Shown here in pieces: positions 1-64,000 of a stretch of 64,000 bases of DNA (positions within the stretch are counted from its first letter, which is position 1; each line of letters starts with the position of its first letter). Below the pieces are notes generated by a model. That model was not told where the DNA came from and ran no database searches. It was given only the letters and a program-made list of their open reading frames with translations. Made by a program: the position numbers and the translations under genes. The DNA is taken from IMG/VR virus record IMGVR_UViG_3300047095_000752, positions 181,226 to 245,225 of that record; one strand, written 5' to 3'.

Positions 1-160
1 CAATGGCGTTTAGATCTGCCTTTAAACTCGATATATAAGATTCTACAGTTAAATTAAATGCATATGGAGTTTCAGTCTTAGATTCAATAAGTCGATCTAG
101 AGTCGAGGGCTGGTTTATTATTGGCTTAGGGTTTTTATTTATTACTATCGTGGTTGACAT
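1..160 (-). CDS. hypothetical protein, runs off the left edge (MSTTIVINKNPKP...)
   Basis: ATG at 160 overlaps the stop of the 145..615 ORF; frame open to position 1. Confidence 0.45.
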   Translation of the reverse strand, partial: MSTTIVINKNPKPIINQPSTLDRLIESKTETPYAFNLTVESYISSLKADLNAI

Positions 161-615
161 TGTTTAGACTTTTTAGTTTTCATATCATAAAAAATATTTA
201 AGCACTTTATTAAGTTGTCATACATATCAGTATAAACATGTGGTATCTCATATGCCATCCCGGATGTAATACCCTTTTCTTTAGTTATGATATGTCCGTA
301 TTCACCATATCTTAAATCTATATAATGATATTTATTATTATTTTTATTTTCTCTAAAAATTTTATTTAATAATTTGATATTTTCATTTTCGGCGGATTTA
401 TGTAAATAAAAAACAATTGGACAACAATGAAAATCTTCGGGATCGTTATAGTCATAATTTCGGCAAGATAATATAAATCTGGGAAATTTTTTATTAAATT
501 TATCTAAATCTTTTATAATATTTTCTAAGATTCTTTTATTTTCAGATAACTCTTTTATTTCATCTTCGAATTCTTGTATTACATCTATTATTTCTTTAAT
601 GGACTTACTTGGCAT
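145..615 (-). CDS. hypothetical protein
   Basis: 156-aa ORF, coupled to neighbours. Confidence 0.6.
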   Translation of the reverse strand: MPSKSIKEIIDVIQEFEDEIKELSENKRILENIIKDLDKFNKKFPRFILSCRNYDYNDPEDFHCCPIVFYLHKSAENENIKLLNKIFRENKNNNKYHYIDLRYGEYGHIITKEKGITSGMAYEIPHVYTDMYDNLIKCLNIFYDMKTKKSKQCQPR

Positions 616-856
616 ATATTAGTTCTTTCGGTTTTCCGTGAATACAACCAAAATCTGGACCTGTCTTAAAATGTGCGCTATATCCATCCGAATCACAATA
701 CATCAACGAATCTGGTTTAGATTCTTCGATGTTTGGATCATATAGGAATTTATCACCATCTAATAAACAATCGTAATAATAATCCGATCTATATCCTTCT
801 AGGTGGCTGTTATCATCATCGGAATACCAATATTTACATTCTTTACAAGTTATCAT
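605..856 (-). CDS. small Cys-containing hypothetical protein (CKECKYW...FGC)
   Basis: ATG at 856 follows AAAGGA and lies downstream of the terminator at 876-908. Confidence 0.6.
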   Translation of the reverse strand: MITCKECKYWYSDDDNSHLEGYRSDYYYDCLLDGDKFLYDPNIEESKPDSLMYCDSDGYSAHFKTGPDFGCIHGKPKELIYAK

Positions 857-875
857 TTTAACATCCTTTCTAAGT

Positions 876-908
876 AAAAAAAGACCCACCATATATTTTG
901 GTGGGTCT
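876..908 (-). terminator. intrinsic terminator
   Basis: AGACCCACCA/TGGTGGGTCT stem followed by T7 on the minus strand. Confidence 0.75.
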
Positions 909-1360
909 ACTAAATATACTACGCACGATAGGTTTTTCTTTTATTAAATGAAAATCTTGGTATGAAATTTTTAAAAGTAAATTGTCTACCAATCCAGTTT
1001 AAATTACATATTGAAAATATCAATGATCCAAGTATAGTAACAAGAGATTGAACAACACGAAGTCGGTATGGGTATACAACCCATTTTAGGGCGGCTAGGT
1101 GGGGTAGACCATAAGACATGACCCACCCTCTTCTCCAGTCTTTACAATTGAATTCTCTATTATAATGATTCCAACCATTTGCTATTGATATATCGGGAGA
1201 CTGATAATCCATCCAAACCGCGTCCCTGTGAACTCCACCCTTACGATGAACAGAGTGCAGACCGCGCCGACAATATAAATAACCACGAAATGGATAGAAT
1301 AGCACATGTGTTCTGAGTTTTGTTGTCAATTTTATATTGAACTCCAAATAAGGGTTTGAT

Positions 1361-2962
1361 TTATAATGTTTGGTTTATAAGGTAGCGACCACAATCCCAT
1401 ATTTTAACGGTATATTCTTTTGAGTACTTACTATATCTATTGCTAAAATTGTCATCTATATAATAAAAGTCTGGTTCAATGCTTGTAGAAATTTCGCATT
1501 GAGAATCTAATTTAAAATATCGCTTATTTATTAAAACTGGCATTCCAATACCCCAAATATAATCTATAACAGAATGGTCTAGTTTAGTTCCACACCTCAT
1601 GACAATATTATCCTTTATCAGTACCACAAATACAAGTTCATCATTATAATAATATCCAACATTAGTATCAGACTTAGTATATCCTTCTATGTGATTTTTA
1701 TTTAAGAATTTTCGGGATATTCTTTTATTAATATATCTCATGTCACACTCATTGAAATCTATAATTTTGTTTAGATTTAATTTTTCTTTTATTATTGACT
1801 GGATGATGTCGGATTTATATATCCATTCATCCTCAAATATATGTAATAAGTCAATACCTTTATTAAGACATAGATTCGTTTTGTTTAAGTGGTATTGAGA
1901 GTCTTTACCTTGGAGTTCAGAATGCCAATACAATCCGTTAAATTCTATAGCTAAGTTATAGTCGGGTAAATAGATATCAAGTTCGAGAGGTGATATTATA
2001 GATCGATTTGAAGTTGATATGTTATAATCTATAGGTAAAATGGATTTAATAAAATCAACAATTTCGTTTTCATATTTTGATGTATATGGTAGTGGATCGC
2101 ATACATAGCATCTTGGTATTCGACCATTATCTAAATGATCTTCGAAGGTTGTGTTACAATCGTTACATTGAAATCTATATTTCTCATTTTTGACTCCATT
2201 GTAATTATATAAATTAAATAATGGAGTCAAAGATTTAAACTTATGTGAATTTAATATTTTATTGAATTTACGAGCTAATGATTTTTTTCTAAGTTTAGTC
2301 TTTCCTAAATCCGTTTTTAAATAATGTATTTCACCATAACGTTTTATGTTTGTTTCCTTTATTTTTTGTTTTACCGTATCACTTTGAAAAGTATATTTTA
2401 CACCATACTTCTCTAAATTTGTTTTTTTGATATTATTTTGTATGGTTGGATTATTAAATGGGTTTTCAAATCCATGTTGCTTTAAATTGGTTTGTTTAAT
2501 TTGTTCTAAAATAATATCGGATTTGAGTGGGTTATCCACGCCATATTTTTTAAAGCACGTAGTTTTAATTTTCTCTCTACACTCATTATTTTCTTTCGAA
2601 AGAAATTCTTCAACCCCATATCTTTCTAAATTAGTTTTCTTTATTTTATCTCGTATTTGTTTAATTTGTGTTATATACTCAACTCCGTATTTTTCTAAAT
2701 TAGTTTTCTTTGTTTTTTCAGTTCTTTTTTGTATAAATTCTGGATCTTTAAACTTACACTTCGTCGAACAATAAATATAAAACCCCTTAGCTAGATTTTT
2801 AAATTTTAATTTGTTATTACAAACCCTACAGTTAAGTTTTACATTAGGATTTATATATTTTATATAGAATTCTTCTTTAGAAGCTTCAGGATGAATTTTT
2901 GATAAGTGTGTCGATAATTGATTTATATTTGAATACTTTTTATCACATAGGCTGCAATCCAT
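1361..2962 (-). CDS. homing-endonuclease-like protein: Zn fingers, tandem KxTNLxKYG repeats, C-terminal PD-(D/E)XK (Vsr/DUF559-like) domain
   Basis: about six K(K/Q/E)T(N/C)xx(K/R)YG repeats; ELDIYLPDYNLAIEFNGLYWH nuclease motif; adjacent to thyX. Confidence 0.75.
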   Translation of the reverse strand: MDCSLCDKKYSNINQLSTHLSKIHPEASKEEFYIKYINPNVKLNCRVCNNKLKFKNLAKGFYIYCSTKCKFKDPEFIQKRTEKTKKTNLEKYGVEYITQIKQIRDKIKKTNLERYGVEEFLSKENNECREKIKTTCFKKYGVDNPLKSDIILEQIKQTNLKQHGFENPFNNPTIQNNIKKTNLEKYGVKYTFQSDTVKQKIKETNIKRYGEIHYLKTDLGKTKLRKKSLARKFNKILNSHKFKSLTPLFNLYNYNGVKNEKYRFQCNDCNTTFEDHLDNGRIPRCYVCDPLPYTSKYENEIVDFIKSILPIDYNISTSNRSIISPLELDIYLPDYNLAIEFNGLYWHSELQGKDSQYHLNKTNLCLNKGIDLLHIFEDEWIYKSDIIQSIIKEKLNLNKIIDFNECDMRYINKRISRKFLNKNHIEGYTKSDTNVGYYYNDELVFVVLIKDNIVMRCGTKLDHSVIDYIWGIGMPVLINKRYFKLDSQCEISTSIEPDFYYIDDNFSNRYSKYSKEYTVKIWDCGRYLINQTL

Positions 2963-3030
2963 TTATAATCCTAAAAATAATTCGTTATATTAAAATTAAT
3001 ATAACGAATTATTACGTTGTTGGTTTCATA

Positions 3031-3810
3031 TTAGATCTTGTGGTTCTCGAAGGTCCATTCCCCGTCTTCATTCCGACTCATATCTTGATAAATGTTTGGA
3101 AACTCTTCCTTAAGTAAAGTAGCAATTTTATCAAATACAACTCGAATTTCTATCTCAGCGTGTTTGGATGTACGAAGCTCGATGACATGTCGTAGAGTCC
3201 GGTGATTGGCGGTGAAGACCATCTTACACATCTTACCTGTAGGGGCAATGCGTCGGAATGCGGAAGTTAAAATCTTCTTAGTATCAAAGTCTTTAATATT
3301 ATCAATGTCATATATTTTTTCGAGTTCTTTAATTGATTTTTCAACACTTAGAACCGCATCTTGAAATACTTTATATGCTTCTTCGTTATCTTTAATAATA
3401 TCTGGAGCATACATAGAAATATCGTCGCAACGAATGTATCGATCTGATGACTGTGCATAGGCGGTTCCTGCCCTATGCCGGACTAACTCATGAGTAGCTA
3501 CACGAGATAGCTCCAACAGAAATCCGACGTTACAATGCTCTAGAACTGAACCGTGCCCGGATTTAAGAATGTTATTGATATAGATATCATTACCTTCTCT
3601 TACACGAGAAATATTCTTATTTTCAAATGTACCATCTTCTTTAGACCACGATTCATAGCAATTTCTACCGGCAAATTCAATTAATGATTCGGCACAGGTA
3701 ACACCAAGTGCTGGTTTCCATGCGATTTCATTGTCGCTAAGATAATCCCACAGTCCTGATGTAATTTGAGTCTTTGAAATGATATACACTTTGGGGTCTG
3801 TAATTCTCAT
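3031..3810 (-). CDS. thyX: FAD-dependent thymidylate synthase
   Basis: GHGSVLEH and ELVRHR-x7-S-x-R ThyX signature; AEIEIR C-terminal motif. Confidence 0.95.
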   Translation of the reverse strand: MRITDPKVYIISKTQITSGLWDYLSDNEIAWKPALGVTCAESLIEFAGRNCYESWSKEDGTFENKNISRVREGNDIYINNILKSGHGSVLEHCNVGFLLELSRVATHELVRHRAGTAYAQSSDRYIRCDDISMYAPDIIKDNEEAYKVFQDAVLSVEKSIKELEKIYDIDNIKDFDTKKILTSAFRRIAPTGKMCKMVFTANHRTLRHVIELRTSKHAEIEIRVVFDKIATLLKEEFPNIYQDMSRNEDGEWTFENHKI

Positions 3811-3867
3811 TGAAATTCCTTTGTTGCGGTTTCGGTTGGATTATTATATCATACGAATTTCAAGGCA

Positions 3868-4290
3868 TCAATACTTCTTACCATAATATATAGACTGTTC
3901 ACGTTCATGCCGAATTTTAAAATCTATTAGAATGTTACTTATTATATTCCACATCATACTATGCAGATTTAAATCCTCTAATTCTTCATTCACAATATTA
4001 CCATCACTGACGCTTAGAAGATCTGTACCATCCAATGTAAACCTCACTGCTAGACCTAATAGTGTTGGAATACCATAAAATTTAATATGTTTAGTGGGAG
4101 CTTGAATATACACGTCCCCTAATTTCATGTTCATCTTATCATTTGGGCTGGTGTTATGTATTGGTACCGTCGCTGTATAAATATTAGGATAAACTTGAAC
4201 CTCATTAAAAGTACAATTTACAAATATATCACCTTCTTTATAATTTAATATATCATCATTTGTTAATATTTTATTCGTGGTTATATACAT
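3868..4290 (-). CDS. hypothetical protein
   Basis: 140-aa ORF with GGAGG RBS. Confidence 0.6.
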   Translation of the reverse strand: MYITTNKILTNDDILNYKEGDIFVNCTFNEVQVYPNIYTATVPIHNTSPNDKMNMKLGDVYIQAPTKHIKFYGIPTLLGLAVRFTLDGTDLLSVSDGNIVNEELEDLNLHSMMWNIISNILIDFKIRHEREQSIYYGKKY

Positions 4291-4303
4291 AACAAACCTC
4301 CAG

Positions 4304-4681
4304 TTAGGTGAAAGAGTAACTAAACTTTATAAGGTTTTTATCAAATTCTTCAGATCTATACAAATAAGCGAAGTTATCTAATTCATTCTTAAACTTATCA
4401 AATCCCATATCATCCAATATATAATCGAGTCTAGTACATATATCATACATATTTTGATTATATTTAACATTACCATCCCTTGGTTTATCTCTTGGTGATA
4501 GACCTCTCGGACCTAAAGTCATACGATAGGTTTGATCTTTAAATACATTTATAATATGACCGAGATTATCATCCTTTGTAATTTGGGAGGTTACCGAAAC
4601 CATTTCGATAGAATAATACCACGTGTATTCTAATTGGGTATATCCTAAATCATGTAAATTTTTTGGTTGAGCGCCTTGCAT
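4304..4681 (-). CDS. hypothetical protein
   Basis: 125-aa ORF overlapping the upstream gene. Confidence 0.55.
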   Translation of the reverse strand: MQGAQPKNLHDLGYTQLEYTWYYSIEMVSVTSQITKDDNLGHIINVFKDQTYRMTLGPRGLSPRDKPRDGNVKYNQNMYDICTRLDYILDDMGFDKFKNELDNFAYLYRSEEFDKNLIKFSYSFT

Positions 4682-5336
4682 TATTCAAGTCCTTTAGTTG
4701 TATATATCGACATACTGTTAGATTCCTGTTGAGAGCATAGGGTACAGTTAAACTACCCCTAGACTGCATAGCAACTAAATCTAAATTAATCATACCAGCA
4801 TTTCGAGTTGACGGCTTTTCATTTATAGCATATATACCTTGAAATTTAGATGTCAACTCACTCTTAGTTATAGCTAATGCTTGTTTATAAGACTGAGAGT
4901 TTATATCAACTCTAAAGTGATATCCAGTAGAACTAATTGTAACATAGCACTTATATCTATTATATAATTGAAATAGATCCGTTACACATTTCTTTAAATC
5001 TTTTTCTGTAATCTTATTAGATCTACTGTCTATGTCAATTATTTTTTGTCGGAGAGTCTGACCGGGATATTCACTTTCGACAGATATGGAAACTGTGTAG
5101 CCAGTTATAATATCTTCATAGTTATCTTTATTTAATATTATAGCCGAATCTTTATATTTACGAACTACGGTGAAGGAATCGTGTGTATCGTATTTATTAA
5201 ACAGTAAAACTTTTCTGTAATTACACTCCTTAAGTATTTTGTCTTTGTTTGAAATGTAATACTCGTACAACTCACCTGTAGTCGTACGAGTATTACCAAC
5301 TGTTATTGTCTTGTCTGGTTCCGATGGTTGCGGCAT
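4650..5336 (-). CDS. stand-alone AEP primase-polymerase resembling the LigD Pol domain
   Basis: LYEYY..N-terminal helix, IIDID (DxD), SSTGYH (cf. SGxKGxH), INLD..QSRGSLTVPYAL (cf. IFxD..N.RG.T.VAPYSL). Confidence 0.7.
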   Translation of the reverse strand: MPQPSEPDKTITVGNTRTTTGELYEYYISNKDKILKECNYRKVLLFNKYDTHDSFTVVRKYKDSAIILNKDNYEDIITGYTVSISVESEYPGQTLRQKIIDIDSRSNKITEKDLKKCVTDLFQLYNRYKCYVTISSTGYHFRVDINSQSYKQALAITKSELTSKFQGIYAINEKPSTRNAGMINLDLVAMQSRGSLTVPYALNRNLTVCRYIQLKDLNNARRSTKKFT

Positions 5337-5344
5337 AATATCTC

Positions 5345-5764
5345 CTAGCCTCTATAACGATGATAATGCATTTCTATATATTTACCGTTTTTCAATTCTC
5401 GTCTTGTTGATTGATGTAGAACACGAAGAGTATTCCCATTCAAGTTAGACTTTGTATGTAGTTTATGGTTTATTTTATTTTTAAACCCTATATTATACAT
5501 AAGTTTTTTAGACATGAATCTATTTTTAGTTTCTAAAAATCTTTTAATAACATAGGGGCTTATGGAATACATCCACTGGTCGGACATTGGTAGATACTCA
5601 CATGCACACCAATTATAAAGATTATCGTAAAAATATGACTTTAAACTTTTATTACATTTTATATATTGTAACATATTTAGACGTGGTCGATATAAGATTA
5701 AATTTGTAAGCAGAGAGTAATTTATCATAGATTTTACTAAATACATTCTGGTTAAGTCGGACAT
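5345..5764 (-). CDS. hypothetical basic, aromatic-rich protein
   Basis: 139-aa ORF, coupled in operon. Confidence 0.5.
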   Translation of the reverse strand: MSDLTRMYLVKSMINYSLLTNLILYRPRLNMLQYIKCNKSLKSYFYDNLYNWCACEYLPMSDQWMYSISPYVIKRFLETKNRFMSKKLMYNIGFKNKINHKLHTKSNLNGNTLRVLHQSTRRELKNGKYIEMHYHRYRG

Positions 5765-5766
5765 AT

Positions 5767-5970
5767 CTAAGGTTCAACCATCAAGAATTTTTTGAAATAT
5801 TTATTACCTCGATATAAGTCGAACCAATGCCCATTAACAAAGCCAAATATAGAAATGTATAGTAAATTAGTATAAAATGCGAATGTATTATATGTATCGT
5901 ATTCAAATATGAAAATTCTAAATATACGCCTAATGCCGGACCAACAACGTGTAATTTTATCTATAATCAT
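5767..5970 (-). CDS. small orphan protein, tandem paralogue of 5957..6187
   Basis: shares GI(I)RRIFxxFI...GFxNxxWxxLY...YFKKF; ATG at 5970. Confidence 0.6.
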   Translation of the reverse strand: MIIDKITRCWSGIRRIFRIFIFEYDTYNTFAFYTNLLYISIFGFVNGHWFDLYRGNKYFKKFLMVEP

Positions 5971-6187
5971 GACATTTAACCCAATCGTCTGAAAAGAATT
6001 TTTTGAAATACACAGTACTATCGTATAACTCTTTCCATTGGTCATTAATGAAACCATACAATGTGATGAAGGTCATATTTGCATATACTGTAAATGTATA
6101 AAATGAATTACGAATCTGGTTTCCTATAAAACATGTAAATATGCGTCTAATTATACCCATACATATTCGGATGTTCGTTTCAATCAT
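5957..6187 (-). CDS. small orphan protein, tandem paralogue of 5767..5970
   Basis: same shared motifs. Confidence 0.6.
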   Translation of the reverse strand: MIETNIRICMGIIRRIFTCFIGNQIRNSFYTFTVYANMTFITLYGFINDQWKELYDSTVYFKKFFSDDWVKCHDYR

Positions 6188-7044
6188 ACATTGAACCTAT
6201 CTATAACTTTTTGCATTTCAGATAATATGGATTCTGCTTTGGTGTTGCGAGGTACCATTTTATCTAAAGATCCATAGTGGGCTTCAAGGCAATTCAATAG
6301 AAGTTCCTTAATTGGTTCATACTGTATGTCGTGAGGGAGAGAAGTAGTTTCATATAGTGTCTGGAGTGTCTTTTCTTTTTCATAAAAATGATTTTCAACT
6401 TGATCTAAGTTCCACTCTCCCGCGCGTATTGACTTCCACCGTTCTCGATCCCGTTGCATGTCCATATCACCAAATTGTAATAATTGTTCAGCATAATCTA
6501 TTAGTCGAACGATGTGATATGCGAATTTAGTATCAAATCCGTATTTATCTATTAATTCTTTTCTTTTACCGGAATTTGGATCTTTATTTTTCAATTTTCG
6601 TAATTGAGAATACGCATAGCCTTTGTAAGTGTGCCAGAGCTTAGAACATAAGAACTTATGTCTATTATTACGAACCATCTCACCGATCTTGGTCATATGG
6701 CATATACAATTATCAGGAACAAATAAACTGTCGATCATATTTGGATTATTATTTACACATAAATCAAAATACTTTACAATATTAAATATAGAAAAATCTA
6801 CGTCGTCATAACACTTCTGAAACTGATCGAATCCTTGTGGTCTTCGTCCGAATCCTTCTATATGCCCTCCAATTTGATGAGGAAACAGGATCAATTTTGG
6901 GGGCATACAGAAGCCATACACATCTTTATCGGAATCTCGGTTATGGACTCCGTATGCGAAACTGCCCATGATCACCTCATATTGGACGCTATCGATCATC
7001 CACTTTGGACAATCCTTCTGGACTTGTTTGTGTTGTTTGAACAT
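6184..7044 (-). CDS. Pol-beta superfamily nucleotidyltransferase (RlaP/YcgL-like)
   Basis: GSFAYG...DSDKD motif, NNPNMIDSLF, GYAYSQL, KFAYHIVRL. Confidence 0.85.
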   Translation of the reverse strand: MFKQHKQVQKDCPKWMIDSVQYEVIMGSFAYGVHNRDSDKDVYGFCMPPKLILFPHQIGGHIEGFGRRPQGFDQFQKCYDDVDFSIFNIVKYFDLCVNNNPNMIDSLFVPDNCICHMTKIGEMVRNNRHKFLCSKLWHTYKGYAYSQLRKLKNKDPNSGKRKELIDKYGFDTKFAYHIVRLIDYAEQLLQFGDMDMQRDRERWKSIRAGEWNLDQVENHFYEKEKTLQTLYETTSLPHDIQYEPIKELLLNCLEAHYGSLDKMVPRNTKAESILSEMQKVIDRFNV

Positions 7045-7056
7045 CTAGTTTTTCTC

Positions 7057-7587
7057 CTATAAAACATGTTTCCATAATTTATAATTAATAATTCTTGATA
7101 TTGCGGTTAGAGATACATTAAATATTTTTGCTAATTCTTTTTGTTCAAAATATTTATTTTTATGGGATATTCTAATTATACTAACTATCTTATTATTTAA
7201 TTTAGATTTTCCAATTTTTTCACCTTTAGCAGTTAAGTTATTTTGCGCGGCGTGTTTCATATTTTGGGAATGAGTACACCATTCCAGATTATCTAATCTA
7301 TTATTTAACTTATTTCCATCAATATGATTGATAATAGCACCTTCAAAATATTTCTCAGGTCGAAAACTCAACAGTACTAATCTATGAATTGTACAAATTT
7401 TTTTATTTTTATTTTTAGATAATGTGACGTGTAAATATCTCTTACCATTTGGTTTTAATATCTTTTCAGGATCGTTAAATTTAGATCCACCGGCACCTAT
7501 AATAAAACTTTTAACTCTACCAAAATTACTAACTTGATACATACCCTCATATTCAGGTATATCTTTCCAAATTTCTTGTATATCCAT
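7057..7587 (-). CDS. NUMOD4-HNH homing endonuclease
   Basis: EIWKDIPEYEGMYQVSNFGRVKS (NUMOD4); HRLV...INHIDGNKLNNRLDNLEW (HNH); C-terminal HTH. Confidence 0.92.
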   Translation of the reverse strand: MDIQEIWKDIPEYEGMYQVSNFGRVKSFIIGAGGSKFNDPEKILKPNGKRYLHVTLSKNKNKKICTIHRLVLLSFRPEKYFEGAIINHIDGNKLNNRLDNLEWCTHSQNMKHAAQNNLTAKGEKIGKSKLNNKIVSIIRISHKNKYFEQKELAKIFNVSLTAISRIINYKLWKHVL

Positions 7588-7783
7588 ATTGTTGGTCCTT
7601 TAATTTAATGATTACTCTGCTGCCATTTAACATGATCATAAAATTGTTTTGAGAGTTCCGTGCAGTTAGGATTGTCTCTCGGTATAGATGTGAATAGGGT
7701 TAGAGAACCCACACTATAATAAAGAATAATATTATTTTCAGTGTTATATTCCAATACTTGTTTTAAGCTTTCTTCAAGTGGCA

Positions 7784-8419
7784 TCACATTACCTCTTTAG
7801 GAGTATAAGGAATAAATTCTGCATTCATAGACTTATATATTGGAGAACCGATGTTCTTATATCGTGTGAATATAAATTTTTGCTTTAAATAACAATCTTT
7901 ATGTTCAACTGTTAAATCCCCATCGACCGTTAACTGCCCGAGTATCTTACACTTTATATCAACTCCATTAACAAGATATGGATTAAAATATTCACCGCTA
8001 AATTTAGAACTTCCTTTATGATTTTGGAATAAATATACTTCAAGTTCTTTATCTGTGGTGTGTTTCAAATTGAGTTTCAATTTATATTCAATCATATCGT
8101 ATGGAATTTGATTAACGTCTAACCAATTCCAAAACATATCAATGCGTTTAATATTATTTTCACAATATTTAGAATGTAAGTTTAAATAATTTAAGTCTTC
8201 AATCTTAACATCCACATCCCACTTTTCTTGCATCTCCTTACGAAGAAGAGTTAGGAACCATTCTGATTTACTATATTGCCAATGGGACTCACCATACTCG
8301 CCGTCCATGTTATAAAAAAATGTATTAAATAATATCCCCAGTGGAGAATCGAAATTATTATCAAAATTATAAAATTTTTCCATCTTATATGGGATCATAA
8401 CTTTTACCATAGGACTCAC
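7784..8419 (-). CDS. hypothetical protein
   Basis: 211-aa ORF in coupled operon. Confidence 0.55.
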   Translation of the reverse strand: MSPMVKVMIPYKMEKFYNFDNNFDSPLGILFNTFFYNMDGEYGESHWQYSKSEWFLTLLRKEMQEKWDVDVKIEDLNYLNLHSKYCENNIKRIDMFWNWLDVNQIPYDMIEYKLKLNLKHTTDKELEVYLFQNHKGSSKFSGEYFNPYLVNGVDIKCKILGQLTVDGDLTVEHKDCYLKQKFIFTRYKNIGSPIYKSMNAEFIPYTPKEVM

Positions 8420-8601
8420 TTCAATACCGTAGTTGTTATTTTCAATACAGGCTCACTGAATACAATAAATTCATTATTACATGCTTTACATGTGCTTTTA
8501 AATTCATCCGCTATCATTTTAATGTTATCATTTAATTTATGGTCGGTAGTACAAAATGGACATACAACCATATCAATTGCAACTTCACTAACTCTAGACA
8601 T
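8416..8601 (-). CDS. small Zn-ribbon protein
   Basis: CPFC...CKAC. Confidence 0.6.
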   Translation of the reverse strand: MSRVSEVAIDMVVCPFCTTDHKLNDNIKMIADEFKSTCKACNNEFIVFSEPVLKITTTVLK

Positions 8602-8611
8602 TTCAGACCCT

Positions 8612-8917
8612 TTACTTTCCGGTGAAAAAATTCATTCCAAATTGAAATTGTTTGTGGTATTTTAGCTTACCACATAGTAGTAAAACACAATCCAAGTTAT
8701 GACTAACAAACGCATATACTTGAAATGAGTTTACAGTTTGACCGCAAATACCAAATGGGCTAGTACCACCAACCTGAGTCCACGCATAAAAATCTACATG
8801 ATCATCGATATAAGCATGATTATTGATGTCAGGTTCTTGCTTCTTTAGTGTGTTTAGTATATCATATTTATATGCCGCAAAGAAGTCCCAATTAATGGGG
8901 TCGTGTGGGTTACTCAT
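8612..8917 (-). CDS. hypothetical protein
   Basis: 101-aa ORF with AAAGG RBS. Confidence 0.55.
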   Translation of the reverse strand: MSNPHDPINWDFFAAYKYDILNTLKKQEPDINNHAYIDDHVDFYAWTQVGGTSPFGICGQTVNSFQVYAFVSHNLDCVLLLCGKLKYHKQFQFGMNFFTGK

Positions 8918-9067
8918 TTTTGATTACCTTTTGTTTTATTGATTGTATATAAACATTTATGATAAACTTTATTCACAGTTGACGTATTAATATACACCAT
9001 AAAATTAAAAACCGATCAAAATGCGGTAAACTATGCTCTAAAGTGGCAGAAAACTGTCAATTTTTTA

Positions 9068-9083
9068 TGGTATGTAACTTGCT
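9068..9083 (+). promoter_or_regulatory. sigma54 (-24/-12) promoter
   Basis: TGGTAT-GTAAC-TTGCT matches TGGCAC-N5-TTGCW with exact GG-N10-GC spacing, 27 nt before the PEP-CTERM start. Confidence 0.7.
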
Positions 9084-9110
9084 TAGTATATACAACGGAG
9101 AACAACAACA

Positions 9111-9917
9111 ATGTCAATTTTCAAAAAAATTATACTTAGTTTAGGTGTTACATTATGTAGTTTAAATTCATATGCAATTACAGTTGATGGAAACTGGGAC
9201 GATTGGTTTTCATATTCAGGTAACATTGGTTTTAACACATGGCGTGAAAATCTAGTAACAGTTAACAACCCCAACATTCGTTTTCAAAACGATGAAGAAG
9301 GACCCACACCCGGTGGTGGTGGTCAGTTATATGATATAGAGCAAATCTTCTATGCATTTTCAGATAATGATCCCAACGCTATAAGTGGTGGTAAACTTTA
9401 TATTGGACTTGTAACGGGATTTCCACCACAAGGTGTTCCCGCAGATGCTCTATATGCTGGTGATCTTTTCATTGACATCGGTGCTACTGGTAGTTATACA
9501 TTTGCTATTAACTTAAGTGAACGACAAGCCGACGCTTCTCGCTTCAATCAAGGTTGGATCAATGTTAACTGGGATACAATAGACACAACATTTTATCCAG
9601 CAGCAAACCCATATCGAGTTGATGAAAATGGACCCGGTGTATTCAATTATACAACTTCATTAAACCCCGTTGTAGAAACCAATCTACACGGAAAGCATTA
9701 TTTTTATGAAATTTCAATCGACCTAGACAGCATCATGGAAGAACAGTTAACAAATCCAAATGGTGGTATCGGTCTACATTGGACTATGGAGTGTGGTAAC
9801 GACGTTATCGATGTCGTGGATAACACCCCTTTAAATCCAGTGCCCGAACCTAGTACAATCGCTCTGCTAACAATGGGTTGTATTGGGGCTGCATTTCGTC
9901 GTAAATTCAGCGCATAA
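9111..9917 (+). CDS. PEP-CTERM (exosortase-sorted) surface protein
   Basis: signal peptide MSIFKKIILSLGVTLCSLNSYA; C-terminal VPEPST + hydrophobic helix + RRK. Confidence 0.92.
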   Translation: MSIFKKIILSLGVTLCSLNSYAITVDGNWDDWFSYSGNIGFNTWRENLVTVNNPNIRFQNDEEGPTPGGGGQLYDIEQIFYAFSDNDPNAISGGKLYIGLVTGFPPQGVPADALYAGDLFIDIGATGSYTFAINLSERQADASRFNQGWINVNWDTIDTTFYPAANPYRVDENGPGVFNYTTSLNPVVETNLHGKHYFYEISIDLDSIMEEQLTNPNGGIGLHWTMECGNDVIDVVDNTPLNPVPEPSTIALLTMGCIGAAFRRKFSA

Positions 9918-9929
9918 AAATAATTAATA

Positions 9930-9967
9930 AAAACATCCCCGTATATATCTTTATACGGGGGTGTTTT
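9930..9967. terminator. bidirectional intrinsic terminator
   Basis: AAAACATCCCCGTATA/TATACGGGGGTGTTTT between convergent genes. Confidence 0.75.
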
Positions 9968-10310
9968 CGTTTATAGGGGAAGTCTCATCCGGATATAATA
10001 TATTCTCAGCTATGCAAAAATAATCTATTAAATCACCACCACACACAGAACATACCACTTTATGATAACCCTGACCATTGCCATGCATAATATGTTTATG
10101 GTTTACAGGAGCTTTACACTCAATACAATAATCCAAATGCTTACCGTCTTCTTTCCAATATTTCTTTAACTCTTCAAGTTGAGCTTGATATGGTATTAAT
10201 TGTTCAATTAAGGCGATTAGATCTCTTATCTGATGTTGAGTATGTGGTGGAGCGGAATATAAATTATTATTAATTTCATTTATTCTATTCTTGATATCAT
10301 TCACTTCCAT
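9951..10310 (-). CDS. hypothetical protein with Zn ribbon
   Basis: CIEC...CSVC. Confidence 0.55.
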   Translation of the reverse strand: MEVNDIKNRINEINNNLYSAPPHTQHQIRDLIALIEQLIPYQAQLEELKKYWKEDGKHLDYCIECKAPVNHKHIMHGNGQGYHKVVCSVCGGDLIDYFCIAENILYPDETSPINENTPV

Positions 10311-10533
10311 CGTCTATATCCTTATCTTGAATATTATCTTTTTTAATTTCAAGTTTTTCGTCAGCATCATCTACTCCCATATTAATTGCAATTCCCCATA
10401 TAATAAATCCAACAATTCCGATGACATACCATAATTCGTTTTCGTTTCCCATTTAATTTCCTTTACGACCTATCTATTATTAGACAAAATGCTATAACCC
10501 AAATCAAAACTATACAAAATAAGTAAGTTGAAG

Positions 10534-10866
10534 TCATGGGAGTTTTGTACCGTTTATATAAATTGTATTGTTTGATCCTGTTATATGAATTTCTTGATGA
10601 AATGGTAAATTAGATTGTGAAGTTGGGATGGTGGTTGGATCTGGATTTATATTTATATCAATAGTTTGATTTGGTGGGATGGTGTAGGGTACAACAGGAG
10701 TTGTAGATTCGATTTGTATTACATCCGGTTCAGTTTCAATTTCATTGAAGGTCATGCAAACTCCGATGAACAATATTATACACCCAATTGATATACCCAA
10801 TAAAAAGTAATAATCAACAATATCCATATTCTTTATTTTTTCTTTAACTTGGTCTAAATTAAACAT
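10534..10866 (-). CDS. single-pass membrane protein
   Basis: hydrophobic stretch YYFLLGISIGCIILFIGVCM, Pro/Thr-rich tail. Confidence 0.6.
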   Translation of the reverse strand: MFNLDQVKEKIKNMDIVDYYFLLGISIGCIILFIGVCMTFNEIETEPDVIQIESTTPVVPYTIPPNQTIDININPDPTTIPTSQSNLPFHQEIHITGSNNTIYINGTKLP

Positions 10867-11043
10867 TCAACTTCCCTCTACAGTTTAGTTTCACCATTTA
10901 ATGCGCGTAATCTTTTATCTACACTGTATCTAAGTTCTTTTACTTCTCGCTCTAGTCGTTCTTCTTTAGTCTCTCCATACTCGTCTCGATCCACGGCTGC
11001 ATCCGCCACTTGTTCGGCTAATACCAACCTACGCAGTAACCGA

Positions 11044-11388
11044 TTATACTTCTTTCGACTTATCCATACCATCAAGCTTTTCCTTTAAGTGGTTTAGAGT
11101 TTGACCTAAATCCTCAATATATTCTTCTAATAATTCTATTCTGTGTTCGTCTGATATTGCTTGTCGTTGATATTTTGCCATCTCTTCATAATAGTTTAGA
11201 TTTAATTCAGATGGGATATAGTAAGGTGGGTTAATTCTAGGCGCAGACACTAAACGATCATTTAAACGCTTTTGTTCTACCTGCTCAATATTCTCCAACA
11301 ACTTTATATCTTCAGCAGACAACAAATCATATATAGTTTTAGTATTTGGATCGTTATGATACATGAAAGTCCCTCGTCTGACTGCCAT
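11044..11388 (-). CDS. hypothetical coiled-coil protein
   Basis: 114-aa ORF, coupled. Confidence 0.5.
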   Translation of the reverse strand: MAVRRGTFMYHNDPNTKTIYDLLSAEDIKLLENIEQVEQKRLNDRLVSAPRINPPYYIPSELNLNYYEEMAKYQRQAISDEHRIELLEEYIEDLGQTLNHLKEKLDGMDKSKEV

Positions 11389-11957
11389 TATTTTTGTTTA
11401 TTAAGACGATCTTCACAGATGCACCGAATAGATTTAGTATTAGCCTCAACTTGATTTATAAGGTGAGTTGTGCTGTATTGATTATAAAAAGGTAAAAATA
11501 AAGGCGTTATGTTATATTCCTTAAAAATATTCTTTTCATTTTGCGTCATAGATTCGTAACTGTACTGATCTGATTTAATAAAATAATCTGGACGTATCGC
11601 CTTAAGAACACCATCAATAACAGGCGCATCGAAAATAGTCACATAATCAACATAAGAAAGACTAGCTAAAAAGAAGGCGCGGTCGTCTTGATTTAGGATA
11701 GGTCTACTCTCACCTTTTAGAATCTTAACTGATATATCTGAGTTCAACGCAATAATAACAGTATCAATAAAAGATCCATCAACTTCAAAGTATTTGGCTC
11801 GGGAGATCAGATCCAAGTGACCGGGATGCGTAAGATCGAAGCAACCACCGAGCATGGCTACCTTGTGATCCGGATTTGTATTTTTAAGATTCTTTAGTAT
11901 TTCATCTGGGGATTTAACTTTTTCGATAAGAATATCATTTTTAGTTTGATTGTACAT
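11388..11957 (-). CDS. RfaE/HldE domain II-like nucleotidyltransferase (ADP-heptose synthase / cytidylyltransferase family)
   Basis: GCFDLTHPGH (HxGH), ALNSDISVKILKGESRPI, VDYVTIFD, IRPDYFIK, YSTT. Confidence 0.88.
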   Translation of the reverse strand: MYNQTKNDILIEKVKSPDEILKNLKNTNPDHKVAMLGGCFDLTHPGHLDLISRAKYFEVDGSFIDTVIIALNSDISVKILKGESRPILNQDDRAFFLASLSYVDYVTIFDAPVIDGVLKAIRPDYFIKSDQYSYESMTQNEKNIFKEYNITPLFLPFYNQYSTTHLINQVEANTKSIRCICEDRLNKQK

Positions 11958-11962
11958 TTATA

Positions 11963-12484
11963 TTATCCTTTATAGTTCCATGATTTATTGTGTACTACAT
12001 CGTATATACACGTATCCGAAACATTGTACTTAGCCGCCAATTCTCTTAGGCTGTATTCTTTATTCGAATATTGATATCGAATTTCTTCAGCCTTTTCATA
12101 ATTTAATTTCCGCTTTTTATATCCAATTTGAGGAACCATAAGTCCAGTTTCATAAGCATGATTTATATTTTCTTTTTGTGTCACCCATTCTAGATTGTCG
12201 ACGTTATTATCAGTCTTTACACCATTAATGTGATTGACTTGAGCGCCCTCGAAATAAGTATCCGATTTAAATGCTCTAATAACAAGCTGATGCACACAAT
12301 ATGTTTTTGATTTTTTATCTTTAGTTAAATCTAATTTTTTATAGCCATATGTATTTAAATTAGGTTTTAGAATTGTGCCTAGACCTTTAGATCCAGTACC
12401 GGTATGAAAACTCTTTATATTACCTAAATTACTAACTTGATATTTATTATCAAAATCTTCTATAGCTACCCAAATCTCTTCCAT
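11963..12484 (-). CDS. NUMOD4-HNH homing endonuclease
   Basis: EEIWVAIEDF..YQVSNLGNIKS; VNHINGVKTDNNVDNLEW. Confidence 0.92.
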   Translation of the reverse strand: MEEIWVAIEDFDNKYQVSNLGNIKSFHTGTGSKGLGTILKPNLNTYGYKKLDLTKDKKSKTYCVHQLVIRAFKSDTYFEGAQVNHINGVKTDNNVDNLEWVTQKENINHAYETGLMVPQIGYKKRKLNYEKAEEIRYQYSNKEYSLRELAAKYNVSDTCIYDVVHNKSWNYKG

Positions 12485-12485
12485 A

Positions 12486-13433
12486 TTATCCTTTATTCTT
12501 CAGCCATTGATAGATCTTACCGGGAATGTATGTCGCAATATCGATGTGGTCCATTGGCGTTGGAGAACTTATATAATTTGAGATCTTAAATTGACCTTGA
12601 ACACCAAAACAATTTTCAGATCCATAGACTCGGTTACATAAATGTAGCGGACCCGACAAAACACCAACACAATACTTAGATTTTTTCACAACATCCAGAA
12701 GTAAATCGGGGTGCATAGGTTTATTACGGATTGAATACTTCTCATCGATAAAAGATGGTAGCGGAACTTTACTAAACACGATATTCGACGAACTGTTGAT
12801 ATGCACATCAAACGGCTGATATCCAGCATCTACGATTTCTTTCCAAATTGCGGCTTGAATATTTTCATTTGGGATCTTGATCGATTTGTCCGTATGCCCG
12901 GCGAAGTGATAAACAACTTGCTTGGAATCTTTGTTATCGAGATCGAAATTAAATGTATGAGTCTTTAATTTTACATTATCCCAACCAATTTCAACAAAAG
13001 CACACATTTCATTTTTAGATCTGTTTATGATTTGATCTGGTTTGGTTGATGGGTGTCTAAAATCGCAGTACCGGATATTGGCTATAATTTTATACTTCTT
13101 AGAAAGTTCTTTCATATTGTAACGGAAGAATACATTATCAACTCCCTGTACAATACTAGATCCGTACGGGATAACAAATTCTTTATTAAGGTCTGAAATT
13201 TTAATAATATCAGGGTGTAAATTTGTATAGTCGAGAGATGGGTGGTGACCAATGTTGAAAGTCCATTTTGGATATGCTTCTTTTAAAGTTACATATAGAT
13301 CCAGAAATTCAACAATGTCACCAATGCCGTGGTCAAAGATCAACAGGACTTTACCCGGACTGTATGTATCTAAGTAATGAACTAATTTATTTTTTGAGTT
13401 TGCAATTAAATTTTCTAATTGAATCGATTTCAT
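12486..13433 (-). CDS. GT9-like (heptosyltransferase-fold) glycosyltransferase
   Basis: HGIGDIV N-terminal motif; VGVLSGPLHL (cf. DSGPxH); next to HldE-like gene. Confidence 0.65.
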   Translation of the reverse strand: MKSIQLENLIANSKNKLVHYLDTYSPGKVLLIFDHGIGDIVEFLDLYVTLKEAYPKWTFNIGHHPSLDYTNLHPDIIKISDLNKEFVIPYGSSIVQGVDNVFFRYNMKELSKKYKIIANIRYCDFRHPSTKPDQIINRSKNEMCAFVEIGWDNVKLKTHTFNFDLDNKDSKQVVYHFAGHTDKSIKIPNENIQAAIWKEIVDAGYQPFDVHINSSSNIVFSKVPLPSFIDEKYSIRNKPMHPDLLLDVVKKSKYCVGVLSGPLHLCNRVYGSENCFGVQGQFKISNYISSPTPMDHIDIATYIPGKIYQWLKNKG

Positions 13434-13528
13434 GTTATACTCCTTGTATCTATATTATAATATAACCGACTAAATGTATACAAGAAAAAACTACCCGACT
13501 CAGATTAGAGCCGGGTAGTATATTTTGG

Positions 13529-14803
13529 TTATCCGAGAATCTCGCCGATGAGATCCTTGGATATTAACGAATCCATGATGGCTTCGTTAAGGTTCGACTG
13601 TACAGTCGGGTTGAGTACACCCGCCCGCTGCAGAAGCTTAGCCGCCGCCTCAATACAATGAATTCTGTCTACAAGGCTTCCGGATTCCTCACTGGACAGA
13701 ATCTGGTACACTCGGTCGGCGAGTGTATTTTCTTGTTTCGTGCGGGTGGTATGAGTCGGCGTTCTGAGAACCGGTTCTTGGGAAACCGACTCTACAACCG
13801 ACTTTGTCGTGGGCATCTCGGGAGCCGGGTGAGGAAATCCCTTTTCCTTGTTGATGATCTCGATTGCCCGTTGCACCCGCAGGGCATTGGTCTCATCATT
13901 TGGTGAGAACTTAATCTCACCACTCGTGAGACTCCTCGGGCTGATCGCAGCCACCTCTCTCATGTTGGTCAGCCACCGACCTTTACCCCGGTGAGCGATC
14001 CCCTTGTCGCAGCCACTTGTAAACGCCATGTAATTAATGGCAGCAACCGTGGCTGTCCCGATTGAACCAACCTTGATGGAATCTCCCACCTTCGCCGCCT
14101 TCAGCAATCTTACAGACTCATCCACAAGGCTGTCACAGACAACCTTGCGCTTCATACCGTGCCTCGCGGCGCGGCGTTCCTCTATCATAACCACGTTTTC
14201 TTCTCCCTTCACTTCACCCAATATCTTTGGTGTATCAGCTTCCGCTGCAACCATATCCGGTATTTCAATTTCAACCGGTTCAGCGCCAACAGCGATATCT
14301 TTAATCTCATGTCCCTCAACATCGACAAGCGAATGGGAGGGGGTTAATACCACATGGATTGGCTTCTCCACCTTTTCAAGTTCCGCAGCGGAATTACCAC
14401 TCCAGATGTCCTTGATGTACGTATTCGAAGACTCCCCACACTCCAGTTTCAATATCTTCACCGCCGCCGCCGCCCGTGAACTGTTCGTGTCCACAAACGG
14501 TGAAAACCTGATGCGGCGCTTCTCGATATTGGTTATATCGATTGCGATCAGGTCTGCCCGCGTCAGGGACTCGCCTTGACGGTGAGCTTTAATACCAACC
14601 GAGCCACCGAGGCAAAAAGCAGCCCAATTGATATTACACACCAACTGGAAGCTCTCCTTTGTCGCCATGTTGAATTTCACGGTCGACCCCGGTCCTTTAC
14701 CTCCAGATTTTAGTTCTTCAACAATCGCTATAACAGTAGCATCATCGAAGAACTTCGGTCTTGTAGGACCGATTGAAACGGTCCTCATCTTCATATCAAT
14801 CAT
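13529..14803 (-). CDS. GC-rich orphan protein with two internally similar domains
   Basis: GAAGGAG RBS; INWAAF..GG..GIKAHRQG..LT / INYMAF..G..KGIAHRGKG..LT and I(R/K)FSP repeats; own promoter motif and terminator. Confidence 0.7.
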   Translation of the reverse strand: MIDMKMRTVSIGPTRPKFFDDATVIAIVEELKSGGKGPGSTVKFNMATKESFQLVCNINWAAFCLGGSVGIKAHRQGESLTRADLIAIDITNIEKRRIRFSPFVDTNSSRAAAAVKILKLECGESSNTYIKDIWSGNSAAELEKVEKPIHVVLTPSHSLVDVEGHEIKDIAVGAEPVEIEIPDMVAAEADTPKILGEVKGEENVVMIEERRAARHGMKRKVVCDSLVDESVRLLKAAKVGDSIKVGSIGTATVAAINYMAFTSGCDKGIAHRGKGRWLTNMREVAAISPRSLTSGEIKFSPNDETNALRVQRAIEIINKEKGFPHPAPEMPTTKSVVESVSQEPVLRTPTHTTRTKQENTLADRVYQILSSEESGSLVDRIHCIEAAAKLLQRAGVLNPTVQSNLNEAIMDSLISKDLIGEILG

Positions 14804-14857
14804 ACCATCTTTCACTCCTTCCACGAGTTAGTTGAAAACCACAATTAAGTTTGGATT

Positions 14858-14877
14858 CAATAATTAATATATATAGT
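14858..14877 (-). promoter_or_regulatory. phage promoter class A (AYTATATATAT-N7-YG)
   Basis: ACTATATATAT TAATTAT TG upstream of the GC-rich gene. Confidence 0.7.
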
Positions 14878-15002
14878 CTATATTTATAAGGGAAATTTTT
14901 TGTCAAATCGATTGGATCTTTTAGCAAAAGAGTGGTACAATGATGGTATCTATACAAACCATATAGACGGTTGTATTGGCAAAGTTTAGAATTCAAATTT
15001 TA

Positions 15003-15015
15003 AGACAAATGATTA
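15003..15015 (+). promoter_or_regulatory. phage promoter class B variant (AGACAAAT)
   Basis: GACA-N6-TA upstream of nrdJ. Confidence 0.4.
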
Positions 15016-15045
15016 TCATACAAAAAACACAGGAGTTTAATTTTT

Positions 15046-17031
15046 ATGAGTCGTGACGAAATGAATGAATGGATCTTCCCAATTAAAGAACGCTTTAAAC
15101 TAAGTGAAAAGTTTCTAGAAGATTTCATAGATAAAGAACCGAATTGGGGTCCACTGGGTAAATTAACATACAAGAGAACATATGCTGCCCGTGTAGAGGG
15201 CGAAGATCGCACCGAAGAATGGTTTGAAACCGTAAAGCGAGTCGTAGAGACATGTTACACGATTCAATTAAATCATTGTAAAAATTTAAGACTCCCTTGG
15301 AAAGCACATACAGCACAAAAGTCCGCCCAAGAAATGTATACTCGGATGTTTACTTTTAAGTTTATTCCTCCGGGGCGCGGACTTGCTAATATGGGTGATG
15401 TTATTTTTAAACGTGGATCTATGGGGTTATTCAATTGCTCTGCGGTATCCACTAACAGCACAAATTTCTCAGATCCATACGTTTTCATGATGGACGTTTC
15501 AATGTGTGGAGTGGGATGTGGATTTGATACAGAAGGATCCGGTAAATTCAAATTCGTAACACCAAAAACAACAGATAAGCCACATATAGTGGAAGACTCT
15601 CGTGAAGGGTGGTGTGAGATCCTCCGAGTTGTTCTTGAATCATATGTTGGTAAAGAACACTTACCTACTAATATTGATTATTCTCAGATCCGAAAGATTG
15701 GATCTCCTATCGTAACATCTGGCGGCACTGCTCCCGGTCCAGAACCTTTAATTAATTGTATAAATAAAATTCAAGAAATAATGAATAAACGAATTGACTA
15801 TGATATTTCATCTAGTGATATTGTTGATCTTATGAATATTATTGGAGTGTGTGTTGTAGCTGGCGGGAAAAGGCGCACAGCCCAGATAGCCTTTGGACAT
15901 TACAACGATCAAGAATATATTTCATTGAAGGATCCGGATCTGCACCAAGAAGAATTAATGACCCACCGTTGGGCGTCAAATAATAGCATCTATGCTCAAG
16001 ATGGAATGGATTACACCAATATTATTAATACAATTAAAAAGTCTGGCGAACCCGGAATTCTTTATAAACATCGTATGCAAAATTATGGTCGTTTGAAAGA
16101 TGGGTATCAAGAAGGCATTGATGGTAAGGCTACACTGCTTAATCCATGCGGTGAAATTTCGCTGGAGAGTGAAGAACTCTGCAATATAGCGGATGTCTTC
16201 CCGGCGCACCATAGTTCCTTCGAAGATTTTAAACGTAGTCTCAAATTTGCATTTCTATATTGCAAGTCGGTCACGCTCGTACCTACACATTTAACCACAA
16301 CAAATTCGAAAATCCTAAAGAACCGCAGAATTGGAATCTCTCAGTCTGGGATCGTGCAAGCAATCCAAAAGCACGGTACAACCGAATACTTCCGTTGGTG
16401 CGATGAAGGATATCAATACCTCAAAAACTTGGATAAAAAATATTCAGACTGGCTATGTATCCAGAAAAGCATTAAGATTAGCACGGTTAAGCCGAGCGGA
16501 ACGACATCACTTCTGTGTGGGTCTACGCCGGGGATTCATTTTGAACACTCCGAATATTATATCCGTCGAATTCGGATTGAAGAAACCAACGAACAATTGA
16601 TTCAATCGGTTAAAGATGCTGGCTATAAGTGGGAAGTATCCGCTTATGGTGATCGTTCCATAGTATTTGAAATACCCGTCAAGGCTGAGAACTTCTATAA
16701 AGGGAAGTCGGACGTTTCGGTTTGGGAACAAATGCAACTTGGATCTAAGATTCAATCAATTTGGGCGGATAATAGCGTTTCACAGACAGTGCACTTTACC
16801 AAAGACGAATCCCTCTATCTTAAAAATGTAATTGAAATGTACGAAGATCAGTTGAAGACCGTATCATTTCTACCCCTGTCGGATCACGGATATATACAAG
16901 CACCGTATGAGTCAATAACCAAGGATCAGTACGAAGAAATGAGCAAGAATATAATCGCAATAAACTTTAAGTTTAAGAATACACAAGACACCATCGAGAA
17001 ATTCTGTGATGGTGATAAGTGTATGATCTAA
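15046..17031 (+). CDS. nrdJ: class II (adenosylcobalamin-dependent) ribonucleotide reductase, monomeric RTPR type
   Basis: TYKRTY, PPGRGL, FNC, NPCGEI, RRIG, VKPSGT, C-terminal CDGDKC. Confidence 0.93.
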   Translation: MSRDEMNEWIFPIKERFKLSEKFLEDFIDKEPNWGPLGKLTYKRTYAARVEGEDRTEEWFETVKRVVETCYTIQLNHCKNLRLPWKAHTAQKSAQEMYTRMFTFKFIPPGRGLANMGDVIFKRGSMGLFNCSAVSTNSTNFSDPYVFMMDVSMCGVGCGFDTEGSGKFKFVTPKTTDKPHIVEDSREGWCEILRVVLESYVGKEHLPTNIDYSQIRKIGSPIVTSGGTAPGPEPLINCINKIQEIMNKRIDYDISSSDIVDLMNIIGVCVVAGGKRRTAQIAFGHYNDQEYISLKDPDLHQEELMTHRWASNNSIYAQDGMDYTNIINTIKKSGEPGILYKHRMQNYGRLKDGYQEGIDGKATLLNPCGEISLESEELCNIADVFPAHHSSFEDFKRSLKFAFLYCKSVTLVPTHLTTTNSKILKNRRIGISQSGIVQAIQKHGTTEYFRWCDEGYQYLKNLDKKYSDWLCIQKSIKISTVKPSGTTSLLCGSTPGIHFEHSEYYIRRIRIEETNEQLIQSVKDAGYKWEVSAYGDRSIVFEIPVKAENFYKGKSDVSVWEQMQLGSKIQSIWADNSVSQTVHFTKDESLYLKNVIEMYEDQLKTVSFLPLSDHGYIQAPYESITKDQYEEMSKNIIAINFKFKNTQDTIEKFCDGDKCMI

Positions 17032-17762
17032 CAAGAGTTAAACGAAATCCTTCGAAAGGGTTTAAAATGATATCAGATATTAACAACTGTCCAGAAGTTT
17101 ATTACCCAGAAAAAAATATATTTACGGGTATAATTGAAAATATATTTAATCAAATTGGAACCACCAATAAATATTACGTCGAATTTGGATTTACTGATGT
17201 TGATGAACTATATGATAATACAACATTTCTAAAAAGGCATCATGGTTGGAATGGCTTGTGGATGGATGTAAGTCCGAATACAAAGTATAATAAAAAGAAA
17301 AATCCAGCCGTAAAAATCCATAAAATAACTGCAGAAAATATTAATGATTTATTTGAGTTATATAATGTTCCTGAAATATTCGATTTGCTAATCATTGATG
17401 TTGATTTTAATGACTTATGGATTTGGAAAGCATTAAATGAAAAATATAAACCAAGAATGTTAATGATCGAATACAATTTATTCGTACCACCCGGAGAAAG
17501 TAAAGTTGTTGCGTACGACCCCGACTTTGTTATAACTACGTATGACCAATATTTTGGCGGAAGTTTTGACGCATTATTAAAATTATCAAAAGAAAAAAAT
17601 TATCAATTAATTGGATGTTCGGATGCAAATATGTTATTCGTACCAAATGATTTAGTGGATGGTAACTTTATAATACCAGATGACATATATACTTTATATA
17701 TCCCACCAAATCCAAATAAACACACACACCCAAAATCAAATATGACCATGATAGACTACTAA
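17019..17762 (+). CDS. FkbM-like SAM-dependent methyltransferase
   Basis: YYVEFG, GWNGLWMD, ITAENIN, FDLLIIDVDFNDLWIW, PRMLMIEYN. Confidence 0.8.
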   Translation: MYDLTRVKRNPSKGFKMISDINNCPEVYYPEKNIFTGIIENIFNQIGTTNKYYVEFGFTDVDELYDNTTFLKRHHGWNGLWMDVSPNTKYNKKKNPAVKIHKITAENINDLFELYNVPEIFDLLIIDVDFNDLWIWKALNEKYKPRMLMIEYNLFVPPGESKVVAYDPDFVITTYDQYFGGSFDALLKLSKEKNYQLIGCSDANMLFVPNDLVDGNFIIPDDIYTLYIPPNPNKHTHPKSNMTMIDY

Positions 17763-17775
17763 AAATCAATAAAAC

Positions 17776-17812
17776 GAACGCCAGACCATATAAATTGGTT
17801 TGGCGTTCTTTT
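17776..17812 (+). terminator. intrinsic terminator
   Basis: GAACGCCAGACCA/TGGTTTGGCGTTC followed by T-run. Confidence 0.7.
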
Positions 17813-17893
17813 TATCGGTATCGTTTGCATATATCCTTCATGTATGGTACACTTCATATACAATACTCACCACAACACAACGGGACCCAACCA

Positions 17894-18748
17894 ATGAGTT
17901 TTTTTCGTTACCCCGGCGGCAAGTCGAAGCTAAGAACCAAAATTGTATCTAAATTAAATGATATGGCTGGAGACTTAGATTTGGAGTACCGGGAACCTTT
18001 CTTTGGGGGTGGTAGTATAGGACTACAATACCTAGAAAAATCAAAAAATAATAAAGTGTGGATTAATGATTTAGACTTGGGTATTTATTGTCTATGGGTG
18101 TCAGTGTTTAGATATCCAGAGAAACTTAAAGAGAATGTTTTAAAATTTACTCCAACCGTAGATGCATTTTACTCATTCAAAAACGATTTAACTAGAGACT
18201 GTAAATTAATTGATATTGATACTGTTGTAAATTTTGGATTCAAAAAACTAGCGATACATCAAATATCATACTCTGGATTGGGTACAAAATCAGGTGGACC
18301 ATTAGGTGGGCAATCCCAACTTTCAGATTATAAGATTGACTGCCGATGGTCACCTAAATATATTTGTAAAAAAATAGATAAACTTAATAAACAGTTTAAA
18401 AGATATAGTTTAAGATTTTCAGGAGTAGATTTTTCCGAAGTTATACTGGAAGATACTAAGGATGCTATTATTTATCTAGATCCACCATATTTTGTAAAGG
18501 GCAATGATTTATATCAGCACGGATTCAACACTGAAGATCATATACGCCTAGCAAATTGTTTAAAGAATACAAAACATAAATGGTTATTGTCGTATGATGA
18601 TTGTGATGAAATACGAGATTTATATAGCTGGGCAACCATAGAAGAACTTGATGGTGTGAGTTATAGTATAACAGCACTTAAAGATAAAGACTCGGGTAAA
18701 AGAACTAGCAGACAAAAAACCGAATTATTAATATCGGCGGGTTATTAA
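17894..18748 (+). CDS. DNA adenine methyltransferase (Dam/D12 class)
   Basis: RYPGGKS, EPFFGGGS, IND, YLDPPY, WLLSYDD; likely start ATG 17894. Confidence 0.9.
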   Translation: MSFFRYPGGKSKLRTKIVSKLNDMAGDLDLEYREPFFGGGSIGLQYLEKSKNNKVWINDLDLGIYCLWVSVFRYPEKLKENVLKFTPTVDAFYSFKNDLTRDCKLIDIDTVVNFGFKKLAIHQISYSGLGTKSGGPLGGQSQLSDYKIDCRWSPKYICKKIDKLNKQFKRYSLRFSGVDFSEVILEDTKDAIIYLDPPYFVKGNDLYQHGFNTEDHIRLANCLKNTKHKWLLSYDDCDEIRDLYSWATIEELDGVSYSITALKDKDSGKRTSRQKTELLISAGY

Positions 18749-18749
18749 A

Positions 18750-19424
18750 ATGGATTTGTTAGAACAAATAAAAACAGAAGTTTTGATATATGATTGTACA
18801 TTTAAATTAGCAGAAGAGACACATAAAAAATCTTTGGATAAAATTATTTGTTTTTCTAATGCAATGAATTCAAAAGGTCAATCTAAAATACACTATGAAA
18901 ATGAACGAAATGCTGTAAATGCATTAAACAATATTAGAGTCGGTAAATATGGTGAATTAGCAGTTGCTGTATTTTTATATAAAAATGGATATCCAAAAAT
19001 AGTACCTGATATGACGGTTAGATATGGTGCGAGTAAAGGGTGGGATTGTGATCTACCATATAAAGAATTAGACCCCACTCTCCCGGATATACATGTAAAA
19101 ACATGCGACGTAAATACAACTAAGTATTTAAAATCAAATGGCAGGACAGACAATTATTCTTGGACATTTCAATTTGGTAATAAATCAGGCAAGGGTGGTA
19201 AAGATATTCTATTTACAACTCCGGATAGCACCGAAGTTATTTTTTTGTCTGTAGTATCAAATATAAATAACCCTAACGTTACAGTTTACGCTTCTGGTCC
19301 TTGGTGTAAGTTATATCCGATATTAAAAGATCCAATGTTAGATTATTTAATAGGATTTAAAAAATGTATATATTCAAATGATTTATTAGATATTGCTAAG
19401 ACTGTTAAATTAGAAATAAATTAA
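18750..19424 (+). CDS. putative PD-(D/E)XK nuclease coupled to the MTase
   Basis: GKYGE helix...PD...WDCDL...IHVKT; starts 1 nt after the MTase stop. Confidence 0.5.
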   Translation: MDLLEQIKTEVLIYDCTFKLAEETHKKSLDKIICFSNAMNSKGQSKIHYENERNAVNALNNIRVGKYGELAVAVFLYKNGYPKIVPDMTVRYGASKGWDCDLPYKELDPTLPDIHVKTCDVNTTKYLKSNGRTDNYSWTFQFGNKSGKGGKDILFTTPDSTEVIFLSVVSNINNPNVTVYASGPWCKLYPILKDPMLDYLIGFKKCIYSNDLLDIAKTVKLEIN

Positions 19425-19426
19425 AC

Positions 19427-19469
19427 AAAAAATCACCGTCCCTTAAATATTGGAGGCGGTGATTTTTTT
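19427..19469. terminator. bidirectional intrinsic terminator
   Basis: AAAAAATCACCGTC/GGCGGTGATTTTTTT between convergent genes. Confidence 0.75.
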
Positions 19470-19475
19470 GGGACA

Positions 19476-19772
19476 TCAAGTACATCCGACCCCCTGCGCC
19501 GGGATCTTATGGTCACCCGCCCGTAGGGTCGACCACCGCCCCTCTCCCTCCGGCCACTTCCATTCGCAGAACCCCGCCACCAACTCGAAGATGGATCCGT
19601 CTTCGAACTTGGCGGAAACATCACCCTTGTTTCCGCCACTCTCCACGAATTGTTTACAGTCTCCTTTTATGGAGGTAACCCGCTGATTAAACTCCGGGTT
19701 GGAGTTGAACTTCGTCTCAACTAATTTCATAGCCAAGACGTAGTCCCTTCCGAATGTTGATGATGTCCACAT
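19476..19772 (-). CDS. GC-rich orphan protein
   Basis: AAAGGG RBS, class A promoter upstream, terminator downstream. Confidence 0.65.
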   Translation of the reverse strand: MWTSSTFGRDYVLAMKLVETKFNSNPEFNQRVTSIKGDCKQFVESGGNKGDVSAKFEDGSIFELVAGFCEWKWPEGEGRWSTLRAGDHKIPAQGVGCT

Positions 19773-19842
19773 GTTATATCCCTTTTATGTGAAACTTTGA
19801 TATCCCCATCAAGTCACACAGAAGTTATGGGAATATAATTTA

Positions 19843-19862
19843 CAATTATTAATATATATAAT
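19843..19862 (-). promoter_or_regulatory. phage promoter class A
   Basis: ATTATATATAT TAATAAT TG. Confidence 0.7.
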
Positions 19863-19866
19863 TAAA

Positions 19867-20199
19867 TTAAAATACACAATTATGAATTCTATCCGCTTTT
19901 ACTTTATCCCCGACGATGTAGTAAAAGTTTTTTTGCTTTAACGCATTCGCGAATTTGTGTAGGCAGATGTGAACGGCACCTTCAATCCGTATCCCGGAAT
20001 TGAGATCTACTCGGGTACCGTCATTTAATTTCATGACCATCTTATCATCCGTCTTATCACGTAATGTTACTGTATATCCGTTGGACGAATCAAGCTCAAT
20101 ATTGGACCCGTACACCCATATGATCTCCCCTATCGAAGGAAGTATTTTTCCACCGATGGTGATATCACGCCCCGTAACATTAACTAACATTGGTACCAT
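19867..20199 (-). CDS. hypothetical protein
   Basis: AAGGAGG RBS before ATG 20199. Confidence 0.6.
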   Translation of the reverse strand: MVPMLVNVTGRDITIGGKILPSIGEIIWVYGSNIELDSSNGYTVTLRDKTDDKMVMKLNDGTRVDLNSGIRIEGAVHICLHKFANALKQKNFYYIVGDKVKADRIHNCVF

Positions 20200-20211
20200 A
20201 AAACCTCCTTG

Positions 20212-20250
20212 AAAAAGAAAAACCGGCGCTCCCCACAATGAGGAGCGCCG
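20212..20250 (-). terminator. intrinsic terminator
   Basis: CGGCGCTCC/GGAGCGCCG stem followed by T-run on the minus strand. Confidence 0.75.
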
Positions 20251-20256
20251 AACCTG

Positions 20257-20340
20257 TTACGCGAAGAAGTCGTTGCCATTCGACTTCTTCTTGAAGAGTT
20301 TGTTGAAAATATTAATGATATAATCAATTACCCCAGCCAT
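20257..20340 (-). CDS. 27-aa amphipathic peptide MAGVIDYIINIFNKLFKKKSNGNDFFA
   Basis: own class A promoter, AAAGGG RBS and terminator; below the ORF-track cutoff. Confidence 0.65.
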   Translation of the reverse strand: MAGVIDYIINIFNKLFKKKSNGNDFFA

Positions 20341-20395
20341 ACCGTTACCCTTTCGATGTTTAATGTTGTATTATAGAATATACATACTCTATCTT

Positions 20396-20415
20396 CGTTA
20401 GTTTATATATATAAT
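20396..20415 (-). promoter_or_regulatory. phage promoter class A
   Basis: ATTATATATAT AAACTAA CG. Confidence 0.65.
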
Positions 20416-20861
20416 CACTGTACAGTGGATGGTAGTTGCAATAATTGAGTCCCTCGTTGCCAAGAACTCTCCAATAACATAGGTCTATTCACTTTTGATG
20501 AATCGACACGAGATGTCGCTAATACCCAGCTTGCCGCCATTATCCCACTTCCCGATGATATGTTTATATATACTTTGCTTTTTCGGTGCATATGAATTAG
20601 TTGTTCACTTGCCATATAAATGGATTCCATATCATTAGGATGATCTATGATAACTTTTTTTGCTCGTATATATAATTTTGGGTGTTTAGCTCTTAGATTA
20701 TGAACAAACCCACCACTTCCTAATACCCGCTTGTATCGTATAGAATCATATAATATAAACAACTGATCTATTTCTATATCCCGCAGGATATCACATATCG
20801 CCCCTCGTTTCGTGTTTTCCTCAAGATCGGTAGTACCAACCCAACTCAATAAGACACTCAC
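20415..20861 (-). CDS. stand-alone CARF-domain protein (RtcR/PspF-type N-terminal domain)
   Basis: LLSWVGTTDL...P.D..SIY...INISSGS..MAASWVL...LLESS..RG pattern of CARF domains of sigma54 activators; no AAA+ or HTH. Confidence 0.7.
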   Translation of the reverse strand: MSVLLSWVGTTDLEENTKRGAICDILRDIEIDQLFILYDSIRYKRVLGSGGFVHNLRAKHPKLYIRAKKVIIDHPNDMESIYMASEQLIHMHRKSKVYINISSGSGIMAASWVLATSRVDSSKVNRPMLLESSWQRGTQLLQLPSTVQ

Positions 20862-20874
20862 ATAAACACTCCTT

Positions 20875-21300
20875 CTAAGTTTCGTTCAAAGGGTTATACA
20901 CAACACACGTGATTAAAGATTGTAAACAATAAGTATTATCAAAATCCGGATCCCTATATACAAATACGACATTGTTAAAACACATGAGATATAAATAATA
21001 CTTCGATAATCCGAATTCAACATAAAAACTACGATATACAGACATGTTATAAACAGATCCATAATAACGAAAGTTGTAATATTTTTTCTGTTTATTATTT
21101 AAATATTGTTTATTATGTGTTGTCTTAGTATGATGTGTTATATGTATATCCTTTGGTATGATATTTCGAAGATCCGATGTTTTACTATCTATGAAATAAG
21201 GTAAAACGAGTCTATAATCTTTTTTCAAAATTTTAAATATTAGTTCCATACATCGGATAATTATATTATCATAGGTGTCCGACAGATTTAATTTGTACAC
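20875..21300 (-). CDS. orphan protein (array member)
   Basis: 141 aa; CMELIFKILKKDYR N-terminal motif shared with other array genes. Confidence 0.5.
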   Translation of the reverse strand: MYKLNLSDTYDNIIIRCMELIFKILKKDYRLVLPYFIDSKTSDLRNIIPKDIHITHHTKTTHNKQYLNNKQKKYYNFRYYGSVYNMSVYRSFYVEFGLSKYYLYLMCFNNVVFVYRDPDFDNTYCLQSLITCVVYNPLNET

Positions 21301-21326
21301 ACGAAGCCCTCAAGTTAAATACCATA

Positions 21327-21725
21327 TCATAGACGATACTCAAATATATATTCTCCGAAATACGTCCCGGTTAAATCATAGTCCTCAAGTCTAACCAAAA
21401 AACTTAACAATACGAAATTTGTTTTAAAAGTAAATGCGGTCAATGTAGTAATTCCATCACAGTCGTATATTATGGTATCACTTAATATCACCGCATTCTT
21501 GTTGAATGTATAATTATGTTTAGGCTTATATTTCAAATCTGGTATATACAATTCCATTTCTTCACCATTTGGATAGGAGTCATATAAACCAATTAGTCTG
21601 TTGTTTACACTTTGGCTTGACCACAATTTCATGTAATTGAATATAGGGAATATTTTAACATTTAAGTTAGACACAAGAACATGGGTATAATATATACACT
21701 GTTGAATTCTATGTTGTATATCCAT
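21327..21725 (-). CDS. orphan paralogue (PIFN...KxNF family)
   Basis: FPIFNY...KTNFVLL. Confidence 0.55.
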   Translation of the reverse strand: MDIQHRIQQCIYYTHVLVSNLNVKIFPIFNYMKLWSSQSVNNRLIGLYDSYPNGEEMELYIPDLKYKPKHNYTFNKNAVILSDTIIYDCDGITTLTAFTFKTNFVLLSFLVRLEDYDLTGTYFGEYIFEYRL

Positions 21726-22114
21726 TATACGGGGAGTACCGAACTTCTAAATGGCAGTCTGTTATAATTAGATGATGGACATGCATATCTAGATGTTAGA
21801 ATTAAAAAATTGTACTTTGGAACTCTTAGAACTAATACGGTCGAGTCGTGTACACTAGATTTGGAGAACCCGCGACACACACTCAATTTAAATGTGTGAT
21901 CCGAATTAACTAATGGATAAGGAAAGTGAATGTCGATCCCATAGAAATTGAATTTTACTTTATCACTTTGTTTGGAATCTATACATATTATATCATGCAT
22001 CATAAAATTAAATATAGGAAATCGACATATTTTTAGGTCGTAGATCAATCTTAAAATTAAAGCCAAACTATTAGTTAACTTAGATTTATATACAAGACTT
22101 GGTCCCACCATCAC
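21725..22114 (-). CDS. orphan paralogue (PIFN...KxNF family)
   Basis: FPIFNF...KYNFLIL. Confidence 0.55.
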   Translation of the reverse strand: MMVGPSLVYKSKLTNSLALILRLIYDLKICRFPIFNFMMHDIICIDSKQSDKVKFNFYGIDIHFPYPLVNSDHTFKLSVCRGFSKSSVHDSTVLVLRVPKYNFLILTSRYACPSSNYNRLPFRSSVLPV

Positions 22115-22560
22115 ATCATCCTCCTTTTTTGCTTAACATTCATCATACTGTAGTTATATGGCCAGGTATCTCTATGGTATTCAGAATCCTCGTTGGACCC
22201 GTCTGTTACCCTTTTTAATAACATAAAATTATATTTACTGGTGAATAAGGATAGGGATACATCACAACATTTATCTCTTATTGGCGCAAACACATTCCTG
22301 AATATAATATTTGGGGAACCAACTGATATTTTAAAATTAGACATATAAAGAGACTCAGCAGACGACCTTCGTATTGGCGTAGTTTTGGTATAATTAGTTT
22401 GAAAGTTATTATAATCCCATGCTTTAACAAAATTAAATATAGGTATAATTGTAATATGTAACCCAAAGTCTATGAGCTTAAACAATTTATTTACTATACT
22501 ATATTGCATTCCTTTAATATAATGTATATACTTATATGAATTTTGATTCCATGGGTACAA
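22111..22560 (-). CDS. orphan paralogue (PIFN...KxNF family)
   Basis: IPIFNF...KYNFMLL. Confidence 0.55.
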   Translation of the reverse strand: MYPWNQNSYKYIHYIKGMQYSIVNKLFKLIDFGLHITIIPIFNFVKAWDYNNFQTNYTKTTPIRRSSAESLYMSNFKISVGSPNIIFRNVFAPIRDKCCDVSLSLFTSKYNFMLLKRVTDGSNEDSEYHRDTWPYNYSMMNVKQKRRMM

Positions 22561-22617
22561 GCTCTAACCTCCACTCGTCATAATTAACCGCAGAAAAATA
22601 AAACAGAAGTATAACTC

Positions 22618-22637
22618 CAATAATAAATATATATAGT
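22618..22637 (-). promoter_or_regulatory. phage promoter class A
   Basis: ACTATATATAT TTATTAT TG; heads the paralogue/CARF operon. Confidence 0.7.
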
Positions 22638-22650
22638 TAAATAAACGTCG

Positions 22651-22663
22651 GGACAAATGTGTA
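22651..22663 (+). promoter_or_regulatory. phage promoter class B (GGACAAAT)
   Basis: GGACAAATGTGTA upstream of the 22686 gene. Confidence 0.6.
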
Positions 22664-22685
22664 TATACTTAAAAGGAGATTTTAT

Positions 22686-22892
22686 ATGATTACTCATAAA
22701 GACATACACGTAGTTTTAGAATCATTTGTCAAAGAAACTACGCAAAAAAATAATGCCGTAAAGACCGAAGATAATTTTATGTTAGAGTCTAACTTACTTG
22801 AGTACGGTAGTGAAACCTATGATTTTGCTGGAAATATTAAAGTTGCTGACGAAGCTGCCTATATGGATTTCATCATCGAAAATAACCACTAA
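22686..22892 (+). CDS. small acidic protein with LxE motifs
   Basis: AAGGAG RBS, ATG 22686. Confidence 0.6.
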   Translation: MITHKDIHVVLESFVKETTQKNNAVKTEDNFMLESNLLEYGSETYDFAGNIKVADEAAYMDFIIENNH

Positions 22893-22972
22893 ATCCTAGT
22901 TTCGACTTTCTTTTTACCTCACTAGATGGTATACTGTAGTAACAACAGTTTCCAATTTAGTGAGGTTTTTTC

Positions 22973-24169
22973 ATGTCTAATAATCTTAAACCGATAATGT
23001 TCTGCACACAACCATGTATGGAGATATTCGATTATATAAATCCAAATACCATTGACACGATACATCTATATATAGATTTAAAAAATTCATCGACCAACTT
23101 ATTTATACCAGATGTAGTACAAGAAATAGTAGAGACAAGTCGCCGAATGGGTAAGTCAGTTGAAAGTTCTATTTTTCAATCTATTATATTGACTTGCTCG
23201 AACTGGATAAGTGCTGCTCGAAGCCGTGGGTTTAATTGTAAGATAATCATATGCAATGATAAAGGCAGGTCCGAATACCATACAAAACTAAATCCATTAT
23301 ATAAAAAGAATAGAAAAATCACAAATGTATTGATGGAACATTATAGTGAAGAAATGGATCAGATTAAGACCCGCAACTGGGATTTCGCTGAGAAGATATG
23401 TGCAAAATTAAATAATATACATTTTATTAATATTAATTTCTTAGAAAGTGATTTTTTACCTTATTATTTAATAACTCGATATTTCAACGAATCGCCAAAT
23501 GTATATCATATCGTATCATCATGTGATAAGGATCACTTTCAATTATTAAATAAACCCAATACAATAATGTTCTCACGCAAATCAGGCACTACAACCATAT
23601 TAGATAAACAATCGTATTTAAGTAAATTTTTAAAGATTAATAAAGCCAGCGTTAAATCACAATCCAAATGGATCGATATAATGTCTAAAGTAAATCCAGA
23701 ATATATTGTATTAATAATGGCTATGTGCGGGGACGTATCCGATAACGTATTTGGTATACCTAGAATTGGTGATAAAACTGCATTAAAAATGATATCAGAT
23801 CATGATGTTGTAAACGAACTAATTGGTACGGTGGATGAACTTGAAGATAGATTATATAATGGTGGAAAAGTAATTCTAGATAAGCCTGATTTATATGATA
23901 GTTTAGATAATAATTGGAAATTAGCTGTAGATAATAATGACTTACTCACCAAAGCATATAAACAAATAAGCTACGAATCGCTATCAAGATGGCTTGATAA
24001 AACTGACATGATTAATGTTAAAGTTCCTGCTCGTAAAGCGATTGATGATAATATTAATAAACCATTCTATGTTTATAACGAAACTCACAAAGAAAATTTT
24101 ATCAAAAAAATAAAAGAATTAATACACGACTTTCACTTGAACGATTCTGATATTTACAATTTATTTTAA
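22973..24169 (+). CDS. 5'-3' exonuclease / T4 RNase H-like (FEN family)
   Basis: YID, YKKNR, ESD, SCDKD, GDVSDNVFGIPRIGDKTA (H3TH). Confidence 0.85.
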   Translation: MSNNLKPIMFCTQPCMEIFDYINPNTIDTIHLYIDLKNSSTNLFIPDVVQEIVETSRRMGKSVESSIFQSIILTCSNWISAARSRGFNCKIIICNDKGRSEYHTKLNPLYKKNRKITNVLMEHYSEEMDQIKTRNWDFAEKICAKLNNIHFININFLESDFLPYYLITRYFNESPNVYHIVSSCDKDHFQLLNKPNTIMFSRKSGTTTILDKQSYLSKFLKINKASVKSQSKWIDIMSKVNPEYIVLIMAMCGDVSDNVFGIPRIGDKTALKMISDHDVVNELIGTVDELEDRLYNGGKVILDKPDLYDSLDNNWKLAVDNNDLLTKAYKQISYESLSRWLDKTDMINVKVPARKAIDDNINKPFYVYNETHKENFIKKIKELIHDFHLNDSDIYNLF

Positions 24170-24172
24170 TCT

Positions 24173-24218
24173 AAAAAACACGCTACCGGGATATCTGCCG
24201 GTAGCGTGTTCTTTTTTA
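24173..24218. terminator. bidirectional intrinsic terminator
   Basis: AACACGCTACCGG/CCGGTAGCGTGTT flanked by A- and T-runs. Confidence 0.8.
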
Positions 24219-24222
24219 GTTC

Positions 24223-24633
24223 TTATGCTTTCTTTCCTTTCTGGATTGCTTCGAGGACAATCCCGGTTGAAAGGACCGCGAACAATATCACGGTCTGCAC
24301 CATAGCCGCCCCAGCCACTGCAGTTAGGCAGTAGGGGGATTCGTTCAACTTGTAGGACATGGCGATGATCGCCAGTCCCGCTACGACGAGGGAAATAACC
24401 GCCCGGAGGCGGATGTGATTTTCCCACATGTAGCGCGTCCGCTCATGTGGCTCCGACCACCTCTGATTGATAATCAGTACCCAAAGCGCCGCTGTTGTTC
24501 CGGCGACACATGATACCACCGGGATGCTGATGTTGTTGAGTGGTGCGAAATACGCCGCCCCGTAGATTGCAGCCTCTCCAATGATAGCAGCGATTAGCAT
24601 AAAAGGCATTAAAGCCTTCCGATCTTCAAACAC
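24223..24633 (-). CDS. GC-rich multi-pass membrane protein
   Basis: about four hydrophobic helices; GAAGGAG RBS. Confidence 0.7.
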   Translation of the reverse strand: MFEDRKALMPFMLIAAIIGEAAIYGAAYFAPLNNISIPVVSCVAGTTAALWVLIINQRWSEPHERTRYMWENHIRLRAVISLVVAGLAIIAMSYKLNESPYCLTAVAGAAMVQTVILFAVLSTGIVLEAIQKGKKA

Positions 24634-24663
24634 GATTTTACTCTCCTTCCAAGAGGTATTATA

Positions 24664-24981
24664 CTATTTCCCGAACATCGCCCCCATCATCCGACCCGCC
24701 GTCGCCAATCCCATCACCGTATTTTTAATCTCCTCTATTTTGGGTCTAAGACCCGATGCCTTGAAGCGGAGCGCGTCAACAATGACGCCCACCACAATCA
24801 AGGTAACAACGCCACATATCAGATAGGTCGGGGCGGCGAGCGCCTTCATAGCACCCACCGCGAGGAAGCCCACCATGTAGGCTTCCTTGTTCCCCCCGGT
24901 CTGGATTCCTTTCCAGACCGGGGTAACGAATGCTCGGGTGAGGGACCCAATCCTTTTGAGTCCCTTTACGATGGGGTTCAT
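24664..24981 (-). CDS. GC-rich membrane protein
   Basis: ATG 24981 in ATGA overlap with the upstream gene; hydrophobic core. Confidence 0.65.
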   Translation of the reverse strand: MNPIVKGLKRIGSLTRAFVTPVWKGIQTGGNKEAYMVGFLAVGAMKALAAPTYLICGVVTLIVVGVIVDALRFKASGLRPKIEEIKNTVMGLATAGRMMGAMFGK

Positions 24982-25316
24982 GTGCAAGCCCCAACCCGTG
25001 CACCCACGGACTGGGCGAGGTACCATGCCGCGTAGACGGCGATGGCGGGGATGAACCACAAGAGGCTACACCCCGTCACCACGAGGTCTAGAATCTGACC
25101 GGCCTTGTGGTCTACGGTCCCCTTCCTCTCAATCGCGAGCATGATACCCATGCTCACGAAACTTCCCGTGATCGCCACAGCGGCAATCGTGGGGAAGATG
25201 GTGCCGACAGCACACCAACCAATAAGGCTGATGGCGTCGGCGGTGACTGGCGACCTCTCAAGGAAGTCAAGACACTTCCCGATGGTCACCTGAAGGTGAA
25301 GTTTGAGTTTACCCAT
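24978..25316 (-). CDS. GC-rich membrane protein
   Basis: AAAGGA RBS; hydrophobic helices. Confidence 0.65.
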   Translation of the reverse strand: MGKLKLHLQVTIGKCLDFLERSPVTADAISLIGWCAVGTIFPTIAAVAITGSFVSMGIMLAIERKGTVDHKAGQILDLVVTGCSLLWFIPAIAVYAAWYLAQSVGARVGACT

Positions 25317-25349
25317 AATATATCCTTTCTTGGAGATGTTTTTGTTCAG

Positions 25350-25796
25350 TTATACCGCCACACAACCGACGCGGGCGGGACGCTCACCCATAAAGCTATT
25401 ATTACGGATGGTGGATAAAATCTTCTCACCGATAATGTAAGTGGCGAGGGCGGTGATGACACGGAGTGTAAAACCGAGTAGCACACCCACCACCATAAGC
25501 TGCAACCCAACCAACCAGATGGTCAGTTTGCCTAGCACCGCATAACCGGCGAAGCGGGCAATACCCCCTTCGATGACGACCGTCAGTATCGTCTTCAACG
25601 AGGGCTTAGAGACGAGCTCAATCGCGGAGCATACAAGCACCACACCACCAATGGCGGTGAGAGCGACTGGGGCGGCGACGAGACCCATCGCCATCCCACC
25701 TACACCCACAACAACGGACGCCACAGGGGCGAACTTCACGCCGAAGTTGAGGGCGCGGACGATGATATTCTTGACATTGGATACGATGCTTTTCAT
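25350..25796 (-). CDS. GC-rich membrane protein
   Basis: first gene after class A promoter; very hydrophobic. Confidence 0.7.
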   Translation of the reverse strand: MKSIVSNVKNIIVRALNFGVKFAPVASVVVGVGGMAMGLVAAPVALTAIGGVVLVCSAIELVSKPSLKTILTVVIEGGIARFAGYAVLGKLTIWLVGLQLMVVGVLLGFTLRVITALATYIIGEKILSTIRNNSFMGERPARVGCVAV

Positions 25797-25869
25797 GGTA
25801 TTACCCTTTGATGTTTAGACTATATGAAACCACCATTCAATCCGCATAGATCGATGATAGTATTCTTTA

Positions 25870-25889
25870 CACTTCTTAATATATATAAT
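25870..25889 (-). promoter_or_regulatory. phage promoter class A
   Basis: ATTATATATAT TAAGAAG TG, immediately after terminator hairpin 25901-25928. Confidence 0.7.
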
Positions 25890-25938
25890 GAAAAATCAAC
25901 AAAAAAAGACCCCATAAATATGAGGTCAAAATGTTAAA

Positions 25939-27337
25939 TTATTTAAATTTTAATGACAATTTACCATGTCTTACCATATATACATCAAGCACAGATATAC
26001 CATCACGTTTAATTTTTATAGGGTATCTAAGTCTTGTGAACCAATTGCGATCAGTATCACCCATAAAAACATAAGATATAAGAATTAATTCGGATTTAAA
26101 AGATCTTAGTAATTTTGATACTTTATTTAAACATACAAAAACATTGTCTTTGAAGATATAGCGAAACCAAGAGAAGATGTCGATCATTACGTTCTACCAA
26201 CGACTAAATTTGTGAAATAAGGGTTTATGGTATATTTAATCATACGAGATGGATAAAAATATCCACTGGATGGTTTAAAAATAATTAACTCACACCCATA
26301 GGAATTACTTAAACCATACTTAAAATCTATAAAAGGGGAGACCCCCGGTATACGAAAACTTTTGACTAACTTATATGTATAAAATATACAATCTAAAATA
26401 GTAATACCCTTAGCCATAATGCATCTCGTATGATTTCTTTAATTTGGTATATCGAACAATAGGAGGACCGGTATGTAGTCGATATAAAATACCAGTTAAA
26501 TTAAAGGAACGATTTGCATATTTGCTCACCCCATAAAGAGTCCACATCGACATAAATTTGTTTTGATCGAAACCATATCCGGTATTAATATCAGATCCAC
26601 TAAATATCCACTTTATAATTGAATCAATTTTTTTGAATATTTTCATAATTAAAATTTTTATAACGTCATTGTAAAATTTCACCAGTTAAACTCCATTTCA
26701 AACAGTCGCCTAAATATTTATCATCGTAGGACTTTATATGATAATAAAACGTGTCAGTAGAATATTTAGTACATACTATTTTTAAAGCATGTCTACATAA
26801 AATACTAATCATTGCGCGGTAATCAAATTTAATTATACTAAATATAAGATTGACAAACATATTAAAATATTTATAAGGTGCGCTGATAGGCGTCAGTAAA
26901 CGCAAGTGCTAAACTCCCTCTGGTTCGTATATAATCTACGACGGTATATACCATAAAAGCCAACTGCTTAGATTTAAGGATTTGTGTTTCAGTCCAAGAA
27001 TGTAATTTAACAATAGTATTAAATGAAAATGTTAATATATGTCTATATGTTTTTTTGGTAATATAATAAATATATTTGAAAATTAAATCTACACACTTAC
27101 GAAATAGGTTTTCTAAAGCCATCGGAGTTTACTCACCGGATTCAATATTAAAGCAAATTTTCCAATACCATACCTATAAGCCTGTGAATACTCACAATAA
27201 AAATATTCTATTATACCTATTGAAAATGATATTAGCCAGACATATTTGAACTTATATTGAACTAATGCGTGTAGAAGTTTGTAATATGGGTTTATAGTAG
27301 CTAGTATATAAAAGTTGGAGTATGATAATGTCTTCAT
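25939..27337 (-). CDS. array of six translationally coupled 74-90 aa orphan genes (25939-26187, 26187-26417, 26410-26682, 26666-26905, 26871-27122, 27113-27337)
   Basis: head-to-tail overlaps; similar size and Y/F/I/K-rich composition. Confidence 0.55.
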
Positions 27338-27366
27338 TGTTTCTCCCGTGGTTTACCCTTTTAGCT

Positions 27367-27379
27367 GGACAAATTAATG
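27367..27379 (+). promoter_or_regulatory. phage promoter class B
   Basis: GGACAAATTAATG upstream of the neck gene. Confidence 0.6.
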
Positions 27380-27411
27380 AAAGTATATTAGTTTAAAGGA
27401 GATATATTAAA

Positions 27412-28134
27412 ATGCTTACTTGGGATAAAGTTTTAACCTACGTAAAGGCTAACTTAGCTTTACCGTCAACATTTATTGAACATGATGATACTCAGATCCA
27501 AGATTATTTGAAGATCACGGCGTTATCCGAATTTAGTACATACATACCTGATTGGGAACGTGTGCCGATATACCCCGGAATTGACACATACAAAGTACCT
27601 CAAAAATCAAATCAATTCTATTTTTTCGATGAAGAATGCTGCGATATAATTAATGTACTTTTTTGTTATTTTAATATGGAAAGTGAATTGTGGACGGGGC
27701 ATCCTGTAGTTGGTCCATACGGACTTGAACATTATAAATGGTGGAGTTTGTCCGTATTCAAGAGCAAGCTATTTAAGAAGTACTCGAACTACGATCAAGT
27801 CTATAGATTTATACAACCGAATATTATAGAGATCCTTCCCGGTAATCTTGGAGATGATCCGATTGTTGTTGAATACGAGCGAACTCAGCCAAAAGACTTA
27901 TCAAAAATGCCGCAACCATTTGAAATGTTATTCATGGATCTTTGTTTAGCTCACTACATGACTCGCCTCGGTAATTTGAGATCACATTACGGATCCGGTA
28001 ATATTCAAACTCCATTTGGCGACATACCTTTAAGTGGAGACGATCTAAGATCCAGAGGCGATGAACTTCGCCAGAGAGTTGTTGAAAAGCTTGAAAATAA
28101 TTCACAACCAGAAATCTATATAGAGATAGATTAA
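27412..28134 (+). CDS. neck / head-tail adaptor protein (T4 gp13-like)
   Basis: N-terminal YVKANL..P..FIE.DD.QI; C-terminal LCLAHYMTRLGNLRSHY..IQTPFG.IPLSGDDL. Confidence 0.7.
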   Translation: MLTWDKVLTYVKANLALPSTFIEHDDTQIQDYLKITALSEFSTYIPDWERVPIYPGIDTYKVPQKSNQFYFFDEECCDIINVLFCYFNMESELWTGHPVVGPYGLEHYKWWSLSVFKSKLFKKYSNYDQVYRFIQPNIIEILPGNLGDDPIVVEYERTQPKDLSKMPQPFEMLFMDLCLAHYMTRLGNLRSHYGSGNIQTPFGDIPLSGDDLRSRGDELRQRVVEKLENNSQPEIYIEID

Positions 28135-28154
28135 TGGATCGGATCCAAACATGA

Positions 28155-28190
28155 AACAAAAAATAAAGCCTGTATATAAACAGGCTTAAA
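28155..28190 (-). terminator. intrinsic terminator
   Basis: AAGCCTGT/ACAGGCTT followed by T-run on the minus strand. Confidence 0.7.
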
Positions 28191-28239
28191 ATTTATGGGT
28201 GTTAATTTACCTCACTTTAAGTTAAAGTTGAACTATATA

Positions 28240-28259
28240 CAATATTTAATATATATAAT
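28240..28259 (-). promoter_or_regulatory. phage promoter class A (no downstream ORF)
   Basis: ATTATATATAT TAAATAT TG. Confidence 0.65.
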
Positions 28260-28702
28260 TAAGTGGTAGTTTCACCATCGAAGTGTTCATCATCAGCCTT
28301 AGCTATTTCTTTAGTTTTATGAATTGTTCCGTCTTTGTGGTTTGGAGGGGAGTAAATACTGTATAATTTAAGTTTAGTAGTTCCAGTATTTACAATGTTG
28401 TGCTTAACTCCAGCCGGGATAATAATTCCTGCGCCGGGATATATTTCATATTCTTTACCATCAATAACACTTACACCGGTACCTTCTTCGATTCTAAAAA
28501 ATTGATCTAAGGTATGGGTTTCGGAACCGATATCTTCATTTTCATTAAGGGACATAGCGACTAACTGACAATTGTTAGCTGTATATATAACTTTTCTAAA
28601 ATTGTCATTATCTTCAGTTAGTTTTTCAATATTATCTATAAACCCATTTTGACTTGATAATGTGTTTTCATTTAATTTCTTTTTTGTTATAACTTTATAC
28701 AT
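28259..28702 (-). CDS. cupin-2 domain protein with N-terminal extension
   Basis: NFRKVIYT..CQLVAMSL...DIGSETH..DQFFRIEEG...IPAGVKHNIVN...LKLYSIYSPPNH. Confidence 0.88.
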   Translation of the reverse strand: MYKVITKKKLNENTLSSQNGFIDNIEKLTEDNDNFRKVIYTANNCQLVAMSLNENEDIGSETHTLDQFFRIEEGTGVSVIDGKEYEIYPGAGIIIPAGVKHNIVNTGTTKLKLYSIYSPPNHKDGTIHKTKEIAKADDEHFDGETTT

Positions 28703-28717
28703 AACTTAATCCTTTCA

Positions 28718-29017
28718 ATGTTGGAGGTATTCATGCTAAAATTTGTCATAAATATATCTAAACTAATTATAACATTAATTGTATGTGGATTCACGTATAA
28801 TTTGTTAGTTGACAGTTATAATAGAGTTACTAAAAAAGAAAATGTTATATATAACATATCAGTGTATTACGATCTATCTCTGGCCGATTCAGACTCCTCG
28901 TACAAGATGCCAATCATAAAGGATAATTATATACAATACACAAATATAAACGGAGACACTTTAATATACAGTAACTTTAGATATAAGATTGAAGTTAAGG
29001 AATTGGACAGCAAATAA
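28718..29017 (+). CDS. small membrane-anchored protein
   Basis: N-terminal hydrophobic helix. Confidence 0.5.
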   Translation: MLEVFMLKFVINISKLIITLIVCGFTYNLLVDSYNRVTKKENVIYNISVYYDLSLADSDSSYKMPIIKDNYIQYTNINGDTLIYSNFRYKIEVKELDSK

Positions 29018-29028
29018 GAATAGAATTG

Positions 29029-29036
29029 GGACAAAT
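29029..29036 (+). promoter_or_regulatory. phage promoter class B
   Basis: GGACAAAT upstream of 29073. Confidence 0.55.
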
Positions 29037-29072
29037 TTAAGTAAATTTAACTTTTAATGAAGGATTTTATAA

Positions 29073-29945
29073 ATGAGATTACACAACGCTAAAGATAATA
29101 TAGATGCGGTTCTATCTGAGTCACTACTCGGCACTGTGGGTGGAGCCGCCCTGAAATATGGTGGAAAAGCCCTCGCCGGTATGACTAAGGCAAATGCTGC
29201 TAAAGCCGCCAAACTTGGTGTGGGTGGTACTGCCGCATACACTGCCGGAAATGCAGTTGATAATAGAACTGGTGATAATGTAGGTAAAGCATGGCGCGGT
29301 GTAAAAAACGCTGCGTCTAATGTTAAAGCCGCAGGTTGGGATAACCCTCTTGATGCTGCAGGTAAGTGGTGGGCAAGTAACCCACAAGCTGATGCTGCTC
29401 GGGATGCTCATATCAAATCACTAACCAAATCAAGTGCTGAAAAAGTTGCCGCCCGCGAAGCCGCAGAGAAAGCAGCCCAAGCACAACGAGACGCTCAAGC
29501 CAAGAATGTACTTGCAAATTCAGGTACAAAGCCTACTCTTGCAACATCCCTTAAAGATGGTATGACTTCTGCCAAAAATTCAATTATGACTAATAGTAAA
29601 GCTGCTCTCGAAAAGGTGAAAAGGGTGGCAACCAACAAGACTGCAGAAGTTAAGAAGGGAATTGATAGCTATCAAGCAGGTCGCGCCAAAGCTGCCGAAC
29701 TAATGGCTAAGTTACCGAAGCCCGCACCAATCCGGCCCGTAGCCCCGGCTCAACCCGTACTACCACCCCCTCCACCTCCGATGCCACAAGCCGCCTATAT
29801 TCCACCTCCTAGACCAGTTCAAGCTCCCGTACAAGCACCTCAACCTGTACCCCAAGCTCCTCAACAAACACGGGTACAACGTGCACAGAATTTCTACGGT
29901 GTAGGTCGAAATCGCCAAGGTAGTGGTGGTGGTCCCAGAAGATAA
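29073..29945 (+). CDS. Ala/Lys-rich, Pro/Gln-tailed protein; candidate internal head (ejected) protein
   Basis: class B promoter, N-terminal VLSE putative cleavage site, low-complexity composition. Confidence 0.55.
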   Translation: MRLHNAKDNIDAVLSESLLGTVGGAALKYGGKALAGMTKANAAKAAKLGVGGTAAYTAGNAVDNRTGDNVGKAWRGVKNAASNVKAAGWDNPLDAAGKWWASNPQADAARDAHIKSLTKSSAEKVAAREAAEKAAQAQRDAQAKNVLANSGTKPTLATSLKDGMTSAKNSIMTNSKAALEKVKRVATNKTAEVKKGIDSYQAGRAKAAELMAKLPKPAPIRPVAPAQPVLPPPPPPMPQAAYIPPPRPVQAPVQAPQPVPQAPQQTRVQRAQNFYGVGRNRQGSGGGPRR

Positions 29946-30038
29946 TTATCTTATTAAAATATATATAATACACAATCCCATTTCAATTAATATTGGAATG
30001 GGATTCTTTTTATGATATCATATGGGTAGGAGAACACT

Positions 30039-30557
30039 ATGAATAGTAAAAATAAAGGATCATCGTTCGAGCGCAAGATTTGTAAGTTATTATCACAGTG
30101 GATTACAAGCGGTGAACGTGACGATATTTTGTGGCGCTCCATTTCATCTGGAGCTTGGAATACTATTAAAAAACGCACTACAAATACACAAATTGGGGAT
30201 CTTACCTATATAGATCCATTAGGGAAACCTTTTATTGATAAGTTTGCAATCGAATGTAAATCGTATAAAGATGTACAAATGATTAAATTGTTTAACGAAA
30301 ATAGTATTATAAATAAATGGTGGGATAAAATTAATGAAGAAGCCGGAGATAAATATCCAATTATAATATTCAAAGAAAATAGAAGTTGTGAGTTTGTGGT
30401 TATTCCGTATTCTATATTTGACGTATTGAATTCTGACATTGGATTTTCAAATACAAATTATATTAAAGTGGGTAGGGAAACTAATACATTTTATATAATT
30501 AAACTGTCGGATTTATTACAAAATGATTACAATAAATTTATAAATGACATAAGATAA
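30039..30557 (+). CDS. Holliday junction resolvase (Hjc-like PD-(D/E)XK)
   Basis: SKNKGSSFER...SSGA...GDL...IECK. Confidence 0.85.
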   Translation: MNSKNKGSSFERKICKLLSQWITSGERDDILWRSISSGAWNTIKKRTTNTQIGDLTYIDPLGKPFIDKFAIECKSYKDVQMIKLFNENSIINKWWDKINEEAGDKYPIIIFKENRSCEFVVIPYSIFDVLNSDIGFSNTNYIKVGRETNTFYIIKLSDLLQNDYNKFINDIR

Positions 30558-30569
30558 AGGATGATAACA

Positions 30570-30719
30570 ATGCGTAAATTTAATGAAGATTTTTCATCAC
30601 CCATGAGTTCAGTTAGTATGCCTTCATATGAGACATTTACTAAACCTTATCGCTTAGATAAAGCAAAAAAATTTATTAAAAAAATTGCTGCTAAAAAAAT
30701 AAACTCTACTAAAAAATAA
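30570..30719 (+). CDS. 49-aa basic protein (MRKFNEDF...KKINSTKK)
   Basis: AAAGGA RBS, followed by terminator. Confidence 0.5.
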   Translation: MRKFNEDFSSPMSSVSMPSYETFTKPYRLDKAKKFIKKIAAKKINSTKK

Positions 30720-30760
30720 CCCCCCAGTAGCGTCGTGTCAGCGCGGACTGGGGGATTTAA
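30711..30760. terminator. bidirectional terminator
   Basis: CCCCCAGT/ACTGGGGG stem with A/T flanks. Confidence 0.65.
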
Positions 30761-30954
30761 AATTTTATTCGGGTGGAGTTTAGGGACCAGCCCTTATAGC
30801 TATGTTCATTTTAATTACCCAATCATGGTGAAGCCCTAGCTGTGGTTGGCGCGGGCGTGGGAAACTTGTTCAACCACCTCGTCGACGGTGGCGTTCGGAT
30901 AGCGGACTACGACTTGCCAGATCGCTCTAACAAGTGTAGTCCGCTCAACTGGAC

Positions 30955-31239
30955 TTAGCGGGCGCACGCGGGGCACCCACCGAGCCTCGCCCGCAGCCGG
31001 GCGAACCGGCTGGGGGGCGGAAGCACAGGGGCTTTCTTCAGCCCCAGCTTCAGAGCGGCTGCCCCGACAATCGCCGGGTTCCTCAACACCATGGCACCGC
31101 CAATGGCGGCCACCATGATTACGCCCGCGACCGCGTAATCCCGCTTCGTAAGCGGGGTGTCGGTCGTCTTGGTTGTGGTCGTCTCTTCGGTAGTGGTGAT
31201 CTTTTCGTGGGTCTCTGCGTTATTGGTGTCTTGTTCCAT
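30955..31239 (-). CDS. GC-rich small membrane protein
   Basis: GGAAGG RBS; Thr-rich N-terminus, one TM helix, basic Cys tail. Confidence 0.65.
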   Translation of the reverse strand: MEQDTNNAETHEKITTTEETTTTKTTDTPLTKRDYAVAGVIMVAAIGGAMVLRNPAIVGAAALKLGLKKAPVLPPPSRFARLRARLGGCPACAR

Positions 31240-31295
31240 GACATACCTTCCATTATGCCACCTATTCTTAGAATTAGGGGCGTTAGTTGTAAATT

Positions 31296-31315
31296 CAATA
31301 GTTTATATATATAGT
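31296..31315 (-). promoter_or_regulatory. phage promoter class A
   Basis: ACTATATATAT AAACTAT TG. Confidence 0.7.
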
Positions 31316-31401
31316 CGTTTTTAGCCTATTTTGAAGGTAAAATATAAGCTGTTTTCTTACACAATTTTAGGGTATAATACCGCACATAATCATATTTTTT
31401 A

Positions 31402-31414
31402 GGACAAATGAGTG
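31402..31414 (+). promoter_or_regulatory. phage promoter class B
   Basis: GGACAAATGAGTG upstream of the LigD-PE/GT operon. Confidence 0.55.
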
Positions 31415-31484
31415 TAAAGAGGTTAAAATAAACAAGAAGATTTTATAAAATGGTTTAATTTAAAAATATTAAAGGAGAATAACT

Positions 31485-31910
31485 TTGTATTCGACTGAAC
31501 GATTTGTGATCCATGAACACGACGCTAAAACAGCAGGTTTACACTATGACCTGCGGATCTCTATCCCAAACCGAGATTCCCTAGCGAGTTTTGCGATCCC
31601 TAAGCATAAGATCCCACAAAAAGCAGGGGATAAGGTTTTGGCTGTAAAGACGCACGACCATGGTAGAATCTGGCTGTCCATAGATAATATGACGATCCCA
31701 GAAGGTCAGTACGGAGCAGGATCTATAAATATTTTTCAGGCAGGTGTATGTGAGATAGAAGGTTGGTCGTATAGTCACATAACATTTAGAGTAAATGGAT
31801 CCTCAGTAAAAGAAGGTCTGGATGGAAGATATGCTTTAATTAAGTTTAGAGGTGGTAAATCTGGAGACAGAGATAACCTATGGGTATTATTAAAAACTAA
31901 AACACAATAA
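31485..31910 (+). CDS. stand-alone LigD 3'-phosphoesterase (PE) domain protein
   Basis: RFVIHEHDA...LHYDLR...SFAIPK...LAVKTHDH...IPEGQYGAG. Confidence 0.9.
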   Translation: MYSTERFVIHEHDAKTAGLHYDLRISIPNRDSLASFAIPKHKIPQKAGDKVLAVKTHDHGRIWLSIDNMTIPEGQYGAGSINIFQAGVCEIEGWSYSHITFRVNGSSVKEGLDGRYALIKFRGGKSGDRDNLWVLLKTKTQ

Positions 31911-31944
31911 TAAATAAAATGCACAGCACACAAGGAATAATACA

Positions 31945-33111
31945 ATGAAATTGTTAGAACAACAAATATATAAGCAGTTACATGAACATAACGAGATCTG
32001 CTTTGGCCCCTTGGTGGGGGAACTGGGGTGGGAAGTAATTCTTTTATCTGGATTTATTAAAAAGTATAAGAAAGATTACCCCGAAAAGAAGATCTACGTT
32101 TGTACCAGAACAGATCGAAAAGAACTATATGAAAACTGTGGACTAGACGATATTCTAATTTTTGATATTCCGGGTGATTACGATAAATTTACTGCGCGTG
32201 GTAACACATTATGTATCGAGAATGCTGAAGGTATTCCGCTTATCGTAGATGTATCAAAACAATTTAAAAATTTAAAAGAGAGTGTCCACCAAATCCATCC
32301 CGGAACTGTATTTTTTTCATTCGAAACTCAGCAATTTAGTGCTGTCCCGCCTTATGAACTGTCCAATCTAGACTTTAGATTGCTACCAAATCCCGCCAAT
32401 AGTGATGTCATTAAAAATATACTATCCAAGAAAGAAAATCTTAATAAGAAGGTTGTCACTATATTTAGTAGGCACCGTATAGATCTAGCTCACAGAAATT
32501 GGAGTGAATCTAACTGGAAAAGTTTATTCAGAAAATTAAAGAAAAATGATGATTACATAGTCTTCATCTCTGGCATATCCCCTTCGTTCGTGAAGCCTAA
32601 AGCCTCTAAAAACATATATATACTGGAGGATATTCAGAAGAATTATAACGCAGATGTAACCACACTAGGATTATGTATAGAAGCTATACGTAATTCTACT
32701 TTTACGTTCGGTCCACAGACAAGTGGGATCCTCTTAGCAAATATATTAAATGTTCCATCATTATATTTTGGTAAAGAAAGAGATCTTGTATCAAAAAACT
32801 ATAATCCATTTAACGTCCCCCATCAATTCGTAGAAGTGGAATATGGATCTAATTTCTCGTATAATATAGCAGTGGATGAGGTATATAACTACATTTTAAA
32901 TTTTAATCCAAATTCTGATACCAATATAAATTCGGCTCCAAGCACATTAGCAGAAAATATGGAATATAAACTTCCTGTCTTACACCCAACATTATCTCAA
33001 ATCACAGATCCAAAAGTATTACGTGAAAAGGTTAGAGAATTTAATATGTATGGAGTTCGTAGAAATATTCCATTAGAGTTAAGACCAGTTAATACACATT
33101 CCGAGGGATAA
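31945..33111 (+). CDS. GT9-like glycosyltransferase
   Basis: GPLVGELGWE; RNW..NW; FGPQTSG; GT-B layout. Confidence 0.65.
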   Translation: MKLLEQQIYKQLHEHNEICFGPLVGELGWEVILLSGFIKKYKKDYPEKKIYVCTRTDRKELYENCGLDDILIFDIPGDYDKFTARGNTLCIENAEGIPLIVDVSKQFKNLKESVHQIHPGTVFFSFETQQFSAVPPYELSNLDFRLLPNPANSDVIKNILSKKENLNKKVVTIFSRHRIDLAHRNWSESNWKSLFRKLKKNDDYIVFISGISPSFVKPKASKNIYILEDIQKNYNADVTTLGLCIEAIRNSTFTFGPQTSGILLANILNVPSLYFGKERDLVSKNYNPFNVPHQFVEVEYGSNFSYNIAVDEVYNYILNFNPNSDTNINSAPSTLAENMEYKLPVLHPTLSQITDPKVLREKVREFNMYGVRRNIPLELRPVNTHSEG

Positions 33112-33116
33112 TATAA

Positions 33117-34286
33117 ATGAAAAATACTGAGAAAAAGATATACGAAGAATTAGAACCCCATAATACAATTTGTTTTGGTCCTGTTTTCTCCGATTTTGGA
33201 TGGGAGGTGTCATACATCTCAGGGTTTATCAAAAAGTATAAAAAAGATAATCCACACAAAATAGTATTTGTAGCAACTCGTGAAAACCGTAAAGAATTAT
33301 ATGAAAATGCAGGACTTAATGATGTCTTCACATTTAAAATCGACGGTGATTATGCGACAGTAACACCGAGATCTCACTCAGTATATAAAGTTGATTCAAA
33401 AAATGTAAATGTACCAATTCCAATAAAAGTTGAAGATGAGTTTAAATATGTAAAAGATAGAATTTCAGATACCCATAAAAATGTAAAATTCCATTCATTT
33501 GTAGATTTAGTTTTTAGTTTTCAACCGGACTTCTCACTACAGGAATTTGATTATAGTTTTAAAACCCATGATGACAATTCAAAATTAATTCAAGATATCA
33601 TTGAAAAGAATCCAAATAAAAAAGTAGTAACAATATTCAGCAGACAGAGAGTAGACCTAGACCACAGAAATCTAGGAGTTAATCATTGGAATCATTTATT
33701 AAGACGACTCAGTGATTTAGATTCGCATATATTCTTAATCGCAGGAGTAAGTCCAGCGTATGTAAAACCAGACCCTCACTATAAGAATATGTATAACCTT
33801 GAAGATATGTGTGGCGATAATCCAAATGTTACAATACTAGCATTAATGATTGAGGCTGTCCGGAGATCACATTTTACATTCGGACCTCAAACTGCAGGTA
33901 TATTATTATCAATGGTTATGCAAGTTCCTACATTATATTTTGGTACGGACTATAACCTCGTATCAATAAATTATAATCCATTTAAATCTCAATCTGATTT
34001 TATACAAGTTAAAGTTAAGCACCCATCTGGAGAATATGATATAAATCCGGATGAACTTTACCGTAGAATAACAGAACTTAAATTAAGAGATCCTAATCAG
34101 ATAATAGTTACACCCGGACCACACACAATTGATATTGAATATCGAATACCAGAACTACATCCTTTATTAGTAGGTTTAACGGGATATCAAAAAATACAAA
34201 AAATAAGAGAATTAAATAGAAATCCTTCTAAATCAATACCCCTCATCGAACCGGTACCCGCTGTTGATACCGTAATTACAAAATAG
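33117..34286 (+). CDS. GT9-like glycosyltransferase, tandem paralogue
   Basis: colinear similarity to 31945..33111 (ICFGP..GWE, RKELYEN.GL, KKVVTIFSR, FTFGPQT.GILL, NYNPF). Confidence 0.65.
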   Translation: MKNTEKKIYEELEPHNTICFGPVFSDFGWEVSYISGFIKKYKKDNPHKIVFVATRENRKELYENAGLNDVFTFKIDGDYATVTPRSHSVYKVDSKNVNVPIPIKVEDEFKYVKDRISDTHKNVKFHSFVDLVFSFQPDFSLQEFDYSFKTHDDNSKLIQDIIEKNPNKKVVTIFSRQRVDLDHRNLGVNHWNHLLRRLSDLDSHIFLIAGVSPAYVKPDPHYKNMYNLEDMCGDNPNVTILALMIEAVRRSHFTFGPQTAGILLSMVMQVPTLYFGTDYNLVSINYNPFKSQSDFIQVKVKHPSGEYDINPDELYRRITELKLRDPNQIIVTPGPHTIDIEYRIPELHPLLVGLTGYQKIQKIRELNRNPSKSIPLIEPVPAVDTVITK

Positions 34287-34297
34287 GAATATGAACA

Positions 34298-34900
34298 ATG
34301 AAGATATACAATCAAAAAAAAGATTTATGGTTAATGGCGTGGGCGGATTGGAATCCCGCTAAACGATATACAGAAGAATATCAAGTGAGAGCCGAGACTA
34401 CAAATTATTATAAACCCGAAGTTTTACAAATTAGAGATAGCTTTGTTAGATCTAAATGTGATCTTAAAACTGCGTTTGATTACGGGTGCGGTATGCGACC
34501 TTTCCATCTTAATCTCAAAACGAAAGAATCCGACTGTCTCGGTATGTGGGATAAATATATTGAACCTCACACAAAGTTCGACCGTGAAGCATATATGAAA
34601 AGTATAACTCTGCTGTTGTTTGATGTATTGGAGCATATGCACGATCCACATGCATTTTTAATGACGATCCCACAAAAACGATTGATAATGACAATTCCTG
34701 TATTTCCTGCAGCAACGATTAATACTTTAGAGGAGCTTGAAGGTTGGAAGCATACCCGTCCCGGTGAACATTTCATCTACGCTACAGAAGCTGGTATAAT
34801 TGATATAGTTACCGAGTCTGGATGGAATATAGAATACAAAGGATATCCAGAGTGCCCTCCCCGTGAAGATATTTTAACATTGGTTTTAACAAGGAATTAA
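34298..34900 (+). CDS. class I SAM-dependent methyltransferase
   Basis: FDYGCG, FDVLEHM.DP, WKHTRPGEH. Confidence 0.8.
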   Translation: MKIYNQKKDLWLMAWADWNPAKRYTEEYQVRAETTNYYKPEVLQIRDSFVRSKCDLKTAFDYGCGMRPFHLNLKTKESDCLGMWDKYIEPHTKFDREAYMKSITLLLFDVLEHMHDPHAFLMTIPQKRLIMTIPVFPAATINTLEELEGWKHTRPGEHFIYATEAGIIDIVTESGWNIEYKGYPECPPREDILTLVLTRN

Positions 34901-34902
34901 AA

Positions 34903-35415
34903 ATGGAAGAAGAAATTTGGAAACCTATTCCAGAATATGAAGATTCATATGAAGTTAGCAATCTAGGTAGAATAAAAAGTATAAAATTCAATAAAGAAAA
35001 AATACTAAAACTATCATTCGATAATTATGGCTATAATCATTTGAGTTTACGTAAAAATAAAATAGGTAAAACCAAAAAAGTACATAGATTAGTTATGTTA
35101 ACTTTTAAAAATGATTCTTATTTTGATGGCGCTCAAGTTAATCACATTAATGGTATAAAGACTGATAATAGATTAGATAATCTAGAATGGTGCGATCAAT
35201 TCCATAATATGCAACACGCATTTAAATTAGGGCTACAAATATCACTCAAGGGTGAAAATCATGGTGCCGCTAAATTAAATCAAAATCAAGTTAATAAGAT
35301 TAGATTTTACTATGAAAATAAAATATTTAATCAACGTCAATTAGCAAATATGTTTAATATAAAACGAGGAACCATTTCCGATATCACCACTAAAAAAATT
35401 TGGTCTCATTGTTAA
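34903..35415 (+). CDS. NUMOD4-HNH homing endonuclease
   Basis: EEIWKPIPEYEDSYEVSNLGRIKS; VNHINGIKTDNRLDNLEW. Confidence 0.92.
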   Translation: MEEEIWKPIPEYEDSYEVSNLGRIKSIKFNKEKILKLSFDNYGYNHLSLRKNKIGKTKKVHRLVMLTFKNDSYFDGAQVNHINGIKTDNRLDNLEWCDQFHNMQHAFKLGLQISLKGENHGAAKLNQNQVNKIRFYYENKIFNQRQLANMFNIKRGTISDITTKKIWSHC

Positions 35416-35450
35416 ATAAATTTAGAAGTAACCGTTCGAAAGCGAGTTTT

Positions 35451-37751
35451 ATGAAACATTATATCATCGATACAAATATCCTTATTACAGACCCAAATGC
35501 AATTACGAATCTACTGGATGGAGGTACGAATAAAGTTACAGTTCCAATTAATGTATTGATGGAATTGGATAAACTTAAAAATGATATTAAAGTTGGTTAT
35601 TTAGCGCGAAAAGCCACAAATGAATTAATAAAACTCAGAGAACAAAATAAGGTAACTATACTTGGTTCTGAATCTAGTGATTGGATTGATAATTATTTAG
35701 CTTCACCTGATGGTAAGATTTTAGATAATATATTAAAAAGTAAACTTAATGTTAAAGACGACAATATATTTTTGACTAATGATAATATATTTTCAATGAC
35801 ATCCGAACAGATATTTGCTGCTAAGAAGAGAAAGATTAAAGTTGAACCTTATAATACAAAAGGTGAGTATATATCAGATCCAGTTTTATTCAATGGATTT
35901 TTAAAGAGTAGTAACGTTGAAGATAACTTTATTAACGTAGCTAATTATTTTACTTGGAATGAAGGTAAATTAAATTTTAACAATAAAAAGAAGTCTCGTG
36001 CGGTCGCGGAACAAAAGGTGTGGACTCTAAGCCCTCGCCACTATACCCAAAAAATGATGATTGATCTTATTCTTAATGACGATATCAAACTTTTAAGCGT
36101 GCAGGGGCAGGCCGGGTTTGGGAAAGCTCAACCATTAGATTCGAAAGTGTTGACACCTAATGGGTGGATCCGAATGGGTGATATAAAAATTGGAGATGTG
36201 GTATCAACTCCAGATAGCACCACAGCATCTGTCGTTGGGGTGTACCCGCAAGGTGAAATTGACATATATCAAGTGACGTTTAATGACGGAACAAAAACCG
36301 AATGTTGTGGCGATCATTTGTGGAAAGTTCGAACTTATTGTGAAAAACATAAATACAAAGTAAAAACAACAAATGAACTTAAAGATGACTTATACGTTAA
36401 AACTAAAGTCGAAGGTAAGGGACAACGAATAAAATATTTTAACTTCCCATTAGAATGTGCCTACATGGATGAAAAACCAATCCCAATACACCCCTATGTA
36501 ATTGGTGTACTGTTGGGTGACGGAACTCTTTATTCTAGCTATACAAAATTAACTTCAAATGATCCAGAAATAATAGAAGAATGTAGAAGACTTATAGGTA
36601 ATGATATTATACTTGAAAAAACAAATGACGAAAATAATATGGAATACACATTTATAAAAAAGATCCGAAGTTCATCTTTTGTAAAAAATAGTTTTAATGA
36701 AATACTAAAGTCTTTAGACTTAGCCGGTAAAAAATCATATGAAAAGTACATACCGAAAGATTATTTATTCAATTCAAAACAAAATAGAATAGAACTACTC
36801 CAAGGATTGATGGACACCGATGGATTTGTGTCAGACGGTAAAGTGACAAAAGAAATATCATATTGTAGTACATCTTATCAGTTGTGTTTGGGTGTTATGG
36901 ATTTAGTCCGTTCACTTGGTGGAAAAGCCACTATAAACCAAAAGAAAACATTTTGTTATACGAAAGGTTATGAGAAAGAGGGTAGACCCGCATGGAATGT
37001 AAATATAAATTTTTCAAACGATGTAATTCCATTTAAATTAAAGAGAAAGGTCGATAGGTTTTTGAGTTTAAAAAAATATCCCGTCTCTAAAGGTATAAAA
37101 AGTATTGAATATATAGGTAAAAAAGAGGCACAATGTATTTCAATAGATCACAAAGATCATTTATATATAACGGACGATTTTATTTCTACACACAACACTG
37201 TGATCGCCTTAGCCTGTGCTCTTTATGAAACATTTGAAAAACATAAGTATAAAAAGATCGTATTCGTTAAACCTATGTTTGAAATTGGTAATTCTATGGG
37301 ATTCCTTCCGGGGGACGTGAATGATAAAATAGGTTGCTATTTCGAGTATGCGTTAGATCTACTTCTATTCCTGAGTGATCAGCGCAAAGCAACTAAGATA
37401 TTTGATGATCCACAGAATTATAAAAAGATTAATGAAAAGGCATTCAAATTTATGCCACTAAACTTTATTCGCGGCCAAAATTTAAACGAGACACTTCTTA
37501 TATGCGATGAGTTTCAAAACGCTAACAAACACGAACTGAAGTCGATCCTTACACGATGCGGCGAAGGTACTAAAGCGATCATCCTTGGTGACGTAGATCA
37601 AATCGACAATGCAGCAGTGAACAAACAAAATAATGCGATCAGTGCTCTGGTTAGAAATATGCTCCCGAATGATAAGTATGCTCATATTGTACTTAGTGGT
37701 AAACAGTCACGCGGACCTGTCTGCGATATGATCCTTAACTCTGGAATTTAA
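35451..37751 (+). CDS. phoH: PIN-PhoH ATPase (PhoH2-type) containing an intein
   Basis: IIDTN PIN start; GQAGFGK|T Walker A split by intein; GFLPGD, IRG, DEFQN, TRCGE, GD..QID. Confidence 0.9.
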   Translation: MKHYIIDTNILITDPNAITNLLDGGTNKVTVPINVLMELDKLKNDIKVGYLARKATNELIKLREQNKVTILGSESSDWIDNYLASPDGKILDNILKSKLNVKDDNIFLTNDNIFSMTSEQIFAAKKRKIKVEPYNTKGEYISDPVLFNGFLKSSNVEDNFINVANYFTWNEGKLNFNNKKKSRAVAEQKVWTLSPRHYTQKMMIDLILNDDIKLLSVQGQAGFGKAQPLDSKVLTPNGWIRMGDIKIGDVVSTPDSTTASVVGVYPQGEIDIYQVTFNDGTKTECCGDHLWKVRTYCEKHKYKVKTTNELKDDLYVKTKVEGKGQRIKYFNFPLECAYMDEKPIPIHPYVIGVLLGDGTLYSSYTKLTSNDPEIIEECRRLIGNDIILEKTNDENNMEYTFIKKIRSSSFVKNSFNEILKSLDLAGKKSYEKYIPKDYLFNSKQNRIELLQGLMDTDGFVSDGKVTKEISYCSTSYQLCLGVMDLVRSLGGKATINQKKTFCYTKGYEKEGRPAWNVNINFSNDVIPFKLKRKVDRFLSLKKYPVSKGIKSIEYIGKKEAQCISIDHKDHLYITDDFISTHNTVIALACALYETFEKHKYKKIVFVKPMFEIGNSMGFLPGDVNDKIGCYFEYALDLLLFLSDQRKATKIFDDPQNYKKINEKAFKFMPLNFIRGQNLNETLLICDEFQNANKHELKSILTRCGEGTKAIILGDVDQIDNAAVNKQNNAISALVRNMLPNDKYAHIVLSGKQSRGPVCDMILNSGI
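36126..37196 (+). mobile_element. class 3 intein with LAGLIDADG endonuclease (357 aa)
   Basis: starts AQPLD (Ala1), ends THN before Thr+1; DHLW, AQCI, THN give the W-C-T triplet; LLGDG and LQGLMDTDG motifs. Confidence 0.9.
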
Positions 37752-37772
37752 AATATACAAAAAAAGGGGGTC

Positions 37773-37934
37773 TCATTCCCCTTTTGGTTGGCGTTTCGGT
37801 TTGGGGCGCGGTACAGTGTACCGCGTCCCTTCAACCTTACCGCGCCCGTCACACTCTTCGCAGCGGACTCGGTAAGGGTCCTCCGGGTTGTCGAGGAGAT
37901 AATCCCCTTTCCCGTTGCATTTTTTGCAGTCCAT
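37773..37934 (-). CDS. 53-aa GC-rich Zn-finger protein (two CxxCxGxG motifs)
   Basis: MDCKKCNGKG...RCEECDGRG; GGAGGTG RBS. Confidence 0.7.
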   Translation of the reverse strand: MDCKKCNGKGDYLLDNPEDPYRVRCEECDGRGKVEGTRYTVPRPKPKRQPKGE

Positions 37935-37968
37935 AATATTCACCTCCTTTCTAGTGGTGGAGGCGGTC

Positions 37969-38208
37969 CTAGATGGACCACCTCCGTTTGAGGTCGGTGA
38001 CGTGATCGCGAATCACGTCGTATGGAAGTTCATCGCCCTCGGCTTTGAACTCCTGTTTGGCGAGCGCGGCGATGGCGGCGGCGCGCTGGGAAACCCGCTT
38101 GCGAGCGGGGGTGGGGGTGGCGACGGGGGCGAAAACGCTACGCAGCAACTGCGTAGCGTTACTCACCACCTCAAACTCCACCATGGACTGGGAACAGACA
38201 TCGCACAT
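37969..38208 (-). CDS. GC-rich orphan protein (MCDVCSQ...)
   Basis: AAGGAG RBS before ATG 38208. Confidence 0.6.
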   Translation of the reverse strand: MCDVCSQSMVEFEVVSNATQLLRSVFAPVATPTPARKRVSQRAAAIAALAKQEFKAEGDELPYDVIRDHVTDLKRRWSI

Positions 38209-38257
38209 GGTGCGTCTCCTTTTGTTGTTGTTGTTGTTTTTGTTGGTGAGAGCAGGG

Positions 38258-38551
38258 TCACAAGACCCCACTCCCGTCAAACAGGACACTCGCCTCCTCC
38301 TCATACTCATCCTCAACAGGCTCCTCCTTGCGGCTGATGAGTTCTTCATACTCAGCATCCGACAAGGCGGCGAGTTGGAGAGCATCCACCATCTCCTCGC
38401 GCAGCGGGTGGTTGCGGATCTCATCACAGAGATCGCTAGCGATGCACCGACCCTGTTCAAGCCGGTAAGTCCCGAGGCGGCGGGTCTTCGGTGCGCACGC
38501 GGCTTCCCATACGCTGGCGGCGGCGGCTTTGAGTTCTTCGACAGTTTTCAT
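38258..38551 (-). CDS. GC-rich orphan protein with acidic tail
   Basis: GGGAG RBS before ATG 38551; first gene after class A promoter. Confidence 0.65.
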   Translation of the reverse strand: MKTVEELKAAAASVWEAACAPKTRRLGTYRLEQGRCIASDLCDEIRNHPLREEMVDALQLAALSDAEYEELISRKEEPVEDEYEEEASVLFDGSGVL

Positions 38552-38620
38552 GGTATTTCTCCCTACCACGTTACACATCCCACCACCATTTCACAATGAA
38601 ATTGGCTAGTGGTTTGTTTA

Positions 38621-38640
38621 CACTTCTCTATATATATAAT
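38621..38640 (-). promoter_or_regulatory. phage promoter class A
   Basis: ATTATATATAT AGAGAAG TG. Confidence 0.7.
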
Positions 38641-38674
38641 GAAATTTACTATATTACGAACAGTGTGTTATAAT

Positions 38675-38687
38675 GGACAAATGTATA
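38675..38687 (+). promoter_or_regulatory. phage promoter class B
   Basis: GGACAAATGTATA upstream of 38702. Confidence 0.6.
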
Positions 38688-38701
38688 AAAGGACCTAAAT
38701 A

Positions 38702-39112
38702 ATGAGTGCAGATCTACACGCAGAAATAAAACAAACCGTAAATTCTATCATTGAAGAAAAAATGGAAGGTATAGCCACCATGAGCGACCTTAATAATAGC
38801 ACTCGGGTATATGATAAATTAGATGAAATTTCAAATAAATTGTCATTATTAGTCAATGAATTATCCCAATTAAATCTACAAACTGTGACGGTAAACAATT
38901 TAACGACGACAAATACACAGTATCAACCACAATATATACCAATGGTTGAGGTACCAAAATCAAGCTCAAAAACTAAATCCAAGCCAGATGCGATATTTAT
39001 TCCAACTATAGATTCATCGAATATTGAAATGGTTAATAAAAATAAAAAATCAGTCGAATTATCCGGAGATGACTTTTTAAATACTTTAAACGCTTTAGAT
39101 AAATTGAAATAA
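38702..39112 (+). CDS. hypothetical protein
   Basis: 136-aa ORF after class B promoter. Confidence 0.6.
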   Translation: MSADLHAEIKQTVNSIIEEKMEGIATMSDLNNSTRVYDKLDEISNKLSLLVNELSQLNLQTVTVNNLTTTNTQYQPQYIPMVEVPKSSSKTKSKPDAIFIPTIDSSNIEMVNKNKKSVELSGDDFLNTLNALDKLK

Positions 39113-39122
39113 AGGACATTTG

Positions 39123-41720
39123 ATGCCATCATTAACATTTACACCAACAAGTGCCGTAGTGTCGGGTTCTGTAACGGCTCCAAATTCATCATGGACTAAC
39201 TTGTCTTATTTATATGATTTATCCGGGAGCCACACCCAAACTTCAATCACACTAGCACCGAACGCTGAGACCAATTATCTAATTATTAGTGGATTTGGAT
39301 CCGAGATCCCTGCTGGTACGACATTAACCGGTGTTCGATTTAATTTTGATGTATCTCTCGATTCAGTATCGGATAGTGAAAACGTGGCGGCTACCGAACT
39401 CTACCTTCAGATCAATGGTTCGGATTACGGACCAAACTTGGTGGCAACTGAAGGTTATCTAAATGATTTCGGTTATGGTAATGGGTCAGTTGGTGGTGGA
39501 GTTGGGGATTATATTGTAGATGGACTTAATTTAACTTTGGTTGAAAATTCCACATTTGGTATAAAATTAAAAATTAGAAATACAAACACAATAGAATATT
39601 ACAGAGCCTATATAAACTCTGTGTCATTAGAATTATTCCACTCAGAAGAACGTCCGAAATTCTTATATGAAGGGGATTCTACATCAGAAGTTCATATACA
39701 ATTACCATTATCGGATACCACATCAACTACAGTATTTCAAATATTACATGGCGCGGAAGACACCACATCACCCGGTACAAACTATAACTACTTCTGGGGA
39801 TTTGGATTCTCCGCTCCTAACCCAAATGATCCAGCCGTTGGTTACACACCTATAACTCAGATTCCCGGACACGGTAGTTATGATACCAACTATTTAGTTC
39901 CGACCTATGGAACAAGTTTAGATTCAACTGAGTATTGTTGTTATAATATAACAGACCATACAATGGCGTATGACACAGCCGGTCTTGTTGTGGGTGAAAC
40001 TTATCGTAGATCCCTTGATTTGATAAATATTAGATTACCGATTATAACAATTTATGGTCAATTATACGATTCACTTTATTTTAACATCGAAATAATTCCA
40101 GAAGCAGATCAACTACCACACTTTATTTATAATGGCGACTCAACATCTGAAGTAACAGTTACATTAGATAAAAAAGTAGGAGCTACAAATCCAACTACAA
40201 ACTTTTTAATACACCACGGTCCAGATCCCGACATAATTACTCGTAATCCGGATTTAATATTATCTTATAAAACATATAGTATGTATACTGATGTAGATTC
40301 GACTTCACTGGAACCGGTATATGATTTTGATACTTCTTCAATTGGTTCTGGAATTGGTGTATATCCAAACAACTTCTTAAATACATCTCAGGTTAGTATT
40401 GTTAGAGGTGTAAGTGAATTATGGGGTTCAAGTACTGATACAACACACACAATGGCGTATAACGTATCAAGTTTAGTAGCGGGAAATACATATAGACGCG
40501 CACATGTTTTGTGGTATGAGGCAACGGATGCAAGTGGAGTCGTGTATGATTCTGGTATTTATGACACTCTGTATTTTAATGTAGATTTTGTTGATACCAC
40601 GGTTCCGCAATTAATTGAACCTTATATTATTTATAATGGGTTTACTAATTTAGATGCAAATATTGTAATTGACTTGAATCCAACTGCAACTATACCAACA
40701 ACTAACTTTGAAGTATATCATGGTGATATTGTAGAACCTTCAGATGGAGACGATTTAATATATTATCAGATAGGTGGATTTTATACTTCACCTTTAGGTA
40801 ATGATACAACATCCGTCTACACACCGTCTGATTACACAGGTAGTTATACAATTGGTACTTATAATGTCAATTACTTAGATTTAACCGGAGTAACATGGGA
40901 CCAAACTTCCGGGGTTTACCAAAGTCATACAACAACAAGTCATACTATGGGATATGACGTATCAGGTTTAATTGCAGGAGAAGTATATCGTCGAGGTGTT
41001 GCTCTAACTTATTATGATACCGATACAAGTGGTGATACTTCGTCTGGAGCTTTAAGAAAAAGTATTTATGATGTATTGTATTTTAACTTAAATGTAATCG
41101 ACACGAGTCCCGCTCCATTAGCATATCCATATTATGTGTACAGCGCAGATCCGTACCCAGACGGCGAACCCGTTGATCCTGATGGTCCCGACGGTCCTTT
41201 ACTTGAGCCAGATTATATTGGGGATTCGACATCTGAAATTAATATAAGCATGTATCCATACGATTCAACTACAATTACATTTGGTATTAAGCACGATATT
41301 GCTTCATTGCCTCCGGGTGTACATGATATGGTAGATATATTTTCTTATATTTACGATATTGGTAGAGACACAAGTGATGCTGTTATATCCCCAAGTTGGA
41401 CTTCACTTGATCCCACCCGAGAAGTTGAATCTGGTATTTACGATAATAGACCAAAAGATAATTATTTTGGTTCTGGCAATTTGGAATTAATTGAATTAAC
41501 AATATCACCATTTGTCTTGGGTGGGGAGTTATTAGAACCCGGAACTTATAGATTGTATTTATCATTAACTTTAATGGGTTATTCATATTCTATAGATCCC
41601 GAAGATTTAGTACCAGATGAAACAAATTCGTTTTACGAAATGGATAGATTGTATATTAACTTAACAATTCTTCCAAAAATATTTAGACACACAGGTACAT
41701 ATTCAAATTCAATTGTATAA
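39123..41720 (+). CDS. large acidic Thr/Ser/Tyr-rich protein with four ~160-aa repeats; probable virion surface protein
   Basis: repeats begin P.F.Y.GDSTSEV and end YD.LYFN. Confidence 0.65.
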   Translation: MPSLTFTPTSAVVSGSVTAPNSSWTNLSYLYDLSGSHTQTSITLAPNAETNYLIISGFGSEIPAGTTLTGVRFNFDVSLDSVSDSENVAATELYLQINGSDYGPNLVATEGYLNDFGYGNGSVGGGVGDYIVDGLNLTLVENSTFGIKLKIRNTNTIEYYRAYINSVSLELFHSEERPKFLYEGDSTSEVHIQLPLSDTTSTTVFQILHGAEDTTSPGTNYNYFWGFGFSAPNPNDPAVGYTPITQIPGHGSYDTNYLVPTYGTSLDSTEYCCYNITDHTMAYDTAGLVVGETYRRSLDLINIRLPIITIYGQLYDSLYFNIEIIPEADQLPHFIYNGDSTSEVTVTLDKKVGATNPTTNFLIHHGPDPDIITRNPDLILSYKTYSMYTDVDSTSLEPVYDFDTSSIGSGIGVYPNNFLNTSQVSIVRGVSELWGSSTDTTHTMAYNVSSLVAGNTYRRAHVLWYEATDASGVVYDSGIYDTLYFNVDFVDTTVPQLIEPYIIYNGFTNLDANIVIDLNPTATIPTTNFEVYHGDIVEPSDGDDLIYYQIGGFYTSPLGNDTTSVYTPSDYTGSYTIGTYNVNYLDLTGVTWDQTSGVYQSHTTTSHTMGYDVSGLIAGEVYRRGVALTYYDTDTSGDTSSGALRKSIYDVLYFNLNVIDTSPAPLAYPYYVYSADPYPDGEPVDPDGPDGPLLEPDYIGDSTSEINISMYPYDSTTITFGIKHDIASLPPGVHDMVDIFSYIYDIGRDTSDAVISPSWTSLDPTREVESGIYDNRPKDNYFGSGNLELIELTISPFVLGGELLEPGTYRLYLSLTLMGYSYSIDPEDLVPDETNSFYEMDRLYINLTILPKIFRHTGTYSNSIV

Positions 41721-41762
41721 TTAATAATGATATGGTACAATTGATGTAACGAGGATTCAATC

Positions 41763-41993
41763 ATGGCTTACACATTCGAACAAATTGTCAAAGGAACTAT
41801 AGGTATAATTTCAAGTTATATTCCGGGTAAACATAAAGTGGAGCCGGAAGTAGCAACGAGCCGCCTTAAGTTATGTTCGGATTGTGACCATATGAAAGAA
41901 AATCGTGGAAATTTTAAATGTGGTATTTGTGGATGTTATCTAAAATCTAAAGTTGTATTAAAAATAGAAAAGTGCCCTATAAATAAGTGGTGA
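41763..41993 (+). CDS. small Cys-rich protein (DUF6171-like)
   Basis: RLKLCSDC...CGICGCYL..K....EKCPINKW. Confidence 0.7.
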   Translation: MAYTFEQIVKGTIGIISSYIPGKHKVEPEVATSRLKLCSDCDHMKENRGNFKCGICGCYLKSKVVLKIEKCPINKW

Positions 41994-42037
41994 AAATTTT
42001 AGTTGACATCATAATTTAAATATGATATTATATTTTC

Positions 42038-42126
42038 GAAGTGAGCCGCGAGCCTAGTACTCATGGGACTTCGCCTCATAAACCCCGTTCCACTGTCTGC
42101 AGACCTTGTAACGGGGTTTATTTTTT
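42038..42126 (+). ncRNA. candidate ~90-nt small RNA or attenuator
   Basis: TTGACA-17-TATTAT promoter (42003-42031), GC-rich structured body, AAACCCCGTT/AACGGGGTTT terminator. Confidence 0.5.
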
Positions 42127-42146
42127 ATTATATATATTCAATATTG
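42127..42146 (+). promoter_or_regulatory. phage promoter class A
   Basis: ATTATATATAT TCAATAT TG directly after a terminator. Confidence 0.7.
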
Positions 42147-42185
42147 TATACGAAACCCTCAACCAGAACGGGAGTAAACAATATT

Positions 42186-42458
42186 ATGCCAACACCGAAT
42201 GAACAAGATCTGATCATATTTATGCATGAGTTCAACACCATTAACCATGAGATTATAAGCGCTATGGAACGGCGTACGTTTAGCATGGTTAAGATTACAG
42301 GTAACGGAGGAAACGTTACGGATCCCGCCACCCTAATCGTCGATGCTAAAAACATCGTCAAACAGACGGATCGCATCGGGGAATACAAACAAGAATTGGG
42401 AATCCTCAAAAATCGCTACGAGCGGTTCCTCACCGACAAAGGAATTGTAAATGCCTAG
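42186..42458 (+). CDS. hypothetical protein
   Basis: GGGAG RBS, ATG 42186. Confidence 0.6.
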   Translation: MPTPNEQDLIIFMHEFNTINHEIISAMERRTFSMVKITGNGGNVTDPATLIVDAKNIVKQTDRIGEYKQELGILKNRYERFLTDKGIVNA

Positions 42459-42648
42459 ACACTTGTCGCGGGAACAGCGAAAAGAAGTGGACCACATATT
42501 GGAACGGGTATACATTCTTAAATCGCTGACCGAGCAGGTGGATGAGTATACCCAACATATCAAGGAATTAAACCCGAGAAAGGTAGCCATAAGGGCTGAA
42601 CTCAAGGGTTTAATCAAATCATTACAAAACTTAGAATTCAACTTATAG
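42451..42648 (+). CDS. small coiled-coil protein
   Basis: coupled; terminator at 42645-42676. Confidence 0.55.
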   Translation: MPRHLSREQRKEVDHILERVYILKSLTEQVDEYTQHIKELNPRKVAIRAELKGLIKSLQNLEFNL

Positions 42649-42756
42649 GGGCTAACACCCCCTTTATTTTTTTTTGTTTAATTAATTTACGGTTGACAAA
42701 TTTATAGAATATATGGTAGTATTTATTATATATTTTAACTTGAAGGATACTAAATA

Positions 42757-43833
42757 ATGAGTAAAGAAAAGACTGAGAATAGCTATATGATCGCCGGATG
42801 CGATGTAGGTACCGGGAATCTTGTTTTTGCAAAAATAAATAAAGATAATAAAGTTGAAGTTAATTCAATTCGTGATATGTTTATTTACGTCGAAGATGAT
42901 CACATTTCTTCCTCGGAAATGGCTAGCTCAAAGCTGGACTATATCACCCAAAATGATGATAATGGCGATCCAGAATGGCACGCTGTAGTTGGGGACGATG
43001 CATTAAAACTTGCAAATATTTTTAATTCTAAGATTAATCGCCCAATGTCCAAGGGTATGCTTAGTCCACATGAAGTAAATGCGTCTCCTATTATTACAGC
43101 CATGCTTAAAAATATTATTGGAGAAGATGTTAATGGTGGACACGTTGTATTTAGTGTTCCTTCCCAGCCATGCGATACCGGTGAAGTTGCCCCATTGCAT
43201 TTCCACACGGAGGTATTTAAACAGATCTTTAAGAATATTGGATTTACCGAAGTTGTTCCGCTTAATGAAGCTCAGAGTGTGGTATTTTCAGAATGTGGAT
43301 CTGAGAATTTCACTGCATTGAGTGCCTCATGGGGCGCAGGGCAGGTTAATATAGCACTCACATTCAAAGGATCACTATTGTTTTCATTTAGTATTGGTCG
43401 TAGCGGTGATTGGATCGATGAGTATGCTGGATCTGCAACTGGATTGATCCCAAATAAAATTACATCGATTAAAGAAAAACCTGATATGAATATTAAAAAT
43501 CCAGTTACAGCGGCTACTCCCAAAAAGGAAAGAGTAGCGCGGCAAGCAATTGGATTCGCTTATCAACAACTGATTGCTTATGTTGTAGAACATATTGACG
43601 AGCAATTTAAAGCTCACGCTGATAATATTGATCTTGACGAACCAATTCCATTTGTACATGCAGGTGGTACTAGCCTTATTCCCGGATTTATTGATGCATT
43701 TACTGAGAAGTTTAATGAACTAAAAGAATTTCCAGTTGAGATCAGTGAAATTCGACAAGCTAAGGATCCCCTTAGCGCGATCAGTGTCGGATGTTTGACC
43801 TATTCACAATGGCTTCAAAATAAGAAGAGTTAA
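42757..43833 (+). CDS. actin-fold ATPase (MreB/FtsA/ParM superfamily)
   Basis: GCDVGTGN (phosphate 1), NEA (connect 1), SWGAGQVN (phosphate 2), AGGTSLIPGF (adenosine), DPLSAISVG (connect 2). Confidence 0.85.
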   Translation: MSKEKTENSYMIAGCDVGTGNLVFAKINKDNKVEVNSIRDMFIYVEDDHISSSEMASSKLDYITQNDDNGDPEWHAVVGDDALKLANIFNSKINRPMSKGMLSPHEVNASPIITAMLKNIIGEDVNGGHVVFSVPSQPCDTGEVAPLHFHTEVFKQIFKNIGFTEVVPLNEAQSVVFSECGSENFTALSASWGAGQVNIALTFKGSLLFSFSIGRSGDWIDEYAGSATGLIPNKITSIKEKPDMNIKNPVTAATPKKERVARQAIGFAYQQLIAYVVEHIDEQFKAHADNIDLDEPIPFVHAGGTSLIPGFIDAFTEKFNELKEFPVEISEIRQAKDPLSAISVGCLTYSQWLQNKKS

Positions 43834-43837
43834 TATT

Positions 43838-44782
43838 ATGCCCGCAAAATTAACTCATGACTTTGTGAACTCTTATTATAGAGATCATGGATATACATTA
43901 GATTCCACATATAATGGAAATAAGAATAAAGATGACCTGATATGCCAAGAGGGACATAAAACTAAAATATGTTTTGATAAATTTAAAAACCGTGGTGATC
44001 GATGTTCCGAATGTTCTGGTAACGAAAAATGGACATATGAAGAAGTATACAAAGCCTTCAAAGATAAAGGTTGTGAATTATTAGAAACAGAATATATTAA
44101 TAATCAAACAAAAATGAAATACAAATGTAAATGCGGGAATGGAAGTTCAATAACATTAGGTAATTTTAATTCAGGGCATAAATGCTCAAAATGTGGCGGC
44201 AACGAAAAATTAAAATATGAAACTGTCTACAAAGCCTTCAAAGATCAAGGTTGTGAATTGTTAGAAACAGAATATATTAATACACTTACTAAAATGAGAT
44301 ACAGGTGTGAATGTGGTAATGAATCCATCAGTTCGTATAATAATTTTCGGAGTGGTAATAGGTGTAAGGAATGTGGGTTATTAAAAAGGACTGGCGCGAA
44401 TCACCCAAGATTTAAAAAAGATAGAACTAGAATGGATCGAACTAAAATACTATCGTTTGATTATAGAAAACTCCACATCTTAAATGACGATCCCAATTAT
44501 GCAAATCACGTCCAATCCAAAAATGTCGCCAAGACATCGGGTAATAGATGGGATATATCTGATTATACCGTCGATCATATACAACCAAGAATTGCCTTTA
44601 TTGATAATGATCTTGACATTAAATACGATTTAAAAATAATTAAAGAAATCTGTAACCTACGAGAAAACTTAAGAATAATACCTCAAAAAGAAAATGGATC
44701 TAAAGCCGGTAAATACAACCAAGAAGAGTTCATGGCTTGGTTCAATGAAAAGATAAATGTATATAACTTAAAGGAAATATAA
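43838..44782 (+). CDS. Zn-ribbon-repeat HNH endonuclease
   Basis: three C.LLETEYIN...KM.Y.C.CG...G.(R/K)C..C repeats; VDHIQP...NL...N..K. Confidence 0.75.
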   Translation: MPAKLTHDFVNSYYRDHGYTLDSTYNGNKNKDDLICQEGHKTKICFDKFKNRGDRCSECSGNEKWTYEEVYKAFKDKGCELLETEYINNQTKMKYKCKCGNGSSITLGNFNSGHKCSKCGGNEKLKYETVYKAFKDQGCELLETEYINTLTKMRYRCECGNESISSYNNFRSGNRCKECGLLKRTGANHPRFKKDRTRMDRTKILSFDYRKLHILNDDPNYANHVQSKNVAKTSGNRWDISDYTVDHIQPRIAFIDNDLDIKYDLKIIKEICNLRENLRIIPQKENGSKAGKYNQEEFMAWFNEKINVYNLKEI

Positions 44783-47101
44783 ATGCAAATTGTAAAGACT
44801 ATGCAATTGACAAATCAGTGGGTTGTTGTGATAATCAACTCCATGCAGGATGTGGTTAATGAAATTGGTAGATTATCGGGTAGTTCAACATACCTGAATA
44901 ATGTTAATCTATGGGCAAGTACTAGATATACAGCGACACCAAACTACAATGCCCGTAACGCCTTCCGTACCGTCAGAGACCAATACATTGCCCAAGCCCG
45001 TATCAATGTAGGTGAACAAGCATTAGACGACGCCACATCATTCACACCAAATCCCCTAGAACAAGGCCGGGTACTCGTTGGAATCAATGAGGATATTACA
45101 ACTGGCGGCCCTCTTGTCGAATACGTACATTACTGTTACTTGAAGGTACCACTTGATACAACTTCAATCTCCGTATTCGGACAAACAACCTCCGTAATCC
45201 TGAATGATGACCAAATCTCCAGAGCAATCAAGATAAATCAGGTAGGCTATCTGCCCTCATCACCAAAGAAGTATGCCTATATAGGAGCGCACATTTATGA
45301 TCACGGTCCGCTTACCATCGATGCGACAAGTTTTACTATTCATGATAGTAGCTCAAACGCAACTGTGTATACCGGATCGGTCACACTAAGAGATTCAAAT
45401 ACAATTCTTGCAAGTGGAAAACCATTGACGGGTGAAAACGTCTATCAGATGGACCTCTCGGATTTTTCAGGTATTGGTGAATTTTACATTAAAGTTCCCG
45501 GCGTGGGAAGATCTTGGAATTTCAAACACACACTCGATGTTTATGGGGAAGTATTCTACACTACAACCCGTGGTCTTTATCATCAACGTTGTGGATTACC
45601 TCTAAAAGCTCCTTATACTAATTGGCTACGCCCAACCTGCCATACGAAACCAGTCAAGGAATCTAAATTCGTTTCGTTCCCAAGTCAATTTACAGATCGT
45701 CCCGCTAACTATGAACGGTTTGATGTTTACGGTGCGACCACAGATCATAGCTCATTCAACGTGACCGCAGCGGGCGGCTGGCATGACGCGGCAGACTGGG
45801 ATCGTAATACTCAGCACTACACTTGTGTTTTTGATCTTCTTTACGCTTATGAAATGGATCCTGATAAATTCACTTCAAATCAATTAAATATCCCGGAATC
45901 ACCAACCGCTTACCCAGATATATTGAAAGAGGCGGAATACGGTTTACAGTGTTGGAAGAGATCTATGGACTCGCGGGGCGGAGTTTCCGGGATGATCGAG
46001 ACGAATACGCATCCGACACGCGGAGTTGACGGCAATTACGCATACTCGGTTAGAACTCGCTGGGATTCACTACTATTAGCCGCCGCAGCAGCCATGATGG
46101 CGGAATTAATCGCGCCATTTGACATGGCTAAATCGAATACTTGGAAATGGTATGCTATTAAAAGTTATAACTTCGGAAACAATCCCGCTAATAGCTTAGG
46201 AACTGTGACAATCCCCGCGAAGACGAACCGAGGACTTGGTACATCTTACACCTATACCTTCACGGAAAAAGACACGCATATTGAACCGCTCCTTGCTCAC
46301 GCTAAATCCAGATTGTATAAGTTAACAAGCGATTCCACCTATCTAACTGGACTTGATACTTTAATTGGAAAATTAAGAGCACCATTTAAATGGCCATATA
46401 CAAATCGTGATTACAGCGGATGGATTAACTATAGTTGTCTCGATCACGTGTCAAATCCAACTACCAAAGCTAATTATATTAAACTTTGGTTTACAAATTA
46501 TGCTGATGCGTTACTACCCCACGTTGCAGCCCAGCCTTATAGATGTACTTGGCCAGTTACAAAAGACTTCTGGTTGGATTGGGGAGCGAGTTGCATGACC
46601 AATGAGAACAGATCCCTGCTACTTTCATACAAACTCACGACTCAATCCAAGTATTTAGAAGCTGCAATTTTAAACATGGACTATATGCTCGGCGCAAATC
46701 CACAGGGTATGGTATACACAACTGGTTTAGGGCAGTCGTATCCTGCAATTTTACAGCACGAAACGAGTCAGTTTGATGGCATCGATGATCCAGTACCCGG
46801 AATTGCCTTGTACGGTCAAACCGGCGGCTCACACAACACACTACGCACAACAGTCTGGCAATCCCCTTCTCCGACGGGACAGGTGGAATTCAAGACGCCC
46901 GTTGTTCCTTTATGGAGATCTTGGTCCGCTCACCCAACCTTAAATACAAGACAGTGTGAATTTACGATCCAAGAAACAATGTCCTGCAATATCTTCTCGG
47001 CTGCAGCCTTAATGTCGGAGGGGTGGAGTCCTTCAAATACACTTAAAACCAAGACTCCAAAGACACTGGCGAATTTACCCGGATATTATTACTTACCGTA
47101 A
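44783..47101 (+). CDS. glycoside hydrolase family 9 with Ig-like CelD_N domain
   Basis: INQVGYLP, LYHQRCG, GGWHDAAD, DYMLGANPQGMVYTTGLG, CEFTI catalytic Glu. Confidence 0.88.
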   Translation: MQIVKTMQLTNQWVVVIINSMQDVVNEIGRLSGSSTYLNNVNLWASTRYTATPNYNARNAFRTVRDQYIAQARINVGEQALDDATSFTPNPLEQGRVLVGINEDITTGGPLVEYVHYCYLKVPLDTTSISVFGQTTSVILNDDQISRAIKINQVGYLPSSPKKYAYIGAHIYDHGPLTIDATSFTIHDSSSNATVYTGSVTLRDSNTILASGKPLTGENVYQMDLSDFSGIGEFYIKVPGVGRSWNFKHTLDVYGEVFYTTTRGLYHQRCGLPLKAPYTNWLRPTCHTKPVKESKFVSFPSQFTDRPANYERFDVYGATTDHSSFNVTAAGGWHDAADWDRNTQHYTCVFDLLYAYEMDPDKFTSNQLNIPESPTAYPDILKEAEYGLQCWKRSMDSRGGVSGMIETNTHPTRGVDGNYAYSVRTRWDSLLLAAAAAMMAELIAPFDMAKSNTWKWYAIKSYNFGNNPANSLGTVTIPAKTNRGLGTSYTYTFTEKDTHIEPLLAHAKSRLYKLTSDSTYLTGLDTLIGKLRAPFKWPYTNRDYSGWINYSCLDHVSNPTTKANYIKLWFTNYADALLPHVAAQPYRCTWPVTKDFWLDWGASCMTNENRSLLLSYKLTTQSKYLEAAILNMDYMLGANPQGMVYTTGLGQSYPAILQHETSQFDGIDDPVPGIALYGQTGGSHNTLRTTVWQSPSPTGQVEFKTPVVPLWRSWSAHPTLNTRQCEFTIQETMSCNIFSAAALMSEGWSPSNTLKTKTPKTLANLPGYYYLP

Positions 47102-47130
47102 AGTTATTAAATTCAAGTGTTATCATACAT

Positions 47131-47159
47131 TTGCCTTAACTCAGTTTCAATGGTATAAT
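47131..47159 (+). promoter_or_regulatory. sigma70-type promoter
   Basis: TTGCCT-17-TATAAT with TG extension. Confidence 0.6.
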
Positions 47160-47191
47160 CAATGTGAACTTAAACCAAGGAGAGACCTATT

Positions 47192-47932
47192 ATGTTCAAG
47201 TTAATTCGCAAATATATTGACTTCATATTCAAGACCGACCTAAAAAATTATGACAAGGATTATCGAGATTATTGTGGCGATATCGATCTGTATGAAAGTT
47301 GTTCTCGTGATCCATTTGTATTTATGAAGAAATATTTTCAAGATAACTTATTAATTAATATCTCTCTTTTGGATATGGATCACCTGCAATTATTGATTTT
47401 AGACGCATTTGTGAATAAACAAAAAATCATTGTAAAAGCTAAAAATTATAACCACACGACGCAGGTTCAAATCATCCTCACAGCTTGGTTGATGATTTTC
47501 TATCCAAATACTAAAATTGGTGTAATTGTACCTAATCAAATATTAGCTAAAAAATACATTGCGGATTTACAAAATGCTTTTAATTATATTAAAAAGGAAT
47601 ATTATGGGGACGCTTTTTTTGAAGTGACCGCCCAATCAATAACACTCACTAACAATTCACATTGTACAGTAAAGTCTTCTCGCGATGTCGATCTCAATGG
47701 TTTATTTCGTGGTATTACCTTGGATTGTATTTTTTACAATGATGTAAACCGACTTCAGTGCGTTGAAGAAATATACGACCTCTTCAAGAAGCAATATAAC
47801 CCAGAATACGTATTTATGTTCAACACAGACTCTAAGGAAATGCCCTATCATATTAATCCTAAGTCTAATGTATGGTTTGATGCTAAATTTAATTCAAATT
47901 CAGAATTATATCCTACAACCATACAAAAATAA
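47192..47932 (+). CDS. degenerate large-terminase (gp17-like) ATPase domain, catalytic motifs lost
   Basis: C.RDP..F.K.Y, IIVK, AWLMIFYPN.KI, I.L.N.S, RG.TLDCIF; Walker A reads AKNYNHTT and Walker B reads YND. Confidence 0.65.
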   Translation: MFKLIRKYIDFIFKTDLKNYDKDYRDYCGDIDLYESCSRDPFVFMKKYFQDNLLINISLLDMDHLQLLILDAFVNKQKIIVKAKNYNHTTQVQIILTAWLMIFYPNTKIGVIVPNQILAKKYIADLQNAFNYIKKEYYGDAFFEVTAQSITLTNNSHCTVKSSRDVDLNGLFRGITLDCIFYNDVNRLQCVEEIYDLFKKQYNPEYVFMFNTDSKEMPYHINPKSNVWFDAKFNSNSELYPTTIQK

Positions 47933-47972
47933 TATTATCGACAAATATGTATAAACATTAGGATTTGATATT

Positions 47973-48467
47973 ATGAACCAATTGAATAAAAATATTAAGC
48001 AACTTCGAGAAGATATAATCGAATTTGTAATTGATAAATCTGTAGACCTCGGGCTTGATGCTGCTCGTAAGGCGAAGGATAAAACCGTTGAAGTTATCAA
48101 GAAACAAGACTACACGGCAATTAAATTATCAATACAAGATATAATAAATGATGCGTTATGGAGGCATAAATCTAAGACTCAGCAATGTAATGATTTAAAA
48201 GACGACATCCAATATTATGTTTGTAAGAAAAGTATAGCTTATATGCAAATTAAGGAACTCCAGAACTCCGTGGGTAATTGTCGGAGAAATGAAAATCCGG
48301 TATTATGCCGTACAAGAGTATTAGAAAAAATTGTAGAAAAAAAGAATTTCATACTAAAATGCGAACAGCAAATAAATGAAATTAAAGTTGAAAATATAAA
48401 ATTAGACAATGCTCGTAGTCCGGGTAAAACATACTGGGGAAATGAGTACAAATCACTGGACGATTAA
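47973..48467 (+). CDS. hypothetical protein
   Basis: class B-like CGACAAAT at 47939. Confidence 0.55.
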   Translation: MNQLNKNIKQLREDIIEFVIDKSVDLGLDAARKAKDKTVEVIKKQDYTAIKLSIQDIINDALWRHKSKTQQCNDLKDDIQYYVCKKSIAYMQIKELQNSVGNCRRNENPVLCRTRVLEKIVEKKNFILKCEQQINEIKVENIKLDNARSPGKTYWGNEYKSLDD

Positions 48468-48484
48468 GACAATCGTATGGTATA

Positions 48485-48868
48485 ATGGATATAACAATGG
48501 ATAACGAACGTAAAAGTAAAATAATTGAGGAACTATCAAGCAATAGAGAAAATCTATATGAATTGCTTAATAGTAACATCACAGATCGTAAATCATTAGA
48601 AAAATTTAAAGTAACAGACGATGACTTTAAGAATCGACGTAGTAATATGACGTTGGCGGTGGAATTAACCAAGACTAAGTCGGAACTAATAAATGCCGAA
48701 CTTAACATTAGAAAATCTATTGACAGTTCAATAAAAACTGAGTACGAACTATTATCTAAGTTTGAAAAAGACTCGGCTAATAAAAAAGAAGCAAATATAG
48801 ATATTGCCGCCCTCGCCGCGCAGATATTGAAGTACCGTTCCAATGAAGAGCACACTAACAAAGGATAA
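48485..48868 (+). CDS. hypothetical helical protein
   Basis: 127-aa ORF preceding recA. Confidence 0.55.
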   Translation: MDITMDNERKSKIIEELSSNRENLYELLNSNITDRKSLEKFKVTDDDFKNRRSNMTLAVELTKTKSELINAELNIRKSIDSSIKTEYELLSKFEKDSANKKEANIDIAALAAQILKYRSNEEHTNKG

Positions 48869-48871
48869 AAC

Positions 48872-50095
48872 ATGGCTTCAAAGCTTAAAAAACAAAAAGT
48901 TGTAGACCTCACTGAAGATAACTCGGATTCGTTTCAAAATGCGTTTTCGAGTTTTCTATCCTCTACCCAAGGAATTGAAAATAAACTAACTGATGATATT
49001 AAGAAAATTCCAACTGGTATTGATTTTCTAGATGCCATTACGGGCGGTGGTATTCCTTGTAAGTTCTCAGTATTCGTGGGTAAGCCCGGCGGCGGTAAAA
49101 GCTCACTCCTTGCCAGTATTATTAAAGCCGGTCAGAAGAAATGGGGTAAGAAGTTTATTGCGGTATATGCAGACTCAGAAGAGTCCATGTCTCAGCAACG
49201 CCTAAAGGATTTGGGTTGTATATACCCAGTAAGTATTATTAATGGACTCACCGTAGAAAAGCTATTCAAATGTGTAGAGTCGGTATGTGCTTTTAAAGAA
49301 TCCAATCCCGAAAGTCTAGAGATCCCATCCATCATTGTTTGGGATTCAATTGCAAATACTCAAACTGAAGATTTAATGAATTCCGAAGAGTTATCGAATA
49401 CAGATGGCATGCGCCGCGCAAATATTCTATCCAAATATATACCAAAGTATGTCGACCGCCTAGCCAAGTACAACATCGCACTTGCCGCCGTAAATCAGTA
49501 CAGAGACAAGCCAAACGTCGGCGGTGGACCACAGGCTGCTGATATGCGAAACATGGGACAAGACGTTACAACCCCCGGCGGACACGCAGTCCAATATAAT
49601 GCATACTTAATGTTAGATATCGCTCAGGGTCCTATGCATAAAAATGATCCTTATGGGTACCCAATGGCACCAGTTACAATAAAAGCGATAAAAAACAAAT
49701 CATTCACATCAAACGTACCTATAGTATTAAATTTTAATCACACCAAAGGATTTTCTAACTTCTGGACGAATTATGAATTTCTAAAGACCCGCAAGTATAT
49801 TAAAGCTGGTGCCCGATGCTCATTAAATTCATATCCAACAGTAACATTTTTTCAAAAGAATGTCGCAAATCTCTATAATACAAATCCAGAATTTAAGGAA
49901 GCATTTAACGCTGACCTTAAATCTGCATTTGAAGAATTTATTAAAGAACACTCCGCCGAAAATATGGATAAAGATTCTTGGGATCCTAGTTCAGACATTA
50001 GCAATTCAACCGAACCTGTGATACAATATGATAGTCCTGATATGCACCCCGAAACCTTAGAAGAAGAGTCTGTGGAGTTATTCGATGTTGACTAA
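48872..50095 (+). CDS. RecA/UvsX-like recombinase
   Basis: IPTGIDFLDAITGGGIP, GKPGGGKS, DSE, IVWDSIA, VNQYRD, TPGG.A, IKNK. Confidence 0.9.
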   Translation: MASKLKKQKVVDLTEDNSDSFQNAFSSFLSSTQGIENKLTDDIKKIPTGIDFLDAITGGGIPCKFSVFVGKPGGGKSSLLASIIKAGQKKWGKKFIAVYADSEESMSQQRLKDLGCIYPVSIINGLTVEKLFKCVESVCAFKESNPESLEIPSIIVWDSIANTQTEDLMNSEELSNTDGMRRANILSKYIPKYVDRLAKYNIALAAVNQYRDKPNVGGGPQAADMRNMGQDVTTPGGHAVQYNAYLMLDIAQGPMHKNDPYGYPMAPVTIKAIKNKSFTSNVPIVLNFNHTKGFSNFWTNYEFLKTRKYIKAGARCSLNSYPTVTFFQKNVANLYNTNPEFKEAFNADLKSAFEEFIKEHSAENMDKDSWDPSSDISNSTEPVIQYDSPDMHPETLEEESVELFDVD

Positions 50096-50657
50096 TACTT
50101 CCGATGTAGATTTTATTATACCACTATTAAAACAAGAAAATAATTCAATTAAAAAGATAGCTTATAGTGGAACCCATGGTACTGGTAAAACTACATCGTG
50201 CTTCAATTTAGCTACACAGTGTAAATTAAATTGTCATAGTAAATCCATCCATCTATTAACTGAAGTTGCTAGTGAATCTCCATTTAAAATTAATAAAGAG
50301 ACTACAGTTGAAAGTCAGATGTGGATATTCGTAAATCAAATTTCAAGAGAATTAGAAAATTCACTTCGGTATAAAATATTAATATCAGATCGAACTATTG
50401 TTGATAATATTGCTTATACTATGGTAGCTGGATTCAAAGATTTGGCTAAAAATCAGTATGAATTCGCGAAGTCATTTATTTCAACATATGATTATATTTT
50501 TGTTAAAAAGAACGCTAACAACGATTTTCACTATGAAGATGGTATTCGGGACTCAAAGGATTCCCAGTACCGACAAGATGTAGAAGATGCGCTACTTAAT
50601 ATTTACATAAAACTGGAATCTTACATGGTAGCTCGAAATCGTATAATTTTTATTTAA
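50085..50657 (+). CDS. P-loop kinase (AAA_28 / NadR-like, possible dNMP kinase)
   Basis: YSGTHGTGKTT, EVA, SDRTIVDNIAY, DGIR. Confidence 0.8.
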   Translation: MLTNTSDVDFIIPLLKQENNSIKKIAYSGTHGTGKTTSCFNLATQCKLNCHSKSIHLLTEVASESPFKINKETTVESQMWIFVNQISRELENSLRYKILISDRTIVDNIAYTMVAGFKDLAKNQYEFAKSFISTYDYIFVKKNANNDFHYEDGIRDSKDSQYRQDVEDALLNIYIKLESYMVARNRIIFI

Positions 50658-50671
50658 CAAATATTTAACAA

Positions 50672-50712
50672 AAAAATAAATCCCCCACAATTAAGTTTGT
50701 GGGGGATTTTTT
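50672..50712. terminator. bidirectional terminator
   Basis: AAATCCCCCACAA/TTGTGGGGGATTT. Confidence 0.8.
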
Positions 50713-51172
50713 AGTCGAACGCTTGATAGGTCGGGTTATAAACAAAACACGCGGACTCCACGCAATTCCAACTTGCCGTGGATATTATTACTTTTTTAAT
50801 ATATAACCCAATACTATTAAATCGACCGTACGGAATTATTTTATTATAAACATTTCCATTTATATCACCACATCCAATCATTACAAAACTTGGGATTAAT
50901 TTTGGAGTATATACAATATCACTATCTTTCGGTTCGTATATCGGTAAAATTTGCTGGACCGTTGATAATCGATCACACCTATATGATCGAACCGTCGAAT
51001 CTATAAAACAATGTCTAATAAGTGATATGTATTCAAACGTAGTTCTTCCTCTAATTGTAATTGTATTAATCATTTTAAATATTAGATATATTGATCTTAC
51101 AGCATAAACTTTATAATTGAATTTTATATTCTCTGTGATCTTATCAAATTTATAAAGCACAAAAAAATCCAA
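50711..51172 (-). CDS. orphan protein resembling the array genes
   Basis: RSIYLIFKMI motif. Confidence 0.45.
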   Translation of the reverse strand: MDFFVLYKFDKITENIKFNYKVYAVRSIYLIFKMINTITIRGRTTFEYISLIRHCFIDSTVRSYRCDRLSTVQQILPIYEPKDSDIVYTPKLIPSFVMIGCGDINGNVYNKIIPYGRFNSIGLYIKKVIISTASWNCVESACFVYNPTYQAFD

Positions 51173-51308
51173 AAAGAGCTACCGACAGTCCTCCCCAGAG
51201 GGAGATACCATCAGTAGCAGGGAAATGGGGTAGTATAATATTCGTTGTATGGATGTCTCTCAGAGAAGAGACGCGGTATGCGTACAACTTTTGCCGTCCT
51301 TCGGACAT
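51150..51308 (-). CDS. 52-aa protein with hydrophobic C-terminus
   Basis: AAAGGAGG RBS, class A promoter upstream. Confidence 0.5.
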   Translation of the reverse strand: MSEGRQKLYAYRVSSLRDIHTTNIILPHFPATDGISLWGGLSVALFGFFCAL

Positions 51309-51391
51309 TCGTCCTCCTTTCGTTGATGCGGCTATAACTATCTTTGATGCTATATAGGTCCCGATATATTTTTCCTTTATAGTGTACCTAC

Positions 51392-51411
51392 CAATATTAA
51401 ATATATATAGT
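51392..51411 (-). promoter_or_regulatory. phage promoter class A
   Basis: ACTATATATAT TTAATAT TG. Confidence 0.7.
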
Positions 51412-51497
51412 GTTTGTCCGAAATTCGATTTGCATATCCCCGGATCTCGTGGTATAATTTGAGTACTAAAGAACATGGACACACCGGAGATTTAAAG

Positions 51498-53042
51498 ATG
51501 CTCTCAGAAAAAGTTATTAATACATGCTTTGATGTATGTGTTGCGACTCCCACCGATTACCCAAAATGTCGTGAATTATTTTCAGCAATATTTTCTATTT
51601 TCAATCATTATATTAAAAATACTCCTGTAGAAGAACGTCCTCTCAACTCCCGTATAAAAATTGAGTTCGTACATTATATTGCACGATTCCGGTTTAAAAC
51701 ACCTGAACAATTCTCAATTGAACGGATAAAGGAGATGACGGCAAAGGGTAAATACTCCGATTTATCTTGCTTGCTTCAGGTTAATCCCACTTATACATCA
51801 AGTGAAATAATTGATGAATTTCTGACAAAAACTATTATCCCCAAAAGAAAAGGATCCCACCTTGGGTCTAATATAATTGACCTTAAGCAAGCAATTGAAC
51901 ATTATGAAAATGATTCTTTTGAAGATTTGAATGATCTATTAGATACATTCGAGAATATCATCTCTCGTACCCACGTTGGGTTAAAAGAATTAAACCGCAT
52001 TGAATCAATATCTAAATCATCATGCTTAGATCTACTGAATGATGACTACAATAACGTCTTAGAACGATTTAGGATGCAGTGCACGAATAATATTATTAAG
52101 TCCGGGTTTGATATTATCGATGAAACGCTCCCATTCGGTGGATTTGAATCTGGTCGTGTTTATATCTTCGGCGGCGAAACTGGTGTTGGTAAATCCGTTA
52201 TGCTTCTCAATATTCTGGCAAATACAGTTAAAATGTATGCGGAATATATCAAGGATTGTATTGATGAAGACGAGATCAAAGCTTTAAAATCCAAGAAGAA
52301 ACAAGTACACTTATACATAACCGCAGAAAACTTAATTGATGAAAGCCTTATCCGGTATTATTGTGCCAGTACAGGTCGCTCCCATAATGAAGTCGTATTT
52401 GATATTAAGAATGTACCTAACTTCAATCCTAAAAAAGAAATTACTGAGGATTTAGTACGGACGAACTCCAATATCTTATTTTATTATGTACCCGCCCGTT
52501 TAGTTAAGTTGTCTGAAATTGAAGCTATTATCGATGAGACTATTCAAAAGTATGAATTAAAGTCTGTTTACATAGATTATCTAGATCTTATCCGTAGCGG
52601 CACTGAAACTGAACTCCGTCACGAACTGGGCGAAGTTACCTCCGGGTTTAAACGGTTCGCTATCCTCAATAATGTACCTGTGATTACAGCCACCCAGTTG
52701 AATCGCTCAGGGTATAATAACAGCAAGGCATCATTCACAAGCATGTCAGAATCCATGGAGAAGGCAAACGACACGGACTTTCTGGCATACTTACAACGGA
52801 CAGATAAAGATGAAACCCGATTTATGAATGAGTTCGGGGCTATTATAACTGGTACAAAAGTAAGACTTTCCATCCTAAAAAATCGTGGTGGTCCTACCGG
52901 GAAGTCAACTGAACTGCTATTAGAAAAGACCTTAAATGGTAAAAATATATTCAATTACCAGTTTAAAGAAGTTCCTGACTATAAAGAAATTGATGCTGAA
53001 ACCGACCACATAGCATTAGCAGATTATGGTATGGATGTTTAA
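51498..53042 (+). CDS. replicative helicase (DnaB / T4 gp41 family)
   Basis: SGFDIID, GETGVGKS, YITAE, YIDYLDLI, TATQLNR, SES, LKNRGG. Confidence 0.92.
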   Translation: MLSEKVINTCFDVCVATPTDYPKCRELFSAIFSIFNHYIKNTPVEERPLNSRIKIEFVHYIARFRFKTPEQFSIERIKEMTAKGKYSDLSCLLQVNPTYTSSEIIDEFLTKTIIPKRKGSHLGSNIIDLKQAIEHYENDSFEDLNDLLDTFENIISRTHVGLKELNRIESISKSSCLDLLNDDYNNVLERFRMQCTNNIIKSGFDIIDETLPFGGFESGRVYIFGGETGVGKSVMLLNILANTVKMYAEYIKDCIDEDEIKALKSKKKQVHLYITAENLIDESLIRYYCASTGRSHNEVVFDIKNVPNFNPKKEITEDLVRTNSNILFYYVPARLVKLSEIEAIIDETIQKYELKSVYIDYLDLIRSGTETELRHELGEVTSGFKRFAILNNVPVITATQLNRSGYNNSKASFTSMSESMEKANDTDFLAYLQRTDKDETRFMNEFGAIITGTKVRLSILKNRGGPTGKSTELLLEKTLNGKNIFNYQFKEVPDYKEIDAETDHIALADYGMDV

Positions 53043-53053
53043 TTTAATAATTA

Positions 53054-53066
53054 GGACAAATAATCG
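53054..53066 (+). promoter_or_regulatory. phage promoter class B
   Basis: GGACAAATAATCG. Confidence 0.6.
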
Positions 53067-53134
53067 TAAAGCCATCCATAGGCTTGTATACCAACCCCAA
53101 CATATAAATTTAATTAATTTTAAGGAGAATTAAT

Positions 53135-54025
53135 ATGTATAGAAATAGTAAGAAAGATCGCACCGAATTCTTTCGCCAGTTGAATGAATCCTTCATCGAA
53201 GATGAAATTTTTACCGAAGATAATGTAGACCTTAAGAGTCTCAGTAATTACAGTAACCCCGGTCTAGACATCATCACTTGGCGTGGCGAAGGCGAAATGC
53301 CCACCACAGTCAAGGGTGCCGACATGGACGATATCGCCAAGAAGATTGCTGCCCCCTACGGTGAAGATCTTAAGGCTACCGAAGTGTTCGAAGCTGTATT
53401 TGATGAAGTTTTTGGTAAGGGTGAAAAGAGTTACCGCCCCTTTGAAGTACTTGAAGATGATTTTGACATGGCTTCTGTTATTCAACGTGATAACGATTAC
53501 CATGAATTCATCCGCGAGGAAGCCGACGAAGACAAGGAAGAAGACTCTAAAGACGATAAGTCATTTTCCGCTGATATGGATAAATTGAAGCAGACCAACG
53601 ACGAATCATCCTATGATGAAGATGACGACGATGATGACGATGACGATGAGGAGGACTCCCTCAATGAAAGTTTTTTAGGGCTGAACTTAGACGAAGATTA
53701 TCAAGACGATTATCAAGACGCTCTTAATGAAGATGCTAACGACTATGATATGGGTGATGTAGCTCCTTTATCATTACTTGAAAACAACGAACTTGATATC
53801 GTAAATCTCGACACTCTGCTTGAACAAACTCAATTAATTGAAGATGAGTTAGACCAAGTATCCAATTATGACAGCGTTTTAGAAAATGATTCTGATTTTT
53901 CCGACGTTTTTGATTCCGATAACGAAATGATTTCTGAAGATACATTTGATGAATCCTTCGATATGGAAGACCTGTTAGAAGATGGTACCGACTACTCCGA
54001 GTATTTAGACGAAGATATCCTTTAA
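53135..54025 (+). CDS. extremely acidic protein, probable prohead core/internal protein
   Basis: poly-Asp tract, many L/I-x-E motifs, class B promoter, near portal. Confidence 0.6.
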   Translation: MYRNSKKDRTEFFRQLNESFIEDEIFTEDNVDLKSLSNYSNPGLDIITWRGEGEMPTTVKGADMDDIAKKIAAPYGEDLKATEVFEAVFDEVFGKGEKSYRPFEVLEDDFDMASVIQRDNDYHEFIREEADEDKEEDSKDDKSFSADMDKLKQTNDESSYDEDDDDDDDDDEEDSLNESFLGLNLDEDYQDDYQDALNEDANDYDMGDVAPLSLLENNELDIVNLDTLLEQTQLIEDELDQVSNYDSVLENDSDFSDVFDSDNEMISEDTFDESFDMEDLLEDGTDYSEYLDEDIL

Positions 54026-54050
54026 TTTAAAAAAGTTGTACGTTAAACCT

Positions 54051-54090
54051 GAAATTCCAGATCATTTAAAAATGGTCTGGAATTTTTATT
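54051..54090 (+). terminator. intrinsic terminator
   Basis: AAATTCCAGATCAT/ATGGTCTGGAATTT plus T-run. Confidence 0.7.
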
Positions 54091-54105
54091 AGATAGGGAT
54101 CTACT

Positions 54106-55576
54106 ATGTTACTATATAACGCTAAACAATTTATACAAGAATTTGTAATGGGTAGTCACTTTTCTGGTACTATGTTTAGTACAATACCTGAATCTAAGCA
54201 GGGTAAAAAGATTAATTTAAAGAACAATTTAACTGAATATAAACCGGTCAAGAAAAGACTCACCCATGATAAAAAGACATTACCTACCAAATCTATAGAT
54301 AAGGAAAGTTTTTCAAATCATGAGGTAGATGTTAAAGGAAATAAATAAATGGACTCTGACCATGACAACGATTATTTAGTAGATATAAAATCCAAAAACT
54401 TTACATTACAAACGAAATATGGTAAAATCATCCGAACACCAATAAAGTTCTATATTAAAGCTGGAGATAAACTATACTGGGACATGCAAATAACCATGTC
54501 TGGTATAAAGGACTTTAATATAGTGAAGTTGGTTAAGAATGTAATTGAACCGACCCAAACCGTGGAAACAAAGGTTGTTGAGGAGTTAGTGCGCCCCTCA
54601 ACAAAACATAAAAGGGAATAAATAATGAAGACTAAGTATACGTTTGTATTGAATAACAACTCTAAAATCGTTTTGACTGAGGAAGGTGGACCTAAGCTAT
54701 CATCGGATGACATTGATAAAATAATGAATTCTGAAAATATTATTGTGGTATCAACAGCCACAGATTCTTTGAAGATAAGACCCTCCCAAATTAGCGCAAT
54801 TCATGTAACAACTGCTGATGGAAATAATAAAAAGAATTCCACCCAGAATGAAGAACACTTATATCATAATGAACACGATGCTGAAAATGATGCGACTACT
54901 GATGCTTTTTATGATATTAAGGATGATTCGTCAGATCTATATGAAGATGATATTATTGTTGAGAATGACGACGTAAGCAATGATAACATTGAGCTTGTAT
55001 CAAATATTGAGTTTGATGATAATGATGATTTGGACTCAATTTTAACGATGTCCCATGAAGAAGATTTAGATGAATCTACAACTTAATACACTTATTGAAA
55101 ATATTGATGTTATATTAATATTATTCTTTTTAGCAATATTTTTTAAATATATAACAAATTTAATAGAAGATATAAAAAATGAATATAGGCGTAAGTTATT
55201 ATTTTCTCGTGCAGAATATGTAATTACAATATATGAGAATAAAAGACATATAGCATTCAACTCTTTATATAAAAGAAAACTTTCCGTCCTATATACAAGT
55301 AACACTACCACAAATAAATCAGAACAAATTTTAAAGTATGAGAAGACTTTTATTCATATTGTTCGAGAATTATGTGGACCCACCATATTTGAAGATCTAA
55401 GGGATATATATGGTGACACCAATTCAATCGTACGAGATTTAAGTGAGTATTATTCCACAAAGATAATCACAATTGAAGCTGGTAACTTTGAAATGGAACT
55501 TAAAGAAAAATTCGCAAATGATCTAATAGACGATGATGATCCGGATTCAAAACCCCAAACTATCTTTATAAGATAA
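54106..55576 (+). CDS. four hypothetical genes (54106-54348, 54349-54621, 54625-55086, 55070-55576; last has an N-terminal TM helix)
   Basis: coupled ORFs upstream of portal. Confidence 0.55.
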
Positions 55577-55588
55577 AGGCTTTTATAA

Positions 55589-57703
55589 ATGGCAACTAAC
55601 AATAGTGGTATTAAAAGAATAAGCAAAGCATTAGCTGATATTCGATTAAACTTAATATCAAGTCGTGATTATAGTAAAATCGACTCTGAAATTGATAGAT
55701 CTATCGATAAGCTCACGGTTAGTGACTTAAATGTAAATACTATTAATTACGCAGAAACTATGAAGCAGTACATGACTAAAAGTATTGATACTAACTCTAT
55801 CAATAAAGAAGTAACCGCTAATATCTTAAATACACCTGAGACATTAGCTCGTTTTGGTCGTTATTCTAATGCTGAAGAAGTTATTTATAATATACCACAA
55901 TGTTCCCGCGCCCTAAAGGTATTAGCATCCGGTATTCTGTCTCCTGACAATGTAACTAAGACTAGCTTAAGTATTCTAGCTAGCGAAGATTCTGATGCGG
56001 ATAATGTCAAAGAAATTTTAAATAATATTAAATTAATTAATAAAGAAATAAAATTTGAAGATTTCTTGGATACAGCCATTACCGAAACTCTAAAGTATGG
56101 TGATAAGTTTATCGAAATTTGCTCATATAAGTCTAAAGAAATCCCAATCACACAATCCATGTACCTTCAAGAAAGAATCATATATGAAAGCACAGGACGT
56201 GTAGGGGAGCCGCCTCAAAAAATGAGGACAAAGATCCATAACGTCCAATATGATGAACCAACCCAGTTCTTAAATGAAGATGATGTACAGTATTTTAATA
56301 AATTCAATAAAAAGGTTTATTTGAATATTGTTGAAGATGGTAGTCCAAATGAACTTAATTTCTCACAGTCTTTACTTCATGAAAAACGGTCTCGTCGTAA
56401 TAGAAAGGCTAAAGAAGAAAAGCTTTTCGAGAATATTGAAGAAGTACGTCTAATTCAACACGATCCCCGTAGAGTAGTAAAACTCCAGACCGAAAGATTT
56501 AAGGTTAACCTTGGATATTTAATTCTACCCGAAGGTTCCGAGGATATGGCGGGACTTGGTATGGTAGGCATGAGTTCGACTGCTGGCGGTGGATATTCTT
56601 CTGGTGGTGCGACTCCAATTGCAAGTGGACTTCAAAATGATGTATTTAAGGGTGTCGAAGGTCTTTATGTAGATCTTATTAAAATGATTAAGCGCCACGT
56701 TAATTCAAATGACCTTAAAGTTAATAAAAAAGAAATGAAGGAAATGTTAGCTCGTCTTGTAAAGGACCTTGAAACTGACTCTGATAAGTCTGAAATCAAG
56801 ATTCGATATGTACCACCAGAACGGATGGAGCATTTCATGATTAATGATCGAATCCACTTTCCTTATGGTGAAGGTATATTTGAAAAGACGATGCACGCCG
56901 CCAAGGAATTAATCGCCCTTAAAACTGCAGTAACAGTACGTAGAATTACAGATGCTGTAGATAAGAGAGTTATTTATATTGAATCTACAATGGCGAGAAA
57001 TTCAAGAAATATTATGACCTCATTTAGAGAGGCTCTTCGTAAGCGTAAGTTTACAATGAACAGTTTATCTAATATTAGTACTATCCCATCTCAAATGACT
57101 AACTTTGAAGATTATATTTTAACTCAGAAGAATGGTAAGAGATCTGTTGAATTCGATACTATTCCAACTACAAGTAGCATTAGAGATATTGCCGAAGAAC
57201 TTAAATTCTTCCGTGATGAATTGGTATCAAGCTTGGACGTACCTCCAGCATTTATTGGTATTGAAGAAAATGTAAATGGTAAGAGTACCCTTGCCCACGA
57301 ATCCGCTTTATTTGCCGAGACAATTTTAAGTTATCAAAAAGTATTTAATATACACATTTTTAGATTTTTTAATAACTTACATAAATTATTATATGGTCGC
57401 TCCGTCCCCGATACAATCAACATTACATTACAGCCTCCTAAGATGTTAGCAATTAGTACAGAATTAGAACATCTTGAAACTGTATCTCGTATTATGGAAC
57501 TTTCTACTTCTCTTGGTATTGAGAAAGAAACCCTCCGTAAGCGTTATGTCCCCGTCGATTGGGAAGAGGAAGAAGACGTTAAGGTTAAAGATCAGCTTAA
57601 TAAGCGTGGTGAAGCCTCTAAGAAATCAGACGATGATATATTTGGCGGCGGTATGATGGGTGGAATGGGTGGAATGGGTATGGGTGGTGCACCAATGATG
57701 TAA
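55589..57703 (+). CDS. portal protein (T4 gp20-like)
   Basis: LKYGD.F, PYGEGIFE, RRIT.A.DKRVIYIE, EDYIL, ELKFFRDEL.SSLDVP. Confidence 0.88.
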   Translation: MATNNSGIKRISKALADIRLNLISSRDYSKIDSEIDRSIDKLTVSDLNVNTINYAETMKQYMTKSIDTNSINKEVTANILNTPETLARFGRYSNAEEVIYNIPQCSRALKVLASGILSPDNVTKTSLSILASEDSDADNVKEILNNIKLINKEIKFEDFLDTAITETLKYGDKFIEICSYKSKEIPITQSMYLQERIIYESTGRVGEPPQKMRTKIHNVQYDEPTQFLNEDDVQYFNKFNKKVYLNIVEDGSPNELNFSQSLLHEKRSRRNRKAKEEKLFENIEEVRLIQHDPRRVVKLQTERFKVNLGYLILPEGSEDMAGLGMVGMSSTAGGGYSSGGATPIASGLQNDVFKGVEGLYVDLIKMIKRHVNSNDLKVNKKEMKEMLARLVKDLETDSDKSEIKIRYVPPERMEHFMINDRIHFPYGEGIFEKTMHAAKELIALKTAVTVRRITDAVDKRVIYIESTMARNSRNIMTSFREALRKRKFTMNSLSNISTIPSQMTNFEDYILTQKNGKRSVEFDTIPTTSSIRDIAEELKFFRDELVSSLDVPPAFIGIEENVNGKSTLAHESALFAETILSYQKVFNIHIFRFFNNLHKLLYGRSVPDTINITLQPPKMLAISTELEHLETVSRIMELSTSLGIEKETLRKRYVPVDWEEEEDVKVKDQLNKRGEASKKSDDDIFGGGMMGGMGGMGMGGAPMM

Positions 57704-57740
57704 CATTTGGGCTTTATTATAATAACGATATAATGTGCAA

Positions 57741-57753
57741 GGACAAATAAATG
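57741..57753 (+). promoter_or_regulatory. phage promoter class B
   Basis: GGACAAATAAATG. Confidence 0.6.
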
Positions 57754-57764
57754 AGGAAATTATA

Positions 57765-59069
57765 ATGCAATTTGACAAACTTATTTATGAAGATGAAGAT
57801 TTAGTGGGAGAGAATTCTGTTCCACAATCTATTGTTATAAATAATACTTCCGGTGGGACTGTTGTTATTCATCAAGCCCCCGGTATGTTACCAACGGTGT
57901 CAACTATTCCGCCTACGGGAGTTCCACCCGAAGGAATTGCTGATGCTCCCCAACAGCCATATTATGACGATGAGAATGAAATTCAACCATCTATCGACCC
58001 GCCTGTACCGGATGCACAACAGATGCCCGAGGCACCACAATATGATCCCCAAGCTTCACAAGAATTTCCTCAACCCTATGACGATGAAGAATTTAACCCC
58101 CAGACAGATTTGCCTAATGGAAATGGTAACGAACTCCCTTATTACGATGATGATGCTGAAGAATATAATGAAGAACCTTTACCACCTCAAGAAGTAGCCC
58201 AAGCTGAAACTCCCCCATCAGATCCGATGGCTGGAGTTCCTGTTGATCCTAATGTTCAACCTCAATTTGCTACATATGATGATTTTGCTCCACCTCAAGA
58301 ACAAACGGAAATGCCTCAAGAAGGTCAGCCCGCACAAACTCCATATTACGAGGATGACCCCCAGATTGATCCCGCCACCGGACAACCAATGGAGCCACAG
58401 ATTGACCCAGCAACCGGACAAGCTGTAGCTCCCCAAGAATCAGGTGTAGACCCTGCTACAGGTCAGCCGGTAGCTCCCCAGATTGATCCCGCTACGGGGC
58501 AGCCTATGGATCCTGCAACCCAAGGCGGAATAGACCCAGCGACAGGTCAACCGATGGCTCCTCAAATCGACCCAGCCACGGGTATGCCTATGGATCCTGC
58601 CGCTCAAGGTGGAATCGACCCTGCTACAGGTCAGCCGATTCCCCCCGCTGGTGGACAAATCGACCCAATGACTGGTATGCCAGTGGATCCAATGGCTGCA
58701 GCGTCCGACCCGTACACATCATCTTGGACTGACGAAAAGCAACCCGACGGTCGTGTCGGTAACTCATCTGAAGTTACAACAGGTAGACCAATCCCAGTTG
58801 AAGATATTTCTAAAATAACAGAACTTAAAAAAATCAATTCTCAATTAATGCGTATTAGAGGAATTCTTGAAAAAGAACTTGATAAATCATATAACGCAGT
58901 AGAAGAAAAATTAACCGAAGCCATTGATTATTTTAGAACTATTATTGCAAACTTAGATTCATACGTAAATCAAATCGACGATATAATCACAAAATACAAG
59001 AGATTTATTGTTACGGTTTTAACTCAAATTAATATATTGAAGAAACAAGAAATGGAAGATAAAAAGTAA
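57765..59069 (+). CDS. Pro/Gln/Asp-rich putative prohead scaffold/core protein
   Basis: between portal and protease; IDPATGQP repeats; helical C-terminus. Confidence 0.6.
   Translation: MQFDKLIYEDEDLVGENSVPQSIVINNTSGGTVVIHQAPGMLPTVSTIPPTGVPPEGIADAPQQPYYDDENEIQPSIDPPVPDAQQMPEAPQYDPQASQEFPQPYDDEEFNPQTDLPNGNGNELPYYDDDAEEYNEEPLPPQEVAQAETPPSDPMAGVPVDPNVQPQFATYDDFAPPQEQTEMPQEGQPAQTPYYEDDPQIDPATGQPMEPQIDPATGQAVAPQESGVDPATGQPVAPQIDPATGQPMDPATQGGIDPATGQPMAPQIDPATGMPMDPAAQGGIDPATGQPIPPAGGQIDPMTGMPVDPMAAASDPYTSSWTDEKQPDGRVGNSSEVTTGRPIPVEDISKITELKKINSQLMRIRGILEKELDKSYNAVEEKLTEAIDYFRTIIANLDSYVNQIDDIITKYKRFIVTVLTQINILKKQEMEDKK
58364..58695 (+). repeat. coding tandem repeat (Q/G)IDPATGQP(M/V), about eight copies
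   Basis: visible in translation; codons degenerate. Confidence 0.85.
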
Positions 59070-59099
59070 TTTTAATATTATACTTATAGGAGTATATAA

Positions 59100-59858
59100 A
59101 TGTATATTTTACAAGATGATACAAACATTAGAGCGATTCCACGTCGAATCAAATCATTTAAGTCAAAACCCTACATTCAAATGGAATGTATTTTACAAAC
59201 TGCAAATGAACTTAATAGAAATAAGAGAAGTTACGATAAACAGACCTTACAAGAATCTATTAATAAAATCATGCCCAGAATTAAAGGTAAAGAATTCGTA
59301 GGTGAACTCGACCACCCCGTAAGTAAAGACCCCGGTCGTCAGCTAACCGTTCTTTATAAAGAATGTTCACACGTAATTACAGAACTTGGTTGGGACGGCA
59401 ATTCCCTAATCGGCGTGCTGGAAACTACAAACACACCAAATGGTCAAATTTTAAAAGGATTAGCTGAACAGGGGATTCCGGTTGGATTCTCATACCGAGG
59501 CATGGGTGATTTACGTCCTACCTTAGAAAATGGTCAACAGACTTTTAAAGTTGTAGGTCCTTTACATACAGTGACTTGGGATAGTGTTTCATTTCCTTCC
59601 CACCCAACTGCAAGAATGACTAGAATTTCAGAAGGTGTTGGTTATAACAATAACAATTTTGATAAAAATGCAAGTGCTGACCCAATTAAAGTTACAGATC
59701 AAATTTCAAAGATGATTTTCGAATCAATCGACTTAAGTACTATTACAGAAAATAGAAATAATTATATTTGTACTGAGAATGGTGTTTGTTACCTTCCAAA
59801 CGATTTTGACAAATTAGTAGAATTAAGAAAAAAACATCTTTTAGGATTATTTAGATAA
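59100..59858 (+). CDS. prohead core protease (T4 gp21-like)
   Basis: NRNKRSY, GELDHP, TPNG.IL, GFSYRGMG, TWDSVSFPSH. Confidence 0.92.
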   Translation: MYILQDDTNIRAIPRRIKSFKSKPYIQMECILQTANELNRNKRSYDKQTLQESINKIMPRIKGKEFVGELDHPVSKDPGRQLTVLYKECSHVITELGWDGNSLIGVLETTNTPNGQILKGLAEQGIPVGFSYRGMGDLRPTLENGQQTFKVVGPLHTVTWDSVSFPSHPTARMTRISEGVGYNNNNFDKNASADPIKVTDQISKMIFESIDLSTITENRNNYICTENGVCYLPNDFDKLVELRKKHLLGLFR

Positions 59859-60481
59859 TGGCAATTACAATCCCAACCCAAATTAGATCCGTTGATCCAT
59901 ACGCAGATCATAGATTTTCAAACACCATAAATAGATTCAATAGAATCTTTACGGCTGGTTTGGATACTATCATGCCGTTTGATGATCAAGAATTCACCTT
60001 AACTAAAATGACCTCCGGAGGTACCGCCACACCCGGTGGGTCCGGTTATCCAACTTATACTTGGAATGCTAATAAAGCTGTTAAGATTGGACCGGGATTG
60101 TGTATTAAAGATGATACCTTAATTCATATTAGACATGATGCGTATCTTGATTTTGAAGATACTGATAATTATGTTGGAACTGATGTTGGCTTTAATCAAT
60201 TCAATGCAACTGGTAAATATTTTATTCTTTTACATTATGTTTATTCCAGATCCATTCCAGCACCTCAAGCTACATATGTAATTGCAAAACAGAGATTAGA
60301 GTTTTTAAATAATAGAGATAAGTATATTTATCTTGGTACAGCAAATGTTATTTCAAGTGCTGGATATTCTATTGATACTATCGATTTAACTGATATTGAT
60401 GAAAGTATTAATAATGATGTTATATCAAGACCTAATTATAAATTTGTATTACCACTTGTAGATGGTGGAGAAATTGTCTAA
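59858..60481 (+). CDS. probable structural protein ending VDGGEIV
   Basis: follows protease; paralogue of next gene. Confidence 0.6.
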   Translation: MAITIPTQIRSVDPYADHRFSNTINRFNRIFTAGLDTIMPFDDQEFTLTKMTSGGTATPGGSGYPTYTWNANKAVKIGPGLCIKDDTLIHIRHDAYLDFEDTDNYVGTDVGFNQFNATGKYFILLHYVYSRSIPAPQATYVIAKQRLEFLNNRDKYIYLGTANVISSAGYSIDTIDLTDIDESINNDVISRPNYKFVLPLVDGGEIV

Positions 60482-61134
60482 TGAGCGTCATTCCGATTCA
60501 AGATACGTATTTATCACCTTTTTGTGATGATAGTCCAGAAGGACTTGGTCAATGGATTTCAGTTTATAATCTATTTGTTAGAAGAGGTAATTACACTTAT
60601 GTCGGACAAAACTCTATTAGATTTAGTACATTAGACCACCTGTCCGCTCCATTACCTAATGTAAGTGCCAGAGTTTATGATAATTCCGGATACGATTTCG
60701 AAATGACAGCATCAACAGCGTCCACCGTTACACTTAGAGGTGGGATTGTTGTAGTAAATAATACTGTTATTGAACTTGAAGGATTTACTACAAACTTTAG
60801 CGAACTAGCTGGACACTGGGCACCGGGTAACTTATATGGTACTTGGAATTTTTCAAACAATTCCACCGACTCAGCATTTATGTGTGTTTTATACGATCCA
60901 TATATGCCAGACGGAACCATAAACCCAACCGAACCCGGCGCTAGAATAGTATATGTAACGGTCGGTGATTTAGACTATAGTGTTATGGCTCCAATTTGGT
61001 TAATTAAAGTAACTAAAACAGGATCCACAGTTACAAATGTGCAGTTATTATTAGAAACTGTTGGTGTAACCCCAAAAGTAGAACAAATTGGCTATTGGAA
61101 AAATTTTATAGTAGATGGTGGAAATTTTGTATAA
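60481..61134 (+). CDS. probable structural protein ending VDGGNFV
   Basis: paralogue of previous gene. Confidence 0.6.
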   Translation: MSVIPIQDTYLSPFCDDSPEGLGQWISVYNLFVRRGNYTYVGQNSIRFSTLDHLSAPLPNVSARVYDNSGYDFEMTASTASTVTLRGGIVVVNNTVIELEGFTTNFSELAGHWAPGNLYGTWNFSNNSTDSAFMCVLYDPYMPDGTINPTEPGARIVYVTVGDLDYSVMAPIWLIKVTKTGSTVTNVQLLLETVGVTPKVEQIGYWKNFIVDGGNFV

Positions 61135-61171
61135 GAATATTATATAATAAATAGGAGTTATAAATAACGAT

Positions 61172-64000
61172 ATGAGTAATACTACAATTAAATTAAAACG
61201 TACAGACTTCGCCGCCTCTATAGATGCTATAGTTCTACAACGCGGCGAACCTGCAATCGATTTTGATAGACAAATTCTATGGGTTGGTGATGGTGATGTG
61301 AATTTACAATTCGCCGCCGTTAATTCCGATGCCGCCTCTCATTCTGTTACATCAGCGGGTGAGTCTGGTGATGTACATACAGTAACAGTTACCAAATATG
61401 GTTCTGTTCTTAAAGGGACTGCTACAACCAAGGCTTCTTTCCAACGACTTGGATTCTACGATCTTGGTGATATTGCAGTTTTACCTTCAACCAATGCTTC
61501 CTTCCCTTCGCAAGATGTATCTGATACAACTGGTATATTAAGTCGTTGGCACTGGATTGAAAAGACGCATGCTGGTCCCCGTAGATCTTTATTTATGACC
61601 AATACCTCTATTAGCGGTGTTGGTACGGGATCTAATGGATCTGGTATGGGTAATATGCGTCACGCTGGTGGTGCTAGTGCCGCAGACCTAACTGGTTATC
61701 GGGTTGAAGCTCTGTCTTACGAATATGCCGGTGATATGTTAATGACAAATCCGGAATTTGATGGCGGCGGCTCTCACGTCCTTGTAGTAGATTATACAAG
61801 TAGCTTATCAAACAATGTATTAAAATTCCGTAGACTACTCGCTGCTGATATTGAAGGTGGATCTCCTGTACATGAAATGACATCGGATTCACACAGTTGT
61901 TCCGCATCACTGATATATTATTCTCGCGGGGTTAATGACATGACCTCTTTAAGTTTCTTAAGCGGTACTGTTGCCGGTAAAGTTATTAAAAGAGCTAGTT
62001 CAACAGCGCTTGAATGGAGTACTGTTGATTGGTCTGAAATTACAGGTAATTTTAATCCCGACCTTGGTTCCGTGGCTGCAAATAATAATACAATGCGATT
62101 TGATGCTACACTTAGTCGTTGGGTTATAAATCCGTATGTAAACAGTATTAACGACTCAGCCGCCGGTTGGAATGGTCACGAGATTATAAATACCGGGTTC
62201 ACAGGTAGAACGATTGGTACTACGTATAAAGCGTATTCCGGTTCAACAGTTATAAGTACGGTTGAAATGTGTTTACCCGGATCTACTAAAAAGGTCAATC
62301 AATATTATATCGGAAGTAATGACGGTGGGTTTGTATTTAATATTAAAGGTAACCACGACCAATTTCTATTTTATGCTGGTAACAATCCTGATGCTGGAGA
62401 TGTTCCGAACTTCTGGATTCGTAAAACAGGCGGGGTTAGAATTCAAGCGACAACTAGACATGACAATCTTTTTGCATTAACAAATTCCGGGACTCCAGCA
62501 AAATCAGCCGATCTTGAAATTGGTAGTAAAACCAACACCCGGCAAATTGTATTTGATTCCGCGTCTCGCCCATCATTACCCGAATACTCTGGTATATTAA
62601 TAAGTGAAACCAGTATTAGACAAGACCACGCCACCGCCGTAGCAACTGCCGAGGTTGCAGGTCTGAGAATAGATAATATAACATACACATCCGGAAGCGG
62701 CGCTCCAGACTACACAAATCCATGCCAACCTACATATATGCTCCGACTTGGAAATGTATCATCAACCAATACAACAATTGGTGCACGATTTGGCAGTGTA
62801 ACTGTAACCGAACGTGTAATAGATCCAACAATTACAGGTAGAACTGCGTGTGGTCTATATTTCGATAGTATTCGTAATGCTAGAGACGAGACTGGTAGTA
62901 ATGCGTTTGGGATTCGGTTTGATCAAATTGTTGCAGGTTATGGGAGCACCACTGCCGGTGGGTCCGCTTATGGGGTTAACATTGGTGGTGTTTCTGGGTT
63001 CATTGACGCATATGGTTTCAATTTCAGTACATCTATTACAGGTAAGCGAAATGCATATGGTATTAATATCAATGCCATATCAAATGACACCGGGGTCGCC
63101 CCATCAACTACAGCATCAAATACAATCGGTCTAAACATTGGTTCTATTAGAAATGGTGCTAATGTTGCTGGTATTTCAATTACCGATATAACTTCGGGCG
63201 ATACTACTAAAAAGACAGTTGGATTATTTATAAATCTTGGTGCAAATACTAGTTTACAGTCTACTTCTGTAGCGACCAACGATCCCCATGTAATTTATGC
63301 TATAGGTGGTAAAACGTATTTAGGTGGAGCGACAACACTAGGATGGACCGGCGTCGGAACTACCCTAACTGTATTAGGGCAAACCGTACTACAATCATCA
63401 TTGGCAGTTTGGACTAGTGTAACTATATCACAAGCCCTAGCAGTCGGTAACAGTAGTATACCGGATACAAACTACGTATCTAATTTTTATGGTGATGTTA
63501 AAATTAGACGAATCGGAGCACAAGGGGTTGGGCGTCGACTCTCAATTGACGGTAACGGGACGGATGAAGTGTTCGGCGGCGGTCAATTAATATCATCCGT
63601 AATTTCTATTGAGCGGGGTCATATTGATGTAACATCTGGTGACTTGAGGTTATATAGTGGTATTGTTCGGGATAATACGTTTGATAGTACCATTTTAGAT
63701 CAAGGTACCAGTACCGACGAGTACTTAAAAGCTGGTAATGGCACTGTAATCGATGTATCTAAATATCGTACCTTAATATTAACTACTTCAACCGCAGGAT
63801 CTCCTGTCGGGAACACTCCACATTCTATATGGAGAATAAAGCCCGGATATAATGGGCAAAGATTAACATTAGTTGCTAGAATTGCTGCTACATCCGCCAC
63901 CAAACGATATATAGAATTACAGGGCGCTGATACAGACAATATAAACGACTCAAATAGACAATCGAATATAGTCATTGAGAAGAGTGATTATTTTGACGAT
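61172..64000 (+). CDS. fibre/spike-like protein with Mtd_N-type N-terminus, runs off the right edge
   Basis: MSNTTIKLKR...LQRGEPAIDFD..ILWVGDG; Gly/Ser/Thr-rich beta-repeat region; same frame open at the window end and no stop reported by the ORF track. Confidence 0.8.
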   Translation, partial: MSNTTIKLKRTDFAASIDAIVLQRGEPAIDFDRQILWVGDGDVNLQFAAVNSDAASHSVTSAGESGDVHTVTVTKYGSVLKGTATTKASFQRLGFYDLGDIAVLPSTNASFPSQDVSDTTGILSRWHWIEKTHAGPRRSLFMTNTSISGVGTGSNGSGMGNMRHAGGASAADLTGYRVEALSYEYAGDMLMTNPEFDGGGSHVLVVDYTSSLSNNVLKFRRLLAADIEGGSPVHEMTSDSHSCSASLIYYSRGVNDMTSLSFLSGTVAGKVIKRASSTALEWSTVDWSEITGNFNPDLGSVAANNNTMRFDATLSRWVINPYVNSINDSAAGWNGHEIINTGFTGRTIGTTYKAYSGSTVISTVEMCLPGSTKKVNQYYIGSNDGGFVFNIKGNHDQFLFYAGNNPDAGDVPNFWIRKTGGVRIQATTRHDNLFALTNSGTPAKSADLEIGSKTNTRQIVFDSASRPSLPEYSGILISETSIRQDHATAVATAEVAGLRIDNITYTSGSGAPDYTNPCQPTYMLRLGNVSSTNTTIGARFGSVTVTERVIDPTITGRTACGLYFDSIRNARDETGSNAFGIRFDQIVAGYGSTTAGGSAYGVNIGGVSGFIDAYGFNFSTSITGKRNAYGININAISNDTGVAPSTTASNTIGLNIGSIRNGANVAGISITDITSGDTTKKTVGLFINLGANTSLQSTSVATNDPHVIYAIGGKTYLGGATTLGWTGVGTTLTVLGQTVLQSSLAVWTSVTISQALAVGNSSIPDTNYVSNFYGDVKIRRIGAQGVGRRLSIDGNGTDEVFGGGQLISSVISIERGHIDVTSGDLRLYSGIVRDNTFDSTILDQGTSTDEYLKAGNGTVIDVSKYRTLILTTSTAGSPVGNTPHSIWRIKPGYNGQRLTLVARIAATSATKRYIELQGADTDNINDSNRQSNIVIEKSDYFDD

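What the first reader, a model, noticed from the sequence alone, without database searches (positions are those of the whole stretch)
1..64000. Near-total avoidance of CCWGG
Seen: in an AT-rich genome Pro-Gly should mostly be CCA/CCT-GGN, yet the Pro-Gly junctions I checked are CCC-GGN or CCG-GGN (for example near 9310, 15370, 16051, 17911, 27838, 37307, 43681, 49085, 59330, 63842). By eye I found only one CCWGG (22162-22166, in an orphan array gene), while CCSGG is common; base composition alone would predict tens of sites. Inference: long-term selection by an EcoRII/Dcm-type CCWGG restriction system in the host, or by the phage's own nuclease.
Basis: seen in the sequence. Interest (0 to 1): 0.6.

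Follow-up and report, generated by a model that had tools for sequence, protein, structure and literature searches.

The report
Phage genome purged of restriction sites
An uncultured lake jumbo phage has almost no CCWGG, GGCC or SAGCTS sites, having swapped them for synonymous codons; this is a very clean but classical case of a virus dodging its host's restriction enzymes.

Summary
The window has 1 CCWGG against 82 CCSGG. The whole 245-kb phage contig has 4 CCWGG, where 200 synonymous-codon shuffles give 139±9 (z about -14). Of 121 Pro-Gly junctions, 120 use CCC or CCG, although 67% of other Pro codons are CCA or CCT.

CCWGG is not alone:
- GGCC: 38 observed, about 199 expected.
- SAGCTS: 3 observed, 93 expected.
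- GRGCYC: 2 observed, 42 expected.
- About ten GC-rich 6-bp palindromes are at 0-2 copies.
- GATC, GGWCC, CCWWGG and GAATTC are normal.

The pattern is specific to one lineage. Relatives with 92% and 65% portal identity also lack CCWGG. Kin at 35-42% portal identity do not.

The lost sites reappear mainly as CCSGG, with little gain in CTWGG/CCWAG. That indicates selection on synonymous codons and not 5mC deamination.

The held contig (78% complete) has no cytosine methyltransferase, only two Dam-family adenine methyltransferases.

Best explanation: long-term avoidance of several host Type II restriction sites. The enzyme family (EcoRII or another) and the host remain unknown.

The "own nuclease" idea is not supported. 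ORF 18750 belongs to a conserved adenine-methyltransferase/nuclease cassette, and another phage carrying that cassette has normal CCWGG.

This is a known kind of phenomenon, so interest is modest.

The parts
1..64000 (.). Window-wide depletion of CCWGG (1 site), GGCC (13 sites) and GC-rich 6-bp palindromes. It is part of a depletion across the whole 245-kb contig.
22162..22166 (-). The only CCWGG in the window. It reads ACC-TGG (Thr-Trp) in the minus-strand ORF 22111-22560 and could be removed synonymously. It overlaps a GGCC at 22160 that belongs to a Trp-Pro pair (TGG-CCA), which cannot be removed synonymously.
   Evidence: Identical in contigs of two other lake runs.
9309..9313 (+). Example of an in-frame Pro-Gly junction written CCC-GG. 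The other verified examples are at 15370, 16051, 17912, 27838, 37308, 43681, 49085, 59331 and 63842.
   Evidence: Genome-wide codon table.
17795..18748 (+). Dam-family (D12 class) N6-adenine DNA methyltransferase, one of two in the contig. The other is at genome 92188-92949 on the minus strand, outside the window.
   Evidence: Pfam PF02086 E = 1.9e-24; phrog_56; TIGR00571, below its cut-off; PDB 7m6b E = 8e-22.
18750..19424 (+). It has no family hit. The predicted fold most resembles PD-(D/E)XK nucleases. It always lies directly downstream of a D12 methyltransferase.
   Evidence: no family. AlphaFold2 pLDDT 87.7. Best fold matches I-Ssp6803I Z 7.8, NhoI 6.4, DpnI 6.0, PvuII 5.0. Conserved linkage.
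44783..47101 (+). GH9 endoglucanase gene carrying 4 of the contig's 38 residual GGCC sites (45065, 45107, 46392, 46551), two of them in Trp-Pro pairs. Its nearest cellular kin are GC-rich Hydrogenedentota and Planctomycetota, which hints at incomplete purging of an acquired gene.

Best explanation
The window belongs to an uncultured freshwater (lake water) jumbo phage with T4-type portal, prohead protease and gp23-type capsid genes. Its DNA has been purged, over a long evolutionary time, of the recognition words of several host Type II restriction endonucleases. CCWGG is nearly eliminated. GGCC is eliminated except mostly where the protein sequence forbids it. SAGCTS, GRGCYC, CGATCG, CTCGAG, ACGCGT, GACGTC, CCGCGG, GGCGCC, CCCGGG and GCCGGC are also nearly or fully gone.

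Mechanism (inferred): unmodified phage DNA entering a cell that makes such an enzyme is cut at every site. Any variant that has lost a site through a synonymous change therefore leaves more progeny. Repeated over many infections, this drives the count towards zero.

Shown here: the depletion, its synonymous nature, its restriction to one phage lineage, and the absence of a cytosine methyltransferase in the held contig.

Inferred: that the selective agent is a set of host restriction enzymes, and that the phage covers other sites such as GATC with its two adenine methyltransferases instead of avoiding them.
For: 1. Size and specificity.
- CCWGG 4 against 139 +/- 9; GGCC 38 against 199 +/- 11.5.
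- SAGCTS 3 against 93; GRGCYC 2 against 42; RGGCCY 0 against 35; CAGCTG 0 against 33; CGATCG 1 against 24.
- Look-alike words are normal: CCWWGG 104 against 106, GGWCC 202 against 192, WAGCTW 241 against 247, GATC 1063 against 931, GAATTC 142 against 115.
- Among the 5- and 6-mers tested (shuffle expectation of at least 12), the words below O/E 0.1 contain CCWGG, GGCC or SAGCTS, or are CGATCG.

2. Selection on synonymous sites.
- 120 of 121 Pro-Gly junctions use CCS.
- CCSGG is in excess by 83 (z = 7.5), while the deamination products CTWGG and CCWAG gain only about 30 (z = 2.1).
- All CCWGG positions are synonymously removable, and CCWGG is 97% gone.
- 12 of the 38 surviving GGCC are Trp-Pro pairs (TGG-CCN), which cannot be removed without changing the protein. 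These are all 12 Trp-Pro dipeptides in the proteome.

3. Lineage specificity and persistence.
- The 92%-portal relative has 0 against 18.3 and 0 against 16.3 in two 20-kb loci.
- The 65%-portal relative (GC 29%) has 0 against 10.8.
- Four kin at 35-42% portal identity have 69 against 49 pooled.
- 80 unrelated bacterial loci show no depletion.

4. Real specificities. The avoided words are real Type II specificities that co-occur in freshwater bacteria. SAGCTS (m4C), GGCC and CCDGG are methylated in Beggiatoa leptomitoformis. CCWGG, GGCC and GCCGGC systems are reported in Thioflexothrix psekupsii: CCWGG and GGCC as detected methylated motifs, GCCGGC predicted from the sequence only (PMC4675945, PMC5920184, PMC5578853).

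5. No cytosine protection found. There is no C5 or N4/N6 (PF00145, PF01555) methyltransferase in the contig. Two D12 adenine methyltransferases are present, and GATC is not avoided.

6. Precedent. Site avoidance is an established anti-restriction strategy, with near-complete elimination in about one tenth of phage genomes (PMC6286503).
Against: - The host is unknown, so no cognate restriction gene has been seen.
- The portal profile found no related contig in any GTDB species genome.
- The GH9 donors (Hydrogenedentota, Planctomycetota, Chlamydiota, 43-51% identity) do not avoid these words themselves.
- The contig is only about 78% complete, so a cytosine methyltransferase or a DNA-modification pathway could lie in the missing part.
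- Gene calls for the shuffle were a simple longest-ORF caller, although the Markov nulls agree with it.
- Sequence alone cannot separate cutting of unmethylated sites from avoidance of being methylated and then cut by a methylation-dependent (Type IV) enzyme.
Confidence: 0.85

Rival explanations
1. Self-avoidance of the phage's own nuclease. The phage makes a CCWGG-cutting (and perhaps GGCC- or SAGCTS-cutting) endonuclease to shred host DNA, and stays immune by lacking the sites instead of methylating them.
For: ORF 18750-19424 has a confident model whose best structural matches are PD-(D/E)XK restriction and homing endonucleases. The phage has no cytosine methyltransferase that could protect such sites.
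Against: - The fold matches are weak (Z at most 7.8, Foldseek E at least 0.06).
- The ORF is welded to a D12 adenine methyltransferase in all four contexts, as expected for a methylation-guarded, adenine-containing target.
- A phage with a 45%-identical copy of the cassette has normal CCWGG, 16 against 17.8.
- No EcoRII-C domain was found, though that search rang in no control genome either.
- At least three unrelated words plus many 6-mers are avoided. This would need several phage nucleases, and none is recognisable.
Confidence: 0.04
2. Mutational decay. Host or phage Dcm-type 5-methylation of CCWGG (and of GGCC), followed by deamination, erodes the sites without selection by a nuclease.
For: 5mC deamination is a known mutational hotspot. 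Small excesses of CTWGG+CCWAG (468 against 438) and of GGTC+GACC (1020 against 925) exist.
Against: - The displaced sites reappear mainly as CCSGG (+83). That is a W-to-S change at the unmethylated central base, not C-to-T.
- No C5 methyltransferase is present in the phage.
- A 97% loss maintained in lineages diverged to 65% portal identity needs purifying selection, not a bias.
- SAGCTS and the 6-mers show the same near-total loss.
Confidence: 0.02
3. Avoidance of methylation, not of cutting. Some hosts methylate CCWGG, GGCC and SAGCTS, and other hosts in the phage's range carry methylation-dependent (Type IV, McrBC/Mrr-like) nucleases. Lacking the sites keeps progeny DNA unmarked.
For: This predicts the same sequence pattern. 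Freshwater bacteria with many such methyltransferases exist.
Against: It needs alternation between two host types and is less parsimonious. The phage methylates its own adenines (two D12 enzymes), so it does not generally shun methylation. There is no direct evidence either way.
Confidence: 0.06
4. The depletion is a by-product of composition, codon usage, protein sequence, or copying of the host's oligonucleotide style, with no site-specific selection.
For: Mild deviations (O/E 0.5-0.9) exist for many words, such as CTAG, ACGT, AGGAA and poly-A.
Against: Nulls that keep dinucleotides, trinucleotides, codon usage and every protein sequence all predict 133-176 CCWGG. Neighbouring words are normal. 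Kin of similar GC and gene content are not depleted.
Confidence: 0.01

Closest known systems
Restriction-site avoidance in virulent dsDNA phages (surveyed by Rusinov et al. 2018, PMC6286503). From my own knowledge: Sharp 1986 and Rocha et al. 2001, the few EcoRII sites of T3 and T7, and the lack of GGCC in several Bacillus phages.
   Same: Short palindromic Type II words are strongly under-represented or eliminated. The effect is strongest in a non-temperate-looking dsDNA phage. Avoidance is achieved through synonymous codons. Several sites are avoided at once.
   Different: This is an uncultured lake jumbo phage with no known host, so the avoided set is a prediction of the host's enzymes and not a match to them. 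The set includes the rare degenerate word SAGCTS. The degree is extreme for a 245-kb genome: 4 CCWGG and 3 SAGCTS.
EcoRII (Type IIE, CCWGG) and its isoschizomers such as BstNI, MvaI and PspGI
   Same: The recognition word is the same. Type IIE enzymes need a second site as an allosteric effector (PMC4081073). The four surviving sites, at least 7 kb apart, would probably be poor substrates (inference).
   Different: Nothing here identifies the enzyme family. The phage shows only the word. No host gene was examined. Thioflexothrix methylates CCWGG as m4C, unlike the m5C of Dcm and EcoRII.
M.Ble402III, the SAGCTS-specific m4C Type II methyltransferase of Beggiatoa leptomitoformis (PMC4675945, PMC5920184)
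   Same: It has the same degenerate word, covering all four members (CAGCTG, GAGCTC, CAGCTC/GAGCTG), which the phage avoids at 3 against 93. The habitat is freshwater. The same organism also methylates GGCC, CC[A/G/T]GG and GATC.
   Different: Beggiatoa also methylates GGNCC, TCGA and others that the phage does not avoid (GGWCC 202 against 192; TCGA 899 against 918). The phage tolerates CCSGG. This is a lead to the kind of system, not a host assignment.
Phage-borne Dam-type methyltransferases as anti-restriction (T4 Dam, P1 Dam; own knowledge)
   Same: The phage carries two D12-class adenine methyltransferases, and GATC is not avoided.
   Different: One of them is fused in an operon with a nuclease-like ORF, so it looks like a mobile R-M-like cassette instead of a solitary protective methyltransferase. 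Its specificity is unknown.

Membership tests
Restriction-site avoidance (anti-restriction by loss of target words) | The word is significantly under-represented against nulls that keep composition, oligonucleotide content, codon usage and protein sequence | tested here: met
   CCWGG 4 against 133-176 (Markov) and 139 +/- 9 (synonymous shuffle, z = -14.4).
Restriction-site avoidance (anti-restriction by loss of target words) | The avoided words have the form of Type II recognition sites, and close non-target words are not avoided | tested here: met
   CCWGG, GGCC, SAGCTS, GRGCYC and ten 6-bp palindromes are depleted. CCWWGG, GGWCC, WAGCTW, CCSGG and GATC are normal or in excess. SAGCTS, CCWGG and GGCC are published Type II motifs.
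Restriction-site avoidance (anti-restriction by loss of target words) | The host encodes a restriction enzyme with the avoided specificity | not testable with these tools
   Host unknown. The portal profile found nothing in GTDB genomes. GH9 kin are only 43-51% identical and are not depleted.
Restriction-site avoidance (anti-restriction by loss of target words) | The phage does not protect the same sites by its own methylation or modification | tested here: met
   No PF00145 or PF01555 match in the contig. Caveat: the contig is about 78% complete, and hypermodification pathways were not searched.
Restriction-site avoidance (anti-restriction by loss of target words) | The pattern follows phage lineage or host, not general phage biology | tested here: met
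   The close clade is purged (0 against 29 pooled, plus 0 against 16). Distant kin are not (69 against 49).
EcoRII-type (Type IIE) enzyme as the selective agent | The recognition word is CCWGG | tested here: met
   Both CCAGG and CCTGG are purged, and CCSGG is not.
EcoRII-type (Type IIE) enzyme as the selective agent | EcoRII N-terminal effector and C-terminal catalytic domains in the host enzyme; cleavage needs two sites | not testable with these tools
   No host genome is available. An EcoRII-C search of the phage itself found nothing, but the controls did not ring either.
Dcm-type methylation with deamination decay | Lost sites are replaced by CTWGG/CCWAG; a C5 methyltransferase acts on the DNA | tested here: not met
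   CTWGG+CCWAG 468 against 438 (only +30), while CCSGG gains 83. No C5 methyltransferase in the phage.
Type II R-M-like cassette (methyltransferase plus PD-(D/E)XK nuclease) for ORFs 17795-19424 | Conserved adjacency of the methyltransferase and nuclease genes | tested here: met
   A D12 methyltransferase lies directly upstream in the window and in L092/L093, L094 and L095.
Type II R-M-like cassette (methyltransferase plus PD-(D/E)XK nuclease) for ORFs 17795-19424 | The nuclease has a PD-(D/E)XK fold with catalytic residues, and both genes share one sequence specificity | tested here: inconclusive
   The model is confident (pLDDT 87.7). The top matches are PD-(D/E)XK nucleases, but at Z 5-7.8 and Foldseek E at least 0.06. 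Invariant E69, D87, D101 and K117 fit the motif only loosely. Specificity is unknown.

The most novel reading that the evidence does not exclude
The phage, and not the host, makes the nucleases. In this reading it degrades host DNA with site-specific endonucleases for CCWGG, GGCC or SAGCTS, and is immune because its genome lacks those words. That would be a methylation-free self/non-self rule. The evidence does not exclude it. About 22% of the genome is missing, most ORFs have no family, and one nuclease-like ORF of unknown specificity is present.

A milder and much more likely novelty is that the avoided set (CCWGG + GGCC + SAGCTS + CGATCG ...) is a usable fingerprint for finding the unknown lake host. 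It would also imply an active SAGCTS-cutting enzyme, so far known to me only as a methyltransferase motif.
Probability: 0.05. Interest if true: 0.75.

Novelty: new member of a known kind. Interest (0 to 1): 0.35.

Why it matters
The finding gives an unusually clean, quantified case of multi-site restriction avoidance in a large uncultured freshwater phage.

Its practical value is as a fingerprint. The host or hosts should carry, or have long carried, restriction systems for CCWGG, GGCC and SAGCTS, and probably for CGATCG, GRGCYC and several 6-mers. Their DNA should be methylated at those words. This can be checked in long-read lake metagenomes and could assign a host to a whole clade of jumbo phages.

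It also suggests that a SAGCTS-specific restriction activity is a significant force in lakes. A second, different phage from the same kind of sample avoids GGCC and SAGCTS but not CCWGG. The closest relative tolerates CCCGGG and GRGCYC. So the fingerprints differ between strains and could map who infects whom.

It does not reveal a new mechanism.

Tried and rejected
- **Phage records.** Megablast of 20 kb against GenBank phages found nothing. Portal tblastn found only about 22% identity to the PBS1/AR9 group, so there is no named relative.
- **The search for related loci, portal.** No hit in viral contigs or in GTDB genome contigs.
- **The genome search 'relatives'.** The pattern CCWGG is too short for the genome search.
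- **Cluster names.** Ten portal and GH9 homologues gave no taxonomy.
- **Host through the GH9 gene.** The nearest cellular kin are only 43-51% identical (Hydrogenedentota, Planctomycetota, Chlamydiota). None of the 80 loci avoids CCWGG. This served as a negative control, not as a host lead.
- **tRNAs.** None in the window. Six elsewhere in the contig are uninformative for the host.
- **AvaI, NspBII and AcyI-type degenerate words.** CYCGRG, CMGCKG and GRCGYC are only mildly low (O/E 0.6-0.7). The zeros belong to the strict palindromes, not to those degenerate sites.
- **Beggiatoa as host.** Rejected as a claim, because GGNCC, TCGA, RGCGCY and others from its methylome are not avoided.
- **ORF 18750.** No hit in Pfam, PHROGs, NCBIfam or PDB sequences. 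The Foldseek PDB search found nothing at E of 0.001 or better.
- **Small minus-strand ORFs at 19.8-25.8 kb.** They are not detectable paralogues by BLASTP, so 'array gene' is not confirmed.
- **Population variants.** Four lake runs gave identical sequence over 19300-25200, so this offered no test of ongoing selection.
- **Not used.** The large representative-protein search, complex prediction and RNA tools, because nothing in the claim rested on them.

Full report
**What the window is.** The 64-kb window is the last 64 kb (181226-245225) of a single 245,225-bp contig with 34.8% GC. The database holds it as an IMG/VR virus record, linear, with a CheckV completeness of 78%. It encodes a T4-type portal (PF07230), an S77 prohead protease and a gp23-type capsid protein. 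It also encodes UvsX-like and DnaB-like proteins, a class II ribonucleotide reductase, a PIN-PhoH protein with a LAGLIDADG insert, and a GH9 endoglucanase. No GenBank phage is close: megablast found nothing, and the portal is about 22% identical to those of PBS1 and AR9. Nearly identical DNA occurs in contigs of 24 public runs, 23 labelled lake water and one freshwater metagenome. The object is therefore an uncultured freshwater jumbo phage.

**Checking the observation.**
- The window holds one CCWGG (CCAGG at 22162) and 82 CCSGG. Markov models of order 1 and of maximal order expect 53 and 39 CCWGG.
- The whole contig holds four CCWGG, at genome positions 32185, 39333, 153867 and 203387. Markov models expect 133-176.
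- I called 300 non-overlapping long ORFs (88% coding) and shuffled synonymous codons within each gene 200 times. This keeps every protein and each gene's codon usage. The shuffles gave 139.4 +/- 9.4 CCWGG, never fewer than 118 (z = -14.4).
- Genome-wide, the Pro codon before Gly is CCC 86 times, CCG 34, CCT once and CCA never. Before any other residue it is CCA 43% and CCT 24% of the time.
- The other two frames are purged too. NCC-TGG occurs twice, NNC-CAG-G never and NNC-CTG-G once.
- The surviving window site is not an assembly error. Contigs from two other runs cover it without a difference.

**CCWGG is not alone.** Under the same synonymous-shuffle null:

| Word | Observed | Expected |
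|---|---|---|
| GGCC | 38 | 199 |
| SAGCTS | 3 | 93 |
| GRGCYC | 2 | 42 |
| RGGCCY | 0 | 35 |
| CAGCTG | 0 | 33 |
| CGATCG | 1 | 24 |
| CTCGAG | 0 | 16 |
| GAGCTC | 1 | 16 |
| GACGTC | 2 | 16 |
| ACGCGT | 0 | 14 |
| CCGCGG | 0 | 13 |
| GGCGCC | 0 | 10 |
| CCCGGG | 0 | 10 |
| GCCGGC | 0 | 8 |

SAGCTS is avoided as a whole. The non-palindromic pair CAGCTC/GAGCTG occurs twice against 44 expected, which points to one degenerate specificity.

Words that differ by one feature are normal or in excess: CCWWGG 104 against 106, GGWCC 202 against 192, WAGCTW 241 against 247, GATC 1063 against 931, GAATTC 142 against 115, GGATCC 57 against 41, CTGCAG 43 against 36. Among the 5- and 6-mers tested (shuffle expectation of at least 12), those with O/E below 0.1 all contain one of the three main words or are CGATCG. 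Everything else deviates only mildly.

**How the sites were lost.**
- Relative to the shuffle, CCSGG is in excess by 83 (z = 7.5). The deamination products CTWGG and CCWAG gain about 30 (z = 2.1), and the other one-step neighbours are unchanged. The loss is therefore mainly a change of the central W to S at the third position of Pro codons. That is a synonymous escape, not C-to-T decay.
- Every reading frame of CCWGG can be rewritten synonymously, and CCWGG is 97% gone.
- GGCC cannot be rewritten when it spans Trp-Pro (TGG-CCN). Twelve of the 38 surviving GGCC are exactly such pairs, and these are all the Trp-Pro dipeptides in the called proteome.
- Trp-Pro itself is half as frequent as a within-protein residue shuffle predicts: 12 against 23.8, z = -2.5. 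The reverse pair Pro-Trp is 21 against 24. This is a weak hint that selection also reaches the protein level.

**Lineage test.** Portal homologues gave 11-22-kb stretches (most about 20 kb) of related phages from other metagenomes. Expectations below are order-1 Markov.

| Locus | Relation to this phage | CCWGG | GGCC | SAGCTS |
|---|---|---|---|---|
| L003 | 92% portal identity | 0 / 18.3 | 6 / 28 | 0 / 6.9 |
| L095 | second locus of the same contig | 0 / 16.3 | 2 / 26.5 | 0 / 4.2 |
| L004 | 65% portal identity, GC 29% | 0 / 10.8 | 2 / 13 | 0 / 5.3 |
| L006-L009 pooled | 35-42% portal identity | 69 / 49 | 51 / 67 | 23 / 28.5 |

At 65% portal identity, synonymous sites are saturated, so the shared absence must be actively maintained (inference). 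The closest relative does tolerate CCCGGG (6 in each of its two loci) and GRGCYC, both of which this phage avoids. The secondary targets therefore differ between strains. Eighty unrelated bacterial loci fetched for another purpose show no CCWGG depletion.

**The phage's own DNA enzymes.**
- The contig has no C5 methyltransferase (PF00145) and no PF01555 N4/N6 methyltransferase. An EcoRII-C search was negative, but that search rang in no control genome.
- It has two D12-class (Dam-family) adenine methyltransferases, at genome 92188-92949 and at window 17795-18748.
- Fourteen homologues were found by the search for homologous proteins. Their alignment with the window protein has invariant E69, D87, D101 and K117 and gives a confident model (pLDDT 87.7).
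- The best structural matches are PD-(D/E)XK nucleases: I-Ssp6803I Z 7.8, NhoI 6.4, DpnI 6.0, PvuII 5.0. These scores alone do not prove the fold.
- In all three other contigs examined, the homologue again lies directly behind a D12 methyltransferase, in otherwise different neighbourhoods. The pair therefore behaves as a mobile methyltransferase-nuclease cassette.
- One of those phages (L092) has normal CCWGG (16 against 17.8), although it avoids GGCC (4 against 27) and SAGCTS (4 against 11).

The cassette does not track CCWGG avoidance. An adenine methyltransferase partner also fits an adenine-containing target better than CCWGG. The own-nuclease reading is unsupported, though not strictly excluded.

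**Best explanation and its limits.** The data fit the classical picture of restriction-site avoidance. Rusinov et al. find it mostly for orthodox Type II sites in non-temperate dsDNA phages, with near-complete elimination in about a tenth of genomes (PMC6286503).

The avoided words are real specificities that co-occur in freshwater bacteria:
- Beggiatoa leptomitoformis methylates SAGCTS (m4C, M.Ble402III), GGCC, CC[A/G/T]GG and GATC (PMC4675945, PMC5920184).
- Thioflexothrix psekupsii methylates CCWGG (m4C), GGCC and GATC, and a GCCGGC (m5C) methyltransferase is predicted from its sequence (PMC5578853).

These organisms are leads to the kind of system, not host assignments. Several of their other motifs (GGNCC, TCGA, RGCGCY) are not avoided here.

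If the CCWGG enzyme were Type IIE like EcoRII, which needs a second site as effector (PMC4081073), the four survivors, at least 7 kb apart, would probably be poor substrates. That is inference.

What remains unshown:
- the host;
- any cognate restriction gene;
- the enzyme family;
- whether the missing 22% of the genome holds a cytosine methyltransferase or a modification pathway.

A Type IV scenario, in which the phage avoids being methylated, predicts the same sequence pattern and cannot be excluded.

**Host search.**
- The portal profile found nothing in 185,579 GTDB species genomes.
- The GH9 gene's nearest cellular relatives are Hydrogenedentota, Planctomycetota and Chlamydiota MAGs at 43-51% identity. 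That is too distant for a host call, and those genomes are not depleted.
- The GH9 gene carries 4 of the 38 residual GGCC. This is consistent with a GC-rich origin that is still being purged, but the statistics are weak.

**Verdict.** The own-nuclease alternative is not supported. The phenomenon is well known. The new elements are the organism, the extremeness for a 245-kb genome, the SAGCTS component, and the use of the avoided set as a testable host fingerprint.

Noticed in passing
whole contig; in the window, for example, no CAGCTG and no GAGCTC: SAGCTS (CAGCTG, GAGCTC, CAGCTC/GAGCTG) is almost absent, 3 against 93 expected. It is also absent in relatives L003, L004 and L095, and low in an unrelated lake phage (L092). 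In the paper library the motif appears as a methylation motif only as the m4C motif of M.Ble402III in Beggiatoa.
   Followed up: yes
window 17795-19424; L092 9106-10687; L094 9126-10678; L095 9129-10675: A conserved two-gene cassette: a D12 adenine methyltransferase directly followed by, or overlapping, a 220-230-aa ORF with no family. The ORF's model resembles PD-(D/E)XK nucleases. The cassette sits in different neighbourhoods in different lake phages and may be a mobile phage-borne R-M-like module of unknown specificity.
   Followed up: partly
window 44783-47101: A full-length GH9 endoglucanase (CelD_N + GH9) is conserved in this phage clade at 56-75% identity. Its nearest cellular kin are in Hydrogenedentota, Planctomycetota and Chlamydiota at 43-51%. 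It may be a depolymerase against a cellulose-containing host envelope or matrix. It carries 4 of the 38 residual GGCC sites.
   Followed up: partly
window 35400-37751: A PIN-PhoH fusion protein with a LAGLIDADG_3 domain in the middle (residues about 465-520), which looks like an intein or homing-endonuclease insertion. Portal homologues in distant kin (P0018, P0028, P0049) carry intein domains too.
   Followed up: no
L003 and L095 (contig of the 92%-portal relative): The closest relative has 6 CCCGGG in each of two 20-kb loci (1.3-1.6 expected) and normal GRGCYC, both of which this phage lacks completely. Strain-level differences in the secondary avoided sites suggest different host strains or different R-M repertoires.
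   Followed up: partly
whole contig: The flanks of GATC are skewed. RGATCY occurs 388 times against 260 expected (z = 11.5), TGATCA 41 against 68 and CGATCG 1 against 24. The excess of RGATCY is unexplained.
   Followed up: no
whole contig (genome 28099 ... 227776): Trp-Pro dipeptides are half as frequent as expected (12 against 23.8), and each carries an unavoidable GGCC. This may mean that selection against GGCC reaches the amino-acid level.
   Followed up: partly
genome 13572-16862 (outside the window): A cluster of six tRNA genes: Ile-TAT twice, Leu-TAA, Asn-GTT, Arg-TCT and one undetermined. All read A/T-ending codons.
   Followed up: no
L092 5859-7088: An IS605-type OrfB/TnpB (Cas12f-like) gene inside a lake phage contig, 2 kb upstream of the methyltransferase-nuclease cassette.
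   Followed up: no

What the first reader, a model, noticed from the sequence alone, without database searches (positions are those of the whole stretch)
4650..31910. Split NHEJ-type end-repair enzymes: separate LigD Pol-like and LigD PE genes
Seen: an AEP Pol-like gene (4650-5336) and a clear 3'-phosphoesterase gene (31485-31910) lie 26 kb apart; no Ku or ligase is in the window. Established: Pol, PE and ligase domains form LigD and occur as stand-alone proteins in some prokaryotes. Inference: the phage heals nuclease-generated breaks (R-M, CRISPR or its own HNHs) with a modular repair set.
Basis: partly seen in the sequence, partly recalled or inferred. Interest (0 to 1): 0.6.

Follow-up and report, generated by a model that had tools for sequence, protein, structure and literature searches.

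The report
Ku-less LigD polymerase and phosphoesterase genes
A large lake-water phage carries two separate genes descended from the bacterial break-repair enzyme LigD, a compact polymerase and a 3'-end-trimming phosphoesterase, but neither Ku nor the LigD ligase, so it probably repairs damaged nucleic-acid ends in a Ku-independent way that nobody has tested.

Summary
Both genes are real. The gene at 31485-31910 (+) is a stand-alone LigD-type 3'-phosphoesterase (PE). It passes Pfam LigD_N (2.8e-17) and keeps five of six catalytic residues; the sixth, Tyr88, is Trp.

A 108-sequence family profile hits NHEJ (non-homologous end joining) polymerases in the PDB (2.3e-8). An AlphaFold model (pLDDT 94.8) superposes on LigD polymerase domains at Z 22-23, against 13.7 for replicative primases. 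The DxD, His and Asp motifs are kept in at least 103 of 108 members.

The two genes co-occur 27 kb apart in the same gene order in a relative with about 80% identical proteins. In other viral contigs they are adjacent or fused.

The "NHEJ" reading is only partly supported. The 245-kb record has no Ku and no ATP-dependent DNA ligase, and Ku is absent from all 47 PE-bearing viral records searched. The record does hold LigA and two RNA-type ligases.

The most likely role is Ku-independent healing and extension of 3' ends on phage DNA gaps or breaks (about 0.45). RNA 3'-end repair is a serious rival (about 0.25). I rate this a new variant of a known kind, of moderate interest.

The parts
4650..5336 (-). 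Compact stand-alone LigD-Pol-type AEP polymerase (228 aa). Motif I is D101-x-D103, motif II is SSTGYH with H140, and motif III is D186. The N-terminal PSEPDK...YEYY stretch resembles the LigD Pol 'NxDK...YY' element.
   Evidence: There is no Pfam, PHROG or NCBIfam hit. Family alignments are A1 and A2. D101, D103 and D186 are kept in 107/108 members and H140 in 103/108. The profile hits NHEJ polymerases in the PDB. The AF2 model has pLDDT 94.8 and gives Z 22-23 to LigD Pol domains.
31485..31910 (+). Stand-alone LigD-type 3'-phosphoesterase (141 aa). H12, H20 and D22 are the metal ligands; R24 and H59 are phosphate contacts. W63 sits where Tyr88 of the Pseudomonas enzyme lies. The gene follows a 245-nt non-coding stretch and heads a rightward gene row.
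   Evidence: Pfam LigD_N 2.8e-17. PDB hits 3p4h and 3p43. TIGR02777 scores 74.5 bits, below its cut-off of 144. Residue counts come from A3.
6184..7044 (-). RlaP-family Pol-beta nucleotidyltransferase (286 aa), 850 bp upstream of the AEP gene on the same strand. It may be a functional neighbour; this is not proven.
   Evidence: Pfam RlaP 3.5e-15 and phrog_388 7.4e-46. It is adjacent to the AEP in the 80%-identity relative and lies 1.6 kb from it in a 36%-identity lineage. It is absent near the AEP in a 60%-identity relative and far away in G016 and G020.
4304..4681 (-). Unknown 125-aa ORF whose start overlaps the AEP stop by 32 nt. It is probably co-transcribed and may be translationally coupled.
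   Evidence: ORF list. The same overlap with a 131-aa ORF is seen in the 80%-identity relative. No family or Atlas hit.

Best explanation
The phage carries a split, Ku-independent remnant of the LigD toolkit. One part is a compact AEP polymerase of the NHEJ-polymerase clade. The other is a 3'-phosphoesterase.

The most likely job is repair of 3' ends at gaps, nicks or breaks in phage DNA:
1. The phosphoesterase removes a blocking 3'-phosphate, or trims ribonucleotides.
2. The polymerase fills the short gap or extends the 3' end, probably with ribonucleotides, as LigD Pol and Prim-PolC do.
3. The nick is sealed by a ligase encoded elsewhere in the genome. That could be the NAD-dependent LigA, or one of the RNA-type ligases that accept a 3'-ribonucleotide.

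Shown: the identity of both enzymes, their intact catalytic residues, their co-occurrence and fusion in other viruses, and the absence of Ku and LigD-type ligase.

Inferred: the substrate (DNA rather than RNA), the order of steps, the preference for ribonucleotides, and which ligase seals.
For: - Fold and profile place the 228-aa protein with the LigD Pol, Methanocella NHEJ Pol and Prim-PolC group, well above replicative primases.
- The catalytic D, D, H and D are near-invariant in 108 family members.
- PE keeps its five core catalytic residues in all 22 sequences of the phage-type clade.
- A relative with 80% (AEP) and 75% (PE) identity has both genes 27 kb apart in the same gene order.
- Of 47 PE-bearing IMG/VR records, 9 also have this AEP. 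In 6 of those 9 the two are fused or adjacent (G003, G004, G012, G019, G020, G022), and in G010/G011 they lie about 10 kb apart.
- Among distant family members and viral records with fused forms, 13 join the AEP to an ATP-dependent ligase, often with PE as well, which is LigD-like.
- The record holds LigA and RNA-type ligases that could seal.
- A separate RNA-repair island has its own likely end-healing protein with an HD + kinase layout, so PE is not obviously needed there.
Against: - No Ku was found here or in any of the 47 viral records, so this is not classical NHEJ.
- There is no ATP-dependent DNA ligase in the record.
- The 5'-phosphate pocket of LigD Pol (Asn13, Lys16, Lys26) is only partly kept. 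K9 is invariant in the close clade but found in only 27/108 family members, and the Lys26 position is Thr here.
- Tyr88 of PE, reported as essential in Pseudomonas LigD, is Trp here.
- The genes lie 26 kb apart on opposite strands, so nothing shows that they are co-regulated.
- The AEP neighbours RlaP, an RNA 3'-end enzyme.
- The record is only about 78% complete.
- No expression data exist: no RNA run holds the region.
Confidence: 0.45

Rival explanations
1. RNA 3'-end repair. The PE removes the 3'-phosphate left by host ribonucleases on tRNA or other RNA. The AEP refills missing templated ribonucleotides, for example in a tRNA acceptor stem. RlaP-type enzymes then add the untemplated ones. 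In this reading the pair belongs to the phage's RNA-repair arsenal, not to DNA repair.
For: - The AEP lies 850 bp from RlaP. RlaP adds 1-2 NMPs to damaged RNA 3' ends (preprint).
- The same proximity is seen in the 80%-identity relative. In a 36%-identity lineage a DHH phosphoesterase and a CCA-adding enzyme are nearby as well.
- Three distant family members fuse the AEP to a CCA-adding/polyA-polymerase + HD module, and two of those also carry 2H and PE. One member is fused to a cREC cyclic-phosphate-processing domain.
- LigD Pol prefers ribonucleotides (abstract of PMC7072297). From general knowledge, the PE diesterase acts on ribonucleotide-terminated ends.
- Neither Ku nor a LigD-type ligase is present, and 3'-end restoration needs neither.
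Against: - The dedicated RNA-repair island (HD + kinase protein, Rnl, Hen1-MTase::Pnkp-ligase, Hen1_N and six tRNA genes) lies elsewhere in the record and appears self-sufficient.
- RlaP adjacency is not kept in a 60%-identity relative, nor in G016 and G020.
- T4's RlaP also sits among nucleotide-metabolism genes, so proximity may reflect only a shared genome region.
- Most fusions are to ATP-dependent ligases, as in LigD.
- The record holds no CCA-adding enzyme.
- No AEP is known to repair RNA.
Confidence: 0.25
2. The AEP is the phage's replicative primase, with the PE perhaps trimming RNA primers. Phages with their own multisubunit RNA polymerases are reported to lack any recognised primase.
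For: - No DnaG-type primase was found with Toprim_2, Toprim_4 or Zn_ribbon_DnaG in the 245-kb record, although a DnaB-like helicase is present.
- The phage has two RNAP beta-like genes, and its helicase is nearest to those of AR9, PBS1 and the Staphylococcus jumbo phages. The review PMC7824862 says that group 1 jumbo phages lack both DnaG-type primases and AEPs; placing this phage in that group is my inference.
- From general knowledge, LigD Pol domains can prime in vitro.
Against: - The structure is far closer to repair polymerases (Z 21-23) than to PriS primases (Z 13.7 or less).
- There is no helicase fusion, zinc-binding domain or PriCT domain.
- The gene sits among nucleotide-metabolism genes, not beside the helicase.
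- tblastn finds no homologue in 50,697 GenBank phage records, which include AR9 and PBS1, so it cannot be that group's general primase.
- Family members are fused to ligase and PE, not to helicases.
- The record is incomplete, and a divergent primase may have been missed.
Confidence: 0.1
3. The two genes are functionally unlinked accessory genes. Each is a separately acquired end-processing enzyme, or the PE degrades some other phosphoester such as a nucleotide-based immune signal. Their co-presence is a by-product of a large genome.
For: - They are 26 kb apart on opposite strands and in different gene rows.
- 38 of 47 PE-bearing viral records lack this AEP, including 14 of the 17 that are at least 90% complete.
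- In G016 the two genes lie about 60 kb apart.
- In G019 the Pol-PE pair sits in a giant protein with mCpol and GGDEF nucleotide cyclase domains.
Against: - AEP and PE are fused or adjacent in several unrelated viral lineages and in canonical LigD.
- The pair is conserved in the same gene order in the 80%-identity relative.
Confidence: 0.15

Closest known systems
LigD polymerase domain (M. tuberculosis 2iru, P. aeruginosa 2fao) and the stand-alone NHEJ polymerase of Methanocella paludicola (5dmu)
   Same: Same fold over essentially the whole protein: Z 22.4-22.9, rmsd 2.2-2.3 over 224-225 residues. The family profile gives significant similarity. AEP motifs I-III are the same. The N-terminal 'PDK...YY' element resembles the LigD Pol one. 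Like the Methanocella enzyme, it is a separate protein.
   Different: It is about 55-75 residues shorter (228 aa against 282-301 in the PDB chains). The catalytic core between motifs I and III is equal in length, so the loss lies mainly in the N-terminal half. The Pfam LigD_Prim-Pol model does not detect it even at E of 1 or less. Only one residue of the 5'-phosphate pocket (K9) is kept, and only in the close clade. The genome holds no Ku and no LigD-type ligase. It is encoded by a phage.
Mycobacterial Prim-PolC (6sa0, 5op0), which works with LigC in short-patch excision repair
   Same: Z 20.9. It is a stand-alone NHEJ-clade AEP that works without Ku, filling short gaps (PMC5663958, listed). 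This is the best functional analogy for a Ku-less role.
   Different: Prim-PolC is about 330 aa and is paired with an ATP-dependent ligase, LigC. No such ligase is in this phage record.
Archaeal stand-alone LigD-type phosphoesterases (3p4h/3ta5/3ta7 and 3p43)
   Same: These are the best PDB sequence matches (2.4e-16 and 2.5e-13). They are of similar size and stand alone. The His-His-Asp metal site and the Arg and His phosphate contacts are the same.
   Different: The phage clade has two small insertions (KTAG and IPNRD) and Trp in place of the phosphate-contacting Tyr in 19 of 22 members.
Mycobacteriophage-encoded Ku (Omega, Corndog), the known case of phage use of NHEJ parts (from my own knowledge; not checked here)
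   Same: A phage carries only part of the bacterial Ku-LigD system.
   Different: The content is opposite. Those phages bring Ku and borrow the host's LigD. This phage brings Pol and PE and has no Ku.
Phage RNA-repair sets (T4 Pnkp + Rnl; RlaP; bacterial Pnkp/Hen1)
   Same: They share the logic of end healing followed by sealing. An RlaP gene lies next to the AEP, and a Pnkp/Hen1-type island lies elsewhere in the genome.
   Different: No AEP or LigD-type PE is part of any described RNA-repair set in the papers I could search.

Membership tests
AEP superfamily (archaeo-eukaryotic primase fold) | Catalytic motifs I (DxD), II (sGxGxH-type His) and III (hD) on the AEP/RRM-like core fold | tested here: met
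   D101 and D103 are kept in 107/108 members, H140 in 103/108 and D186 in 107/108. The model matches AEP structures only; the next unrelated folds score Z below 7.
NHEJ-polymerase (LigD Pol) clade of AEPs | Closer in sequence profile and structure to LigD Pol, NHEJ Pol and Prim-PolC than to PriS or PrimPol clades | tested here: met
   Profile against the PDB: 5dmu 2.3e-8, 2iru 1.5e-5, 2fao 7e-4; the only other hits are CAPP Prim-Pol chains (about 2e-5) and Prim-PolC. Z is 20.9-22.9, against 13.7 for the best PriS and 8.6 for human PrimPol.
NHEJ-polymerase (LigD Pol) clade of AEPs | Passes the curated Pfam model LigD_Prim-Pol (PF21686) | tested here: not met
   No hit for the protein at E of 1 or less, and none in the whole record. 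More distant family members that are fused to ligase and PE do pass.
NHEJ-polymerase (LigD Pol) clade of AEPs | 5'-phosphate-binding pocket (Asn13, Lys16, Lys26 of M. tuberculosis; PMC8656161) | tested here: inconclusive
   By the N-terminal register 'PDK', K9 aligns with Lys16. It is invariant in the 11 close homologues but is Lys in only 27/108 family members. The Asn13 position is Glu and the Lys26 position is Thr. The mapping is by sequence only; I could not inspect model coordinates.
NHEJ-polymerase (LigD Pol) clade of AEPs | Surface loops 1 and 2 that mediate break synapsis | not tested
   The protein is about 55-75 residues shorter than the LigD Pol chains. Because the core between motifs I and III is equal in length, the N-terminal half must be shortened. 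No residue-level structural alignment was available to say which loop is lost.
Bacterial/archaeal NHEJ system (Ku + LigD or split Lig/Pol/PE) | Ku present in the same genome | tested here: not met
   No Ku (PF02735) in the 245-kb record, and none in 47 PE-bearing viral records. The control genome B. subtilis was detected. The record is about 78% complete.
Bacterial/archaeal NHEJ system (Ku + LigD or split Lig/Pol/PE) | ATP-dependent DNA ligase of the LigD/LigC type | tested here: not met
   No PF01068 match in the record. Only NAD-dependent LigA, an OB + RNA_ligase protein and a Pnkp-type ligase domain are present.
LigD 3'-phosphoesterase (PE) family | Passes the curated Pfam model LigD_N (PF13298) | tested here: met
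   63.2 bits against a cut-off of 31.1, covering profile positions 1-106 of 107.
LigD 3'-phosphoesterase (PE) family | Metal ligands His42, His48 and Asp50, and phosphate contacts Arg52 and His84 (Pseudomonas numbering) | tested here: met
   H12, H20, D22, R24 and H59 are present and 100% conserved in the 22 phage-clade sequences.
LigD 3'-phosphoesterase (PE) family | Tyr88 phosphate contact, reported as essential | tested here: not met
   The aligned residue is Trp63. In the phage clade it is W 19, F 2, H 1 of 22. In the distant homologues it is Y 6 of 8. An aromatic residue is kept but the hydroxyl is lost, with unknown effect on activity.
LigD 3'-phosphoesterase (PE) family | NCBIfam equivalog-domain cut-off (TIGR02777) | tested here: not met
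   74.5 bits against a cut-off of 144. It is a divergent member.
Enzymatic activities of LigD Pol and PE | Templated rNTP/dNTP addition; 3'-phosphatase and 3'-ribonucleoside resection | not testable with these tools
   This needs biochemistry.

The most novel reading that the evidence does not exclude
The compact LigD-Pol-like AEP and the PE form a ligase-free module that restores RNA 3' ends. The PE unblocks the 3'-phosphate end of a cleaved tRNA. The AEP refills templated ribonucleotides of the acceptor stem. RlaP or CCA-type enzymes finish the end. This would be the first RNA-repair role for an archaeo-eukaryotic primase and for a LigD-type phosphoesterase. It would also explain why viral versions never come with Ku and are sometimes fused to CCA-adding, 2H and cREC domains.
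Probability: 0.2. Interest if true: 0.75.

Novelty: new variant of a known kind. Interest (0 to 1): 0.55.

Why it matters
LigD Pol and PE have been studied as parts of Ku-dependent bacterial break repair. This finding adds three things.

1. There is a sizeable family of compact (about 230 aa) NHEJ-clade polymerases that carries no annotation. It has at least 158 clusters at 50% identity, and the contigs I examined are phage-like metagenomic ones. The standard Pfam, PHROG and NCBIfam models do not detect this member.
2. Viruses repeatedly combine this polymerase with the PE. The two can be separate genes, adjacent genes, two-domain fusions, or parts of giant multi-domain proteins. Ku was never present in the records searched.
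3. A Ku-independent use of the LigD end-processing chemistry therefore probably exists in phages, on DNA or on RNA.

If this holds up, it gives a testable case of how large phages mend their nucleic acids under host attack. It would also supply small new enzymes of possible use as tools, namely a minimal ribo-patch polymerase and a 3'-end phosphoesterase.

Tried and rejected
Searches that found nothing:
- Direct family scans of the 228-aa protein (Pfam, PHROGs, NCBIfam) and phmmer against PDB sequences gave nothing meaningful. The 11-sequence profile against the PDB also gave nothing.
- tblastn of both proteins against 50,697 GenBank phage records gave no match. blastn of the region gave only HNH-gene matches.
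- Searches of the record for DnaG-type primase domains and for a CCA-adding enzyme found nothing.
- The Atlas search of the 125-aa overlapping ORF gave no usable hit.
- The literature searches found no description of phage stand-alone LigD-Pol-type AEP plus PE. The library is incomplete, so prior description elsewhere is possible.

Attempts that failed or fell short:
- The first AF2 model, built on the shallow alignment, was poor (pLDDT 59.5), although it already pointed to LigD Pol. It was replaced by the deep-alignment model.
- The search for related loci failed on A2 and A4 because no stretch was conserved enough. With A1, ThyX, P0050 and P0008 it found no IMG/VR relatives. I therefore could not build a set of AEP-bearing viral records, or a control set, and have no enrichment statistic from the AEP side.
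- The Burroughs and Aravind 2016 RNA-repair paper is not held.

Ideas considered and rejected:
- The 296-aa ORF after the helicase as a primase. It is an extremely acidic protein with no hits.
- G016 as a close relative. Its AEP is only 31% identical, so it counts as an independent lineage.

Not run:
- Read laying was not used because no RNA run holds the region.

Full report
**What is there**

The window is the last 64 kb of a 245,225-bp IMG/VR virus record, estimated 78% complete, with 35% G+C.

The ORF at 4650-5336 lies on the minus strand (228 aa). The ORF at 31485-31910 lies on the plus strand (141 aa). They are 26.1 kb apart, in differently oriented gene rows.

**The phosphoesterase**

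- The 141-aa protein passes Pfam LigD_N (2.8e-17, 63.2 bits against a cut-off of 31.1).
- Its best matches among solved structures are the archaeal stand-alone PE proteins 3p4h (2.4e-16) and 3p43 (2.5e-13).
- It falls below the NCBIfam equivalog cut-off (74.5 against 144 bits), so it is a divergent member.
- In an alignment of 30 homologues, the residues matching the Pseudomonas metal ligands His42, His48 and Asp50 are H12, H20 and D22. Those matching the phosphate contacts Arg52 and His84 are R24 and H59. All five are fully conserved in the 22 sequences of the phage-type clade (residue roles from PMC8656161).
- The sixth catalytic residue, Tyr88, is Trp63 here. It is Trp in 19 of 22 clade members, whereas more distant homologues keep Tyr.
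- The clade also has two short insertions.
- I take the enzyme to be active but possibly altered in how it handles the phosphate. This is an inference.

**The polymerase**

- Pfam, PHROGs, NCBIfam and a phmmer search of PDB sequences give no meaningful hit for the 228-aa protein. The Pfam LigD_Prim-Pol model finds nothing in the whole record even at E of 1 or less.
- The word-index search found 10 homologues at 55-95% identity. They share invariant IDID, SSxGYH and INLDL...RGSLTVPY motifs.
- Family scans had left the protein open, so I ran the exhaustive profile search. It found 158 clusters at E of 1e-3 or better. Of the 149 newly returned ones, 100 are stand-alone proteins of 205-255 aa.
- In a 108-sequence alignment the only near-invariant positions include D101, D103, H140 and D186, which are AEP motifs I, II and III.
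- The profile of that alignment hits the Methanocella NHEJ polymerase 5dmu (2.3e-8), the M. tuberculosis LigD Pol domain (1.5e-5), CAPP Prim-Pol (2.2e-5) and P. aeruginosa LigD Pol (7e-4). The catalytic motifs align in register.
- With the deep alignment, AlphaFold2 gives pLDDT 94.8 and pTM 0.90.
- Foldseek ranks LigD Pol domains first (2fao TM 0.82, E 1e-9).
- The independent VIA-align scan of 48,161 chains gives Z 22.9 (2iru), 22.6 (2fao), 22.4 (5dmu) and 20.9 (Prim-PolC 6sa0) over 224-225 of 228 residues at rmsd 2.2-2.3. The next hits are PriS primases at Z 13.7 or less, and PrimPol-type enzymes at about 10 or less.
- It is about 55-75 residues shorter than the LigD Pol chains. The region from motif I to motif III has the same length, so the shortening lies mainly in the N-terminal half.
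- Of the 5'-phosphate pocket (Asn13, Lys16, Lys26), only the Lys16 equivalent (K9) is kept. It is kept only in the close clade, being Lys in 27 of 108 family members.

**Do the two genes go together?**

- A Logan contig of 137.7 kb encodes an 80%-identical AEP and a 75%-identical PE 27 kb apart. The neighbours are the same as here: RlaP, then a small ORF, then the AEP, then ThyX; and PDDEXK, then PE, then two 388-390-aa genes, then PhoH.
- In IMG/VR, 64 viral contigs encode a PE relative. Of the 47 whose records could be searched, 9 also encode an AEP of this family.
- In most of those 9 the two are physically linked:
  - G022 has a 451-aa AEP-PE fusion.
  - G020 has the AEP gene about 500 bp upstream of a PE-containing gene.
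  - G019 has a protein of at least 1830 aa containing ligase, mCpol, GGDEF, LigD Pol and PE domains.
  - G003, G004 and G012 have open frames of 1363-3476 aa containing ligase and AEP, close to the PE match.
- G016 has a 31%-identical stand-alone AEP about 60 kb from its PE, and no ATP-dependent ligase. This is an independent lineage with the same split layout.
- Distant family members from the exhaustive search carry LigD-like fusions: Pol-Lig-PE-KTSC, PE-Pol-Lig, Lig-Pol-PE and AEP-Lig, and Lig-AEP-PE and AEP-Lig.
- This fusion evidence links the two activities.
- On the other side, 38 of the 47 PE-bearing records lack the AEP, including 14 of the 17 that are at least 90% complete. PE often travels alone.
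- I could not assemble the reverse set of AEP-bearing records, so there is no enrichment statistic.

**What is missing, and what else the genome has**

Missing:
- Ku is absent from the record and from all 47 PE-bearing viral records.
- ATP-dependent DNA ligase is absent from this record, though present in 19 of the 47.

Present outside the window, at the start of the record:
- A complete NAD-dependent LigA.
- An RNA ligase with an N-terminal OB domain.
- A 734-aa protein that joins a Hen1-type methyltransferase to a Pnkp-type ligase domain (PDB 3jwh and 3ty8).
- A separate Hen1_N protein.
- A 410-aa protein with weak HD and P-loop kinase matches in the order seen in HD-Pnk end-healing enzymes. 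The comparison with HD-Pnk is from my own knowledge.
- An RNase T-like exonuclease.
- Six tRNA genes.

Present in the window:
- An RlaP nucleotidyltransferase beside the AEP.
- A FEN-type exonuclease and a PDDEXK nuclease.
- A UvsX-type recombinase.
- A DnaB-like helicase, a T4-type portal and a prohead protease.

What kind of phage this is:
- Two RNAP beta-like genes, and a helicase closest to those of AR9, PBS1 and the Staphylococcus jumbo phages, place it near the RNAP-encoding jumbo phages.
- Near-identical DNA recurs in many lake-water metagenomes. No RNA run holds it.

**Mechanism**

The shown facts fit a two-enzyme unit that processes 3' ends. It descends from LigD and works without Ku and without the LigD ligase.

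I favour a DNA role (0.45). In this reading the PE unblocks 3'-phosphate or ribonucleotide-terminated ends. The AEP fills short gaps or extends ends, as Prim-PolC does in Ku-independent short-patch repair (PMC5663958). LigA or one of the RNA-type ligases then seals. The reasons are these:
- Most fusions are ligase-Pol-PE, as in LigD.
- The structural family is a DNA-repair one.
- The RNA-repair island looks self-contained.

The RNA-repair rival (0.25) is not weak:
- RlaP acts on damaged RNA 3' ends (preprint) and lies 850 bp from the AEP here.
- RlaP is also adjacent to the AEP in the 80%-identity relative, and within 1.6 kb in a 36%-identity lineage that also has DHH and CCA-adding genes nearby.
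- Three distant members fuse the AEP to a CCA-adding/polyA-polymerase + HD module. Two of them also carry 2H and PE, and two carry topoisomerase IB. One member is fused to cREC.

Against the RNA rival:
- RlaP proximity is lost in a 60%-identity relative and in G016 and G020.
- T4's RlaP also sits among nucleotide-metabolism genes.

The primase rival (0.1) survives only because no DnaG-type primase was found. Structure, domain content, gene position and the absence of homologues in cultured relatives all argue against it.

This is not supported as stated:
- There is no Ku anywhere.
- Such breaks mostly carry 3'-OH ends (general knowledge).
- The phage has recombination genes available for double-strand breaks.

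**Novelty**

I found no description of phage-encoded stand-alone NHEJ-clade AEPs paired with PE in the searchable literature. The papers searched include the jumbo-phage and polyvalent-protein surveys and the survey of AEP families on mobile elements. The library is incomplete. Both enzyme kinds are well known, and stand-alone forms are known in archaea. I therefore class this as a new variant of a known kind: a compact, unannotated, virus-associated subfamily in a Ku-less setting. Interest is moderate (0.55).

Noticed in passing
Outside the window: G000:C1:1869-9654 (locus L075), plus tRNA genes at C1:13572-16862: An RNA-repair and ligase island on the minus strand. It holds a 410-aa protein with weak HD + AAA_33 kinase matches (HD-Pnk-like order); an RNA ligase with an N-terminal OB domain; a 734-aa fusion of a Hen1-type 2'-O-methyltransferase to a Pnkp-type ligase domain, with no kinase or phosphatase part; a separate 212-aa Hen1_N protein; a full NAD-dependent LigA; an RNase T-like exonuclease; and six tRNA genes. 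This is a rearranged Pnkp/Hen1 system in a phage.
   Followed up: partly
window 31945-33111 and 33117-34286 (+): Two tandem paralogues (43% identical, E 6e-102) lie directly after the PE gene and are conserved in the 80%-identity relative. The Atlas feature search points to viral GT9 (heptosyltransferase-like) glycosyltransferases. There is no Pfam or PHROG hit.
   Followed up: partly
window 35400-37751 (+): A PIN + PhoH protein of 783 aa is interrupted by a LAGLIDADG homing-endonuclease region, which looks like an intein. The relative's gene is 409 aa without the insert.
   Followed up: no
window 42757-43833 (+): A strong match to Volactin, an actin-family protein (3.7e-52), in a phage with its own RNA polymerases. 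It is also present in the relative. It may be a cytoskeletal element.
   Followed up: no
window 44783-47101 (+) and 9111-9917 (+): A GH9 cellulase with a CelD_N domain (772 aa) and a PEP-CTERM-tailed protein (268 aa). Both are unusual cargo for a phage.
   Followed up: no
window 53135-54025 (+): An extremely acidic 296-aa protein with long Asp/Glu runs lies directly after the DnaB-like helicase. It has no hits. It sits where a primase might be expected but is clearly not one.
   Followed up: partly
whole record G000: No DnaG-type primase domain was found (Toprim_2, Toprim_4, Zn_ribbon_DnaG), although a DnaB-like helicase is present. Two RNAP beta-like genes lie at C1:51491-52723 and C1:78061-79203. 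The helicase is closest to those of AR9, PBS1 and the Staphylococcus jumbo phages.
   Followed up: partly
L029:177-5669 (IMG/VR record G019) and L032:32-8521 (G022): G019 has a giant protein (at least 1830 aa) that combines a ligase C-terminal domain, mCpol, GGDEF, LigD Pol, a weak sigma-70 region 2 match and PE. In G022 a 451-aa AEP-PE fusion sits between a fused InPase-RNAP beta/beta' gene and a beta' C-terminal gene.
   Followed up: partly
Proteins P0155, P0170, P0186 and P0161 (metagenomic; not in the window): Giant proteins join topoisomerase IB, a CCA-adding/polyA polymerase, HD, LigD Pol, a 2H phosphoesterase and PE. One joins a ligase, LigD Pol and a cREC cyclic-phosphate-processing domain.
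   Followed up: partly
window 7057-7587 (-), 1361-2962 (-): An HNH_3 + NUMOD4 homing endonuclease lies next to RlaP. A 533-aa DUF7487 protein with three repeats of the domain lies further along.
   Followed up: no
window 24001-26000: A local G+C peak (48.9%, against about 30-38% around it) covers several short, overlapping minus-strand ORFs. I did not examine it.
   Followed up: no

What the first reader, a model, noticed from the sequence alone, without database searches (positions are those of the whole stretch)
11388..34900. Dispersed heptose/glycan-modification kit: HldE-like NTase, three GT9-like transferases, two methyltransferases
Seen: an HldE domain II-like gene and a GT9-like gene separated only by an HNH (11388-13433); an FkbM-like MTase (17019); and two tandem GT9-like paralogues plus a SAM MTase (31945-34900) downstream of a class B promoter. 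The tandem pair shares an extra C-terminal motif EY(K/R)(L/I)PxLHP...K(V/I)RE(F/L)N...IPL. Established: GT9 enzymes use ADP-heptose, and related enzymes heptosylate proteins. Inference: the phage makes an activated sugar and decorates either its own Ser/Thr-rich virion proteins (39123, 61172), the PEP-CTERM protein or host LPS.
Basis: partly seen in the sequence, partly recalled or inferred. Interest (0 to 1): 0.7.

Follow-up and report, generated by a model that had tools for sequence, protein, structure and literature searches.

The report
Phage sugar-transferase genes, target unknown
A large uncultured lake-water phage carries a sugar-activating enzyme and several heptosyltransferase-like sugar transferases, so it probably decorates some molecule with sugars, but which sugar and which target remain unknown.

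Summary

- **NTase:** P0004 (11388-11957) is an HldC/HldE-domain-II-like nucleotidyltransferase.
- **P0001 (12486-13433):** a divergent GT9-superfamily GT-B enzyme. It has no direct Pfam hit, but it is GT9-like by fold and linked through intermediate sequences, and the catalytic Asp is kept.
- **GT-NTase pair:** in relatives P0001 and the NTase are directly adjacent, so the HNH gene between them here is an insertion.
- **P0002/P0003 (31945-34286):** 43%-identical paralogues from a large phage family without any Pfam domain. They are GT9-like by fold only.
- **Glycan islands:** in distant relatives the P0002-family gene lies inside 10-15-gene glycan islands.
- **Methyltransferases:** P0006 is a plausible SAM methyltransferase. 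The FkbM call for P0005 is weak and synteny does not link it to the other genes.
- **Fourth transferase:** another GT9 gene, with four conserved Cys, lies outside the window.

The record lacks gmhA, gmhB and a heptose kinase, so at most the last activation step is phage-encoded. P0001 also lacks the heptose-contacting Asp. No DNA-hypermodification partner was found. Sugar and target are untested.

Verdict: a plausible phage glycosylation kit and a new variant of a known kind, of moderate interest.

The parts
11388..11957 (-). P0004, 189 aa: HldC / HldE-domain-II-like sugar-phosphate nucleotidyltransferase with its HxGH motif intact
   Evidence: Family matches: PF01467 6.7e-13, phrog_7878 5.7e-21, and TIGR02199 1.8e-31 at 108.9 bits, below the 181.5 equivalog cut-off. 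Best solved relative is PDB 5x9q at 5e-17, with the HPGH, RPI and STT motifs aligned. Homologues of 75% and 66% identity sit directly after the P0001 homologue in L005 and L007.
11963..12484 (-). Free-standing NUMOD4 + HNH homing endonuclease inserted between the GT and the NTase. It is not part of the glycan function.
   Evidence: Pfam NUMOD4 1.1e-13 and HNH_3 1.6e-10; phrog_59 4.2e-47. It is absent from the GT|NTase junction of relatives. The sequence AAAGGATAAT flanks it on both sides here and occurs once at that junction in L005.
12486..13433 (-). P0001, 315 aa: divergent GT9-superfamily GT-B glycosyltransferase, the conserved partner of the NTase
   Evidence: No direct Pfam, NCBIfam or PHROG hit. 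AF2 model: pLDDT 77, pTM 0.80. Foldseek finds WaaC at 3e-6, and VIA Z to GT9 chains is 13.6-15.4 against 9.3 or less for others. The profile search gave 154 relatives, and 14 of 103 single-domain ones carry PF01075. The family HMM aligns WaaF and WaaC in motif register. D39, equivalent to WaaC Asp13, is present in 103 of 106 sequences. Leu259 stands at the WaaC Asp261 position.
17019..17762 (+). P0005, 247 aa (likely start 17067): putative FkbM-type methyltransferase. The assignment is weak and membership of the kit is doubtful.
   Evidence: No Pfam, NCBIfam or PDB match. Atlas feature search scores 0.96 to viral clusters in which 27-28% of members carry PF05050. The equivalent slot between RNR and Dam in L005 and L007 holds an unrelated gene.
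31945..33111 (+). P0002, 388 aa: GT-B transferase with a GT9-like fold from a large phage family without Pfam assignment, plus a C-terminal tail of about 60-70 aa
   Evidence: AF2 model: pLDDT 82, pTM 0.81, with the tail at pLDDT below 50. Foldseek finds 3tov at 3e-8. VIA Z: 3tov 19.4, WaaF 16.9, WaaC 16.4, TibC 14.6, other GT-B 12.7 or less. AFDB neighbours are mostly named GT9. The family has at least 212 members, none with a Pfam domain. Conserved residues in about 120 of 122 sequences: E26, W29, E30, R55, R58, D78, K168, R176, R178, R184-N185-W186 and Q258. hhalign against the GT9-like profile gives only 6-29% probability.
33117..34286 (+). P0003, 389 aa: tandem paralogue of P0002 with the same tail motif
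   Evidence: 43% identity to P0002, E 6e-102. The close relative L014 has the same tandem pair, while L010 has a single copy.
34298..34900 (+). P0006, 200 aa: probable class I SAM-dependent methyltransferase (Methyltransf_23-like)
   Evidence: phrog_6564 'methyltransferase' 7.9e-7. PF13489 E 0.007, below its cut-off. Atlas 0.96 to viral clusters that are 86-100% Methyltransf_23. A 53%-identical gene follows the single GT in L010. A Methyltransf_23 gene also lies in the glycan island of L015.

Best explanation
These genes are the reduced, scattered remnant of a glycan-building toolkit carried by a lineage of freshwater jumbo phages.

**Shown**
- P0004 is an intact HldC-type nucleotidyltransferase.
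- P0001 is a GT9-superfamily GT-B enzyme with the catalytic Asp.
- P0001 and P0004 form a conserved adjacent gene pair that a homing HNH has split in this phage.
- P0002 and P0003 are paralogous GT-B enzymes with a GT9-like fold and a strongly conserved polar residue set.
- In distant relatives their family lies inside multi-enzyme glycan islands.

**Inferred**
- P0001 transfers that sugar to an acceptor.
- P0002, P0003 and the 467-aa four-Cys GT9 outside the window add further residues.
- P0006 O-methylates the glycan.
- The acceptor is most likely a protein, either a phage virion or other phage protein. A host-envelope acceptor is the close second.
For: - **NTase family:**
- **P0001 fold:** a clear Z gap between GT9 and other GT-B families.
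- **P0001 sequence link:** 14 of 103 single-domain relatives carry PF01075, and the family HMM aligns WaaF and WaaC in motif register.
- **Catalytic residue:** the Asp13 equivalent is present in 103 of 106 family members. Residue roles come from bioRxiv 10.1101/2021.06.16.448588.
- **Gene pair:** GT-NTase adjacency with a 4-nt spacer in relatives at 76% and 47% identity.
- **P0002/P0003:** fold, paralogy and conserved residues.
- **Glycan islands with P0002-family genes:** they also hold Pfam GT9, GT4, a GT-D-like gene, a sulfotransferase, Methyltransf_23, epimerases/dehydratases, hexapeptide acyltransferases and PIG-L.
- **Recurring GT-MTase link:** adjacency in L010 and GT9-like/methyltransferase fusions in relatives.
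- **Lead toward a protein acceptor:** the 467-aa GT9 has an N-terminal extension and four conserved Cys placed like the TibC iron finger (PMC4358343).
- **Precedent:** HldE-like NTases next to sugar genes in T4-like cyanophages.
Against: - No activity, donor or acceptor has been measured.
- The NTase scores below the HldE-domain-II equivalog cut-off.
- P0001 has Leu at the heptose-contacting Asp261 position, and that column varies across its family.
- P0002 and P0003 have no significant sequence link to GT9.
- No match to SIS_2 (GmhA fold), GmhB or a PfkB kinase in the record.
- The GT genes lie among replication and nucleotide-metabolism genes, not structural genes. Another P0001-family member sits beside an NT5C nucleotidase.
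- The two loci may serve different pathways.
- The TibC resemblance of the 467-aa protein was not confirmed by sequence, and the protein was not folded.
- The host is unknown.
Confidence: 0.4

Rival explanations
1. Host-envelope remodelling. The transferases act at the cytoplasmic face of the inner membrane on the LPS core, or on another lipid-linked glycan, of a Gram-negative host. This would change the cell surface during infection, for example to block superinfection or to stop progeny adsorbing to debris.
For: The closest structures are the LPS core heptosyltransferases WaaC and WaaF. HldE-like NTases in cyanophages lie beside sugar kinase, epimerase and carbamoyltransferase genes. The phage carries a PEP-CTERM protein; by general knowledge this points to a Gram-negative, exosortase-bearing host. 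Early or middle gene placement suits host takeover.
Against: No flippase, ligase or lipid-carrier gene was seen. P0001 lacks the heptose-contacting Asp. A lytic jumbo phage would gain little from altering newly made LPS only. The relatives' islands with sulfotransferase and acyltransferases look like autonomous glycan synthesis rather than a core edit.
Confidence: 0.25
2. Not one kit. The P0001-NTase pair and the P0002/P0003(-P0006) block belong to separate pathways with different donors and acceptors. P0005 is unrelated to either.
For: The two loci are 18 kb apart on opposite strands. The P0001 and P0002 families show no significant mutual similarity. Only the pairings P0001-P0004 and GT-P0006 recur in relatives. 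P0005 is not conserved in its slot. The NTase did not appear among the called genes of the large glycan islands examined.
Against: In the islands of distant relatives, GT9-type and P0002-type genes lie side by side. That suggests the families cooperate.
Confidence: 0.3
3. DNA or nucleotide glycosylation. The GT-B enzymes put sugars on phage DNA bases, as T4 alpha- and beta-glucosyltransferases do, to evade restriction.
For: All four GT genes are embedded among DNA-metabolism genes: class II RNR, Dam, 5'-3' exonuclease, PDDEXK nuclease, LigD phosphoesterase, family B polymerase and clamp loader. A P0001-family member lies next to an NT5C nucleotidase and an intein-bearing RecA-like gene. By general knowledge, T4 DNA glucosyltransferases are early genes.
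Against: The record has no ThyA-type hydroxymethylase, no TET/JBP dioxygenase and no C5-cytosine methylase. ThyX is present, which implies ordinary dTMP synthesis. The nearest structures are GT9 enzymes. The relatives' islands with sulfotransferase, acyltransferases and epimerases are not typical of DNA glycosylation. The record is only 78% complete, so absence is not proof.
Confidence: 0.12
4. Catalytically dead GT-B folds used as structural or binding proteins, like the GT9-like chains that appear in plant NDH-PSI supercomplex structures.
For: Chains of NDH-PSI supercomplexes are among the structural matches.
Against: The catalytic Asp is conserved in 103 of 106 P0001-family members, together with phosphate-loop motifs. 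The P0002 family keeps about 20 polar residues in about 120 of 122 sequences. The pairing with an NTase and the island contexts argue for enzymes.
Confidence: 0.03

Closest known systems
E. coli LPS core heptosyltransferases WaaC (HepI) and WaaF (HepII), CAZy GT9 / Pfam PF01075
   Same: Both have a two-Rossmann GT-B fold, and these are the best structural matches for P0001 and P0002. P0001 keeps the G-D catalytic-base loop (D39 = Asp13), a Thr/Lys loop aligned by eye with the pyrophosphate-binding segment, and the (S/T)-G-x-x-H motif.
   Different: There is no direct PF01075 match. P0001 has Leu for the heptose-contacting Asp261. The P0002 family replaces the G-D loop with G-E-x-x-W-E and has its own R-x-R...R-N-W and G-x-Q-S motifs. 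P0002 and P0003 carry an extra conserved C-terminal tail. All are phage-encoded, and their acceptor is unknown.
TibC/AAH bacterial autotransporter heptosyltransferases (BAHT; PDB 4rap, 4rb4; PMC4358343)
   Same: GT9-like catalytic core, with Z 14.5-14.9 to P0001 and P0002. The phage's 467-aa GT9 outside the window shares the outline: an N-terminal extension, a GT core and four conserved Cys after the C-lobe GP motif.
   Different: By inspection P0001, P0002 and P0003 have no four-Cys cluster and no beta-barrel-length extension. The 467-aa protein finds WaaF, not TibC, by sequence and was not folded. No autotransporter-like acceptor was identified.
HldC (chain 5x9q; from memory Burkholderia pseudomallei) and domain II of HldE (TIGR02199): heptose-1-phosphate adenylyltransferase
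   Same: It is the best family and the best solved relative of P0004. The HxGH, RPI and C-terminal S-T-T motifs are aligned.
   Different: The score of 108.9 bits is below the 181.5 equivalog cut-off. P0004 is a stand-alone protein of a phage that lacks the rest of the pathway. Its substrate has not been tested.
HldE-like nucleotidyltransferase genes of T4-like cyanophages (S-CAM1, S-CAM3, S-SSM7, P-TIM68, S-T4)
   Same: A phage-borne HldE-domain-II-like NTase (28-34% identity to P0004) next to carbohydrate genes. All are annotated but not characterised.
   Different: The neighbours differ: carbamoyltransferase, kinase and epimerase there, a GT9-like transferase here. The phage lineage and habitat also differ.
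Mycobacteriophage virion glycosylation (Freeman et al. 2023, as cited in PMC12619734) and glycosyltransferase-rich aquatic jumbo phages (PMC12619734)
   Same: Phage-encoded glycosyltransferases, which in mycobacteriophages put glycans on capsid and tail-tube subunits. Jumbo phages with several core GT families.
   Different: Here the GT genes lie among replication genes. The enzyme families differ. No glycosylated virion protein has been shown.

Membership tests
GT9 (Pfam PF01075 / CAZy GT9) | Significant direct match to the PF01075 profile | tested here: not met
   P0001, P0002 and P0003 have no Pfam hit even at E up to 10. The 467-aa protein outside the window does match (2.7e-6, 27.3 bits against a 22-bit cut-off).
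GT9 (Pfam PF01075 / CAZy GT9) | GT-B fold closest to solved GT9 enzymes, standing above other GT-B families | tested here: met
   P0001: GT9 chains Z 13.6-15.4, next family 9.3. P0002: GT9 chains Z 14.5-19.4, next family 12.7. P0003 is inferred from 43% identity to P0002.
GT9 (Pfam PF01075 / CAZy GT9) | Sequence homology through intermediates (profile link) | tested here: inconclusive
   P0001 meets this. 14 of 103 single-domain relatives carry PF01075 (best 2e-13). The family HMM hits WaaF at 28.7 bits and the 467-aa GT9 at 35.5 bits, in motif register. P0002 and P0003 do not. hhalign probability is 6-29%, there is no PDB profile hit, and none of the 120 listed of at least 212 relatives has a Pfam domain.
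GT9 (Pfam PF01075 / CAZy GT9) | Catalytic-base Asp in the N-terminal G-D loop (WaaC Asp13) | tested here: met
   P0001 has D39 in H-G-x-G-D, present in 103 of 106 family members. The P0002 family instead has G-E26-x-x-W29-E30, conserved in 121-122 of 122 sequences. Its equivalence to Asp13 is suggested only by a weak hhalign alignment.
GT9 (Pfam PF01075 / CAZy GT9) | Heptose-contacting Asp261 and His266 of WaaC (bioRxiv 10.1101/2021.06.16.448588) | tested here: not met
   P0001 has Leu259 at the Asp261 position. In its family that column reads D 29, N 14, A 13, S 10, L 9 and others. The His266 equivalent, H264, is present. P0002 could not be aligned reliably.
GT9 (Pfam PF01075 / CAZy GT9) | Uses ADP-heptose as donor | not testable with these tools
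   This needs enzyme assays.
HldE domain II / HldC heptose-1-phosphate adenylyltransferase (TIGR02199) | Score above the curated equivalog cut-off | tested here: not met
   108.9 bits against a cut-off of 181.5.
HldE domain II / HldC heptose-1-phosphate adenylyltransferase (TIGR02199) | Best-matching family within the cytidylyltransferase-like superfamily, with an intact HxGH motif | tested here: met
   TIGR02199 scores 1.8e-31, against 1.3e-3 for glycerol-3-phosphate cytidylyltransferase and 2e-5 for pantetheine-phosphate adenylyltransferase. THPGH aligns with HRGH of 5x9q.
Complete ADP-heptose pathway (GmhA, HldA/HldE kinase, GmhB, HldC) | The other three enzymes are encoded by the phage | tested here: not met
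   SIS_2, PfkB and TIGR00213 find nothing in the 245-kb record. The record is 78% complete.
BAHT protein heptosyltransferases (TibC/AAH) | N-terminal beta-barrel, four-Cys iron finger in the C-lobe, dodecamer | tested here: inconclusive
   By inspection of the translations and alignments, P0001, P0002 and P0003 have no conserved four-Cys cluster. The 467-aa GT9 has an extension of about 125 aa and four conserved Cys. phmmer finds WaaF, not TibC.
Class I SAM methyltransferase (P0006) | Profile match and SAM-binding motif I | tested here: inconclusive
   Methyltransf_23 scores 16.5 bits, below its 27-bit cut-off. phrog_6564 scores 7.9e-7. A D-Y-G-C-G motif is present. Atlas 0.96. No PDB sequence hit.
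FkbM methyltransferase (PF05050; P0005) | Profile match to Methyltransf_21 | tested here: not met
   No Pfam, NCBIfam or PDB hit. Only an Atlas feature resemblance to clusters in which 27-28% of members carry PF05050.
Phage DNA glycosylation systems (T4 alpha/beta-GT type; TET-coupled type) | A partner enzyme that creates the hydroxymethyl acceptor base | tested here: not met
   No Thymidylat_synt, Tet_JBP or C5 DNA methylase in the record. ThyX is present.

The most novel reading that the evidence does not exclude
This jumbo-phage lineage runs its own protein glycosylation system. An HldC-type enzyme supplies ADP-heptose. A TibC-like four-Cys GT9 and two previously unrecognised GT-B families (the P0001 type and the P0002 type) build a methylated, heptose-containing glycan on virion proteins. 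That would be protein heptosylation outside the autotransporter systems in which it was defined (PMC4358343). I know of no report of heptosylated phage virions.
Probability: 0.15. Interest if true: 0.75.

Novelty: new variant of a known kind. Interest (0 to 1): 0.45.

Why it matters
Phage-encoded glycosylation is known for DNA, for host O-antigen and, recently, for mycobacteriophage virions. The enzymes behind it in uncultured aquatic jumbo phages are largely unannotated.

This work gives a fold-level and partly sequence-level assignment to two families that no profile library recognises. One has about 150 cluster representatives and the other at least 212 members.

It also shows a conserved pairing of a transferase with a sugar-activating enzyme. 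And it ties the families to large glycan islands in related phages.

If the products decorate virions or the host surface, they would bear on adsorption, on recognition by predators or defence systems, and on carbon flow in lakes. The families also offer candidate new glycosyltransferase specificities.

Tried and rejected
- **Direct family scans.** Pfam, NCBIfam and PHROGs found nothing for P0001, P0002 or P0003.
- **Profile searches of PDB sequences.** A1 and A2 gave only chance hits such as eIF1 and IL-18.
- **Phage genome collection.** tblastn found no homologue of P0001 or P0002 in 50,697 records, and megablast found none either.
- **P0001 family against P0002 family.** BLASTP and hhalign were not significant: probability 8%, 29% and 6-7%. 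So 'three GT9 paralogues' is wrong at the sequence level; they are two unrelated-looking families sharing one fold.
- **The first '23 of 141 carry GT9' count.** It partly reflected tandem GT modules in long proteins. I repeated it on single-domain members only, giving 14 of 103.
- **Rest of the heptose pathway and DNA-modification partners.** Searches of the phage record were all negative.
- **Relatives' island genes.** GT4, GT-D-like, sulfotransferase and epimerase genes have no homologue in this genome.
- **Ser/Thr richness of the proposed targets.** Only mildly raised, so not informative.
- **P0005 as part of a conserved module.** Rejected, because the slot holds an unrelated gene in relatives.
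- **Promoter claim.** Sigma-70-type sites are at chance level.
- **RNA genes.** No Rfam family and no tRNA in the window.
- **Host.** Only the habitat could be read: lake water.
- **Complex prediction.** Not used, because no binding claim is made.

Full report
**Setting.** The window is the last 64 kb of a 245,225-bp IMG/VR virus record, estimated 78% complete. It is a jumbo phage with about 30-40% GC. Near-identical sequence is found in many lake-water metagenomes. Its portal is only 22-23% identical to that of any cultured phage, and the finding's genes have no DNA match in 50,697 phage records.

**The nucleotidyltransferase.**
- P0004 (11388-11957, minus strand) matches CTP_transf_like (6.7e-13) and phrog_7878 (5.7e-21).
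- Among NCBIfam models it matches HldE domain II far better than any other cytidylyltransferase-type family. TIGR02199 scores 1.8e-31, against 1.3e-3 for glycerol-3-phosphate cytidylyltransferase.
- Its score of 108.9 bits is below the equivalog cut-off of 181.5, so heptose-1-phosphate specificity is likely but not established.
- The best solved relative is chain 5x9q (5e-17), with the HxGH, RPI and C-terminal STT motifs aligned.
- Similar stand-alone genes (28-34% identity) are already annotated in T4-like cyanophages next to carbohydrate kinase, epimerase and carbamoyltransferase genes. A phage HldC-like gene is therefore not new in itself.

**P0001.**
- The 315-aa protein at 12486-13433 has no hit in Pfam, NCBIfam or PHROGs.
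- An AlphaFold2 model built on 8 homologues has pLDDT 77 and pTM 0.80. It is a GT-B fold whose best matches are all GT9 enzymes: WaaF Z 15.4, TibC 14.9, 3tov 14.5, WaaC 14.5. The next family scores 9.3.
- An exhaustive profile search found 154 cluster representatives.
- In a first Pfam scan, 23 of 141 carried PF01075. Some long relatives have separate tandem GT modules, so I repeated the scan on single-domain members only. There, 14 of 103 carry PF01075, best 2e-13.
- A local HMM of those members aligns E. coli WaaF (28.7 bits) and WaaC in motif register. H-G-L-G-D matches WaaC S-S-M-G-D13, and G-V-x-S-G-P-x-H matches V-D261-T-G-L-S-H266.
- According to bioRxiv 10.1101/2021.06.16.448588, Asp13 is the strictly conserved catalytic base, and Lys192, Asp261 and His266 contact the heptose hydroxyls.
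- In the P0001 family the Asp13 equivalent is present in 103 of 106 sequences. The Asp261 position is variable, and P0001 has Leu there.
- P0001 is therefore a divergent, probably active GT9-superfamily enzyme whose donor sugar need not be heptose.

**The GT-NTase pair.**
- In relatives at 76% identity (L005, L006) and 47% identity (L007-L009), the P0001 homologue is followed after 4 nt by the NTase homologue, beside a class II RNR.
- In this phage a NUMOD4/HNH endonuclease lies exactly between them. The sequence AAAGGATAAT stands on both sides of it and occurs once at the junction in L005.
- The HNH is therefore an insertion into a conserved two-gene unit. This adjacency is the strongest evidence that the two enzymes work together.

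**The tandem pair.**
- P0002 and P0003 are 43% identical.
- The P0002 model (pLDDT 82, pTM 0.81) is a GT-B fold. It scores Z 19.4 to the GT9 structure 3tov, 16.9 to WaaF, 16.4 to WaaC and 14.6 to TibC, and 12.7 or less to other GT-B families. Its AlphaFold DB neighbours are mostly named GT9.
- At the sequence level the link fails. There is no Pfam hit, no PDB profile hit, and hhalign probabilities against the P0001/GT9 profile are only 6-29%.
- The family has at least 212 members of about 305 aa, and none of the 120 listed has a Pfam domain.
- About 20 polar residues are kept in about 120 of 122 sequences, including G-E26-x-x-W29-E30, R55, R58, D78, K168, R176-x-R178, R184-N185-W186 and Q258. 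This pattern fits an enzyme.
It is confined to the 9 nearest relatives and is predicted with low confidence. Its role is unknown.

**Context of the tandem-pair family.**
- In near relatives the order is LigD phosphoesterase, then one or two GT copies, then PhoH/PIN. L010 has a 53%-identical P0006 homologue right after the GT.
- In distant relatives that share the Volactin marker (L015 on a 304-kb contig, L016, L017), the gene lies inside a glycan island. The island holds a Pfam-positive GT9 of 424-434 aa, GT4, a GT-D-like gene, a sulfotransferase, Methyltransf_23, epimerases/dehydratases, hexapeptide acyltransferases, PIG-L and Glyco_trans_1_2.
- This phage keeps only the GT9 (467 aa, at G000:C1:161138-162541, outside the window) and the P0002/P0003 pair.
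- The kit here is thus a reduced and scattered version of a larger ancestral or lineage-wide toolkit.

**The fourth transferase.** The 467-aa GT9 has canonical G-L-G-D and I-D-S-S...H motifs, an N-terminal extension of about 125 aa, and four Cys conserved at 25% identity after the GP motif. The layout recalls TibC, which has an N-terminal beta-barrel and a four-Cys iron finger inserted in the C-lobe (PMC4358343). It is a lead toward protein glycosylation, not a result.

**The methyltransferases.**
- P0006 has weak but consistent support and recurs next to the GT.
- GT9-like domains fused to methyltransferase domains occur in relatives and in AFDB clusters.
- P0005 rests only on a language-model resemblance. 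The equivalent slot in relatives holds an unrelated gene. I do not count it as part of the kit.

**What is missing.**
- The record has no match to SIS_2 (the GmhA fold), GmhB or a PfkB kinase. Any heptose-1-phosphate must come from the host.
- It has no ThyA-type hydroxymethylase, TET/JBP dioxygenase or C5-methylase, while ThyX is present. This argues against DNA glycosylation.
- Even so, all four GT genes lie among replication and nucleotide-metabolism genes, and another P0001-family member sits beside an NT5C nucleotidase. I keep the DNA rival at about 0.12.

**Targets.** Nothing here identifies the acceptor. The 866-aa and 942-aa proteins have 21-22% Ser+Thr against a 12.8% background. The PEP-CTERM protein is genuine, with a signal peptide and a VPEP...RRK end. 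By general knowledge that motif suggests a Gram-negative, exosortase-bearing host.

**Verdict.** I rate this a new variant of a known kind: phage-encoded glycosylation genes. Interest is moderate.

Noticed in passing
window 24200-25850: A sharply bounded GC-rich island (50-60% GC against 25-33% in the flanks). It encodes four small, very hydrophobic Ala/Gly/Val-rich membrane-protein ORFs on the minus strand. It has no Rfam match and no tandem repeats.
   Followed up: partly
window 35400-37751: The PhoH/PIN gene is 783 aa here but 409-412 aa in relatives, and it aligns to them in two blocks. The extra middle part hits PHROGs annotated as terminase, primase and helicase. It is probably an intein or a similar insertion.
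   Followed up: partly
window 42757-47101: A homologue of Volactin, the archaeal actin-like protein (Pfam 3.7e-52), is followed by an HNH endonuclease and then a GH9 cellulase-like protein with a CelD_N domain. In relative L010 Volactin is directly followed by the GH9 gene, so this HNH also looks inserted.
   Followed up: partly
window 9111-9917 (+): A secreted PEP-CTERM protein with a signal peptide and a VPEP...RRK C-terminus, on the opposite strand to its neighbours. By general knowledge it hints at a Gram-negative host with an exosortase.
   Followed up: partly
G000:C1:161138-162541 (-), about 19 kb upstream of the window (L018:9138-10541): A fourth transferase: a 467-aa Pfam-positive GT9 with an N-terminal extension and four conserved Cys after the C-lobe GP motif. 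The layout recalls the TibC iron finger.
   Followed up: partly
G000:C1:153625-159206 (L018:1625-7206): The family B DNA polymerase is split into a 780-aa and a 258-aa ORF, with CapR-domain/HNH-like genes between them. Paralogues of those inserted genes occur at several places in the genome.
   Followed up: no
window 11963-12484 and 34903-35415: Two NUMOD4/HNH endonucleases, 44% identical to each other. Each sits at the edge of one of the glycan-gene blocks. The first is flanked by AAAGGATAAT on both sides.
   Followed up: yes
L020:6001-7490 and L021:3865-5471: More distant P0001-family genes lie next to an NT5C nucleotidase and an intein-bearing RecA-like gene in one phage. In another contig they lie among genes with faint GT10 and MGAT2 hits.
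   Followed up: no
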